Source: Planctomycetales bacterium (lineage in GTDB: Bacteria; 4484-113; JAFGCY01). Taken from it: a DNA stretch of 32,000 nucleotides. The DNA lies in contig CP060262.1 in NCBI GenBank assembly GCA_022646745.1, forward strand, positions 420,001 through 452,000. Direction: 5' to 3'. Positions 1 through 32,000 of this stretch are shown here, one piece after another. A program made the position numbers and the translations under genes. The stretch's first letter is position 1, and each line of letters starts with the position of its first letter. A model generated the notes under the pieces. The model saw only the letters and a program-made list of their open reading frames with translations, had not been told where the DNA came from and did no database searches.

Positions 1-1324
1 TGTGGCGGCAGGGATCGACATCAATGCCCGCCATGTAGACGGTGCCCAGCGAGGCGATCACGTCATGCGCCAGTGAGCGGTGCCGGTGGTGTGAGCCGCC
101 GACGATGTACAGCACATCAACCTGGCTGGTCCAGACCTTCATAGCATTGCGCAGCTCACGGAAGCCGTCCGGTGCATAGCCCATCAAAAGCGATGCCACC
201 TGCGCACTCTGGGAGAGGTGGTAGCAGGCCGTGGCGATCGGGCATTCCTCCTCGCGCTTCTCCTGGCCTCCGGCCCGGCCGGCCACCGGGAAGGGCAGTC
301 CGAGGCTGGCGATGCCGACCACGGGCTTGCGGAACACCTCGACCTCGTCAACACGCAGGGCCTTGAGCATTGCTAGGTCCAGCGGGCCGAGCACGGCCTT
401 CTCCGGGATCATCGCTTCCTTGTTGCGGGCCCAGGAGCCGATCGGCAGCAGGTTGCGCTCCGGCTTCTCAAACACGCGCGGCAGTTCCACCTTGCCATTC
501 TGGTACTGGTTCACCAGCTCCCAGTCACGCGGCGGCTCCTCAACGGGGGCGGCCTCCTCCGGCTCGGGTTCGTCACGGCGCCTGCGGCGGCGGCGGTCCG
601 GCTCGGGCTTGGGCGGTTCCTTGTAGTCGAACTCGTACTCACCGGGCAGCGGCACGAGGTCATCCAGTGGGTAGACCATGTCCGCCCCGCGCGGCACCTC
701 CTGGCCGATGGCGACCGGGATCGCCTGGCCGTGGCGCAGCGCCTCATCCTTGCGGTTGCTCTGGGGCGGGCGGCGCAGCTGGAACTCGGCGGGCGGGACC
801 TCCACATCACTGTGGCGCTCCTCACGGCGCTCAACGGCCGGGCCGCTGTCCTCGTAGTCATCCTCAAACTCAGCCTCGGCGGCGTTGATCTGGAGGGACT
901 CGAAGCTGGCCTCCTCCTCGTCCTCCTCGGCCTCGCCGTCAGCGCTCTTGCGCTTGACCTTCTCGTCACGGCCGATCATGGACATGTCGATCGCGGCATC
1001 GGCGGTGATCGCCTCTTCCTCGATGATGTCCTCCTCCTCGACCTCGATCACTTCCTCGGCCTCGTCCTCGGCCATGTCCATGACGGACTGGCCGAGTTCG
1101 GCGGCGTGCTCCTTGAGCCAGGCACTGGCCTTCAGGTCACGGGACATGATCGCGAGGCCATCCACGAGGGACAGCGGACGGGAGGGCTGGTTGCCGCGTG
1201 CGGTGACGGGCTTGGCCAGGCGGTAGCCCAGCGCCTTTGATGATTTGATGGAAAGCGTGCGCGGGGGATAGGTCAGATCCATGATCCGCGCCAGCGCTTC
1301 CGCAAGATTTGGCTTGTCAGACAT
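1..1324 (-). CDS. MoeA-family (molybdopterin molybdenumtransferase-like) protein with a long acidic insertion; first ~441 codons, continues past the left edge
   Basis: Uninterrupted minus-strand frame from ATG at 1324-1322 to the window edge. It is absent from the track because it has no stop in the window. My translation begins MSDKPNLAEALARIMDL. ALGYRLAKPVTARGNQPSRPLSLVDGLAI resembles the MoeA SxMDGYA block. AIGQEVPRGADMVYP resembles the TGAxxPxGAD block. LGPLDLAMLKALRVDEVEVFRKPVVGIASLG...VLYIVGGSH resembles the molybdopterin-binding domain. A long Asp/Glu-rich low-complexity stretch lies between the blocks. Confidence 0.6.
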   Translation of the reverse strand, partial: MSDKPNLAEALARIMDLTYPPRTLSIKSSKALGYRLAKPVTARGNQPSRPLSLVDGLAIMSRDLKASAWLKEHAAELGQSVMDMAEDEAEEVIEVEEEDIIEEEAITADAAIDMSMIGRDEKVKRKSADGEAEEDEEEASFESLQINAAEAEFEDDYEDSGPAVERREERHSDVEVPPAEFQLRRPPQSNRKDEALRHGQAIPVAIGQEVPRGADMVYPLDDLVPLPGEYEFDYKEPPKPEPDRRRRRRRDEPEPEEAAPVEEPPRDWELVNQYQNGKVELPRVFEKPERNLLPIGSWARNKEAMIPEKAVLGPLDLAMLKALRVDEVEVFRKPVVGIASLGLPFPVAGRAGGQEKREEECPIATACYHLSQSAQVASLLMGYAPDGFRELRNAMKVWTSQVDVLYIVGGSHHRHRSLAHDVIASLGTVYMAGIDVDPCRH

Positions 1325-1352
1325 TGAACTGAGTATTTTAGCGCTAAAGAAG

Positions 1353-1499
1353 GGATCAGGTTGCAGGGAGCTGGGAACAGGGGCAGGGAAGAGGCAGAAG
1401 GCAAAAGGCAGGAGGAGAAATAGAATGAGAATGAGAATGAGAAACAGAATGAGAATCAGCAGAGCCGAGGTGTAGCGGCGTCACCTCGCGACGACTACA
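1353..1499. repeat. Left arm of a repeat-built palindromic intergenic element
   Basis: GGCAG-rich tract, then the hexamer array AGAAAT AGAATG AGAATG AGAATG AGAAAC AGAATG AGAATC (about 1416-1456). This is followed by hairpin GTGTAG(1469-1474)...CTACAC(1494-1499) with inner CGTC/GACG pairing. An alternative stem pairs CGAGGTG(1465-1471) with CACCTCG(1481-1487). Confidence 0.8.
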
Positions 1500-1577
1500 C
1501 GCGAGCGGATACATCAGGGTGTAAACCTCCGGGAGTGAGATTCGCTTCCCTGTACAATTTCCTTTAGGAGCACTCTC

Positions 1578-1952
1578 TTGGGAAGTATCTTCTTCAATCG
1601 CAAACGAGATCTCGGCATTCCTGACATCGAGCGCATCGTCCTGCACGATGCGGAGATTCATTCCTTTGATGAACTGGATGGAGGCATTGTCAGGATAAAG
1701 GTGAATGACGGAACAGGTCAGCTTCAGTTACTGAATTTCACTGGCGTTTCCAGGATAAACAGTCTATTGCAGTTTAGCGACAAAGGAATATCCGTGAAGC
1801 AAGCCGCTACAGGTAGTGGGCTGGCTGGCGCAGAATGTGAAAGAATTGATCTGGGATTCAGGACTTATTTCTTGAACTTCAGTGGCAGGCCAATTCTCCT
1901 GATTGAGCACACCGGATTTGAGGTTGAGTTACTTGGAGAAATAGCGGGCTGA
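1578..1952 (+). CDS. Hypothetical 124-aa protein, low-GC orphan
   Basis: Track ORF with a TTG start 7 nt after AGGAG (1567-1571). It is visibly AT-richer than its neighbours and there is no competing ORF on the other strand. I recognise no family. Confidence 0.55.
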   Translation: MGSIFFNRKRDLGIPDIERIVLHDAEIHSFDELDGGIVRIKVNDGTGQLQLLNFTGVSRINSLLQFSDKGISVKQAATGSGLAGAECERIDLGFRTYFLNFSGRPILLIEHTGFEVELLGEIAG

Positions 1953-1995
1953 AGTTCGCTGTTTCAATTAGCTAACTTTGGTGCATTCTCTCCCA

Positions 1996-2076
1996 GTCGC
2001 GGCCAGGCCGCGCCGCTACTCATTCTCCTTCTGCTTCTCATTCTTTATCTGACCACTGCCTACTGACCACTGATTA
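1996..2076. repeat. Right arm of the same palindromic element (inverted relative to 1353-1499)
   Basis: The reverse complement reads CCAGTAATCAGTGGTCAGTAGGCAGTGGTCAG ATAA AGAATGAGAAGCAGAAGGAGAATGAGTAGCGGCG CGGCCTGGCCG CGAC. This is the same grammar as the left arm: heptamers, then GAGAAT-type hexamers, then GTAGCGGCG-hairpin-GCGAC. The arm runs into the TAA stop of the TPR gene (2074-2076). Confidence 0.75.
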
Positions 2077-2976
2077 CTGGTTCAGTTCGTCCCGTTTCGT
2101 GCGGTAGCCGGCGGCCTCATCCGCCTCGCCAAGCGTCTCGCAGATCATCACCAGCTCGTCCAGCAGGGCCACGCGGCGGTCGCGCACATCCACCTCGCCC
2201 TGGCCATCGATGGTGTCAAAGATCGCCAGCGCTTCCCTGATGAAGGCCCTGGCTTCCGGCAGCTTCTCCATGTGGAAGTTCGCCACCCCGGCGTGGTAGA
2301 TGATCTCGGCCGCATCCATGCTGGCCCCCAGCCTGTCGCTGGCGCTGCTGTCCGGGTCGTCCGCCAGCCGCGAGCTGAGCGCCTTGTTCTCCTGCAGTGC
2401 CTCCCCGAGCACCATCAGCGAGCCCTGGTAGTCGCCGGTGTTGATCATCAGCGCGGCCTCGTCGAACAGTGCGCCGTGCAGCTCATCGGGCTGGTCCTTG
2501 CGTACGCGGCTGACGCGCTCCTTGAAGGTGGCCAGCGCTTCGTCGTACTTGCCGAGTTCGTACTGGCTCTCGCCGATCACCTTCAGCGGATAGGGGCTCA
2601 TCTGGTCCGGGAAGTAGCGGTATCCGAGGTCAGCAGCCTCGCGCATGTAACTGATCGCCTTCTCGTACTCGCGGAAGAAGTAGTAGCAGTCCCCGAGCAG
2701 GAACACGCAGTCCACCAGGTGGTCGTAGTCCCCGGCATCGCGGAACACCTGTTCCAGCGGCAGCGCAGCCTCCATCGCCTCCTTCTCGCGGTCGTCCATC
2801 CGGAACAGTTCCTGGGCGCGCTCCAGCTCGGCGATGGCCTGGGTGTTGGTGATTGGCTTGGTGGGCACGCCGTTGGACTTGCCATCAACAGGTCCGCTGC
2901 CCTGGCCGTAGGCCAGCGAAAGGTTGCCAACTGCGATAAGTGTCGTGAACATGATGCGCATTCCCGTGGAGGACAT
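2074..2976 (-). CDS. Secreted TPR-repeat protein (300 aa)
   Basis: Track ORF 2074..3129, trimmed to the ATG at 2976, which is preceded by AAGGAG at 5-nt spacing. Signal-peptide-like MRIMFTTLIAVGNLSLAYGQ. TPR-like 34-mers such as LGDCYYFFREYEKAISYMREAADL, GESQYELGKYDEALATFKERV and AGVANFHMEKLPEARAFIREALAIF. Confidence 0.8.
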   Translation of the reverse strand: MSSTGMRIMFTTLIAVGNLSLAYGQGSGPVDGKSNGVPTKPITNTQAIAELERAQELFRMDDREKEAMEAALPLEQVFRDAGDYDHLVDCVFLLGDCYYFFREYEKAISYMREAADLGYRYFPDQMSPYPLKVIGESQYELGKYDEALATFKERVSRVRKDQPDELHGALFDEAALMINTGDYQGSLMVLGEALQENKALSSRLADDPDSSASDRLGASMDAAEIIYHAGVANFHMEKLPEARAFIREALAIFDTIDGQGEVDVRDRRVALLDELVMICETLGEADEAAGYRTKRDELNQ

Positions 2977-3045
2977 GGAATCTCCTTGATAAGGCCAATT
3001 GTACTGTGCAATCCGGGATGCAGGCCGCCCGTGGCTGCGGCAGGC

Positions 3046-3051
3046 TAGAAT
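3046..3051 (+). promoter_or_regulatory. -10-like TAGAAT, 6 nt upstream of ATG 3058 (leaderless or near-leaderless configuration)
   Basis: The sequence reads GCTAGAAT CAGGGG ATG. The same hexamer sits 6-9 nt from three other start codons in the window. No clear -35 element. Confidence 0.35.
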
Positions 3052-3057
3052 CAGGGG

Positions 3058-4617
3058 ATGCACGCACTGAAGCGAACCACCCTGCTGGCGGCCCTGCTGC
3101 TCGCCCTGCTGCCGGCCGCGGCCCGGCACAGCTCAGCAGAGGACACCGCGGGCGGCAGGCTGCCTGCACTGGACATGCTGCGCTCCGTCTCCAACACCGG
3201 AGACGCTGAGCAGGACGGCAGCGCGGCCTGGATGACGGGTGGCAATGCGCTTGCCAACGGAACGGAAATGGAATACGGCACGGTCAATGGCACAGTGGCC
3301 GGCTGGAGCATCCACTGCTTCGACCTGGCGGACCCGTTCAGCAAAGCCACGGTCAACCTGACGGCGGCACTCGGCGGGGTCTACATCGCGGTGGCGGACT
3401 TCCAGACTGGCCGCTGGGACTTCAGCGGTCCCTTCGCCGGCAACCGTCAGCTCGAGCTTGACAACACGGCCAACCGCAGCGGTGCCGGCAACCTGTTCAT
3501 CGCCGTGCTGGCGACCCGCGACAACAGCAGCCTGCAGTCCATCAGCGTGGACGGCGGCGGCAGCGGCGGTGAAGGCTACTTTGACGCGTCCCTCGGGATC
3601 GACATGGGCGAGTTCGTGGACCTCTCCGTTGTCAACGGCCGCCCGGCGGTGGCCTGCTACGACGCCACCAACCAGCAGCTGATGTACATCCGCGCCAACG
3701 ATGCCAGCGGCAGCAGCTGGGGCAGCCCGGCCTACCCGGACCCGGCCCTGAGCTGCGGGCTGAACCCGAGCCTCGCCGTGATCGACGGCCGCCCGGCGAT
3801 CGCATATGAGTCATTCGAGAACGGCACGCTGGACCTGAAGTACGTGCGCGCCAGCGATGCCGACGGCACGAACTGGGGCAGCCCGCAGGGCATCGTGTTC
3901 GCCACCAGCTTCGGCTACTTCCCGCAGCTGCGCGAGGTGGACGGCCGCCCGGCGGTGGGCTTCACCCACGACTTGGTCGTGCCGGGCAGCCTGAAGTTCC
4001 TGCGCGCCAATGACAGCACGGGATCCAGCTGGGGCTTCTCGGTGAATGTCGCCAGCGGGGCAGCCTTCGCCCAGATTGACATGGAAGTTGTCAATGGCAA
4101 CCCGGCGCTGTGCTGGACCAGTTCCGACGCCGAGAACGTGCACTACCTGCGCAGCTCCGACGCCCAGGGCTCCAGCTGGGGCAGCCCGCTGACGATCGAG
4201 GGCTCGCTGGCAGGCAGCTATGAAGCCAGCCTGGCGATCGTGGATGGCAAGCCGGCGGCCTGTTACACCGCACAGGAAGTGGACGAGCTGCACTACTGCC
4301 GCGCGAATGATGCCGACGGCTCGGCCTGGGGCAGCCCGCTGACGGTTGACAGCGGTGCTGAGACGGGGGCCTACTGCTCGCTGGTCTATGCCGAAGGCCT
4401 ACCGCAGGTGAGCTACTTCCACGGCGACGACGTGAACGAACTGAAGTTCGTGCGTGCGACTGACAGCAGCGGTTCGGCCTGGGGCACGCCACAGGTGCTT
4501 GACGCTGATGCCGGGCTCGGCACATCGATGGCCGATGTCAACGGCGTGGCCGCCCTCGCCTACTTCAGCCTCGGCCAGGGCCTGATCGGCTGGCTTTACG
4601 GGGTGCCCGCCAGCTAG
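3058..4617 (+). CDS. Secreted beta-propeller protein with seven Asp-box-like repeats (519 aa)
   Basis: Signal peptide MHALKRTTLLAALLLALLPAAA. Seven ~45-aa repeats of the form V[DN]G[RKN]PA..(Y/F)......L.(Y/F).RA.D..G..WG.P, for example VVNGRPAVACYDATNQQLMYIRANDASGSSWGSP and VIDGRPAIAYESFENGTLDLKYVRASDADGTNWGSP. The D..G..W spacing is one residue longer than the canonical BNR motif SxDxGxTW. Confidence 0.85.
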   Translation: MHALKRTTLLAALLLALLPAAARHSSAEDTAGGRLPALDMLRSVSNTGDAEQDGSAAWMTGGNALANGTEMEYGTVNGTVAGWSIHCFDLADPFSKATVNLTAALGGVYIAVADFQTGRWDFSGPFAGNRQLELDNTANRSGAGNLFIAVLATRDNSSLQSISVDGGGSGGEGYFDASLGIDMGEFVDLSVVNGRPAVACYDATNQQLMYIRANDASGSSWGSPAYPDPALSCGLNPSLAVIDGRPAIAYESFENGTLDLKYVRASDADGTNWGSPQGIVFATSFGYFPQLREVDGRPAVGFTHDLVVPGSLKFLRANDSTGSSWGFSVNVASGAAFAQIDMEVVNGNPALCWTSSDAENVHYLRSSDAQGSSWGSPLTIEGSLAGSYEASLAIVDGKPAACYTAQEVDELHYCRANDADGSAWGSPLTVDSGAETGAYCSLVYAEGLPQVSYFHGDDVNELKFVRATDSSGSAWGTPQVLDADAGLGTSMADVNGVAALAYFSLGQGLIGWLYGVPAS

Positions 4618-4643
4618 CCATCTCCGGCAGTCCCTGTTCTGGG

Positions 4644-4649
4644 TATAAT
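4644..4649 (+). promoter_or_regulatory. Possible -10 box TATAAT upstream of 4676
   Basis: Perfect TATAAT 26 nt upstream of ATG 4676, with AGGAGG (4664-4669) in between. No convincing -35 element. Confidence 0.3.
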
Positions 4650-4675
4650 CTGCCAGGGCCAGCAGGAGGAATAAT

Positions 4676-6289
4676 ATGCCTGCACTTATCGTGCTGCTTG
4701 CCATCGGATCGTTGCTGGTCTGCTCATGTGGCAGTACCTCCTTTGAAAACACGGGAGGCTGGGCTGGGGATCCGCCGGCCTCAATCCACTCCACCTCCGG
4801 GCTGGTCGCTGTCAGCACAGCTGGCAAGTCCAGCTTCAATCGCTCAGCCTCAGCAATCCAGTCCGGCGACGCCCTGCAACTCAACGAGGATGCAGCCGGC
4901 AGCAGCTGGGGCATCTGGAAGCTGGAGAGCGGTGGCTATGGGCTGGCCGGACTGGAGATCGAGCTTGAGGTGCAGGGCGGCCCCGGCGTCTGGATCGGAC
5001 TCGCCGATTACAGTACGGGTCACTGGGAGTTCAGTGGTCCGTACGTGACGAACGCCAGCCTGGAACTGGAACAGCCGAAGCACCTCTCACCCGCTGGCAA
5101 TGTGTTCTGTGCGGTGCTCTGTCCGGAATCCGGGCCTGCACTGGTCCACGGGCTGGCCCTGCTGACCAGTCGCAGCGGCTGGCAGGTGGTGCCCCTGTCC
5201 AGTGGCGATGCCGTCGGCAACCATCCAACGCTGGCTGTGGTGGACGGTACGCCTGCCATCAGTTTCATTGATTCCCAGAATTCGCTGACCAGGGTCAGCT
5301 ACATCCGTTCCCTGTCCGACAGCGGGGCAGACCCCTCCCACTGGGCGCCGGCGATCAGCATCCGCGAGCAGTTTGATGAATTCTCCGACCCATACATTCC
5401 GCCGACAGGACTGGTTGTCGCCGATGGCAACCCCGCGATCCTGTTTGCCGGAGCCACCTCGTTCGAAACTTCCTACATCCGTTCAACCAGCACGGATGGG
5501 ATGGCCAAGGCGGACTGGCAGCAGTTTGCCCTGATCGCCCCCGGCACCTCGAGCGGCGGCCTGCTGGCCATTGTGGACGGGCATCCCGCGGCGGTTTACT
5601 GGGACGATGCCAGCCAGCACCTGGTCTATGTGAGGTCGGCGACCGCAAGCGGTGCCTCCCCGGCGGACTGGAATAACAGGATTGATATTGCCTCATCGGG
5701 CACGGGCCTGTTCGGCGAATCGCTGGCAGTGATAGACGGCAGGCCGGGCATTGCTTGCTCAGCGCCCAGCGGGAATCCCAGCCTGTACCTGCACAGTGCG
5801 ACGCCTGCCGGTGACAACCAGCTGGACTGGGCCGGCCAGATCCTGCTGGCGGGCAGTGCTGACATGCGAAATGCATTCCTTGCCCCGGTCGCCGGCAGGC
5901 CGGCAATCACGTTCCATGATCCCGGCACCGGCAAGCTGCGCTATGTGCGCGCGGATGATGCAGGCGGGGATTCCGCCTTGGCATGGCCCGCCGCTGTCGA
6001 CATCACCGCCACGTCCGTCCCGTTCGCGGTAAGCCCCCTGCTGGAGGTCAGTGGCAAGCCGGCCACGGCCTGGTTTGACGACGGCAGCGGCTCACTGATG
6101 TATGCACGCTCCAGCGGGCCTGGCGGGATGGCGGCAGGGGACTGGAACGCCCCGGCTGTTGTCGACAACGCGGTGCCGGAAGGCGGCCACATGTCAATGG
6201 CACTCGTTGCCGGACACCCAGCGATTGCATACAGTGTGCTGACCAGCCCCTCCACGGAGGAGCTGCGCTACGCCATCCTGCTCGACTGA
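4676..6289 (+). CDS. Secreted (possibly lipidated) beta-propeller paralog (537 aa)
   Basis: AGGAGG lies 6 nt before the ATG. N-terminus MPALIVLLAIGSLLVCSCGS. Seven repeats such as VVDGTPAISFIDSQNSLTRVSYIRSLSDSG..HW, IVDGHPAAVYWDDASQHLVYVRSATASG..DW and PVAGRPAITFHDPGTGKLRYVRADDAGG..AW. It shares the N-terminal GLADYSTGHWEFSGPY block with 3058..4617. Confidence 0.85.
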   Translation: MPALIVLLAIGSLLVCSCGSTSFENTGGWAGDPPASIHSTSGLVAVSTAGKSSFNRSASAIQSGDALQLNEDAAGSSWGIWKLESGGYGLAGLEIELEVQGGPGVWIGLADYSTGHWEFSGPYVTNASLELEQPKHLSPAGNVFCAVLCPESGPALVHGLALLTSRSGWQVVPLSSGDAVGNHPTLAVVDGTPAISFIDSQNSLTRVSYIRSLSDSGADPSHWAPAISIREQFDEFSDPYIPPTGLVVADGNPAILFAGATSFETSYIRSTSTDGMAKADWQQFALIAPGTSSGGLLAIVDGHPAAVYWDDASQHLVYVRSATASGASPADWNNRIDIASSGTGLFGESLAVIDGRPGIACSAPSGNPSLYLHSATPAGDNQLDWAGQILLAGSADMRNAFLAPVAGRPAITFHDPGTGKLRYVRADDAGGDSALAWPAAVDITATSVPFAVSPLLEVSGKPATAWFDDGSGSLMYARSSGPGGMAAGDWNAPAVVDNAVPEGGHMSMALVAGHPAIAYSVLTSPSTEELRYAILLD

Positions 6290-6299
6290 AACCCGTCCG

Positions 6300-9200
6300 C
6301 TACAGCGTGCTCAGCATCCAGATCTGGTCCGTGAAGTTGTCACGGTAGAAGATGTGCCAGCGTCCGTCGGGGTCCTCGCACAACTCGAACATCGACTTGC
6401 CCGCCAGTCCGTCCGGCAGCGGCAGGGATTCCCAGTCACCGAAGTTGCTCCACTGGAAGTCCAGCTCGCGGCCCTCGACATCACCCATCAGCATCAGCCC
6501 GGTCTGGCTGCGCAGGGTCTCGCAGCTGACCGTGCGGCGCTCATCGCGCAGCAGCGGCTCGGGCAGGCTGCCGAACTGGCTGCTTGCGGAGTTGCCGAAG
6601 TAGTCAACCACATAGCGCAGGGCCCGGCCATCAGCGCCGTAGGTGGAGAAGAAGGCCTGGTCCGTCAGGTAGGGCACGTTGCCGAGGTAGCTGCAGGTCG
6701 CCAGCCCGCGGCCGCGGACCATCATGTCATCCTGCAGGTCAGCCGGGAACTGGTAGACCTTGTTGTCAACAAGCTCATAGGTGTCCTGATTGGACTGGTA
6801 GAGGGCGAGGCTGGATGCGGCCGGACTGACCCCGCCGCAGCGGGCGAAGATCCGCGAGCGGTAGCCGATGTTGTTGACGACACCGTTCCAGACCGGCCTG
6901 AGCGCCGGTGTATGGCTGGCCGCGCTGTAGTCCAGCAGCGGAGCACCTGTGTTGTAGTGCCCGATCACCTCCTGCGCCAGTTCGGTGCCTGAGTCGAAGG
7001 CATACCAGAGCATGTCATCACCGAAGGAGCGCTTCGCCAGCATTGGGCGGTAATCCAGCGAGCCCATGCTCACGGTGGCCTGGCTGGTCAGCCCGATGCC
7101 GTCCCAGTAATACAGCTTCTGGCTGATGCCGTCATTCACGCTGTAGTAGGCCTGCCCCAGCCCGTCGCTGCCGTTGGTCCAGTACTGTCCGAACATCAGC
7201 AGGTAGAAGTTCCAGTTGTCACCGTGGTCGTTGCTGTAGCGCAGCTCGGACTGCGCGCCGTCCATGTTGGTCCAGGTCACATGCAGCTGCACGGCCTGCT
7301 GGGAGGCATGCATCGCGCTGCCCTGCCCCTTGGAGCGCGGCAGGTAGCTGTTGACCGGGCTGGAACCGTCGTCGGTGATGCGCATGGCGCGCATCTCACC
7401 GTCAATCGTCGTGTCAACGAGGTCCAGCGTGCGTTCGCCGACCTGGGCGTCCATCACCGCCATCGGGTAACCGGAGTTCGTGCTGTGGGACAGTACGCTG
7501 TGCACATCCCAGCTGCTGCCGTTGAAGCGGTAGACCCGCGCCTGGCCGCTGGCATAGGCGAAGCTGCAGTAGATGTTGTCAACGGTGGTGATCGATGCCC
7601 CGCTGCGGTTAACCTCGGTGTTGTCAATCGGGGCCGGGGCGGACCACATGCCGAGCTCGTCCATCGCGGTCCATTGGTAGGGGGAGGTCTCAAGCACCAG
7701 CACCGGGCGGTCGGTGACCGGGTCGATCACCGGCATGCGCGGGTCTCCGACCAGCGCGGCGGCAATCTGCCCGCTGTCCACCACGTTCAGTGCGAAGTCC
7801 AGCTGGTACCACAGCAGCTCCGTCAGGGTCTGCACGAACAGGAAGGTGCCGGCGTCACTCTCCCGGGCGACGGCACCGATGCGGTAGACATCACCGACGT
7901 TCTCCGCGATCAGGATCGGTTCGAGCAGGTTGTCCAGCCGGTAGGCCACGATGTCCTCGTCGACAGTGCCGGTCCGGTTGCAGAAAAGGAAGTTGTTGTT
8001 GAAACTGGCGCTCGTCAGTGCCAGCACCTTGCTGTCCAGCAGCGGCGGGCCCTCCACCCAGTGCTTGCCCTCGTAGTCAAACACCGCGAGCCAGGCCCGG
8101 TTGTCCATTGAGGCCGCCATCACGATGCCTTCGGTGTAGATCGGCGCGGTGAGGGCATCCACCGGCCAGTATGCCGGCAGCAGGTCAAGTGTGGCGTCCG
8201 GGTCACCGAAGCCGTATTCCCACATGCCGACACCCTGCAGGCGGCGCTCGTAACCGAACAATGTCGGCAGGCCATTGAGCCCGAAGCGCATGCTCGGGTA
8301 CCAGATCCGGGACTGGGTGCTGGTTGAGGTGTCCTCCACGAGTTTGGGCGCGCTGTCCCATTGTGGGTAGACCTTCAGCAGCCGGCTGGCCGTGGCGAAA
8401 CGAGCGTCAGTCGTTGACACCGTGAACTGCAGGAAGTGGCAACCCGGCTGCAGCGTGAAGCTGATCTTGCCGTCCGTGGCCGGCAGCGCGCCGATGCTCG
8501 GGCTGGCAATCACCCACTGGTCAATGCCGACTCCCTCCGGGTCATAGCTGTCTGTGCCGAAGTCGACGTCCACCGTCACGGGGCCGTAGAGCGGGCCGCT
8601 CGGGGCGTGCACGACGATCACGGGATCCTGTTTCGTCCCGATCACGGATGCGCCCTGGAACAGCAGCCAGGGGCTGCGGTTGCCACTGCTGTCCTCGGCG
8701 GCCAGGCGGTAGCGGTAGCCCTGGCCCTCCTGGATCGTGTCGTCAACGAAGCTGCTGTCATTCACCAGCCCGGTGCCTACTCCTGCATAGTCGCCGAACA
8801 GCATCGGTGCCCGCTCCAGCCGGTAGCCGGCGAAGTCGGCATCGGCGGAGTCCGGGCTGTGCATCCAGCTCATATAGAGGGAGGAATAGCCGGTTGGCAG
8901 GGTGACCAGGGTCGGGGGACGCGGGGCGGAGTTGCCACCGTCGACGCCAAGCTCGATCCTGGAGAAGTCGAAGCTGTCATTTGTGGCGAGCATCAGGCCC
9001 ACATAGGCAATGCCGGAGGGAGACAGGTAACGCCGCTGGGAACCGGGCTCATCCAGCCCGGGGAATTCGATAGTGGCGTCGTCCGTAAAGGGTCCGATTA
9101 CGCGCCAGCGGCCGATCTGGAAATCCGCCGCGATGGCGAAGTATTCGCCGACCGGGTCGTCACTGGCATCCGTGCGCAGGCTGGTCGGGAAGGCATCCTC

Positions 9201-9527
9201 GCCGAAACCGCTGACGGGATACACAATGAAGGCGGATGCGCCGTTACCAAACAGGTGCAGCGAGCCTCCGAGGTTTTCGGCATTGAGTGAGTTCCACTGG
9301 CCACCTTCATAGTAGGGGTCTATGCTGTGCCATCCCGGTCCGCTGATCGAAATGCTGCGCTGTGCTTCCAGGGCTTCAAGCGGCGGAAGGCCGGGGCTTT
9401 CCATCCCCGTTGCAGGACCGGTGACAGGGGAATCAATCTCCTGCATGGGCTGCTGGGCAGACCCGGAGCAGGAAGCGGCAAGCAGCGCAATCATCGCGCA
9501 AAACAGCAGCGCAAGTCTGGCGGTCAT
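6300..9527 (-). CDS. Large probable lipoprotein (1075 aa) with the shared N-terminal domain, FN3-like and PKD-like modules
   Basis: GAGGA lies 7 nt before the ATG. MTARLALLFCAMIALLAASCSGS is signal/lipobox-like. AIAADFQIGRWRVIGPF matches the N-domain of the two propeller genes. An FN3-like segment (PPTLVTLPTGYSSLYMSWM...GYRYRLAAEDSSGNRSPW) is followed by a PKD-like segment (VTVDVDFGTDSYDPEGVGIDQW). Confidence 0.85.
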   Translation of the reverse strand: MTARLALLFCAMIALLAASCSGSAQQPMQEIDSPVTGPATGMESPGLPPLEALEAQRSISISGPGWHSIDPYYEGGQWNSLNAENLGGSLHLFGNGASAFIVYPVSGFGEDAFPTSLRTDASDDPVGEYFAIAADFQIGRWRVIGPFTDDATIEFPGLDEPGSQRRYLSPSGIAYVGLMLATNDSFDFSRIELGVDGGNSAPRPPTLVTLPTGYSSLYMSWMHSPDSADADFAGYRLERAPMLFGDYAGVGTGLVNDSSFVDDTIQEGQGYRYRLAAEDSSGNRSPWLLFQGASVIGTKQDPVIVVHAPSGPLYGPVTVDVDFGTDSYDPEGVGIDQWVIASPSIGALPATDGKISFTLQPGCHFLQFTVSTTDARFATASRLLKVYPQWDSAPKLVEDTSTSTQSRIWYPSMRFGLNGLPTLFGYERRLQGVGMWEYGFGDPDATLDLLPAYWPVDALTAPIYTEGIVMAASMDNRAWLAVFDYEGKHWVEGPPLLDSKVLALTSASFNNNFLFCNRTGTVDEDIVAYRLDNLLEPILIAENVGDVYRIGAVARESDAGTFLFVQTLTELLWYQLDFALNVVDSGQIAAALVGDPRMPVIDPVTDRPVLVLETSPYQWTAMDELGMWSAPAPIDNTEVNRSGASITTVDNIYCSFAYASGQARVYRFNGSSWDVHSVLSHSTNSGYPMAVMDAQVGERTLDLVDTTIDGEMRAMRITDDGSSPVNSYLPRSKGQGSAMHASQQAVQLHVTWTNMDGAQSELRYSNDHGDNWNFYLLMFGQYWTNGSDGLGQAYYSVNDGISQKLYYWDGIGLTSQATVSMGSLDYRPMLAKRSFGDDMLWYAFDSGTELAQEVIGHYNTGAPLLDYSAASHTPALRPVWNGVVNNIGYRSRIFARCGGVSPAASSLALYQSNQDTYELVDNKVYQFPADLQDDMMVRGRGLATCSYLGNVPYLTDQAFFSTYGADGRALRYVVDYFGNSASSQFGSLPEPLLRDERRTVSCETLRSQTGLMLMGDVEGRELDFQWSNFGDWESLPLPDGLAGKSMFELCEDPDGRWHIFYRDNFTDQIWMLSTL

Positions 9528-9639
9528 GGATCATCCTCATCATCTATCTGATTCCCGGAATGGCGTTTGCGGCCTCAAGCAGCCTCGACCCACCAACCGG
9601 TTAGCAAAATAGTACGCCAGCAGGAACTGATTCGATACC

Positions 9640-9830
9640 CTGAATCGATTCTGCTTGGTGACACGGTGCGACATGGAATAAATAGTTGTGACCTATGGCA
9701 ATCTGATAAGCATATATTAATAATATGTATTGTTGATTGCCATATATGAATTACTTGAAGGTAATTCATTTATAATATAGAAAACTAACATCAATTATGT
9801 TACAATCCTGCTAACAGGAGGTTTGGCTAT
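9640..9830. promoter_or_regulatory. AT-rich island with nested inverted repeats in the divergent intergenic region
   Basis: A sharp drop in GC. TATGGCAATC (9694-9703) pairs with GATTGCCATA (9735-9744) and encloses the near-palindrome CATATATTAATAATATG. A perfect inverted repeat TGAATTAC (9747-9754) / GTAATTCA (9761-9768) has a 6-nt spacer. Confidence 0.5.
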
Positions 9831-9885
9831 GTAGGACCAGGTTTAGCGAAATCGACCCGGGATGTACCCGGGAGCCGCTGGTACC

Positions 9886-9891
9886 TATAAT
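9886..9891 (+). promoter_or_regulatory. Possible -10 box TATAAT for the nfeD-flotillin operon
   Basis: Perfect TATAAT 73 nt upstream of ATG 9965, with a weak -35 (TGTACC, 17-bp spacer). The predicted leader contains hairpin CCGGAT CAT ATCCGG (9912-9926). Confidence 0.3.
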
Positions 9892-9964
9892 GGAACCGGC
9901 GGAGCAGACAGCCGGATCATATCCGGACTGCATTCGGACTCTCTTTTGACAAGGGGTCAAGGCA

Positions 9965-10732
9965 ATGGACGTCCTCAATTACATCTACTGGATCAGTTTC
10001 GTGGTCGGGACAGGCTACGTGCTGTTCGCCGGTGTGATGGGCATGGCGGGCGGATTCGACACCGAAGGTGGCGACGTCGGCCTGGACAGCCATGACTTCG
10101 ACGCGGGCGCCCACGGCCTCGACATCGACGGGCATGACTTCGACATCGACGGGCATGACCTGGACGTGCAGGACATCGACGGCGGTTCCGGCGCGGGCTT
10201 CGAGGGACTCGAAGCTGAGGCGGATGCCGAACATGACGGACATCACGGCGGGTCGCATGCCGCCAAGGATTACGGTGAGAACCTCGGCTCGACCGGAGGG
10301 CACTCGCCGGACCTTGCCAACTTCAACCCGTTCAGCATGGTCAGCATGGCTTCCTTCCTCGCCGCATTCGGCGGGGCGGGCATCCTGGCGACGCTCAACG
10401 GGACAGGGCTGGCAATCAGCATCCTCGCGGCACTGGCCGGCGGCGTTGTGATGTCACTGCTGTTCTGGCTGGTCGTCGGCAAGTGGCTGTTCAGCCTGCA
10501 GGGCACCAGCCAGGCCCGCGACATCGACATGATCGGCATGGAAGCCGAGGTGATCACTCCGCTGGCGCACGACAAGACCGGCGAGATCGCCTACAACCTG
10601 CGCGGCACGCGCTTCACGAGCCCGGCCCGGCTCTCCACGGAAGGGGAGGTCGGCCGCAACGAGAAGGTGCGCATCCGCCTGAAGAAGGACAACACGGTAT
10701 ACGTGGACAGGCAGCGCAAGCTGCTTGAGTGA
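9965..10732 (+). CDS. NfeD-family membrane protein (YqiJ-like) with a His/Asp-rich loop
   Basis: An N-terminal TM helix is followed by the acidic His/Asp tract HDFDAGAHGLDIDGHDFDIDGHDLDVQDIDGG, then TM helices, then a C-terminal OB-like tail (GMEAEVITPLAHDKTGEIAYNLRGTRFTSPARL...VRIRLKKDNTVYV). It sits directly upstream of a flotillin gene, the classic NfeD-SPFH pairing. Confidence 0.75.
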   Translation: MDVLNYIYWISFVVGTGYVLFAGVMGMAGGFDTEGGDVGLDSHDFDAGAHGLDIDGHDFDIDGHDLDVQDIDGGSGAGFEGLEAEADAEHDGHHGGSHAAKDYGENLGSTGGHSPDLANFNPFSMVSMASFLAAFGGAGILATLNGTGLAISILAALAGGVVMSLLFWLVVGKWLFSLQGTSQARDIDMIGMEAEVITPLAHDKTGEIAYNLRGTRFTSPARLSTEGEVGRNEKVRIRLKKDNTVYVDRQRKLLE

Positions 10733-10836
10733 GCACTGCCGCTGGGGACAGTAACAGTCGCAGTGGACTATAATCAGCCTGCACTACCACGTGCAGGAAG
10801 GCGTTGCCCGGAATGCTCCGGGCGAGGAGCGGGGAA

Positions 10837-12474
10837 ATGTTAGCAATGTTGATTCAGGGCTTCGACCTGAACCCGGTGGTGATCGGACTGTGCATCCTGG
10901 CGTTCGTCATAATCATCCTGATAATCTGGGCCAGCCGCTACACCAAGGTACCGCCGAATGCGGTAATGGTGGTGTCGGGTGGCATGGGCCAGCGGCTCAG
11001 GAGTTCCGATGGCAGCAGCGACCGCATCGGCTTCCGCATCATCAAGGGTGGCGGTACATTCGTCGTCCCGGTGCTGGAGCGCGTTGACATCCTCAGCCTC
11101 GAGCTGATGACGATCGACGTGCGAACGCCGGAGGTCTACACCCAGCAGGGTGTGCCGATCCTCGTGGACGGCGTCTCGCAGATCAAGATCCGTTCTGACG
11201 ACGTGAGCATCGCCACCGCGGTGGAGCAGTTCCTGTCAAAGCCCTCCGAGGAGATTGCGAGGATCGCCCAGCAGACGCTGGAAGGCCACCTGCGTGCCAT
11301 CATGGGCACCATGACGGTGGAGGAGATCTACCGCAACCGCGACAGCTTCGCCCAGAAGGTGCAGGAGTTCGCCGCGGCGGACCTCGCCAACATGGGCCTG
11401 CAGATCGTGAGCTTCACGATCCGCGACGTGAAGGACAACGAGGGCTACCTGGACGCACTGGGCAAGACCCGCACCGCCGAGGTCAAGCGTGACGCCGCCA
11501 TCGGTGAGAGCCAGGCGAACCGTGATGCGACGATCAAGGCCGCGGAGTTCCGCCAGCAGGGTGAAACCGCCAAGTTCGCCGCCGAGACGAAGATCGCCTC
11601 TTCGAACCGTGACTACGAGATCGAGGTTGCCAACTACGCCAAGGACGTGAACCGCGAGAAGGCGGAGGCCGACCTGGCCTACGAACTGCAGAAGAACAAG
11701 TCGATGCGCGCCGTCCGTGAGGAGCAGGTGAACGTCGAGATCACCGAGAAGCACAAGCGCATTGAGCTCGAGAACCTCGAGATCGAGCGCAAGCAGAAGG
11801 AGCTCGAGGCCACCGTGCAGCGTCCGGCGGACGCCAAGAAGTACGAGATCGAGCGTGTGGCTGAGGCCGAGCGCTTCCGCCTCGAGAACGTGGCGGAAGG
11901 TGAGAGCCGCTCCAAGCGCCTGACCGGTCTGGCGGATGCCGACGTGGTCAAGGCCCAGGGTGAGGCGGACGGTGAGGCGACCCGTAACCGCGGTCTCGCG
12001 GAAGCTGAGGTGCGCAAGCAGAAGGGTCTGGCGGAAGCCGAGATCGTGCTGAAGACGCAGCTCGCCGAAGCCGAGGGCCTCAAGCAGAAGGGTCTGGCCG
12101 AAGCGCTTGCCGCGCAGGAGAAGGCCAAGGCCTGGCAGGAGTACAACGAGGCGGCCATCGCCCAGCTGCTGATCGAGCGCCTGCCGGAGATCGCGAGTGC
12201 GATCAGCGCCCCGATGAGCAAGATCGAGCGCATCGTGGTGGTCGGCGGCGGGGACGGGTCCCGCGGCACCGGTGCCTCGAAGATCACCCAGGACATCGGC
12301 CAGGTGCTGGCCGAGCTGCCCCCGGTGGTCAAGGCGTTGTCAGGAGTGGACCTGCAGCAGCTGATCGAGCGCTTGCCGGACCTTGCCAGCGGCAAGTACG
12401 GCGGCAACGGCGGCAGCCAGCCGGTCAAGTCCACCAGCAACGGTGACAATGACGGTGGCCCGGTGATTTCCTAG
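10837..12474 (+). CDS. Flotillin / SPFH (band 7) domain protein (545 aa)
   Basis: Track ORF 10804..12474 trimmed to ATG 10837 (GAGGAG about 8 nt upstream). It has an N-terminal TM helix, an SPFH core (VPPNAVMVVSGG...RIIKGGGTFVVPVLERVDILSLELMTIDV) and a long coiled coil with EA repeats (GLAEAEVRKQKGLAEAEIVLKTQLAEAEGLKQKGLAEA). Confidence 0.9.
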   Translation: MLAMLIQGFDLNPVVIGLCILAFVIIILIIWASRYTKVPPNAVMVVSGGMGQRLRSSDGSSDRIGFRIIKGGGTFVVPVLERVDILSLELMTIDVRTPEVYTQQGVPILVDGVSQIKIRSDDVSIATAVEQFLSKPSEEIARIAQQTLEGHLRAIMGTMTVEEIYRNRDSFAQKVQEFAAADLANMGLQIVSFTIRDVKDNEGYLDALGKTRTAEVKRDAAIGESQANRDATIKAAEFRQQGETAKFAAETKIASSNRDYEIEVANYAKDVNREKAEADLAYELQKNKSMRAVREEQVNVEITEKHKRIELENLEIERKQKELEATVQRPADAKKYEIERVAEAERFRLENVAEGESRSKRLTGLADADVVKAQGEADGEATRNRGLAEAEVRKQKGLAEAEIVLKTQLAEAEGLKQKGLAEALAAQEKAKAWQEYNEAAIAQLLIERLPEIASAISAPMSKIERIVVVGGGDGSRGTGASKITQDIGQVLAELPPVVKALSGVDLQQLIERLPDLASGKYGGNGGSQPVKSTSNGDNDGGPVIS

Positions 12475-12557
12475 GAGGCCAGGCTGTCAGCCTGGCAAAC
12501 CTCAGACGTCAGACAACAGATCTGACATCTGAAGTCTGGAATCTGAACTCTCAGACA

Positions 12558-12582
12558 GGCCCCGCTTCGGCGGGGCCTTTTT
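12558..12582 (+). terminator. Rho-independent terminator after the flotillin gene
   Basis: GGCCCCGC (12558-12565), TTCG loop, GCGGGGCC (12570-12577), then TTTTT (12578-12582). Confidence 0.85.
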
Positions 12583-12583
12583 C

Positions 12584-12776
12584 ATGAGTAATGAGTAATG
12601 AGCAATCGACAGCAATGAGTAATGAGCAATGAAGAGTGAGACTAAGTGGCTGCGTTGAGGGAGCCGCGAAGCGCAGCTTCGCTGGCTTTGTGAGCATGCG
12701 CAGCTTCGTCATGCAGAATGCATGACTTCGCAACGCTGCTCCAGGATCATTGCTCATTCTTCATTGCTCATTGCTT
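12584..12776. repeat. Heptamer-armed palindromic intergenic element with a hairpin-rich core
   Basis: Left arm (AATGAGT/AATGAGC)n at 12584-12640. The inverted right arm CATTGCTCATTCTTCATTGCTCATTGC lies at 12748-12776. The core carries GCGAAGC-GCA-GCTTCGC (12666-12682), GTCATGCA-GAA-TGCATGAC (12708-12726) and an 11-nt direct repeat GCGCAGCTTCG (12671 and 12698). Confidence 0.8.
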
Positions 12777-12981
12777 CCCCTGCGGCGGGAGTGCCGCCGC
12801 TGCGGGCCACTGTCCACTTCTGATCCCTACTCCCGCAACCTGCAACCTGATTGAAACTGAGTCCCAGAACAAATTAGGAGAATTTTAATGATAATCGGGA
12901 ACCATCTTTCATACTGCAGGTCTATCTGTGTGGGTGAGGTGTTTTTCCTGAAACACCAAGTTGTGCAAGGAAGGTACACGC

Positions 12982-13242
12982 ATGGGTCGTAGTGACATCA
13001 ATACACTTTCCGTCTCGTTTGAGCCCGCACCGCGTGCGGAGATCAAGCCGGAAATCACGCTGGACAGCCTGCATAGCGCTCGCAAGGTGGAAAGCCTGCT
13101 TACCGAGCTGCATCGCTGCCCGAGCTGCGACAGCAAGCTCAGCAAGCCGGAGGCCAAGATGGGCCGCTGCCTGAGCTGCGGCAGCAAACTGCTCGCGGAG
13201 CAGGGTGAGGAGAACAAGCGTTCCTTCACCATCGGAATCTAG
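12982..13242 (+). CDS. Small zinc-ribbon protein (86 aa)
   Basis: Track ORF 12961..13242 trimmed to ATG 12982 (AGGAAGG upstream). CPSC-x16-CLSC four-Cys pattern. A terminator follows the gene. Confidence 0.6.
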   Translation: MGRSDINTLSVSFEPAPRAEIKPEITLDSLHSARKVESLLTELHRCPSCDSKLSKPEAKMGRCLSCGSKLLAEQGEENKRSFTIGI

Positions 13243-13280
13243 ACGAACAATCCTCTAACCGATCTAACAGTCAACGTCTG

Positions 13281-13315
13281 CAGGTGCATCGCCAGGTGCA
13301 CCTGTGGCGTTTTTC
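13281..13315 (+). terminator. Rho-independent terminator after the zinc-ribbon gene
   Basis: CAGGTGCA (13281-13288) pairs with TGCACCTG (13297-13304). An alternative stem is GCCAGG-TGCA-CCTGTGGC. A TTTTT run lies at 13310-13314. Confidence 0.65.
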
Positions 13316-13324
13316 TATGTGCGT

Positions 13325-14074
13325 TTATTCGCCGGACTGGCCGTTGATGAAGCGGTAGTTCTCCAGGTCATCGATGTCGTAGGCGATCCCTGCATCCCGC
13401 ACATGCACGCCGCGCACGCGTGCGCCGGTCAGCTGCTCCGCCCGGCGTTCCAGCAGCGCCAGCGTCAGGCGGCCGGTGAGCATCCCCCAGACCACCGGCA
13501 GGCCGAAGAAGATCGCCATCTTGTGCACGCTCTTGCGGTTGTGGAACAGGTCGCGCGCCAGCGGCATGTTCTGGCGCAGCACCGGACCGGTGATGTAGAA
13601 GGCGCTGCCCATCGTGAAATGGCCGCCATCCAGCTTCTCGAAACGGTTTTTAGCCCCGGGAAACTTGGTGAGGAAGTCCTCCCGCGAGACCACCGGCATA
13701 CACAGCTCGCCCATGTCCTGTGCGCGGCTGACGAAGTTGCCGAGCACCTCAGCGTTGATGCGCGGCAGGTCGGGGCTGAGCACCACGTAGTCGTGCACAT
13801 GGCCGCCGAGGTGCTCGTAGGCGTTCATGATGTTGTCCACCACATCCGCGCCGATCTGCACGTATTCCGCTTCCTCGGGCATGTTGTCCACCACCTCATG
13901 GTTGCCGCTGACCACGATGCGGTCGAACAGGCCACTGTCCTTGGCGGCGTCCACAGCGGTGTGCAGCAACGTGCGGCCGTTGACAGGCAGCAGTGCCTTG
14001 GTGGCATGGGGGCTGAACTGGCGCAGTTCCTCCGGCAGCTGTCCCCCGGCGATCAGGATGGCATTGAGGCCCAC
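13325..14074 (-). CDS. MobA-like NTP-transferase family protein (249 aa)
   Basis: GTG start. The N-terminus LNAILIAGGQ...KALLPVNGRTLLHTAVDAA is the nucleotidyltransferase (NTP_transf_3/MobA-like) signature. The specific substrate cannot be told from the sequence. Confidence 0.7.
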   Translation of the reverse strand: MGLNAILIAGGQLPEELRQFSPHATKALLPVNGRTLLHTAVDAAKDSGLFDRIVVSGNHEVVDNMPEEAEYVQIGADVVDNIMNAYEHLGGHVHDYVVLSPDLPRINAEVLGNFVSRAQDMGELCMPVVSREDFLTKFPGAKNRFEKLDGGHFTMGSAFYITGPVLRQNMPLARDLFHNRKSVHKMAIFFGLPVVWGMLTGRLTLALLERRAEQLTGARVRGVHVRDAGIAYDIDDLENYRFINGQSGE

Positions 14075-14080
14075 ATGCCT

Positions 14081-14086
14081 ATTCTA
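14081..14086 (-). promoter_or_regulatory. -10-like TAGAAT (minus strand), 6 nt upstream of GTG 14074
   Basis: The minus strand reads TGTAGAAT AGGCAT GTG, which is the leaderless configuration. Confidence 0.35.
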
Positions 14087-14121
14087 CAGGAGCCGCAGCG
14101 CAGCACGGGCGTGTTCGCGTA

Positions 14122-14127
14122 TAGAAT
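14122..14127 (+). promoter_or_regulatory. -10-like TAGAAT, 8 nt upstream of TTG 14136
   Basis: The sequence reads TATAGAAT GGGATGGC TTG. It mirrors the divergent TAGAAT at 14081-14086. Confidence 0.35.
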
Positions 14128-14135
14128 GGGATGGC

Positions 14136-14831
14136 TTGGGAACTGACCTGCACAGGAGGCGCTATTCGGACTGGCTTATCGACCAGGAGGCCAGCCTGAC
14201 GCGCCGCCGCGACTTCATCAACCGCTCGCTGATCGGCGCCGGTGTGCTCGTGGCGCTGCTGGAGGCACTGTTCCCCTGGCAGCAGTACACCCCAAGCGTG
14301 CCGGGGGTGCTGCACATCCTCGTGGCGGCGATCCTTTTGCCACTGCTGTACTTCCTGCTGCAGAATGACTACCGCAACAAGCTGGTGGACTTCACCTCGG
14401 CGATGAACGATACGACGAAGCGCCTGATCTTCATCGACCCCTGGCTGGAGCCGGAGCAGGTGGCGCTGCAGGCAAGCTTCCAGTCCTCGCAGCTCGGCCC
14501 GGCACGGCAGGCACTGGACCAGGTGGTGCGCCGCGCACCGACCCCCTCCCTGCGGCTGAGGGTGAGTGAGTACTACCGCGGGTTGCCGAGCCACATGCAT
14601 GAGGGCGACCGGATGGGGATGCTGAGCCTGATGCATCCCAAGACAGCGCTGAGCTGGCTGGCCAGTGCGGCGATGATCTGGATCCTGCTGCCCGGAGTCG
14701 GGATCAGCATCGGGGCCGGCAGCGGGCTGACGCTCCTGCCGCTGCTGCTGCCGGTGTTCCTCGTCGGCGGGCACTACAACTCGCGCTTCGCCTACGAGCT
14801 GGCGCTGTACAACTGGCTCAGGCTGGGGTGA
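14136..14831 (+). CDS. Hypothetical membrane protein (about 231 aa, start uncertain)
   Basis: This is the 3' part of track ORF 13827..14831, whose 5' part is antisense to 13325..14074. There is no in-frame ATG. In-frame TTG 14136 lies 8 nt after TAGAAT. Hydrophobic segments include GAGVLVALLEALF, GVLHILVAAILLPLLYFLL and SWLASAAMIWILLPGVGISIGAGSGLTLLPLLLPVFLVGG. Confidence 0.55.
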   Translation: MGTDLHRRRYSDWLIDQEASLTRRRDFINRSLIGAGVLVALLEALFPWQQYTPSVPGVLHILVAAILLPLLYFLLQNDYRNKLVDFTSAMNDTTKRLIFIDPWLEPEQVALQASFQSSQLGPARQALDQVVRRAPTPSLRLRVSEYYRGLPSHMHEGDRMGMLSLMHPKTALSWLASAAMIWILLPGVGISIGAGSGLTLLPLLLPVFLVGGHYNSRFAYELALYNWLRLG

Positions 14832-14862
14832 GCACAGGCCTGATCGTGGGTAATACACTTAG

Positions 14863-15717
14863 GTGATGGGAATCCGCAGCTTCATTGGCATCATTGCCAT
14901 CCTCGCGCTCGCGTGGCTCAGCTCCTGCCCGCAGTCGCAGCCGGCCACGGACGGACAGGCCGCCGCCCCGGCGCGCGAAGCATCCAAGCCACGCAGGCTC
15001 AGGCTCGTATGCGACCCGCTGCTCGTCAGCCTGCTGGAAACGCTGGAGCCGGAGCTTGGCAACGGCCTGAAGGGCTACGACCTGGAACCGCTGGAGCGTG
15101 GCGAGCTGCTGGACAAGCTGGCAGCCGGCGAGAAGTTCGCGGGCGTGGATGCCTTCCTGTTCTCCGATCCTGAAGTGCGCACGGCACTGAGCGGGGCCGG
15201 CCTGCTCAGTGAGGCCACCATGCGCACCTTCGCCGGTGACCGGCTGGCGCTGGTTGCCCGCAAGGGCGAAAGCTGGCGCGCGGAAAGCCTGTTTGACATC
15301 TACCGCCTGCGCTTCAAGTGGCTGGGCGTCGGCAGCGAACGGACCGTGACCGGCTACTATGCCCCGCAGGCGCTGGTCACCGACGGGGTCATGCCGCGCG
15401 TGGAGGACCGCCTGAGCCATCCGGACACGGCGGCGGCGATCCTGCAGGAGCTGCTGGACAAGGGTTCGCAGATGGCGATCGTGCCGCGCTCGCTGATCGT
15501 TGGCAACGAGGAGACCAAGCTCGTGCTGCTGCTGCCGCGCGACCTGCATGAGGACTTCATCTACCAGGTGGCGGCGGCCAGCGGGCTGGAGGATGACAGC
15601 TCCGTGATGGCGCTGCTCACCGGGCTGGCCGAGAATGAAGCGGTGCAGGCCCTGATCGCAGGGTATGGTTTTGACAATCGCGACGAGGCGATGGGACTGA
15701 ACGTCGCACCGGAGTAG
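14863..15717 (+). CDS. ModA-like periplasmic substrate-binding lipoprotein (molybdate/tungstate-type PBP2 fold)
   Basis: Signal peptide and lipobox (IAILALAWLSSC). DAFLFSDPEVRTALSGAGLLSEATMRTFAGDRLALVARKG and VGSERTVTGYYAPQALVTDGV are colinear with the ModA blocks. The start is GTG 14863 or ATG 14866. Confidence 0.5.
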   Translation: MMGIRSFIGIIAILALAWLSSCPQSQPATDGQAAAPAREASKPRRLRLVCDPLLVSLLETLEPELGNGLKGYDLEPLERGELLDKLAAGEKFAGVDAFLFSDPEVRTALSGAGLLSEATMRTFAGDRLALVARKGESWRAESLFDIYRLRFKWLGVGSERTVTGYYAPQALVTDGVMPRVEDRLSHPDTAAAILQELLDKGSQMAIVPRSLIVGNEETKLVLLLPRDLHEDFIYQVAAASGLEDDSSVMALLTGLAENEAVQALIAGYGFDNRDEAMGLNVAPE

Positions 15718-15756
15718 TGGGCAGTGGCCAGAATGAGAAGCAGAAACAGAAGCAGG
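15712..15756. repeat. Single repeat arm between convergent genes
   Basis: GAGTAGTGGGCAGTGGCCAGAATGAGAAGCAGAAACAGAAGCAGG. The TAG stop of the ModA-like gene (15715-15717) lies inside the CAGTAG-type unit. The arm fills the whole gap up to the convergent stop at 15758. Confidence 0.7.
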
Positions 15757-15757
15757 T

Positions 15758-16384
15758 TCAGCTTCGCGCTCCCAGTATTCCCTTAACCCTTTCGATCTCC
15801 GCTTCCAGTTCGCGGGCCAGGGTGAAGCGCGGGTTGGATTCGAGGAAGTTCTCCAGCAGGGCCAGGTGCTCGTCGTCAATTTCCGCCGGCGGGCTGGCCA
15901 GTGCGCTGCGCACCTGCTCCTCCTCAACGGCAGTTGCGATCGCAGCCAGCTCACTCTGGATCTCCTGCCGGCAATCCGGGTCCTTTACGTAGATCATCAG
16001 CTTCATCAGCTGCTGGCGGTAGCCGCGCAGGTTCTGCGCCGGTCGCCTTGCCATCAGCACGCGGGCCTGCTCCACATGGTTCTCGGACACTTCACTGAAG
16101 TACTGCCGCTGCTCGGCATTGTGCAGCTCGAAGTACCTTGACCTGAGCAGGTTGACAATCCCCTGCTGGCGCAGGTCCTTGGCCTCCCACTTGCCACCGC
16201 CTTCCACAGCGATGTAGCCGATGCGCTGCTGCTGCATGTACACGAGCACTTCGCGGGCAGAGCCGAACTGCATGGCCTCGATCCGGGCGGCATCCGGGCC
16301 ATTGCCGCGCCTGCTGCGAGCGAAGATGAAGTAGCCACAGGCGGCCAGGCCGACGGCAATCGGGATGTAGAGGAATGGCGGCAT
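15758..16384 (-). CDS. Hypothetical N-terminally membrane-anchored protein (208 aa)
   Basis: Track ORF with ATG start and one N-terminal TM helix (PPFLYIPIAVGLAACGYFIF) followed by a helical soluble part. No family recognised. Confidence 0.6.
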   Translation of the reverse strand: MPPFLYIPIAVGLAACGYFIFARSRRGNGPDAARIEAMQFGSAREVLVYMQQQRIGYIAVEGGGKWEAKDLRQQGIVNLLRSRYFELHNAEQRQYFSEVSENHVEQARVLMARRPAQNLRGYRQQLMKLMIYVKDPDCRQEIQSELAAIATAVEEEQVRSALASPPAEIDDEHLALLENFLESNPRFTLARELEAEIERVKGILGARS

Positions 16385-16393
16385 CGGACATTG

Positions 16394-16399
16394 ATTCTA
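16394..16399 (-). promoter_or_regulatory. -10-like TAGAAT (minus strand), 9 nt upstream of ATG 16384
   Basis: The minus strand reads GCTAGAAT CAATGTCCG ATG. There is no Shine-Dalgarno sequence. Confidence 0.3.
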
Positions 16400-16474
16400 G
16401 CGATTCCACGGGCATCGCAGACATTCCCGGCTGGATCGAGTTGTCTCAGTTTGGTTTCATTTTGCTGATATTAC

Positions 16475-16488
16475 GTGAATGAATTCAC
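16475..16488. promoter_or_regulatory. CRP/FNR-type palindrome GTGA-N6-TCAC upstream of the cytochrome operon
   Basis: cGTGAATGAATTCACa is a perfect 6+6 inverted repeat (GTGAAT/ATTCAC). It resembles TGTGA-N6-TCACA and lies 66-79 nt upstream of ATG 16554. A TATGGT -10 candidate sits about 30 nt downstream of the dyad centre. Confidence 0.35.
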
Positions 16489-16553
16489 ATTTTAGGTAAT
16501 AGTCTGCATGCTATGGTTCGCGGTCCACGGATTGGGACCGACGGAGATGCACA

Positions 16554-17999
16554 ATGAGTTATCCCTGGTGGCACGTGCCATTCCTGACGGCACCGATGCT
16601 GATCGCCCTGATCGCCACGGTGCATGTGCTGGTGTCGCACTATGCAGTCGGCGGCGGGCTGTTCCTCGCGGTGGAGACAAGCCACGCATACAAGCACAAC
16701 GACGAGGGTTACCTCGCCTACCTCAAGCAGCATGCCTGGTTCTTCGTGCTGCTGACGGTGGTGTTCGGGGCGATCACCGGAGTCGGGATCTGGTGGATCA
16801 TCGGCCTCGCAAGCCCCTTGGCCACCCACTTCCTGATCCAGACATTCGTATTCGGCTGGGCCACGGAATGGGTGTTTTTCGTGATTGAACTCGCGGCTGG
16901 CTTCGCCTTCTATTACTTCTGGGGCAAGCTGGACCGCAGGACGCATGTGGCAATGGGCTGGATCTACGCTGCCGCCGCCTGGATCAGCCTGGTGCTGATT
17001 ACGGGGATCACGGCCTTCATGCTGGACCCCGGCCAGTGGCCCGAAACGCACAACTTCTGGCACGGCTTCTTCAACCCGCAGTTCCTGCCGCAGGTGCTGG
17101 CCCGCACGGGAGCAGCATTCCTGCTGGCATCGATGTATGTCTACTTCCATGCCTCCTTCAAGTGCCAGGACACCGACCTGCTGCGCTACATCGAGAGGCG
17201 CAGCAGCCGCCCGGCGATGCTCGGCAGCGCTCTCGTTGCCAGCGGCGGGCTGTGGTGGTACCTGCTGCTGCCGGCCAGCAGCAAGGCCGCCCTGCAGGGC
17301 GCGGCGGTGATCAACGTGCTGATGGTGATCATGTTCACGCTGACCATCGTGGTATTCGCGCTGCTGTACATCGGCCCCTACCGCAACCCCGGCTGGCTCA
17401 GCCCGGGCTTCGCGATCATGTTCCTCGGCTTCGGGCTGGCGGCAACCGCCACCGGCGAGTACATCCGCGAGGCGGTGCGCAAGCCCTACATCGTCTACAA
17501 CCTGGTGCTTGGCAACCAGGTGCTGGCGGAGAAGGTGCCGCTGCTGCGTGAGAATGGCTTCATCGAGGGCACGCGCTGGCCCTCGGCCTGGCTGGCGGCC
17601 CGGCACCCGCAGCTCGTCACCACGCATCCCGATGGCAGCCTGACGGTTGACGAGCAGGGCATGCTGGCGCTGCCGAAGTATGACCGGGTGGAGATCGGCG
17701 AGGTGCTGTTCATGTACCACTGCAACGACTGCCACGCGGAGCGCAGCGGTGTCAACGCGATGGAGCACCTGCTGACCGGCTGGAGCCGCGAAATGGTGGC
17801 GACCTCCGTGCGGCACCCGGAGAAGCTGAAGTACTTCATGCCGCCCTGGAGCGGCACTGACGCCGAGGCGGAGATCCTGACGGACTACCTGATGGACATG
17901 CGCCCGGAGATGCCGGAGGGCATGTTCTTCGGCGGGCGGCATGACAGCCTGTCCGACGTGCAGGCGATGATTGGCAACACTGTGGAGGAGGCAAGATGA
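16554..17999 (+). CDS. Cytochrome bd-family subunit I (CydA)-like membrane protein fused to a C-terminal mono-heme cytochrome c domain
   Basis: GGAG lies upstream of the ATG. The first ~130 aa (IATVHVLVSHYAVGGGLFLA...FGAITGVGIWWIIGL...FGWATEWVFFVIELAAGFAFYYFWGKL) are colinear with the CydA helices I-III pattern. The C-terminal soluble domain carries CNDCH (a CxxCH heme c site). Confidence 0.55.
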   Translation: MSYPWWHVPFLTAPMLIALIATVHVLVSHYAVGGGLFLAVETSHAYKHNDEGYLAYLKQHAWFFVLLTVVFGAITGVGIWWIIGLASPLATHFLIQTFVFGWATEWVFFVIELAAGFAFYYFWGKLDRRTHVAMGWIYAAAAWISLVLITGITAFMLDPGQWPETHNFWHGFFNPQFLPQVLARTGAAFLLASMYVYFHASFKCQDTDLLRYIERRSSRPAMLGSALVASGGLWWYLLLPASSKAALQGAAVINVLMVIMFTLTIVVFALLYIGPYRNPGWLSPGFAIMFLGFGLAATATGEYIREAVRKPYIVYNLVLGNQVLAEKVPLLRENGFIEGTRWPSAWLAARHPQLVTTHPDGSLTVDEQGMLALPKYDRVEIGEVLFMYHCNDCHAERSGVNAMEHLLTGWSREMVATSVRHPEKLKYFMPPWSGTDAEAEILTDYLMDMRPEMPEGMFFGGRHDSLSDVQAMIGNTVEEAR

Positions 18000-19132
18000 T
18001 GGATCCCAACGGCCTGATTGCCCCTGTCAACGAACTGGGCTACCCCGCCCCGTTCTGGTTCCTGATCTTCTTCCGCGTGCTCGGGTTCACGCTGCACCTG
18101 CTGCCGATGAACCTGTGGTACGCCGGCACGATCACCGCGATGCTGCTCGGCCTGTCCCGCATCCCCGAGGCCCGGCGCTTCAGCGCGCGGCTGATGTCTC
18201 AGATGCCCTTCATCATCGCCTTCGGTGTCAACCTCGGCATCGTGCCGCTGCTGTTCCTGCAGGTGATGGGCTACCGTGTGTTCTACAGCGCCACGATCCT
18301 GATGGCCTGGCAGTGGCTTGCGGTGATCGCGCTCCTGTGCCTGGCCTACTACGGCGTGTACATCTACGCTGTTGGGCTGCGCACGGCGAAGCAGGGCCAG
18401 CTGAAAGCCTGGCAACGCGCCAGCGGCTGGGCCAGTGCGCTGCTGTTCATCCTGATTGCAGTGATCTTCCACAGTGCGATGAGCACGATGGCCGATCCTG
18501 GCAGCTGGCCGGCGATCGCTGAGCAGACCGGCCGGGCCGCCGCCGTGTACGGCACGGCGCACAGCCTGGCGGACCCGCACATGTGGGTGCGCATGCTGTT
18601 CTTCTTCGGCCTGGCGCTGACAACGACCGCGGCATACGTTTCATTTGACGGAGCGATGCTGGCCGGGCATGAAACTGACGACTACCGCAAGTGGACCCGT
18701 GGTTTCGCGCCGCAGCTCTACACGGCAGCGCTTGTTGTCTACGGCATCGGCGGGCTGCTGTACGCCAACAGCTGGGATGCCGGACTGCGGGACTACATGA
18801 CGGCCGGGAGCGCCCTGCCCTTCGCCGCGCTGGCGGCAATCGGCCCGGCGATCCCGCTGGGGCTGCTATGGCTTGGACGCAATGCCGCGAAGGCCGGCCT
18901 GTGGGTGATCATCGCGCAGTTCCTCGTGCTGGGCCTGCATGCGATCGCACGGCAGCTGGCGCAGAACTTCCGCCTGGCACCCTACCTTGACATCGCCGCC
19001 GACCCGGTGAAGATGCAGGTCGGTCCGCTCGTGATGTTCCTTGTGAGCTTCGTGCTGGGACTGGGCGTGCTGGGCTGGATCATCGCAAAGTTGGTGCAGG
19101 CCAACAGGAAGGCAGTAGTGAGTGGGCAGTAG
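17996..19132 (+). CDS. Polytopic membrane partner subunit (378 aa), translationally coupled
   Basis: Its start overlaps the upstream stop (ATGATG; ATG 17996, TGA 17997-17999). It has about 8-9 hydrophobic helices. The last codons and the TAG stop are encoded by CAGTAG-type repeat units. Confidence 0.75.
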   Translation: MMDPNGLIAPVNELGYPAPFWFLIFFRVLGFTLHLLPMNLWYAGTITAMLLGLSRIPEARRFSARLMSQMPFIIAFGVNLGIVPLLFLQVMGYRVFYSATILMAWQWLAVIALLCLAYYGVYIYAVGLRTAKQGQLKAWQRASGWASALLFILIAVIFHSAMSTMADPGSWPAIAEQTGRAAAVYGTAHSLADPHMWVRMLFFFGLALTTTAAYVSFDGAMLAGHETDDYRKWTRGFAPQLYTAALVVYGIGGLLYANSWDAGLRDYMTAGSALPFAALAAIGPAIPLGLLWLGRNAAKAGLWVIIAQFLVLGLHAIARQLAQNFRLAPYLDIAADPVKMQVGPLVMFLVSFVLGLGVLGWIIAKLVQANRKAVVSGQ

Positions 19133-19318
19133 GCAGAATCAGAATGAGAATCAGAATGAGAAACAGGGTGAGAATCAGGGTGAGAAGCAGAATGAGAATG
19201 AGAATGAGGTGTTCAGACTGCCAGCTGACAACCACCTTCTGCTGCTTCTGTTTCTAATTCTGCAAACTAAAACCGGTTCGGCACTGACCACCGACCACTG
19301 ACTACTCACCACTGCATC
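19111..19318. repeat. Long imperfect palindrome built from heptamer and hexamer arrays
   Basis: Left arm: GGCAGTAGTGAGTGGGCAGTAGG followed by about 13 hexamers (CAGAAT/GAGAAT/CAGGGT/GAGAAG). Centre: TGTTCAGACTGCCAGCTGACAACCACC. Right arm: TTCTGCTGCTTCTGTTTCTAATTCTG ... CACTGACCACCGACCACTGACTACTCACCACTG, the inverted counterparts of the left-arm units. Confidence 0.8.
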
Positions 19319-19377
19319 TGTGCTAATCTGGAATGACAGCCGAAGCGAGCCGGCGACATACCAGCAGGAGCACAGAC

Positions 19378-19827
19378 ATGTTCAAGGAATTCCGTGAATT
19401 CGCCATGAAAGGCAACGTGATCGACATGGCGATCGGCATCGTGATCGGCGGGGTGTTTACCCCGATCGTGCAGTCCCTGGTCAACGACCTGATCATGCCG
19501 CCGCTCGGCCTGCTGACCGGCGGGATCAGCTTCGCCGACAAGTTCATCCTGCTGAAGCCCGGCGCGGACGGGGCAGCCAGCTATGCCACACTTGCGGCGG
19601 CGCAGGAAGCCGGCGCGGTGACGATCAACTACGGCTCCTTCATCAATGTGATCATCACCTTCCTGCTGGTGGCCTGGGCGGTGTTCATGGTCGTCAAGGT
19701 GATGAACCGCCTCAAGCGCGAGGATGAGGCCCCGGCGGCCGAACCGACCACCAAGTCCTGCCCGCAATGCGCGATGGAGATCCCGATCGCGGCGAAGCGC
19801 TGCGGCCACTGCACGAGCGAGGTGTGA
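19378..19827 (+). CDS. mscL: Large-conductance mechanosensitive channel MscL with a C-terminal four-Cys zinc ribbon
   Basis: Track ORF trimmed to ATG 19378 (AGGAG 7 nt upstream). [44 protein letters not shown] is the canonical MscL N-terminus and TM1. The C-terminus reads [18 protein letters not shown]. Confidence 0.9.
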
Positions 19828-19836
19828 GGAACAGTT

Positions 19837-19868
19837 GTCAGTAGGCAGTGGGCAGTAGGCAGGCAGGC
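19837..19868. repeat. Heptamer array filling the mscL-to-next-gene spacer
   Basis: GTCAGTAGG CAGTGGG CAGTAGG CAGG CAGG C, directly abutting ATG 19869. Confidence 0.7.
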
Positions 19869-20633
19869 ATGAACATCTGGGGACAGCAGGAAAGCACGGA
19901 AGGGATCGACATTCCGGCACCGGACGGGGTCCGGCGCGACGAGTTCCTGTTTCGGCCATCCAACCGCCTGTATCCATCTCCTGACTCCCCGATGGAACCG
20001 CTGCTGCTGCAGTGGGAAATCGATGTTGCCAGGCTGGATGCGATTGCCAATCCAGCGCTGCGCAGCTACGCGGCTGAGCAGCTGCGGATCGTGAGCGCCT
20101 ATGCCATGGCATCGCGCAACAGCGGGCCGCTGCTCGTGGTCGGCCTGCTTGCCCTGCTGGGCCTGCCGCTGCTGCTGAGCCTGGCCTATTCCGGCTACGG
20201 AACGGGGGTGACCGTGGTGGCTGTCATGACAATTGTGCTGATAGTGGCTGGCTTCATCCAGCTGGCCCGGGAGGATGACCTGCTGAAGGTCATCCCGAGC
20301 AATGCCCGGACCCGCCAGCGCTTCGCCGACCGGCTGGTGCACTGCCTGCTTGACAACTCACCATCCGGCCAGCAGCCTGTTGCCCTGCTGTCAGCGCAGC
20401 TGCAGCAGCGGCCGGACAGGAATGTCGTGGCAGCGCTTGAGGCGTTCCGGCTGGCCTGCGTCAGCGACCCGCTGATGTACATCGGCAACCCCGTGCCGCA
20501 GCTCGGCTTCGGCTCACAGTCCGGCAACCATGAGATCGCGCTCAGCCGGCTGGCGGTGCTGCAGTTCCTCAGTGCGTTGACGGTGGAAGGGGAATACCGG
20601 GCCGGGGACGGGAATCCAGCGATGCCTGAATGA
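19869..20633 (+). CDS. Hypothetical two-TM membrane protein, possible distant member of the paralog family (254 aa)
   Basis: Track ORF trimmed to ATG 19869. It has a polar N-tail, a hydrophobic hairpin (GPLLVVGLLALLGLPLLLSLAY / GVTVVAVMTIVLIVAGFIQL) and a soluble tail whose RQRFADRLVHCLLDNSP weakly recalls the NLLDRGLL block. Confidence 0.6.
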   Translation: MNIWGQQESTEGIDIPAPDGVRRDEFLFRPSNRLYPSPDSPMEPLLLQWEIDVARLDAIANPALRSYAAEQLRIVSAYAMASRNSGPLLVVGLLALLGLPLLLSLAYSGYGTGVTVVAVMTIVLIVAGFIQLAREDDLLKVIPSNARTRQRFADRLVHCLLDNSPSGQQPVALLSAQLQQRPDRNVVAALEAFRLACVSDPLMYIGNPVPQLGFGSQSGNHEIALSRLAVLQFLSALTVEGEYRAGDGNPAMPE

Positions 20634-20687
20634 TGGAGGCAGGGCAGTAGCCATGCATTTGTTGCCAGCAGGAAGGGAGAGGCGGCT

Positions 20688-20778
20688 GAAGTCACTCAGT
20701 CACTCAGTCAAAAAGTCAATTGACATCCATTGAATTGTTGCGGATTGACTAATTGACTTCGTGACTAGGTGACTTGAT
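20688..20778. repeat. Octamer-armed palindromic element
   Basis: GAAGTCACTCAGTCACTCAGTCAAAAAGTCAATTGAC faces GATTGACTAATTGACTTCGTGACTAGGTGACTTGA, an imperfect inverted copy. It contains the perfect 10-bp palindrome GTCAATTGAC (20715-20724). Confidence 0.75.
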
Positions 20779-20789
20779 TCGTGCAAGTT

Positions 20790-20807
20790 GCCAGACTTTC
20801 GTCTGGC
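20790..20807. other. Stem-loop GCCAGAC-TTTC-GTCTGGC, 19 nt beyond the stop of the minus-strand gene
   Basis: Perfect 7-bp stem with a 4-nt loop and no U-tract on either strand. Only a possible terminator. Confidence 0.3.
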
Positions 20808-20825
20808 CTCCAGGCAGCAGCTCCC

Positions 20826-21476
20826 TCAGTTCATCCGTCCGAGCTTCTTCAGGTGGCGGCGGTAGTCGCTGCGCAGTTCGTAGAGGATGCGCTCCACCTC
20901 CTGCACAATGCCGTCCGGCCACTGCTGCCCGCTGATCCCGGCGTAGTCGTACTCGCTGCCCAGTTCCTGCACCACGATGCGCGTGGCATCCCAGTCGGCG
21001 GCATGCCCGAGGAAGCTGCGCAGGTAGTCCGGGAAGCGCTCCTCAGCGATCAGGTGCCGCTTGGAACGCAGCAGCAGGTTGATCAGGCGGTTGATGCGCG
21101 AGAAGTAGTCGCGGTCGAAGCGCGCCGCGATGCGTTCGATGCGGGCCTCGATCTCGTGCGGGTCATCGCCCCTGGCAGCGCCCTCCGCACGGATGCGCTG
21201 GGTGATTGCGCGCAGGATTTCGTAGTAGGTGTTGGTTTCGTGGAGGTAGCCCACAAGCGGGCCGTAGAGCTGGCTGATCTGCTCCTGCAGGAAGCGCACC
21301 CGGGAGTCATGGCGGGCGGCGTTGTGGTCACTGCGGTTGGACAGCCAGGTCCGAAGCAGCAGTGCGGTGAGGTAGAAGATACCGCCGGCGGCGGCACCGA
21401 TGATGGCGGACTGTAGTTCAACACTGATTACGAAGGCAGGCTCCAGCCCCGGGTTGGGGAGCAGGAAGTATAGCAA
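20826..21476 (-). CDS. Hypothetical single-TM protein (about 216 aa, start uncertain)
   Basis: The track ORF 20826..21641 would read through the G-rich repeat and overlap the divergent gene. I trimmed it to in-frame TTG 21476. There is no in-frame ATG and no SD. It has one TM helix (AIIGAAAGGIFYLTALLL) and then a helical soluble domain. No family recognised. Confidence 0.5.
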   Translation of the reverse strand: MLYFLLPNPGLEPAFVISVELQSAIIGAAAGGIFYLTALLLRTWLSNRSDHNAARHDSRVRFLQEQISQLYGPLVGYLHETNTYYEILRAITQRIRAEGAARGDDPHEIEARIERIAARFDRDYFSRINRLINLLLRSKRHLIAEERFPDYLRSFLGHAADWDATRIVVQELGSEYDYAGISGQQWPDGIVQEVERILYELRSDYRRHLKKLGRMN

Positions 21477-21478
21477 AG

Positions 21479-21551
21479 GAGGGATGCGGGATGCGGGATG
21501 GGGTATGCGGAAGTGGTTGGAGTTTGGAGTGGGGAGGTTGGAGTGGGGAGC
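21479..21551. repeat. G-rich tandem repeats in the divergent promoter region
   Basis: GGGATGC GGGATGC GGGATGG GGTATGC followed by GGAGTTTGGAGTGGGGAGGTTGGAGTGGGGAG. Positions 21481-21503 fit G3+N1-7 x4. Confidence 0.8.
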
Positions 21552-21600
21552 AGATAGCCTGCACAAACAGGCAAGCTGATTTGTTGTCTTGAGGAATAAT

Positions 21601-22311
21601 GTGTTTGTGAATGAACCTGCAAACCTAGCCGGGACAGGCACTGGAATTCAAGGAGAAGCACGTACGAAAGCAGTACGTTATCTGAAAGGCGTCATCAGGT
21701 ATTCCCGCTTTGGCCTGGTTTGCAATCGCTATGTATTGCCACTTCTGTGCCTGCCCCTGCTGTTTTCTCCCCTCTACAACTTTGGCACCCTCGGATGGCT
21801 GTCCATTTTCAACTCAGCATTGGCAATCTACATGCTGCTTGTGCTGATCCTTCCCGAATTCAGACGAAACATTGTTCCGGCAACTGAACTGGCTGAAATC
21901 CGGCGGCTGGCGCGGGTCAACCTGCTGGACCATGGACTGCTGCTGAAGGCTATGGCGGCGGACTGTGCCTACGACATGCATGCACCGGGATCGATCTTCA
22001 ATCCCGCTGGCCAGCAAGTCCCTGAGCGCTACCGCCTGCGTAATATCCAGGCGCGGATGCGTGCCCTGATGGACCACTACGCCATGGCCTGTGAAAGCCA
22101 CGGCTGGCCATGGAAGGCCGGGCAGGATGATAGTGAGCAGATGCGGGAGAACATGAACGTCGAAGGCATGGAGCTGAAGACCCTGTCCGACCTCGGTTCG
22201 GTCATGGCAATGGGCAAGTACCTGGCTTCTTCAATGCATGTCAAGTCGCCGGAGCGCCTGGCAATCCTCGAATCCCTGCTGGCAGTGCTGGAGGAACAGG
22301 AGGATGGATGA
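21601..22311 (+). CDS. Paralog-family member P1 (two-TM hairpin plus conserved soluble module)
   Basis: Track ORF 21589..22311. GTG 21601 lies 5 nt after GAGGA; TTG 21589 and GTG 21607 are alternative starts. Motifs: ARVNLLDHGLLLKAM, RMRALMDHYAMACESHGWPW, LESLLAVLEEQ. Confidence 0.75.
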   Translation: MFVNEPANLAGTGTGIQGEARTKAVRYLKGVIRYSRFGLVCNRYVLPLLCLPLLFSPLYNFGTLGWLSIFNSALAIYMLLVLILPEFRRNIVPATELAEIRRLARVNLLDHGLLLKAMAADCAYDMHAPGSIFNPAGQQVPERYRLRNIQARMRALMDHYAMACESHGWPWKAGQDDSEQMRENMNVEGMELKTLSDLGSVMAMGKYLASSMHVKSPERLAILESLLAVLEEQEDG

Positions 22312-22987
22312 CAGTCCGGGGACCATCCGCAGTGGCAACCTGCGGACATATGTGCAGCTGCAGGGGGAATACCGCGGCTGTGAGCATATGGAGCGCATCG
22401 GTCGCCAGCTCGGCCTGCGGCAGGCATACTGGCAACTGCGGCGCATCGGGATGGCGATGCTGTTCTGCCTGCCGGCGGGCTGGATGTTGCTTGCGGGGCT
22501 GGCCAGCGGCAACCTCGTGTACTGCCTCGGCGGGATCGGCATCCTCTATTACTACTATTTCCGGGTGCACCTTGACAGCGCCGGCATGGCCCGCGTGGAG
22601 TACTTCATGCAGAATGCGCGGCATTACCTGCTGGACAAGGGCCTGCTCGTCGAACTGCTGCAGGCTGACAAGCCGGAGTGGCTGCTGGAGCAGGACCGCA
22701 GCCTCGAGCTGGCCCGGCTGAAGGCGAAGGAGCGGCCGTCATTTACGGATACGATCCAGCGGCTGGAGTTCCTCGTGGAGCATTACGCCCTGATCTGTGA
22801 CGAGCGCGGCTGGCAGTGGCGCGAGCGGGTGCAGAAGTCCGCCGGGCGCCTGAAGGCCGGTGAGGAGCGCAAACGTGAACCAGGCCTGCTGCCCTGGGAG
22901 CGGCAGGCGCTGGTCGGGGTGCTGATAGACATCCTGGAGGACCGGCCCCGCGGACAAGCCGGGCCAAACCTGCCCGGGCTGCAATGA
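22304..22987 (+). CDS. Paralog-family member P2
   Basis: ATG 22304 overlaps the P1 stop (ATGGATGA), with AGGAGG just upstream. Motifs: ARHYLLDKGLLVELL, RLEFLVEHYALICDERGWQW, VLIDILEDR. Confidence 0.8.
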   Translation: MDDSPGTIRSGNLRTYVQLQGEYRGCEHMERIGRQLGLRQAYWQLRRIGMAMLFCLPAGWMLLAGLASGNLVYCLGGIGILYYYYFRVHLDSAGMARVEYFMQNARHYLLDKGLLVELLQADKPEWLLEQDRSLELARLKAKERPSFTDTIQRLEFLVEHYALICDERGWQWRERVQKSAGRLKAGEERKREPGLLPWERQALVGVLIDILEDRPRGQAGPNLPGLQ

Positions 22988-23029
22988 CGGATGATGCCGG
23001 GCGGGCGAGCAGGCATTGGTTGATTTCGC

Positions 23030-23035
23030 TATGAT
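23030..23035 (+). promoter_or_regulatory. -10-like TATGAT, 6 nt upstream of ATG 23042 (possible internal leaderless promoter)
   Basis: The sequence reads GCTATGAT GTAGGG ATG, in the 54-nt gap between P2 and P3. Confidence 0.3.
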
Positions 23036-23041
23036 GTAGGG

Positions 23042-23677
23042 ATGGACAGGCCGGCCACAGGGAGCGGGACGACTGGCAGGGTAATATCAGCGGACAGCGC
23101 GCTGCTGACTGAACTGCGTCTGATGCGGCGCGGGATGGACCTTGGCGACCGGCTGGCGCTCAACATCTTCAAGGCGATCGTGCTGGCGGTGCTGGCCAGC
23201 GTGCTGTACTGGCTCAACCCGGTCCTGATATGGTTCGTGATCCCGCCGGCGGTGCTGGTGTTCACCGCTGACAACCCATCCCGGCCGCGCAACGGGCAGC
23301 TTGGCGGATTCCGCCGGCTGGCGAACGAGAACCTGCTGGGGCATGGCCTGCTGGCGGAGGTGATGTCCGCCGGCAGCGTGCATGAGCTGCTCGGCCAGGA
23401 ACCTGACAACCACGGCCATATCCGCGCGCTGCTGCCGAAGCGCTTCCGCGACGGGCGCGAGCGGATCGACTTCCTGCTGGAGAGTTATGCCGTGCTGTGC
23501 GAGTCCCGCGGCTGGCCGGCCTTCGCCGACCCGCTCAGCCCGCTGCAGCCCGGAGAGCACGGCGCGGACGGGCTGGCGCTGGATGCGCAGCACCGCCGTG
23601 AACTGCTGGACCTGCTGATCGAGCTGCTGGAGGGTGGCGTTGACAATGCGCCGCTGCGGAGTGCACTTGATGAGTGA
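23042..23677 (+). CDS. Paralog-family member P3
   Basis: Motifs: ANENLLGHGLLAEVM, RIDFLLESYAVLCESRGWPA, LLIELLEGG. Two-TM hairpin IFKAIVLAVLASVLYWL / VLIWFVIPPAVLVFTA. Confidence 0.8.
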   Translation: MDRPATGSGTTGRVISADSALLTELRLMRRGMDLGDRLALNIFKAIVLAVLASVLYWLNPVLIWFVIPPAVLVFTADNPSRPRNGQLGGFRRLANENLLGHGLLAEVMSAGSVHELLGQEPDNHGHIRALLPKRFRDGRERIDFLLESYAVLCESRGWPAFADPLSPLQPGEHGADGLALDAQHRRELLDLLIELLEGGVDNAPLRSALDE

Positions 23678-24356
23678 AATGCAGCGGCCACGGCAGCAGT
23701 CGCAATCCGCCAGGCTGGGCAGTGATGAGCTGCTGGCAGCGCCGGTGAACGAGAAGCTGAAGCGGCAGATCGCCGGCCTGCTGCGGCAGGCCCGCCAGCG
23801 CTATGATGCGCACAGGCAGTTCGAACTGGCGATCGCCACCCTGCTGGTGCTGGCGACGACGGGCGGGCTGGGTGCAATGTACTGGCCGATGTTCGCCACA
23901 GTGCCGCTTGGGCTGTGGGCCGTGCACGCCACCTGGAAGCACATGAACAATGATGCCGCCGAGCGCAAGCGCATGAAGTTCTGCGCCTTCCGCAACCTGC
24001 TGGACCGCGGCCTGCTGGTGGAACTGATTGACAGCCGGGAACCGCAGGAGCTGCTCCCCACACCGGCGGTGCTGCGCCTGCTGACAACCAGCCTGGAGAG
24101 GAAGTCCTCCTTTTCCAGCATGGAACACCGACTCAGTTTCCTTGTCGACAGGTACGTGCAGATCTGCCAGCACAGGCGCTGGCCGGTCAGTGGCGACGGC
24201 TGGCAGGATTCACTCAACATCATGGGCCAGGTACTTTCCACTTCAAGCAAGGAAGACCTGCGCTCGATGCGGCTGCGCATCTGCCTGCTGGAAACGCTTG
24301 CGGTGATCTTCGGCGCGCAGGTCAATGTGGACAACATCGGGGACCCGGATGACTGA
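23670..24356 (+). CDS. Paralog-family member P4
   Basis: ATG 23670 overlaps the P3 stop (ATGAGTGA). Motifs: AFRNLLDRGLLVELI, RLSFLVDRYVQICQHRRWPV. Confidence 0.8.
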   Translation: MSEMQRPRQQSQSARLGSDELLAAPVNEKLKRQIAGLLRQARQRYDAHRQFELAIATLLVLATTGGLGAMYWPMFATVPLGLWAVHATWKHMNNDAAERKRMKFCAFRNLLDRGLLVELIDSREPQELLPTPAVLRLLTTSLERKSSFSSMEHRLSFLVDRYVQICQHRRWPVSGDGWQDSLNIMGQVLSTSSKEDLRSMRLRICLLETLAVIFGAQVNVDNIGDPDD

Positions 24357-25068
24357 CAATCCGCTGCCGGAATGGGATGAGAGGCCGTACTATGGAAAGT
24401 CATTTCCTGCAGGAAGCAACGGCAACTCAGCCATCCTTAATCACTTGAGATCCTCACTGGACAGGAATAAAGCATCCTACAGGACTGAAAACAGCTGTGG
24501 CAACATCCTTGCATTCGGCATAGCAATAATCATAGCTATTAAACTGGCAACCGAGTTGCATCCCGCCATCCTGATCATAGTTCCGGTGTTTGCGTTTGCA
24601 GCAATCTACTCCATCAGGAACCCCGGATTCGACGAAAAGGACAGGAGCAAGATCCGTGAGAATGCAATCAGGAACCTGCTGGGACGAGGGCTGCTCGCTG
24701 AAATGCTCAATGCAGAGAAGGCCTCACAGGTACTGCCTGATCGATCTCGAATTGATGATCCTGAACTGAGGATCCTCACGCTGCCGGAATTCCACGACAC
24801 TCACTTCAAGTCAGCGCTCGACAGGATAGACTTCCTTGTCCTGAACTACGAATACATTTGTCACTCACGGAAGTGGGCCTACCAGCAATCAAACTGGAAG
24901 TACGACCCGCTGCCTGGCACTTCCCATTTCAGTAAAGGCCGCCATAAGCTTCATATCGGCGGGGGAAACTCCGTTGCACGGCAGATCGTGATCCAGGCCC
25001 TGATCGACATCCTCGAGGGGCGAGTTGATGGAACGGGTGATAATGGTGGCGTGGAGAAGATGCAGTGA
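24349..25068 (+). CDS. Paralog-family member P5 (lower GC)
   Basis: ATG 24349 overlaps the P4 stop (ATGACTGA). Motifs: AIRNLLGRGLLAEML, RIDFLVLNYEYICHSRKWAY, ALIDILEGR. Confidence 0.8.
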   Translation: MTDNPLPEWDERPYYGKSFPAGSNGNSAILNHLRSSLDRNKASYRTENSCGNILAFGIAIIIAIKLATELHPAILIIVPVFAFAAIYSIRNPGFDEKDRSKIRENAIRNLLGRGLLAEMLNAEKASQVLPDRSRIDDPELRILTLPEFHDTHFKSALDRIDFLVLNYEYICHSRKWAYQQSNWKYDPLPGTSHFSKGRHKLHIGGGNSVARQIVIQALIDILEGRVDGTGDNGGVEKMQ

Positions 25069-25718
25069 GCAAGGACAGGGAGCAGATCGGGCAAGGCGAT
25101 GGCGGCAGCCATGCAGTGCTGTCTGCTGAACGTGCGCAGCTGCTGGCGGATCTTGACAGCATGGCGGCCGGCGGGGTCAGCAATGTGACCTTCAAGGTGC
25201 TGATCCTTTCAGTGCTGCTTTCCATCTTCTGGTTTTCCTATCTATGGGCCAGGACAGGTCCTGATCGCTGGATGGATTTAATGAGGCAGGGATGGCCGGC
25301 GATCGTGTTTGCGGTGTTTGTCGGCGTGGTTGTGGCGCTCGTCAGGATGGGCCGGCGGGATTCAGCGCCTGACCCCAACAGGCTGATGCGCGAGCAGGCG
25401 ATTGGCAACCTGCGGGACCGCGGGCTGCTGCGGGATGTGCTGGCTGCCAGTGACAGCCACAGCCTGCTGCCGCCTGAGGGCGAAACCCGTCAGACTCCAA
25501 ATCGCCGCCTGACAACGGAGCTGTCGCGCATCGAGTTCCTCGCGGACAACTACTTCGAAATCAGCGAGCAGCGCGGGCTGGCGGTGCATGGGGCTCTGCC
25601 GGCACGGGACAAGCTGCTGATCGACGAACTGCGGCGGGGCTCGCGCTCCGAGTTCTCCCGGGTGCGCAAGATGCTGTTCGGACTGGTGGCGGACGAACTG
25701 CGCAGCGGCCGCTACTGA
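25065..25718 (+). CDS. Paralog-family member P6
   Basis: GTG 25065 overlaps the P5 stop (GTGA). Motifs: AIGNLRDRGLLRDVL, RIEFLADNYFEISEQRG. The C-terminus is ...ELRSGRY. Confidence 0.75.
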   Translation: MSKDREQIGQGDGGSHAVLSAERAQLLADLDSMAAGGVSNVTFKVLILSVLLSIFWFSYLWARTGPDRWMDLMRQGWPAIVFAVFVGVVVALVRMGRRDSAPDPNRLMREQAIGNLRDRGLLRDVLAASDSHSLLPPEGETRQTPNRRLTTELSRIEFLADNYFEISEQRGLAVHGALPARDKLLIDELRRGSRSEFSRVRKMLFGLVADELRSGRY

Positions 25719-25748
25719 GGCCGGCAGTCCTGCTATGCTTGAGCTGCA

Positions 25749-26480
25749 ATGACGGACAGCGGCAAGGACCGGCAGGAGTACAGCCAGCGGCTGAAGCCCC
25801 TGTCCGCGGAGGAATACGCGCAGCGGAAAGATGGAGAACAGCGGCCGACATACCTCAGCCAACCTGGCGTCGACAGGAAGCCGGATCGGACAACCTATAC
25901 GTTTAACCAGGAACTGCGTGACCGGGCCGCCGGACGCAACAAGGGAGCTGACTGGATATGGTTATTGCTGGCTTTGTTGCTTATGGGTATCGAGATTGCC
26001 CGACAGGACCCCGCAGAGCGCTTCAACTTCAGGTTCCTGCTCAATCCGGTCAGCATCCTTGCTATTATCGTCGTTGTCATTCTGGCGATTGTCACCCACT
26101 TGGTGGAAAAGAGCCAGACAAATCCGAACGAAGACCCGATGTCAGCTTTTGAGCACCGTGCCCATTTCAACCTTGTTGATCGCGGACTGTTGCGGCGGAC
26201 CATGGAAGCGAAGGACAGCTATGAAATCCTGCCGCTGCGTCCGGGGATACTGAACATGGAACTGCATGGCCGTCCGGACTTCAGCCTGGCTGATGCAAGG
26301 GTTCGTTTCCTGATTGCCAATTATCCGGAGATATGCGAAAGACATGGTTACAGCTGGGGCCTGAAAGGGATGCAATACCACAACAAGCATCAGTTATATG
26401 GCAAGGAAAACCGCGACAACCCCTACAATCGCCGGTTGTGCGGCATCATTGACGAGCTGCTGTCCAGCGGCCGGTACTGA
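25749..26480 (+). CDS. Paralog-family member P7 (lower GC)
   Basis: ATG 25749 lies 9 nt after TATGCT. Motifs: AHFNLVDRGLLRRTM, RVRFLIANYPEICERHGYSW. The C-terminus ...ELLSSGRY resembles that of P6. Confidence 0.8.
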   Translation: MTDSGKDRQEYSQRLKPLSAEEYAQRKDGEQRPTYLSQPGVDRKPDRTTYTFNQELRDRAAGRNKGADWIWLLLALLLMGIEIARQDPAERFNFRFLLNPVSILAIIVVVILAIVTHLVEKSQTNPNEDPMSAFEHRAHFNLVDRGLLRRTMEAKDSYEILPLRPGILNMELHGRPDFSLADARVRFLIANYPEICERHGYSWGLKGMQYHNKHQLYGKENRDNPYNRRLCGIIDELLSSGRY

Positions 26481-26508
26481 CAGGCGTAAGCTGATAAGCT
26501 TTAAAGCA

Positions 26509-26955
26509 ATGACGGACAGGCAGGGCAGCACGAGCAGGGCAGATAGCCGCAAGGCTGTCCCGGCCTATCGCCAGCGCTTGCAGGAGATCGTATCCACTGA
26601 GGATGAAGCCGTGCAGGCACCGGTAGCCAGCAAGGGCATCCACCCCGAGGGCCTGCCGCCGGAGCATATCCGCCGGAATCACAGGCCAAGGCAGTGGCGA
26701 GATCCACGGCTCAGCGAGGAGATCCGGCTGGCACCACGCCGGCCCGGCTGGCAGCAGATGCTCGCAACATTTGGAATCATCGTGGCGGCGTTTGCGATCC
26801 TCATCGCGCTGGACCCACCAGCAAGCATTGTCGACGGCAGCCCGTATGAGAAGTTCAACGAATACATCGCACTTGGGATCATGTGCCTGCTGGTCTGGGT
26901 GCGCTGGCTGTTTCACTCACAGACCCGGCGGGATGACAGGCCACCGCCGGACTAG
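26509..26955 (+). CDS. Truncated family member P8 (N-tail and two-TM hairpin only, 148 aa)
   Basis: Track ORF 26398..26955 trimmed to ATG 26509, which lies 8 nt after TAAGCT. The start context GCAATGACGGACAG is identical to that of P7. Its N-tail YRQRLQEI recalls YSQRLKPL in P7. It lacks the conserved soluble module and could be a decaying copy. Confidence 0.55.
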   Translation: MTDRQGSTSRADSRKAVPAYRQRLQEIVSTEDEAVQAPVASKGIHPEGLPPEHIRRNHRPRQWRDPRLSEEIRLAPRRPGWQQMLATFGIIVAAFAILIALDPPASIVDGSPYEKFNEYIALGIMCLLVWVRWLFHSQTRRDDRPPPD

Positions 26956-27011
26956 TCGCGAGCTGGGGAACACCTCAGCCGCTCAAGGCGTCTGATGGGC
27001 AGAGGGGAAAC

Positions 27012-27620
27012 ATGGACAAACATCTAGTTGAGGAGGCCGGGCAGGCCGGGCAGGAATACCAGCCCAGCAGCTTCATGCCGCGCGACCTGTCGCATACGAT
27101 CATCACCGCCATCGTCATCCTCGCGGCACTGGCAGCAGTGGAGGTGAAGTGGCGCTTCCTGAGCGGCGGAATGATCGACTACTCATTGTGGCCGGATGAC
27201 TTCCTCGCCGCCTGCGGGGAGCTCAGTCGGGTGCGGATGAGCAGCGGGCGCAGTGCGCTGGCCACCTCCGCCAGCATCGCCGGGCTCGGGATGCTCGCGC
27301 TGATGGGCTGCGAGTACTACTGGGACCAGTTGCGCAAGGCCTGGCATGGCAGTGCGCTGCCGGGCTACCTGCCCGCCGGGCAGTCCTACCTGCTGGAACC
27401 GCTGGACAACAGCTTCCGGCTGGCGATGGCCGTGCTGGCCGGTGTGCTCGTCGCCGTCGACTGCATCGCACTGGCCGGCTGGGCCCCGCTGCAGCCGCTG
27501 CAGCCCCTGGCGCTGACCCGCTTCGTTGCCATCTGGCTGCTGCTGCTGCGGATCTGGCTGCCGGGGGAACTGAGGAGCGCGCTGGACTCGCAGCCCTCGC
27601 GCACTGCTAACATGGAATGA
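27012..27620 (+). CDS. Hypothetical polytopic membrane protein (202 aa)
   Basis: GAGGGG lies upstream of the ATG. It has about four hydrophobic segments and is translationally coupled to the next gene (ATGA). It lacks the family motifs. Confidence 0.6.
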   Translation: MDKHLVEEAGQAGQEYQPSSFMPRDLSHTIITAIVILAALAAVEVKWRFLSGGMIDYSLWPDDFLAACGELSRVRMSSGRSALATSASIAGLGMLALMGCEYYWDQLRKAWHGSALPGYLPAGQSYLLEPLDNSFRLAMAVLAGVLVAVDCIALAGWAPLQPLQPLALTRFVAIWLLLLRIWLPGELRSALDSQPSRTANME

Positions 27621-28258
27621 TGGACATCGCCGCCCGGCAGATCCTGCAACGCATGGAGCAGCTGCTGCACCAGTCGCAGCGCAACATGCGGCTGTACTTC
27701 GCGATCGGCGGCGGGCTGCTGGCAACCGGCCTGTTCAACGGCCTGCCGATTGAGATGTACATGATCTCCACCCTGGCGCAGATGCTGATCTTCCTGCTCG
27801 GATCGATCATCGGGATGGCCTGCGGCAGCAAGCTGCAGAAATCCGTGCTGCCGGTTGCCATCGAACATGTGCGCAGCCTGCTGATCGACGCGATGCTGAT
27901 GGCGCAGCTGATTGACAGCCCGGCCCATGAGCTGCCCGGCAACAGCCGTGGCCTGCTGAACAGCGGCGGGTCAAAGGAGAACACCAGCATGGGCGGGCGG
28001 CTGGACTGGATCGTCAACAACTGGTCTGTGCTGGCGCACCGGATGGGCTACCACCCCTTGCCGCAGCTGATGCAGCGCCTGCACCTGCTGTACCTTGCGC
28101 TGATCGTGCTGGTGCCGCTGTCCGCCGTGCTGCTGCACAGCGTCAGCCTGCTGCTCGTACTGGGCAGTGTGTACGTGCTCGGCCTGTCGCTGGACAGCCT
28201 GGAGTGCGATGCGGTGCGCACGGTGCTGCTGGACTCCCTGCTGGCCGATGAGGAATGA
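27617..28258 (+). CDS. Paralog subfamily B member B1 (family core plus two extra C-terminal TM helices)
   Basis: ATGA overlap with the upstream gene. FAIGGGLLATGLFNGL / LAQMLIFLLGSIIGMACG hairpin. VRSLLIDAMLMAQLIDSPAHELP corresponds to the NLLDRGLL block. RLDWIVNNWSVLAHRMGY corresponds to the RIDFLVxNY..IC..RGW block. Then LHLLYLALIVLVPLSAVLL / LLLVLGSVYVLGL. Confidence 0.75.
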   Translation: MMDIAARQILQRMEQLLHQSQRNMRLYFAIGGGLLATGLFNGLPIEMYMISTLAQMLIFLLGSIIGMACGSKLQKSVLPVAIEHVRSLLIDAMLMAQLIDSPAHELPGNSRGLLNSGGSKENTSMGGRLDWIVNNWSVLAHRMGYHPLPQLMQRLHLLYLALIVLVPLSAVLLHSVSLLLVLGSVYVLGLSLDSLECDAVRTVLLDSLLADEE

Positions 28259-28955
28259 TCCGTACAGCATGGATGCACCTGTCGGCAGTGAGGTGCTGCA
28301 GGCACTAGCGCGGGAGGAACAGGGCCAGCGCTTCGCACTGGCACTTGGGCTGGTCGGCAACACGATTATGGCAACGCTGGCGATCGCCATCTGCCTGCTG
28401 GTCAGCCAGCAGACCCTGTTCCTTGTGCTGGCAATCGGCCTCGCCCGTTACACCGCGATGGCTGCAGGCGCCGGGCTGCTCACCGGCCTGCTGTTCTGGC
28501 TGCTGCTGGTGCAGCATATCCTGCCCGCAATGCAGCGCGCTGTGGCCCTCAGCATCCGCTATTCCGAAGCGCTGCCACAGCTGCTGGAGCACCCCGCGCC
28601 GTGGGAGCTGCTGCCACGCCAGCCCCTGCCGCTGGCCTACCGGGGCAGCAAGCCGGGCCAGGAAGGTCTGGCGCAGCGACTTAACTTCATCGCCTGGCGC
28701 TGGAATGCGCTGCTGGCCGCACTGGGCTACCGTTTCCGGCCATCGGTGCCCGGGTGGGCTGCACCACTGGTGGTCGGCGTACTGCTGTGCGCCGCGATCT
28801 ACCTGCTGAGCGCAAACCTGCAGTTCGGCCTCGGCATCGGACTGGCCCCGCTGGCCGGCTTGTCGCTCACAGCAGGCCAGGCCCGGCATGTGGCAGCGCT
28901 CAGAGCGTTGCGGAACTTCTTCATTGAACAGGCGGGCAATGCCGACCTGTCGTAA
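28248..28955 (+). CDS. Paralog subfamily B member B2
   Basis: Track ORF 28167..28955 trimmed to ATG 28248 (11-nt overlap, ATGAGGAATGA). ATG 28269 is an alternative start. RLNFIAWRWNALLAALGY matches the second family block, and two further TM helices follow. Confidence 0.7.
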   Translation: MRNDPYSMDAPVGSEVLQALAREEQGQRFALALGLVGNTIMATLAIAICLLVSQQTLFLVLAIGLARYTAMAAGAGLLTGLLFWLLLVQHILPAMQRAVALSIRYSEALPQLLEHPAPWELLPRQPLPLAYRGSKPGQEGLAQRLNFIAWRWNALLAALGYRFRPSVPGWAAPLVVGVLLCAAIYLLSANLQFGLGIGLAPLAGLSLTAGQARHVAALRALRNFFIEQAGNADLS

Positions 28956-28964
28956 ACTCGTAGC

Positions 28965-29681
28965 ATGAAGCGCAACTCCTCCAAGCTGATCGACGGCCTC
29001 AGTGGCCGCATCAGCTCGACCCAGCGCTACATCCACATCTGCAATTCAGTGGGCGGCGGCCTGCTGCTCGTGGGCATCATCCACGGGCTGGACGCACTGG
29101 ACCCGGCCGGCCCGCGCCAGCGCAGCCTGGAGCTGCAGCTGTTCTACTTCTTGTTCGGTGCCGTACTCGGGCTGGGCTGCGGGGCAGTGCTTGACTGGCT
29201 GCTGCAGTCCGGCATGCGGCGCCATGCCCGCCGCCACCTGCTTGACAACCTGCTGCTGCCGCAGCTGTTTGACAGCCAGGTGCGGGAGGAAAGCGAGGAG
29301 GAACAGGGCAGCGGAGACCTCAACCTGCCGCTCGGCAAGCGGCGGCATGCCCTGCTCACGCGGCTGGAACGGATCGCCGCCAACTGGGACATGATCTGCG
29401 CCGAACTGGGGCAGCCCTCGATGCCGCTGGCACTGCGCCTGCTGTGGTACCTGAGCTTCCCGCTGGCGGTGGCGGTCCCGGTGACGGCATTTCTCACGGG
29501 CCAGATCCTGCTGATGTTCGCACTCGGCGGCTTCATCGCCCTCTGGATGGTGCTGGCAGCCAGCCGTGGCAATGCGGTCAGGCATGAACTGCTCGGCATC
29601 CTGCAGAGCATCGGCAATGGAAAAATGTACAGCGCGAAACCCCCGGAAGTGATCGCGCGTCTGCATACTGGCAGGCAGTGA
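28965..29681 (+). CDS. Paralog subfamily B member B3
   Basis: CNSVGGGLLLVGIIHGL parallels FAIGGGLLATGLFNGL in B1. It also has ARRHLLDNLLLPQLFDS and RLERIAANWDMICAELG, then two extra TM helices. Confidence 0.75.
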   Translation: MKRNSSKLIDGLSGRISSTQRYIHICNSVGGGLLLVGIIHGLDALDPAGPRQRSLELQLFYFLFGAVLGLGCGAVLDWLLQSGMRRHARRHLLDNLLLPQLFDSQVREESEEEQGSGDLNLPLGKRRHALLTRLERIAANWDMICAELGQPSMPLALRLLWYLSFPLAVAVPVTAFLTGQILLMFALGGFIALWMVLAASRGNAVRHELLGILQSIGNGKMYSAKPPEVIARLHTGRQ

Positions 29682-29712
29682 CCTGGCAGACACACACATC
29701 GGAGAGACGGAA

Positions 29713-30756
29713 ATGAGAGTACTGGTCATCGGCGGCAGCCGCTTCATCGGCTGGCATACCGTGCAGCGACTGCTTGACAACGGGCACCATGTGACGGTGT
29801 TCCACCGTGGCAATACGGAAGCCAGCTGGCCCGGGCATGAGGTCGAGGAGATCCTCGGCGACATGAACGAACTGGCGGATTACCGCCAGCAGTTCGTCGA
29901 GGCGCGGCCGGACGTGGTCTACCACAACATGGTGATCCGCGAGGTGGATGCGAAGCTGCTGTGCGAGGTGTTCGACGGCATCGCTGATCGCAGCGTGATG
30001 GTCAGCAGCATGGATGTCTACCGCGTGTTCGGCCGGATCCTCGGCACTGAACCCGGTGAGCCGATCGAAGGCCCGATCACCGAGGACAGCCCGCTCAGGG
30101 AGCAGCTCTACCCCTACCGCGGCAAGGAGCCGCGCCCGGCTGACGACCCGCGCCGTGTGATGGATGACTATGACAAGATCCCGGCTGAGCAGGTGGTGCT
30201 GTCTCACCGCACCCTGCCCGGCTGTGTTGTCAGGCTGCCGATGGTCTATGGTCCACGGGACTGGCAACGCCGGATGTTCCCCTACCTCAGGCAGATGCTG
30301 GACGACCGGCCCTACATCGCGCTGGACTCCGACGCCCTGTCCTGGCGCTGCGCGCGCGGCTACGTGGAGAACATTGCACACGGCATCACGTTGGCAATCG
30401 AGAAGCCTGAGAGTGCGGGGCGGCTGTACAACCTGTGCGAGCCTGTCGGCACCGAGCAGCAGTGGATCGAGCGCATCGGCCGGGCCCAGGGCTGGGACGG
30501 ACAGGTGCTGAGCGTGCCACGCGAGCACTGGGAGAAGCACCTGAAGTGCGAGGCGCATACACAGCACCACCTTGACGTCTCCAGCGCGCGGATCCGCGAG
30601 GAACTGGGCTACAGCGAGATCATCGACCCGCAGACCGCCGCCCTGCGCACCGTTGAGTGGGAACGTGACAACGAGCCGGACCAGTACGATGCGAGCATGT
30701 TCGACTACGAGTCGATTGACAAGATGCTGCGCGCCCCGCGCAACGCCAGGGCCTGA
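29713..30756 (+). CDS. NAD(P)-dependent epimerase/dehydratase-family (extended SDR) protein
   Basis: MRVLVIGGSRFIGWHTVQRLLDNGHHVTVFHRG is a Rossmann GxxGxxG N-terminus. The 347-aa length is typical of extended SDRs. GGAGAG lies upstream. Confidence 0.75.
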   Translation: MRVLVIGGSRFIGWHTVQRLLDNGHHVTVFHRGNTEASWPGHEVEEILGDMNELADYRQQFVEARPDVVYHNMVIREVDAKLLCEVFDGIADRSVMVSSMDVYRVFGRILGTEPGEPIEGPITEDSPLREQLYPYRGKEPRPADDPRRVMDDYDKIPAEQVVLSHRTLPGCVVRLPMVYGPRDWQRRMFPYLRQMLDDRPYIALDSDALSWRCARGYVENIAHGITLAIEKPESAGRLYNLCEPVGTEQQWIERIGRAQGWDGQVLSVPREHWEKHLKCEAHTQHHLDVSSARIREELGYSEIIDPQTAALRTVEWERDNEPDQYDASMFDYESIDKMLRAPRNARA

Positions 30757-30764
30757 GCGTTAAG

Positions 30765-31898
30765 CTACTTCTCCGCGAACTTGCCGCCGAGCTGGCCACA
30801 GGCCGCCCCGACATCCTGTCCGCGTGAGCGGCGCACCGTGACCGGCACGCCCTTCGATGCCAGCAACTGCGCGAAGTGATCGATGCGATCCTCACTGGTG
30901 CCACGGAAGCCGGCGGAGGGGATCGGGTTGTAGCTGATCAGGTTGACATGCACCGGCAGCGGCTGCATGCGCGCCGGCTTCTCCTGCATCTCGGCATCCA
31001 GCACCACCGGGTGGTCCTGCGGCAGGCCCTTGAAACGGGCGAAGTCCACCAGCCGGCGGGCGTCGTCATCACTGTCATTGCTGCCGCTGATCAGGGTGTA
31101 CTCGATGCTGACCTTGCCGCCGTTGACACGGCGGTAGTAGTACAGCGCCGCCATCAGCTCCATGATGTCATGCGTGGCCTCGGGCATCTGCTCGCGGCGC
31201 TTGGCCTCGGTGGTGAAGTGCAGTGACAACGCGAGGTTGACACGCGGGAATGTGTCCGCCAGCTTGAGCATCGGCTGCACGATGCCGACCGTTGACACCG
31301 TGATGCGGCGCGGGCTCCAGTTGCGTCCCTGCTCGCCGCAGAGGATCTCCACCACGCGGCGCAGCGCGCGTAGGTTCAGCAGCGGCTCACCCATCCCCAT
31401 GAACACGATGCGGTCAACGGTCTGGCCACTGTCCTGCTCGGCGAGATAGAGCTGTTGCAGGATCTCGCCCGCTGACAACCAGCTGCGCAGCCCCATGTGC
31501 CCGGTCTCGCAGAACTTGCAGGCCATCGGGCAGCCGCTCTGGGAGCTGATGCACAGCGTGCAGCCGTACTTGCTGGGCATCACGACGGATTCAATCGGGT
31601 CGTTGCCACGGGTCAGGAAGGCGTACTTGATGCTGCCGTCGCGGCTGTCCAGCCTGACAACCTGCCTGAGCGGGGCGTGGTCGAACTTCTCCGCCAGCTT
31701 CTCGCGCAGGGCTGCCGGCAGGTTGGTCATCTGCGCCGGTTCATGCACATTCTTGACGTGCAGCCAGTCGAACACCTGCTTCGCGCGGAAGGCCGGCTCA
31801 CCGAGCGCGGTGAACTCCTCCGCGAGGCGCTCCATGCTCAGGTCCAGCAGGCGGTGCTTCTGCTGCGGGGCTTCCTCTGTGAGCGGCTGCTCTACCAT
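30765..31898 (-). CDS. rlmN: 23S rRNA/tRNA (adenine-C2)-methyltransferase RlmN (radical SAM)
   Basis: FRAKQVFDWLH N-terminal motif, radical-SAM cluster CPMACKFCETG, GMGEPLLN, and C-terminal GQDVGAACGQL. All are typical of RlmN/Cfr-family enzymes. Confidence 0.9.
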   Translation of the reverse strand: MVEQPLTEEAPQQKHRLLDLSMERLAEEFTALGEPAFRAKQVFDWLHVKNVHEPAQMTNLPAALREKLAEKFDHAPLRQVVRLDSRDGSIKYAFLTRGNDPIESVVMPSKYGCTLCISSQSGCPMACKFCETGHMGLRSWLSAGEILQQLYLAEQDSGQTVDRIVFMGMGEPLLNLRALRRVVEILCGEQGRNWSPRRITVSTVGIVQPMLKLADTFPRVNLALSLHFTTEAKRREQMPEATHDIMELMAALYYYRRVNGGKVSIEYTLISGSNDSDDDARRLVDFARFKGLPQDHPVVLDAEMQEKPARMQPLPVHVNLISYNPIPSAGFRGTSEDRIDHFAQLLASKGVPVTVRRSRGQDVGAACGQLGGKFAEK

Positions 31899-32000
31899 TT
31901 CTCCGGATCCTCAGGCAGCGGGAAGTCCAGCCCGAGGATCTCGCCGGCCCGCTTGAGGTAGGCGGCCTGCGGGCCCTGCATGTACTTGTACATGTACTTC
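31892..32000 (-). CDS. 3' end of an unidentified gene, overlapping the rlmN start
   Basis: The minus-strand frame reads ...KYMYKYMQGPQAAYLKRAGEILGLDFPLPEDPEKW*. Its TAG stop (31894-31892) overlaps the rlmN start as ATGGTAG. Too short to name. Confidence 0.5.
   Translation of the reverse strand, partial: KYMYKYMQGPQAAYLKRAGEILGLDFPLPEDPEKW

Follow-up and report, generated by a model that had tools for sequence, protein, structure and literature searches.

Simple-repeat spacers of an uncultured bacterium, an unusually dense case of a known but little-studied kind of bacterial repeat

Short tandemly repeated repetitive (STRR) sequences of heterocystous cyanobacteria have the units CCCCAGT, TTGGTCA and CAACAGT, and we know of no description of stop-codon anchoring for them. 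A role in mRNA 3'-end stability or in transcription attenuation is ascribed to the REP and BIME elements of proteobacteria. G-rich intergenic heptamer repeats are found in Xanthomonas (GGGAATC) and Nostoc (GGGGAYT) (Rehm et al. 2015, PMC4692102). About 90% of these tandem heptamers are intergenic, the G-rich strand being the coding strand 0-50 nt past stop codons and the non-coding strand before starts, and convergent inverted pairs make up roughly 40%. Their positions are conserved and their lengths variable among related species, with no function assigned (PMC4692102). A class of long SSRs with heptamer excess is attributed to Mrazek et al. 2007 in the summary given in PMC4692102.

The window analysed here is a stretch of 32,000 nt of CP060262.1, which was divided into coding and non-coding DNA using a GC3-based gene map. 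Eight spacers predicted to be built from short degenerate tandem units carry these units at the expected positions, as seen by sequence inspection and TRF (Table 1). Arrays with a period of 5-8 or 10-14 account for 17.1% of the non-coding DNA (517 of 3021 nt) and for 0.20% of the coding DNA (57 of 28979 nt). Shuffling the spacers (100 dinucleotide-preserving shuffles) gave a mean coverage of 6 nt (~0.2%) and a maximum of 49 nt, an approximately 85-fold excess in the real spacers, and nearly all tandem repeats inside coding DNA have a period that is a multiple of 3. The arms are strongly strand-asymmetric, as was originally predicted, with 80% purine and 7% C at 19135-19208, 45% C and 12% G at 19282-19314, and 83-84% purine and 3-16% C in the S1 distal arm read on the + strand; antisense arms contain 30-56% C and 0-16% G. 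These simple-repeat spacers are a known but little-studied kind of bacterial repeat that is unusually dense here.

Table 1. Repeat arrays and associated features in the window.
Feature	Position	Strand	Description	Basis
S1 distal arm	1370..1460	-	+ strand reading: GGCAGRR heptamers 1370-1415, then GAGAAT/CAGAAT hexamers 1416-1460	TRF, sequence
GC-rich hairpins	1462..1510	.	Inner end of S1 distal arm (CGAGGTG...CACCTCG)	Sequence
124-aa ORF	1578..1952	+	Putative coding; low GC (47%), between S1 arms, antisense to flanking genes	
S1 proximal arm	1996..2079	-		Sequence, TRF, composition
REP-like unit	12474..12499	+	GGAGG-CCAGGCTG-TCA-GCCTGG-CAA, directly 3' of flotillin stop codon	
Palindromic heptamer array	12503..12551	.	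CAGACGT CAGACAA CAGATCT facing GACATCT GAAGTCT GGAATCT	TRF, inverted-repeat match
Canonical intrinsic terminator of flotillin gene	12557..12583	+	9-bp GC stem, then TTTTT	
S2 module	12584..12777	.	Left arm AATGAGY heptamers 12584-12640; structured core 12641-12746; complementary right arm 12747-12777	
Mini-array	12835..12851	+	GCAACCT x2, containing 13-mer CCTGCAACCTGAT	TRF, motif search
S3	15715..15757	+	Single arm between convergent genes: TAGTGGG CAGTGGC, then CAGAAT GAGAAG CAGAAA CAGAAG	
S4 left arm	19111..19208	+	Heptamers GCAGTAG TGAGTGG GCAGTAG, then ~13 SAGAAK hexamers	
S4 core	19209..19236	.	GGTGTTCAGACTGCCAGCTGACAACCACC; conserved in L119	
S4 right arm	19237..19318	+	Complementary hexamers (CTTCTG...), then complementary heptamers (CACTGAC...)	
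S5	19835..19868	+	Single arm, between mscL stop and next start: CAGTTGT CAGTAGG CAGTGGG CAGTAGG CAGG CAGG	
S6	20688..20778	.	Between convergent genes; octamer arms AGTCACTC / reverse complement GAGTGACT	Inverted-repeat match, fold
REP-like unit	20788..20811	-	GGAGG-CCAGAC-GAAA-GTCTGG-CAA, 15 nt past stop of minus-strand gene 20826-21470	
S7	21479..21551	+	Divergent spacer; G-rich arrays GGGATGC x4.3 and GGAGTKG x4	Sequence, TRF

Arrays occupy the 3' ends of genes, where their G/purine-rich strand is the sense strand, and start at or supply the stop codon. On the minus strand, the S1 proximal arm runs from the stop of a TPR gene (2074-2076) as CAGTAAT CAGTGGT CAGTAGG CAGTGGT, continues with GAGAAK hexamers and ends in the GC-rich hairpin GCGGCGCGGCCTGGCCGCGAC (1996-2016). 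The first unit of S3 contains the stop codon TAG, and the last heptamer of the S4 left arm provides the stop at 19130-19132. The unit families (CAGTRGG, SAGAAK, GAGYAAT and SAGACAT among them) all conform to SAG+N3-5, and successive SAGs are 6 nt apart in 51 cases and 7 nt apart in 65. Heptamer and octamer units bear TAG or TGA, so that a stop is met in every reading frame within three units; hexamers are unable to give stops in all frames. The same few families reappear across many loci and across genomes, and can be converted into each other by single mutations or indels. Stop-codon anchoring, fixed polarity and the common SAG core are the strongest regularities and were absent from the original prediction.

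The polarity extends beyond the window. Within the clade, represented by about 150 kb of sequence, the G/purine-rich, stop-bearing strand is the sense strand, arrays start at the upstream gene's stop codon, and 16 of 17 stop-adjacent arrays have a purine fraction of 0.50-0.88 on that strand. Searching for (CAGTRGG)3 turned up over 190 loci of the same polarity and architecture in viral contigs and metagenomes with a GC of 35-72%. Given these loci and the Xanthomonas and Nostoc repeats (PMC4692102), the proposal of an unrecognised or genome-specific type is not supported. The (CAGTRGG)3 loci also serve as an independent test of polarity: coding sequence in the 240 nt beside the arrays runs in sense in 62 cases and in antisense in 4. 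Of 107 cases, 57 have a stop codon between -7 and +6 nt from the array start, and the stop is TAG in 68% against a background of 36%.

In approximately half of cases the array is followed by a locus-specific core and then a complementary array, the G-rich arm always being first, so either strand can fold into a long imperfect hairpin. At the (CAGTRGG)3 loci the complementary arm is downstream in 106/206 and upstream in 3/207. Cores are similar across loci in only 2/66 modules and are unrelated within one genome, both for S1 and S4 and for three modules in another genome (L283). The exclusion of CRISPR, MITE and strict REP types therefore holds, the cores being unique and the units not palindromic. 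The inverted-arm arrangement is found in 4 of the 8 spacers, the remainder being single arms. A grammar of heptamers, hexamers, core, inverted hexamers and inverted heptamers had been proposed for several spacers; the full order occurs only in 19111-19318, where the right arm ends 15 nt before the mscL start, and in 1353-2076 if this is taken as one unit with arms ~500 nt apart. Only one unit type each forms the inverted arms of 12584-12776 and 20688-20778, and inverted-repeat and folding analysis found no inverted partner for 15712-15756, 19837-19868 or 21479-21551.

Four of the eight spacers can form the long imperfect hairpins that were predicted, but a classical terminator reading is not supported. 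No U-tract follows the arms in the window, one is present at 11/106 (CAGTRGG)3 modules, and the canonical flotillin terminator, conserved in L123, sits ahead of the S2 repeat hairpin. Hairpin z-scores are -4.3 for the whole of S1 on the sense strand, -5.2/-5.5 for S2, -1.2/-3.7 for S4 and -3.2/-6.7 for S6, the arms of which pair as 6-bp helices separated by 2x2 internal loops. Folding is not consistently stronger on the sense strand (for S4, -70 kcal/mol sense against -81 antisense), and selection at the RNA level is therefore not demonstrated. Arms are unequal in length and share an irregular unit order. Pairing survives the comparison of orthologues or homologues, in which no pair is broken and 1 and 2 pairs are compensatory; 46 pairs of S4 are kept in both the window and L119, and a non-syntenic S2 homologue in L037 matches the arms at 97% over 33 nt and keeps the core, where the 2 compensatory pairs lie.

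Between the window and its relatives, orthologous spacers have gained or lost whole units (6, 7 and ~28 nt), which shows replication slippage and bears out the suggestion that the sequence is slippage-prone. Against the 98%-identical strain L128, the S1 distal arm differs by one 7-nt unit. S4 in L119 has ~5 hexamers in the left arm (a 28-nt gap) and one 6-nt and one 7-nt indel in the right arm around the conserved core, and an S5-type array also lies 3' of the mscL stop in L119 despite a different downstream gene. Modules turn over fast. In L123 (92% protein identity), the S1 proximal heptamers are retained at the same gene end; the S1 hexamer arms are missing, the orthologous spacer has no S2 module, and the 124-aa ORF between the S1 arms is absent. 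Pfam gave no match for this ORF, and a 98% copy with the same surroundings is its sole homologue. More distant relatives, whose RlmN is 53-65% identical, have a background array density (0.7-2.3% of non-coding DNA), indicating that the arrays are dispensable.

Other elements occur in the same spacers. A separate REP-like family with the frame GGAGG, a 7-8 bp stem and CAA shares spacers with the repeat arrays, with a copy at each of two loci in the window, six copies in L037 and further occurrences in L119 and L120. The adjacent palindromic array 3' of the flotillin gene (CAGACNT/ANGTCTG), which had been missed, belongs to the SAGACAT family, as does a 14.6-unit array in L120. The recurrence of the 13-mer noted originally is real and inverted (two matches against 0.06 expected, hence non-random), but lies at 12839-12851 (+) and 1355-1367 (-) rather than 12845-12857 and 1354-1366. 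The S7 units have neither a stop codon nor an inverted partner and lie in a divergent promoter region, where L119 has just 1-2 units; the GGGATGC array (21481-21510) is the only one in the window with the potential to form a G-quadruplex.

On balance, the arrays probably represent the same phenomenon as the cyanobacterial STRRs and the Xanthomonas and Nostoc heptamers, which here has expanded within a single clade of an uncultured phylum. Their most likely role would be that of a 3'-end stem-loop lacking a U-tract combined with an all-frame stop barrier. On the transcript, the paired form may act as a terminator, a 3'-end protector or an insulator between neighbouring genes, and the stop-bearing proximal arm as a frame-independent stop barrier. 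The repeated stem tolerates register shifts and unit indels. Single arms may be nascent or decayed halves. Counted against this are the unequal arms (13 versus ~5 hexamers in S4), the 3/8 single-arm spacers, the terminator before S2, the location of S7, the stop limits of hexamers, dispensability, fast module turnover and the inconsistent strand preference of folding.

Many of the same observations suit a neutral by-product, functionless slippage junk tolerated only in spacers, which is possible but less likely. Polarity would arise because only stop-bearing, start-free and SD-free orientations are harmless beside ORFs, and inverted arms by template switching around pre-existing hairpins. Whole-unit indels with quick turnover, unequal and often single arms, a clade-specific density and folding with no sense-strand preference all fit, as does the polymerase-slippage idea cited in PMC4692102. 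However, the upstream stop already guards the ORF either way, leaving the 62:4 polarity and the 106:3 arm order unpredicted, and the few recurring unit families, the shared irregular unit order and the pairing retained in orthologues also argue against it. Assembly or sequencing artefacts at contig joins can be set aside with near certainty; many metagenomic contigs terminate within such arrays, but four independent assemblies (L119, L123, L128 and L037) have the same arrays at the same positions, with conserved flanks and differences of whole units, and refute an artefact.

Two further readings are improbable. In one, the arrays are periodic sites for a multimeric nucleic-acid-binding protein, either SAG triplets at 6-7-nt intervals on sense RNA, recognised by a TRAP/HutP-type ring protein (TRAP binds (G/U)AG repeats and HutP UAG-N4 repeats), or periodic YC on the C-rich, G-poor antisense strand, where Rho, which prefers C-rich, G-poor RNA, would load and block antisense or read-in transcription. 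The invariant SAG with its variable 3-5-nt spacer in all unit families, the strict polarity relative to transcription and the antisense composition are consistent with this, but interconvertible units mean that the shared core may reflect common descent, and exact (GAGAAT)n arrays in other phyla have no clear polarity. In the other, equally unpromising, paired modules would be short mobile elements of a non-autonomous, MITE- or REPIN-like kind, with arrays as terminal inverted repeats, inserting at gene 3' ends. The S2 homologue in a different context in L037, the lack of S2 in L123, and GT(A/G)G within CAGTRGG, which we take to resemble the REP head recognised by RAYT transposases, point this way; against it are locus-specific cores that are unrelated even in one genome, no visible target-site duplications, no transposase nearby, frequent single arms and unit numbers that change in place.

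Compared with known systems, the modules resemble intrinsic terminators, including U-tract-less 'I-shaped' hairpins, in placing a stem-loop directly past the stop codon and in being bidirectionally symmetric between convergent genes, but they lack a U-tract, have far longer and imperfect stems, and canonical terminators exist separately in the genome. Like the REP/BIME of proteobacteria, they are intergenic, at gene 3' ends, and form hairpins, inverted pairs and mosaics with other motifs; REPs are 20-40-nt imperfect palindromes of fixed sequence spread by RAYT, whereas the stems here consist of tandem units around unique cores. With STRRs and, as far as the summary of that class goes, long SSRs, they share several tandem-heptanucleotide families that are intergenic, dispersed and found in large non-pathogen genomes, although the units are not those of STRRs and the host is not a cyanobacterium. 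The Xanthomonas and Nostoc heptamers are alike in forming tandem intergenic arrays with gene-end polarity, inverted pairs, and conserved positions with variable length. Relative to these, the units in the window differ, carry stops and mostly have no G-quadruplex potential, and the window combines several unit families with hexamers in a fixed order in a host from an uncultured phylum.

The arrays are anchored at stop codons, have a fixed polarity and are restricted to non-coding DNA. The window has a GC content of approximately 63%, with genes of GC3 0.75-0.90 and spacers of about 50% GC. On a gene map built from GC3 and the genes called in relatives, which is the base of the coding and non-coding coverage figures, arrays with periods of 5-8 or 10-14 nt occupy 517 of 3021 non-coding nt (17.1%) vs 57 of 28979 coding nt (0.20%). 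Tandem repeats within genes have periods that are almost all multiples of three. When the spacers were shuffled 100 times with dinucleotides preserved, array cover had a mean of 6 and a maximum of 49 bases. The same restriction to non-coding DNA is found in the close relatives L119, L123 and L120. Short degenerate arrays had been predicted in eight spacers, and all eight were confirmed by TRF (periods 7, 14, 8 and 6, with cover far above that of the shuffles) and by the sequence; a further, palindromic array had been overlooked and is included in the table. The strand asymmetry predicted for the arms is also seen, with 80% purine and 7% C at 19135-19208, and 45% C and 12% G at 19282-19314. The 13-mer CCTGCAACCTGAT does recur in two spacers (2 matches vs 0.06 expected), and its positions are corrected here to 12839-12851 (+) and 1355-1367 (-). 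Both copies are at the outer end of a pyrimidine-rich arm, 30 nt and 132 nt upstream of the next start, and the 13-mer is also kept in L128, a short contig from a close relative.

Every array of the clade was oriented by its purine-rich strand before units were compared. Units on this strand nearly all begin with CAG or GAG (SAG), at times TAG, and belong to the families CAGTRGG, SAGAAK, GAGYAAT, SAGACAT, GAGTKKG, GAGTGACT and GAGGGAT, which are separated by a single mutation or indel (e.g. GAGAAT, GAGTAAT and CAGACAT). Successive SAG motifs are 6 nt apart in 51 cases and 7 nt apart in 65. Stop-adjacent arrays begin at the stop, which several of them include in the first unit, a pattern repeated in L119, L120, L123, L037 and the more distant L125. 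Units adjoining stops have a period of 7 or 8 and, with few exceptions, carry TAG or TGA, so that all three frames stop within three units; this accounts for the order recognised in the original prediction, heptamers at the gene end and then hexamers. The stop-free arrays, GGGATGC and GGAGTKG, are both in the one divergent spacer at 21479-21551.

Arrays with a stop in the first unit, the additional array, and the genomes compared with the window
Feature	Position or source	Strand	Description	Array cover of non-coding DNA
Stop in first unit	19130-19132	+	GGG CAG TAG	
Stop in first unit	15715	+	GAG TAG TGGG	
Stop in first unit	2074	-	CAG TAA TCAGTGG	
Additional palindromic array	12503-12551		CAGACNT units	
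Window				17.1%
L119	GCA_041395205.1		RlmN 94% identical	8.1%
L123	GCA_024645305.1		flotillin 92% identical	8.1%
L120	ENA bin labelled 4484-113		RlmN 82% identical	5.1%
L037	MAG labelled UBP7 HKST-UBA01		among closest relatives	
L128	773-nt ENA contig		98% identical to window 1333-2110	
L125			RlmN 65% identical	2.3%
L126			RlmN 61% identical	1.3%
L127			RlmN 53% identical	0.7%
L124	ENA assembly shared with L127			0.8%

Polarity was also assessed outside the clade. A scan for CAGTRGGCAGTRGGCAGTRGG found at least 120 metagenomic loci and 71 viral contigs, and 224 arrays were analysed among the matches listed, which range in GC from 0.35 to 0.72 and contain 3-21 units per array. Flanks of 240 nt were classed by the GC3>GC1>GC2 codon pattern, thereby leaving out antisense 'shadow' ORFs. 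The predicted enrichment at gene ends is found both in the clade, where the purine-rich strand of stop-adjacent arrays is the sense strand of the gene in 16 of 17, and among the listed matches, where 62 genes end at the array in the sense and 4 in the antisense orientation. In 57 of 107 listed matches, the nearest same-strand coding-like ORF ends -7 to +6 nt from where the array begins, and the stop of the ORF nearest the array is TAG in 68%, vs 36% for other ORFs at the same loci. Of 206 listed matches, 106 have a complementary (CCYACTG)n arm in the 300 nt downstream of the array, and 3 of 207 have one upstream; paired modules place the G-rich arm first, by 106:3. The median distance between the arms of these modules is 32 nt among the matches listed, and only 2 of 66 cores resemble another locus, the remainder being unique. 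One genome (L283) carries three modules with perfect arms and unrelated cores. IMG isolate 2622736609, one of the sources of the viral contigs, has three perfect (CAGTAGG)6-8 modules. Exact (GAGAAT)3+ arrays occur in at least 118 loci or species from many phyla, about half within ORFs as Glu-Asn repeats, and those outside ORFs have no clear polarity among the matches listed. In five Bacteroidota loci (L003, L008, L011, L092 and L116), spacers carry degenerate GAG-NNT hexamer arrays in alternation with REP-like hairpins, and these may represent the same phenomenon in another phylum.

The inverted arms of the original prediction are present in four spacers; those at 15712-15756, 19837-19868 and 21479-21551 have single arms. 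Folding upheld a long hairpin potential for the four, with MFE z-scores down to -6.7: -5.2 (+ strand) and -5.5 (- strand) for 12584-12777, -3.2 and -6.7 for 20688-20778, -1.2 and -3.7 for 19111-19318, and -4.3 on the minus strand, the sense strand there, for 1353-1499, which pairs with 1996-2076 over approximately 500 nt. The two arms share an irregular unit order (GCAGTRG TGAGTRG KCAGTRG in the 19.1-kb spacer; AATGAGC AATGAAG ARTGAG in the 12.6-kb spacer), indicating that they are true inverted copies and not just the same unit type. Hairpin potential is kept between orthologues, in comparisons that are weak as each involves two sequences: the 46 pairs of the 19.1-kb spacer include one compensatory change and none broken, and the 46 pairs of the 12.6-kb module include two compensatory changes relative to L037. 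Sense-specific RNA selection through G-U asymmetry was considered and is unsupported, as the preferred strand varies by spacer.

Terminators of the usual form were suggested as one role for the hairpins. No U-tract follows the second arm at 12584-12777, 19111-19318 or 20688-20778, and a T-tract follows it in 11 of 106 independent modules among the matches listed, at odds with that reading. The window does have true terminators: a canonical one at 12557-12583, ahead of the 12.6-kb module, and one at 13278-13313. No RNA family was matched in the window at the Rfam gathering score.

The 12.6-kb module (window 12584-12777; L037 3485-3680) is a conserved structured element in which heptamer arms close a multi-branch core. 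The core holds GGAGCC-GCGAAGC-GCA-GCTTCGC and a second hairpin with two compensatory pairs (CATGCA/TGCATG vs CACGCC/GGCGTG), and a 23-mer from it had no match in JGI metagenomes. The gene contexts in the two genomes are unrelated; a small RNA and a mobile palindromic unit are both possible readings of the module. A separate REP-like family, GGAGG - 7/8-bp stem - 3/4-nt loop - stem - CAA, was seen in the window at 12474-12499 (+) and 20788-20811 (-), and in L037 (1563-1660 and 1811-1859), L119 (17601) and L120 (19136-19190). Its stem sequences vary with pairing always kept, and it sits directly 3′ of stops (TAG-GAGG in three cases), with four tandem copies in L037. The more distant L124 and L127 carry a different family, GGAGCGCYGSCGTCCCGSCGGCAT, every 56 nt.

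The window genome was placed using relatives of its RlmN and flotillin. Past the closest relatives, RlmN identity falls to 65% and then to approximately 41% (Bacteroidota, Gemmatimonadota). L120, L121 and L122 are identical across their overlap. The spacer 5′ of mscL is orthologous in L119, with core and flanking heptamers conserved, and differs by 28 nt in the left hexamers, one 6-nt unit in the right hexamer arm and one 7-nt unit in the right heptamer arm. Likewise, one 7-nt unit separates L128 from the window within an otherwise 98% identical spacer, and GGGATGC is present in 4.3 copies in the window vs 1-2 in L119. L123 retains the heptamers at the end of the TPR gene. Of the window's 748-nt spacer there it lacks both hexamer arms and the low-GC ORF, and the entire 12.6-kb module is likewise absent, with the adjoining terminator conserved. 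Array cover drops with phylogenetic distance, from the window to L127. These unit indels and the distance-dependent cover indicate that the arrays are real and evolve fast, driven by slippage, with amplification in one clade. Replication slippage, as originally suggested, is evident from the whole-unit indels relative to L119 and L128, and recurrence in orthologous spacers of relatives rules out an assembly artefact. The suggestion of a genome-specific process did not hold, since arrays are also present in relatives, in the metagenomic loci and in the viral contigs.

Several other features were observed nearby. Three large ORFs without a Pfam match (519, 537 and 1075 aa) occupy 3058-9527 between the TPR gene and a gene for a 255-aa protein; these two genes are adjacent in L123, and the region is therefore a 6.5-kb insertion or deletion. 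A 124-aa ORF at 1578-1952 (GC 47%), considered as a possible mobile cargo, lies in a spacer between inverted arms, antisense to both flanking genes; its sole database relative is a 98% identical copy from the same species in the same context, and it is absent from L123. The segment 9600-9800 (33-38% GC), in the divergent spacer 9528-9964, has no tandem arrays, contains the palindrome TGAATTAC-TTGAAG-GTAATTCA and is probably a shared promoter or operator region. A series of approximately ten ORFs in the same direction (185-262 aa each), which overlap or are closely packed and have no Pfam match, spans 21589-29681, with similar runs in L119 and L120. The MscL channel encoded at 19333-19827 has a C-terminal zinc-ribbon-like extension (UPF0547 match below the Pfam cut-off). 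In L119, a 167-nt unit holding CACGAAG/CTTCGTG heptamer motifs is repeated 1.8 times (17615-17917, 93% identical) after a hexamer array, 3′ of an acetyltransferase gene.

Paired modules may act as 3′-end stem-loops that lack a U-tract, the proximal arm serving as a putative frame-independent stop barrier. That stop-anchored repeat-stem hairpins constitute a widespread, so far unnamed class of bacterial 3′-end element, with a mechanistically required arm order, is a broader proposal that we consider unlikely. Stops in all frames would then come from the heptamer array, which would also form the 5′ half of a stem tolerant of register shifts, and the G-rich-arm-first order would mirror a need of transcription termination or insulation, a candidate being that the C-rich arm is kept from Rho on the sense transcript. 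Single arms would expose a C-rich, G-poor Rho loading site on antisense transcripts, and slippage would be a means of building and tuning terminators or insulators.

A serious rival to a 3′-end role is a purely neutral origin combined with a filter on orientation. However, the filter alone does not predict the asymmetries of 62:4 and 106:3, because an upstream stop would shield the ORF in either orientation. Derivation of the modules from mobile elements fits only the 12.6-kb module, the homologue of which is in a non-syntenic context in L037; Pfam searches of the window found no transposase or integrase, and the arm ends of the window spacers show no target-site duplications. Putative binding of a protein, be it of Rho to the C-rich antisense strand or of a ring protein to the SAG repeats, would be compatible with the observations.

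Three sharp regularities, seen in the window and approximately 220 independent arrays, are the start at a stop codon with stops in all frames, the fixed orientation and the G-rich arm in first position. They connect the repeats with translation and transcription ends and not with random slippage, and the polarity rules render the function of a long-known repeat class testable, a finding of moderate interest. In practical terms, assemblies break at the arrays, and gene callers are misled into running through them. A public call in L119 (19136-20386, 416 aa) crosses heptamer arrays, hexamer arrays and a hairpin core, and its window orthologue ends at the first array TAG, after 378 aa.

The arrays had been judged not to be REP/BIME, CRISPR or MITE sequences, and the comparison agrees. 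REP/BIME are conserved, multi-copy imperfect palindromes of 20-40 nt, whereas the array units are 6-8 nt and non-palindromic; the separate GGAGG-hairpin-CAA units do fit the REP description. REP/BIME genomes also carry a cognate RAYT (TnpA-REP) gene, and the window, part of approximately 150 kb of clade sequence covered, contains no transposase. The units are contiguous, unlike the identical 24-48-nt repeats of CRISPR with unique spacers of similar length. MITEs have a conserved multi-copy interior and target-site duplications, but 64 of 66 modules have a core of their own, as do modules of the same genome, the exception being the 12.6-kb module with its one homologue in L037. Intrinsic terminators have a GC-rich hairpin and an immediate U-tract, in contrast to the second arms of the window, which have no T-run after them. 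Contingency-locus SSRs lie inside ORFs or between promoter elements, whereas these arrays are at or after stops, and unit number is irrelevant to the ORF because stops occur in all frames.

Intergenic heptamer repeats (STRRs), known since 1990, abound in some large genomes; we know of no accepted function for them. The window arrays share with them head-to-tail tandem units of approximately 7 nt, perfect or degenerate, a strong confinement to non-coding DNA, a G-rich strand that is the coding strand just 3′ of stops, and, at conserved positions, unit numbers that vary among related genomes. The potential to form a G-quadruplex (four or more G3 tracts), a feature of the Xanthomonas/Nostoc subtype, is mostly missing: only GGGATGC x4 (21481-21510) has it, and SAGAAK, GAGYAAT, SAGACAT and CAGTAGG have no G3 tracts. 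The G-quadruplex was rejected as a general explanation, as most units lack such tracts. The window also differs from the Xanthomonas/Nostoc repeats in unit sequences, in host lineage and in combining several unit families in a fixed order. The GGGAATC repeats of Xanthomonas and GGGGAYT repeats of Nostoc are 89-93% intergenic and are mostly 0-50 nt 3′ of stops on the coding strand or 5′ of starts on the non-coding strand (Rehm et al. 2015, PMC4692102). They include 70-75 convergent inverted pairs among approximately 185 repeats, and their positions are conserved while lengths differ between species, with no function found (PMC4692102). As cited there, an earlier survey found heptamers over-represented among the long SSRs of large, high-GC, non-pathogen genomes, and heptamer SSRs have been explained by polymerase slippage. 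The arrays had been described as a type not recognised, which these repeats contradict; because the published findings match closely, the window arrays are a member of the intergenic heptamer SSR kind (STRR, long SSR or Xanthomonas-Nostoc type).

Follow-up and report, generated by a model that had tools for sequence, protein, structure and literature searches.

In the immunity proteins of pore-forming bacteriocins, such as the colicin immunity proteins, specificity resides in the membrane. The Inc proteins of chlamydiae, which are type III-secreted into the host vacuole by these obligate intracellular bacteria, possess a bilobed hydrophobic domain, in which a short loop connects two transmembrane (TM) helices and the two termini lie on one and the same side. 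Inc families are lineage-restricted, lack outside homologs and often occur in tandem clusters. The CURT1/CurT, Mic10 and reticulon-type hairpins combine a minimal-loop TM hairpin with an adjacent helix and Gly zippers that promote oligomerization. In the inner-membrane protein IdsE of Proteus mirabilis, a C-terminal domain comes after two TM helices; its strain-variable region overlaps a TM domain and sets allele-restricted binding to its partner IdsD, the interface probably lying inside the membrane (PMC4471559). For polymorphic toxin systems, immunity genes in tandem arrays have also been listed (PMC3482391).

We analyzed a window of 32,000 nucleotides from a MAG that NCBI labels 'Planctomycetales'. 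An earlier note had described in it about 12 paralogous two-TM proteins of an unrecognized family, encoded by consecutive plus-strand ORFs that overlap or lie at most 56 nt apart. All twelve tightly packed ORFs (P1-P12) are present at the coordinates that the note states: six of the 11 junctions are overlaps of 4-11 nt and the remainder are gaps of 9-56 nt. As stop and start codons overlap and no terminator-like site was found on the plus strand of the array, it appears operon-like and is probably translationally coupled. In this window the run of ORFs is not broken by any enzyme, transposase or toxin gene, again as the note had it. All twelve genes are real and under purifying selection, with dN/dS of 0.14-0.50 throughout, and GC3 exceeds GC2 in the plus-strand frames of the array.

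Judged by sequence comparison, ten of the twelve proteins are homologous and fall into two types. Type A comprises P1 (21601..22311; module HMM E 6e-47), P2 (22304..22987), P3 (23042..23677), P4 (23670..24356), P5 (24349..25068), P6 (25065..25718) and P7 (25749..26480), all on the plus strand. P2 and P4 overlap the stops of P1 and P3, respectively, by 8 nt, and the start of P1 is uncertain (TTG at 21589, GTG at 21601, or a shorter NCBI call giving 191 aa). These seven are paralogous: all 21 pairs give Smith-Waterman Z scores of 4.8-25 against 100 shuffles, far above the shuffled controls. They share, as proposed previously, one architecture, namely a hypervariable N-tail, a TM hairpin and a module with three blocks; the hairpin is N-in, and the module cytoplasmic and helical. 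Invariant columns sit in these blocks and comprise A, L, G, L, L, R, L and Y alone, with no catalytic-looking residues among them; the motif strings quoted for the blocks are all present, in P2-P5. The hairpin is backed by hydropathy and by an AF2 model (helices 11-58 and 60-75). The model of P3 (pLDDT 77.8, pTM 0.67) is all-helical, with a helical N-segment continuous with TM1; this and the model of P10 (pLDDT 75.5) are monomers, and the alignments behind them were shallow (27 and 12 sequences). Hairpin loops are of 5-19 aa with 0-3 K/R, and both tails are K/R-rich. Because the loops of P2-P5 are very short, their hairpins would have almost no exposure to the periplasm. P6 and P7 belong to a '...LRSGRY' class, the hairpin loop of P6 being 18-19 aa long.

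Type B comprises P10 (27617..28258), the divergent P11 (28248..28955; type-B HMM E 5e-92) and P12 (28965..29681), also on the plus strand. P10 and P12 align with a Z of 31, and P11 aligns with either at Z 5-8. Their plan is a type A unit with a second TM hairpin inserted between blocks 2 and 3, giving four TM helices. The link between the two types is detected by profile-profile comparison only (88.6 %, and 93.8 % with E 1.8e-7 in a second comparison with hhalign), the alignment extending across blocks 1-3. The second hairpin occupies the position of the variable linker of type A, which puts the site where block 2 ends and block 3 begins at the surface of the membrane. TM2 of type B has a glycine-zipper-like GxxxGxxxG, with G62 and G66 invariant. 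P8 (26509..26955, plus strand), a polar 84-aa N-tail and TM hairpin without the module, and P9 (27012..27620, plus strand), with about four TM helices, gave Z < 2 against both types, except for P8/P11 (Z 5.1), and hhalign probabilities below 1 %; they appear to be membrane proteins unrelated to type A or type B. The picture of a dozen paralogous two-TM proteins thus stands for the seven type A members but not for the four-TM type B proteins or for P8 and P9.

Searches of Pfam, NCBIfam, PADLOC and PHROGs yielded no family at threshold for the array proteins; nor was there a match among PDB sequences or in a fold search against PDB/BFVD that included the P3 model. The best Imm match, Imm17, was sub-threshold (E 0.061, in 1 of 27 members) and was judged not meaningful. 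The family, which had indeed been called unrecognized, appears to be new, being absent from every database of named families searched. When 1.84 billion representative proteins were searched exhaustively, 24 genuine clusters emerged, and every cluster that was traced belongs to a handful of MAGs or contigs from a single uncultured lineage (labeled UBP7, 4484-113 or "Planctomycetales"); no phage or plasmid copy was found. Saline activated sludge is suggested as the sample source by just the isolate label 'UBP7 HKST-UBA03' and PMC8495973 among the 'UBP7' literature matches.

Comparable arrays are present in six or more further genomes or contigs; the comparative evidence covers about seven strains, all from a single rare lineage. 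Wherever a contig reaches far enough to include the flanks (six long loci), the array lies between MscL and epimerase/RlmN, in a stable slot among housekeeping genes (MscL, flotillin, cytochrome bd-like, RlmN); the flotillin/MscL synteny spans the whole region and is therefore uninformative. Two to seven type A genes are followed by P8 and/or P9 and then by one to three type B genes, and the smallest set, two type A genes with P9, P10 and P12, is kept in distant genomes. Partner, toxin, secretion-system, phage and mobile-element genes were found neither in nor beside the array at any of seven loci. A divergent neighbor (20826..21476, minus strand; 216-aa form inferred from orthologs) encodes one TM helix and a helical domain of no family. 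Its orthologs adjoin the array in the loci L006, L010, L004 and L013 (71-88 %) and none was found in L011; whether it belongs to the array system is uncertain. Locus L014 has a 177-aa minus-strand gene at this position, a likeness in position alone.

Across these loci orthologs are kept in frame in genomes with flanks only 71-92 % identical, and type A is hypervariable, with type B and P9 moderately evolving. P10 is the most conserved member, with an ortholog in every locus that reaches its position. P9, a member of the stable core, is 92 % identical to its L006 ortholog and 39-41 % to those of L011 and L013 (82 % to each other), the corresponding values for P12 being 93 %, 33-35 % and 88 %. 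P11 has orthologs only in L006 (95 %) and L010 (54 %); P8 has them in L006, L010 and L004 (49-55 %) and is absent from L011 and L013. Within type A, P2 and P7 are each 96 % identical to their L006 orthologs (dN/dS 0.16 and 0.14), and P4 is 93 % identical to that of L006 and 53-55 % to those of L010 and L004. Between L011 and L013 the flanks are 90-95 % identical and P9, P10 and P12 80-88 %, versus 29-33 % for type A; between L010 and L004 the flanks are 95-99 % identical and P10 99 %, versus 53 % for slot 5, and the type A content differs.

Locus L006 is about 95 % identical to the window, and the alignment is interrupted by four sharp-edged patches in which identity falls to background level. 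The first (21481..21867, a blastn gap) covers the divergent-promoter region and the N-tail and TM hairpin of P1, with identity per 100 nt of 0.44-0.54 against 0.97 adjacent and a 3' breakpoint just before block 1. P1 is 74 % identical overall, its N-tail and hairpin replaced and its module about 97-98 % identical at the DNA level. The second (24398..24985; 0.31-0.47 against 0.84-0.94 in flanking windows) replaces nearly all of P5, with breakpoints just past the P4/P5 junction and at block 3. The third (approximately 25200..25400; 0.46-0.65 against 0.82-0.92) covers the P6 TM hairpin, and the fourth (approximately 26800..27000; 0.48-0.53) the TM hairpin and C-terminus of P8, whose 3' half is replaced, and the P8-P9 spacer. 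P5, the most variable slot, is 38 % identical to the L006 slot-5 protein, against 93-96 % for its neighbors, and has a dS of 1.70; the L006 allele is nearer to that of AC1.30 (62 %) than to P5. The P6 module is 91-92 % identical to that of AC1.30. Overall, dS is 0.41-1.70 in the mosaic genes, as against 0.09-0.21 elsewhere in the array, and P5 (0.61) and P1 have a low GC3; both features suggest that old alleles were imported. The way the alleles are related does not match the way the strains are.

As in IdsE, the strain-variable patches fall on TM hairpins, with the cytoplasmic module conserved. However, IdsE is a single gene in the T6SS-linked ids operon beside the polymorphic IdsD, whereas the array has two to seven tandem paralogs and their four-TM relatives, without a T6SS or partner gene. 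The IdsE C-domain is predicted to have six beta-strands and two helices, the array module is all-helical, and the likeness is one of architecture, with no library match connecting the two. With bacteriocin immunity proteins and tandem immunity arrays the locus shares small multi-TM cytoplasmic-membrane proteins encoded by tandem, rapidly diversifying, strain-variable and recombining genes; it differs in its fixed housekeeping slot, conserved gene order, slowly evolving homologous four-TM partner and lack of an Imm family at threshold. Like Inc proteins, members of the array are short-loop hairpins, lineage-restricted and tandem, and the order named on the NCBI label shares a superphylum with Chlamydiae; yet the array genome is large (longest contig 4.1 Mb), Inc proteins have no common conserved C-terminal module such as that of type A, and there is no sequence or fold similarity. 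The minimal-loop hairpin and the type B zipper recall CURT1/CurT, Mic10 and reticulon-type proteins, to which no homology was detected; these are not strain-hypervariable, do not form recombining tandem arrays and lack the three-block module.

Three other explanations were weighed. Each type A protein might on its own neutralize one membrane-acting toxin or block one phage, as an orphan immunity or exclusion array in which type B, P8 and P9 are mere neighbors or have another role. The variable type A copy number, cassette-like replacement by alleles with raised dS and low GC3, their incongruence with strain relatedness, evolution much faster than in the flanks and, for what it is worth, the single Imm17 match are in line with this. 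Immunity genes, however, usually lie beside a toxin or in mobile islands, and toxin, T6SS/CDI and mobile genes are absent near all the loci, as are PADLOC or PHROG matches and phage or plasmid copies; moreover, the homology between type A and type B, and the fixed order in which their genes always lie, speak for a functional link. We consider this reading rather unlikely.

The genes could instead specify a housekeeping complex, a scaffold or a set of curvature-inducing hairpins, whose redundant type A paralogs drift under relaxed constraint without conflict. The stable slot amid conserved genes, the minimal five-gene set in distant genomes, the invariant residues without a catalytic look and the minimal-loop hairpins preceded by a continuous helix, which resemble hairpin membrane-shaping proteins, would fit. 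Against it, variation is not diffuse but confined to sharp patches of raised dS and shifted GC3 within about 95 % identical DNA, allele phylogeny departs from strain relatedness, and dN/dS below 0.5 indicates that variable copies are maintained rather than decaying; the flotillin/MscL synteny carries no weight. This too seems to us unlikely, and slightly more so. That the ORFs are spurious products of high GC or pseudogenized duplicates might be thought from the frequent long antisense ORFs in the 64 % GC window, an apparently truncated AC1.30 ortholog (148 aa, preceded by a 55-aa ORF) and chimeric or frameshifted versions on short metagenome contigs (P0006, P0007, P0016). Conserved motifs and confident AF2 folds speak against this, and dN/dS, GC3 and in-frame ortholog retention effectively refute it.

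Set beside the observed homology, architecture, synteny, rate contrast, mosaicism and purifying selection, the explanation to which we give the highest probability, about 0.4, is an assembly in the cytoplasmic membrane, peculiar to this lineage, whose core is stable and whose specificity is set by exchangeable type A subunits. One ancestral unit would have given rise to both types: an N-in/C-in TM hairpin leading into a helical three-block module that lies against the membrane on the cytoplasmic side. P10 and P12 (with or without P11), together with the unrelated P9 and/or P8, would form a slowly evolving core co-expressed with two to seven type A subunits, and since the shared module is kept, these could bind to the core or to one another. 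The N-tails and hairpins of type A would be strain-specific, and homologous recombination would swap them from strain to strain, breaking at conserved blocks and at gene junctions. We infer physical assembly, a role in specificity and what kind of partner is involved: the variable hairpins may be intramembrane specificity determinants, in the manner of IdsE and of the immunity proteins of pore-forming bacteriocins, and may recognize or evade a membrane-inserted partner that is polymorphic, for instance a toxin, phage protein or kin-identity protein. Certain points weigh against the assembly reading, namely the housekeeping slot with no partner gene nearby, the scant periplasmic exposure of P2-P5, and the common occurrence of fast-evolving, lineage-specific membrane ORFans, which can turn over neutrally. 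The stable core and the hypervariable, recombining type A genes suggest that both ideas of the earlier note, a heteromeric assembly and a diversified receptor/immunity array, may be partly true, and the strain-swapped copies hint at a role of the array in recognition or defense.

The earlier note delimited twelve consecutive plus-strand ORFs (P1-P12) between 21601 and 29681, and all of them are present where it placed them, as is every motif string that it quoted. The junctions are as tight as had been described, with six of the 11 overlapping by 4, 8 or 11 nt and the other five having gaps of 9-56 nt, and no plus-strand terminator-like site was found between 19000 and 31000. Smith-Waterman comparisons against 100 shuffles gave Z-scores of 4.8-25 in all 21 pairs that can be formed from P1-P7, bearing out the proposed paralogy of these proteins, which we term type A. 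P10 and P12 form a further pair with a Z-score of 31, and P11 joins them with Z-scores of 5-8 in a second group, termed type B. P8 and P9 are unlike the other array members, save for a lone P8/P11 score (Z 5.1). The original picture of about twelve paralogous two-TM proteins is therefore confirmed in part: ten members are homologous, seven with two and three with four TM helices, and P8 and P9 are unrelated membrane proteins. That the ORFs are an artefact or decaying is most improbable: dN/dS is 0.14-0.50 for all 12 genes relative to their orthologs in the sister strain (L006, ~95 % identical), and orthologs are kept in frame where flanking proteins are only 71-92 % identical, which effectively excludes this explanation. 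Along with the excess of GC3 over GC2 in the plus frames of the array, these observations indicate real genes under purifying selection. DNA repeats within the array are only its conserved coding blocks, and neither an Rfam family nor a tRNA was found.

Type A proteins are defined by an N-tail, a TM hairpin, block 1 (A-x2-N-L-x3-G-L-L), block 2 (R-x3-L-x3-Y-x2-[IL]-C) and a block 3 helix. In the P1-P7 alignment the invariant residues are confined to these three previously reported blocks, and an HMM of the module is matched by all seven proteins with E-values of 1e-38 to 1e-53; P8 and P9 fail this definition. P10-P12 match type A at the profile-profile level only. When profiles of the whole family, built from 27 sequences for type A and 12 for type B, were compared with hhalign, the probability was 93.8 % (E 1.8e-7) for a match spanning blocks 1, 2 and 3, an earlier and shallower comparison having given 88.6 %. 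The second TM hairpin of type B occupies the exact place at which a variable linker joins blocks 2 and 3 in type A. P8, P9 and U1, an upstream 2-TM protein (19848-20633), were also considered as remote family members and ruled out at hhalign probabilities below 1 %.

Per-protein hydropathy and charge counts identified hairpin loops of 5-11 residues with zero K/R in P1, P3 and P5, and of 18-19 residues with 3 K/R in P6 and P7, both tails of these five proteins being rich in K/R; in P2 and P4 the second helix is unresolved by a simple hydropathy threshold. Under the positive-inside rule this pattern suggests an N-in/C-in topology with a cytoplasmic module. The AF2 model of P3, built from a 27-sequence alignment (pLDDT 77.8; pTM 0.67), predicts a helix at 11-58 that runs from the N-tail into TM1, a tight turn and a second helix at 60-75, followed by module helices that carry block 1 at 84-100, block 2 at 138-155 and block 3 at 182-197. 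That of the type B protein P10, from a 12-sequence alignment (pLDDT 75.5; pTM 0.65), has four long helices and a short central module. As the type B chain passes back into the membrane after block 2 and before block 3, the module is probably apposed to the inner leaflet. A GxxxGxxxG motif containing invariant glycines lies in TM2 of type B. Type A is invariant at A, L, G, L, L, R, L and Y, a set that gives no hint of catalysis.

Neither the single proteins nor all 27 aligned members matched anything at cut-off in Pfam-A, NCBIfam, PADLOC or PHROGs, membership of a family requiring either that the whole-protein score reach the curated cut-off or that most members share a significant E-value. The best sub-threshold matches, namely DUF805 (16.7 bits; cut-off 25.7), Holin-X (14.3; cut-off 28.4) and MRS2-like (13.1; cut-off 27), were each seen in at most two of the 27 members. 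Such matches fall mostly on hydrophobic segments, with DUF805 and Holin-X on the hairpin region and MRS2-like in the cytoplasmic module. Profile searches of the PDB gave E-values of at least 1 for type A and at least 0.046 for type B, the latter to an unrelated POU domain. Foldseek searches with the two AF2 models returned best E-values of 3.1 (PDB) and 0.62 (BFVD) for type A and 1.8 (PDB) for type B, with TM-scores of at most 0.36. The claim of an unrecognised family is thus upheld, with no match above threshold in any of these sequence or structure collections, and since the proteins belong to no described family by sequence or predicted fold, we rate the array as a new protein family and locus type. 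This newness is to be read with the caveat that membrane ORFans restricted to one lineage are common.

The distribution of the family is very narrow. Word-indexed searches of 5.8 billion proteins recovered about a dozen clusters per query among the matches listed, while 25 proteins reached E <= 0.001 when 1.84 billion representatives were searched exhaustively with HMMER. A spurious one among them (P0021, a 1836-aa repeat protein whose 'NGNLVDSGLTP' repeats mimic block 1) was set aside, leaving 24 protein clusters. The family occurs in two of 185,579 GTDB species representatives, MAG AC1.30 and 'UBP7 HKST-UBA03'; a scan of JGI metagenomes added one short contig only, and tblastn searches found it absent from phage and plasmid collections. 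The carriers are labelled in their records as 'Planctomycetales bacterium', 'bacterium', 'UBP7' or '4484_113', and in the literature on these lineage names no biology was found for them. Restriction to a rare uncultured lineage limits the significance of the array.

In every contig that shows the flanks, the array lies in the same slot, with MscL on one side and an epimerase and RlmN pair on the other. Listed in gene order, the window and L006 contain seven type A genes, P8, P9 and three type B genes; related locus L010 has seven type A genes, P8 and two type B genes; L004, from MAG AC1.30, has five type A genes, P8 and one type B gene. Loci L011 and L013 each have two type A genes, P9, a minus-strand PQQ-like propeller gene and orthologs of P10 and P12, whereas at least four type A genes are seen in L014, and type A, P9 and P10 in L015. 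The minimal set seems to comprise two type A genes, P9, P10 and P12, its type A pair consisting of one '...LIDILEGR' class and one '...LRSG[RN]Y' class protein. The PQQ-like beta-propeller gene (608-609 aa; L011 12054-13883 and L013 12195-14021, both minus strand) splits the array between the P9 and P10 orthologs, on the opposite strand, in these two most distant loci. No toxin, secretion-system or mobile-island gene was found in the window or in the 10-kb flanks of L004, L006, L010, L011 and L013.

Several neighbouring genes deserve mention in their own right. A cytochrome bd subunit I-like protein that carries a fused c-type cytochrome domain at its C-terminus (16554-17999, plus strand; Cyt_bd_oxida_I E 9e-13, Cytochrome_CBB3 E 1e-5) and its overlapping 378-aa partner, which lacks a Pfam match (17996-19132, plus strand), form a pair conserved in L004, L006 and L010. 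MscL (19333-19827, plus strand), with a C-terminal zinc-ribbon-like extension (UPF0547, E 1.3e-5), is conserved as the upstream marker of the array in all long loci, among which its identity is 80-96 %. U1 (plus strand, 261 aa) belongs to no family and has a TM hairpin at its centre; L006 has two copies (3937-4725 and 4718-5515), the paralog being 27 % identical, whereas U1 is absent from L010 and from L004, where an acetyltransferase gene takes its place. U1 has no relationship to type A (hhalign probability 0.6 %), and the site that it occupies, shortly upstream of the array, constitutes a second variable slot. A divergent minus-strand gene (20826-21476, ORF to 21641) encodes one TM helix and a helical domain without a family, and adjoins the array start in L006, L010, L004 and L013 at 71-88 % identity, with a 177-aa minus-strand gene at its position in L014. 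Further afield are large ORFs without a Pfam match, at 3058-4617 (plus, 519 aa), 4676-6289 (plus, 537 aa), 6300-9527 (minus, 1075 aa; 44 % identical to its L013 ortholog) and 9965-10732 (plus, 255 aa; 71 %), next to which lies a flotillin (10804-12474) that is 92 % conserved in L013. A functional link of the array to MscL, flotillin or the cytochrome bd-like genes was not adopted, because lineage-wide synteny and the minus-strand gene between MscL and the array make adjacency uninformative.

Evolutionary rates across the array and its flanks are strongly heterogeneous. Between L011 and L013, the flanks (MscL 90 %, epimerase 93 %, RlmN 95 %) and the stable members (P9 82 %, P10 80 %, P12 88 %) contrast with the two type A genes, at 29 % and 33 %. 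Between L010 and L004, the flanks are 95-99 % identical and P3, P4 and P10 remain stable (98 %, 92 % and 99 %), as against 78 % for P8 and 53 % for slot 5, the other type A genes being unshared. The window and L006 are ~95 % identical in DNA outside sharp patches in which identity falls to background. These cover the promoter region, N-tail and hairpin of P1, ending just before block 1 (21481-21867), the P5 body as far as block 3 (24398-24985), the P6 hairpin (~25200-25400), and the hairpin and C-terminus of P8 (~26800-27000). dS reaches 0.41-1.70 in the mosaic genes versus 0.09-0.21 in other array genes, and GC3 is low in P5 (0.61) and P1 (0.65), as against 0.77-0.91 in the remaining array save for P7 (0.69). 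The L006 slot-5 allele is 62 % identical to the more distant AC1.30 allele versus 38 % to that of the window. Together, the patches, raised dS, low GC3 and slot-5 affinity suggest that old divergent alleles were brought in through homologous recombination anchored in conserved blocks and junctions, and speak against in-situ hypermutation.

The intergenic region common to the divergent gene and the array (~21477-21600) lies inside the first patch. Three proteins from short metagenome contigs (P0006, P0007 and P0016) start as P4, P1 or P2 and become unrelated after ~100-170 residues, which could reflect chimeric assembly at the repeated blocks, or genuine population variants produced by recombination or frameshift. 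The P6 ortholog of AC1.30 (L004 11949-12602) is apparently truncated: its ORF has 148 aa, is without TM1 and follows another of 55 aa. It may represent a frameshift or pseudogene at the hairpin; the module shares 91-92 % identity with that of the window P6, versus 39-75 % for other orthologs. The 1-kb block containing P5 (24001-25000) has a GC content of 0.55, and low values also occur at 1001-2000 (0.535) and 9001-10000 (0.538), against ~0.64 for the window.

Among known systems, the best documented analogue is Proteus IdsE, a 2-TM protein with a C-terminal domain, in which a variable region that coincides in part with a TM segment makes binding to IdsD allele-restricted (PMC4471559). The two-TM architecture with a C-terminal domain, and variable patches on the hairpins of P1, P6 and P8, recur here; however, IdsD is encoded adjacently and exported by a T6SS, whereas the loci examined have no IdsD-like or T6SS gene, and IdsE is further set apart by a C-terminal domain predicted to be beta-rich, the module here being predicted as all-helical. 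In evolutionary behaviour the array resembles IdsE-type determinants and membrane immunity arrays, and in hairpin architecture chlamydial Inc proteins and hairpin membrane-shaping proteins. Membrane immunity proteins of pore-forming bacteriocins offer a second analogue. The bilobed hydrophobic domain of chlamydial Inc proteins is matched by loops of 5-19 aa and the predicted helix-turn-helix of P3 (11-75), but an Inc-like intracellular role with type III secretion into a host vacuole is unlikely given the large genome and a possible sludge habitat, the latter inferred from the HKST isolate label. The array falls short of each of these systems in the linkage or homology that defines it.

Our preferred reading, to which we give a probability of roughly 0.4, is that the array encodes a lineage-specific membrane assembly in which exchangeable type A subunits accompany a stable core made up of type B plus P9 and/or P8. 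As type A shares the cytoplasmic module of the core, the two could co-assemble, and the type A N-tails and TM hairpins would carry strain-specific intramembrane recognition specificity. What is observed is the homology and architecture of the proteins, the conserved gene order, the contrast in rates, the mosaic replacement and the purifying selection; this reading would further entail physical assembly, a specificity role and a polymorphic partner. Against it count the absence of toxin, secretion-system, phage and mobile genes near the loci examined, the stable housekeeping slot and the scarcely exposed loops. Alternatively, each gene might act singly in an orphan immunity or exclusion array. 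Tandem, fast-diversifying and strain-variable paralogs with recombinational replacement are also typical of polymorphic-toxin and bacteriocin immunity arrays, but these are linked to a toxin, secretion system or mobile island, a linkage absent from the window and the 10-kb flanks, and we consider this explanation unlikely. Rather unlikely, too, is a housekeeping structural or membrane-shaping complex whose redundant paralogs turn over neutrally, a view with which the hairpin architecture and the stable slot are compatible, and the mosaic replacement less so. A more speculative reading, which we consider unlikely, is a hitherto unknown intramembrane 'barcode', in which a constant core of type B and P9 would display strain-specific exchangeable type A hairpins. 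Helix-helix specificity would then govern what happens when the cell meets polymorphic membrane-inserting agents, such as kin-recognition proteins, pore-forming toxins or phage injection or lysis proteins, new specificities being gained by cassette-style recombination at conserved blocks.

If the hairpins are specificity determinants, they would constitute a new kind of self/non-self or defence determinant inside the cytoplasmic membrane, based on a fold not yet described and found in a candidate phylum without a cultured member, and modular exchange of TM hairpins would be an evolutionary mechanism. Even on a conservative reading, the array represents a new protein family with 2-TM and 4-TM architectures, whose fold is predicted with confidence and has no structural neighbours, and in which a stable core set against recombining paralogs provides a clear, unusual and directly testable comparative signature.
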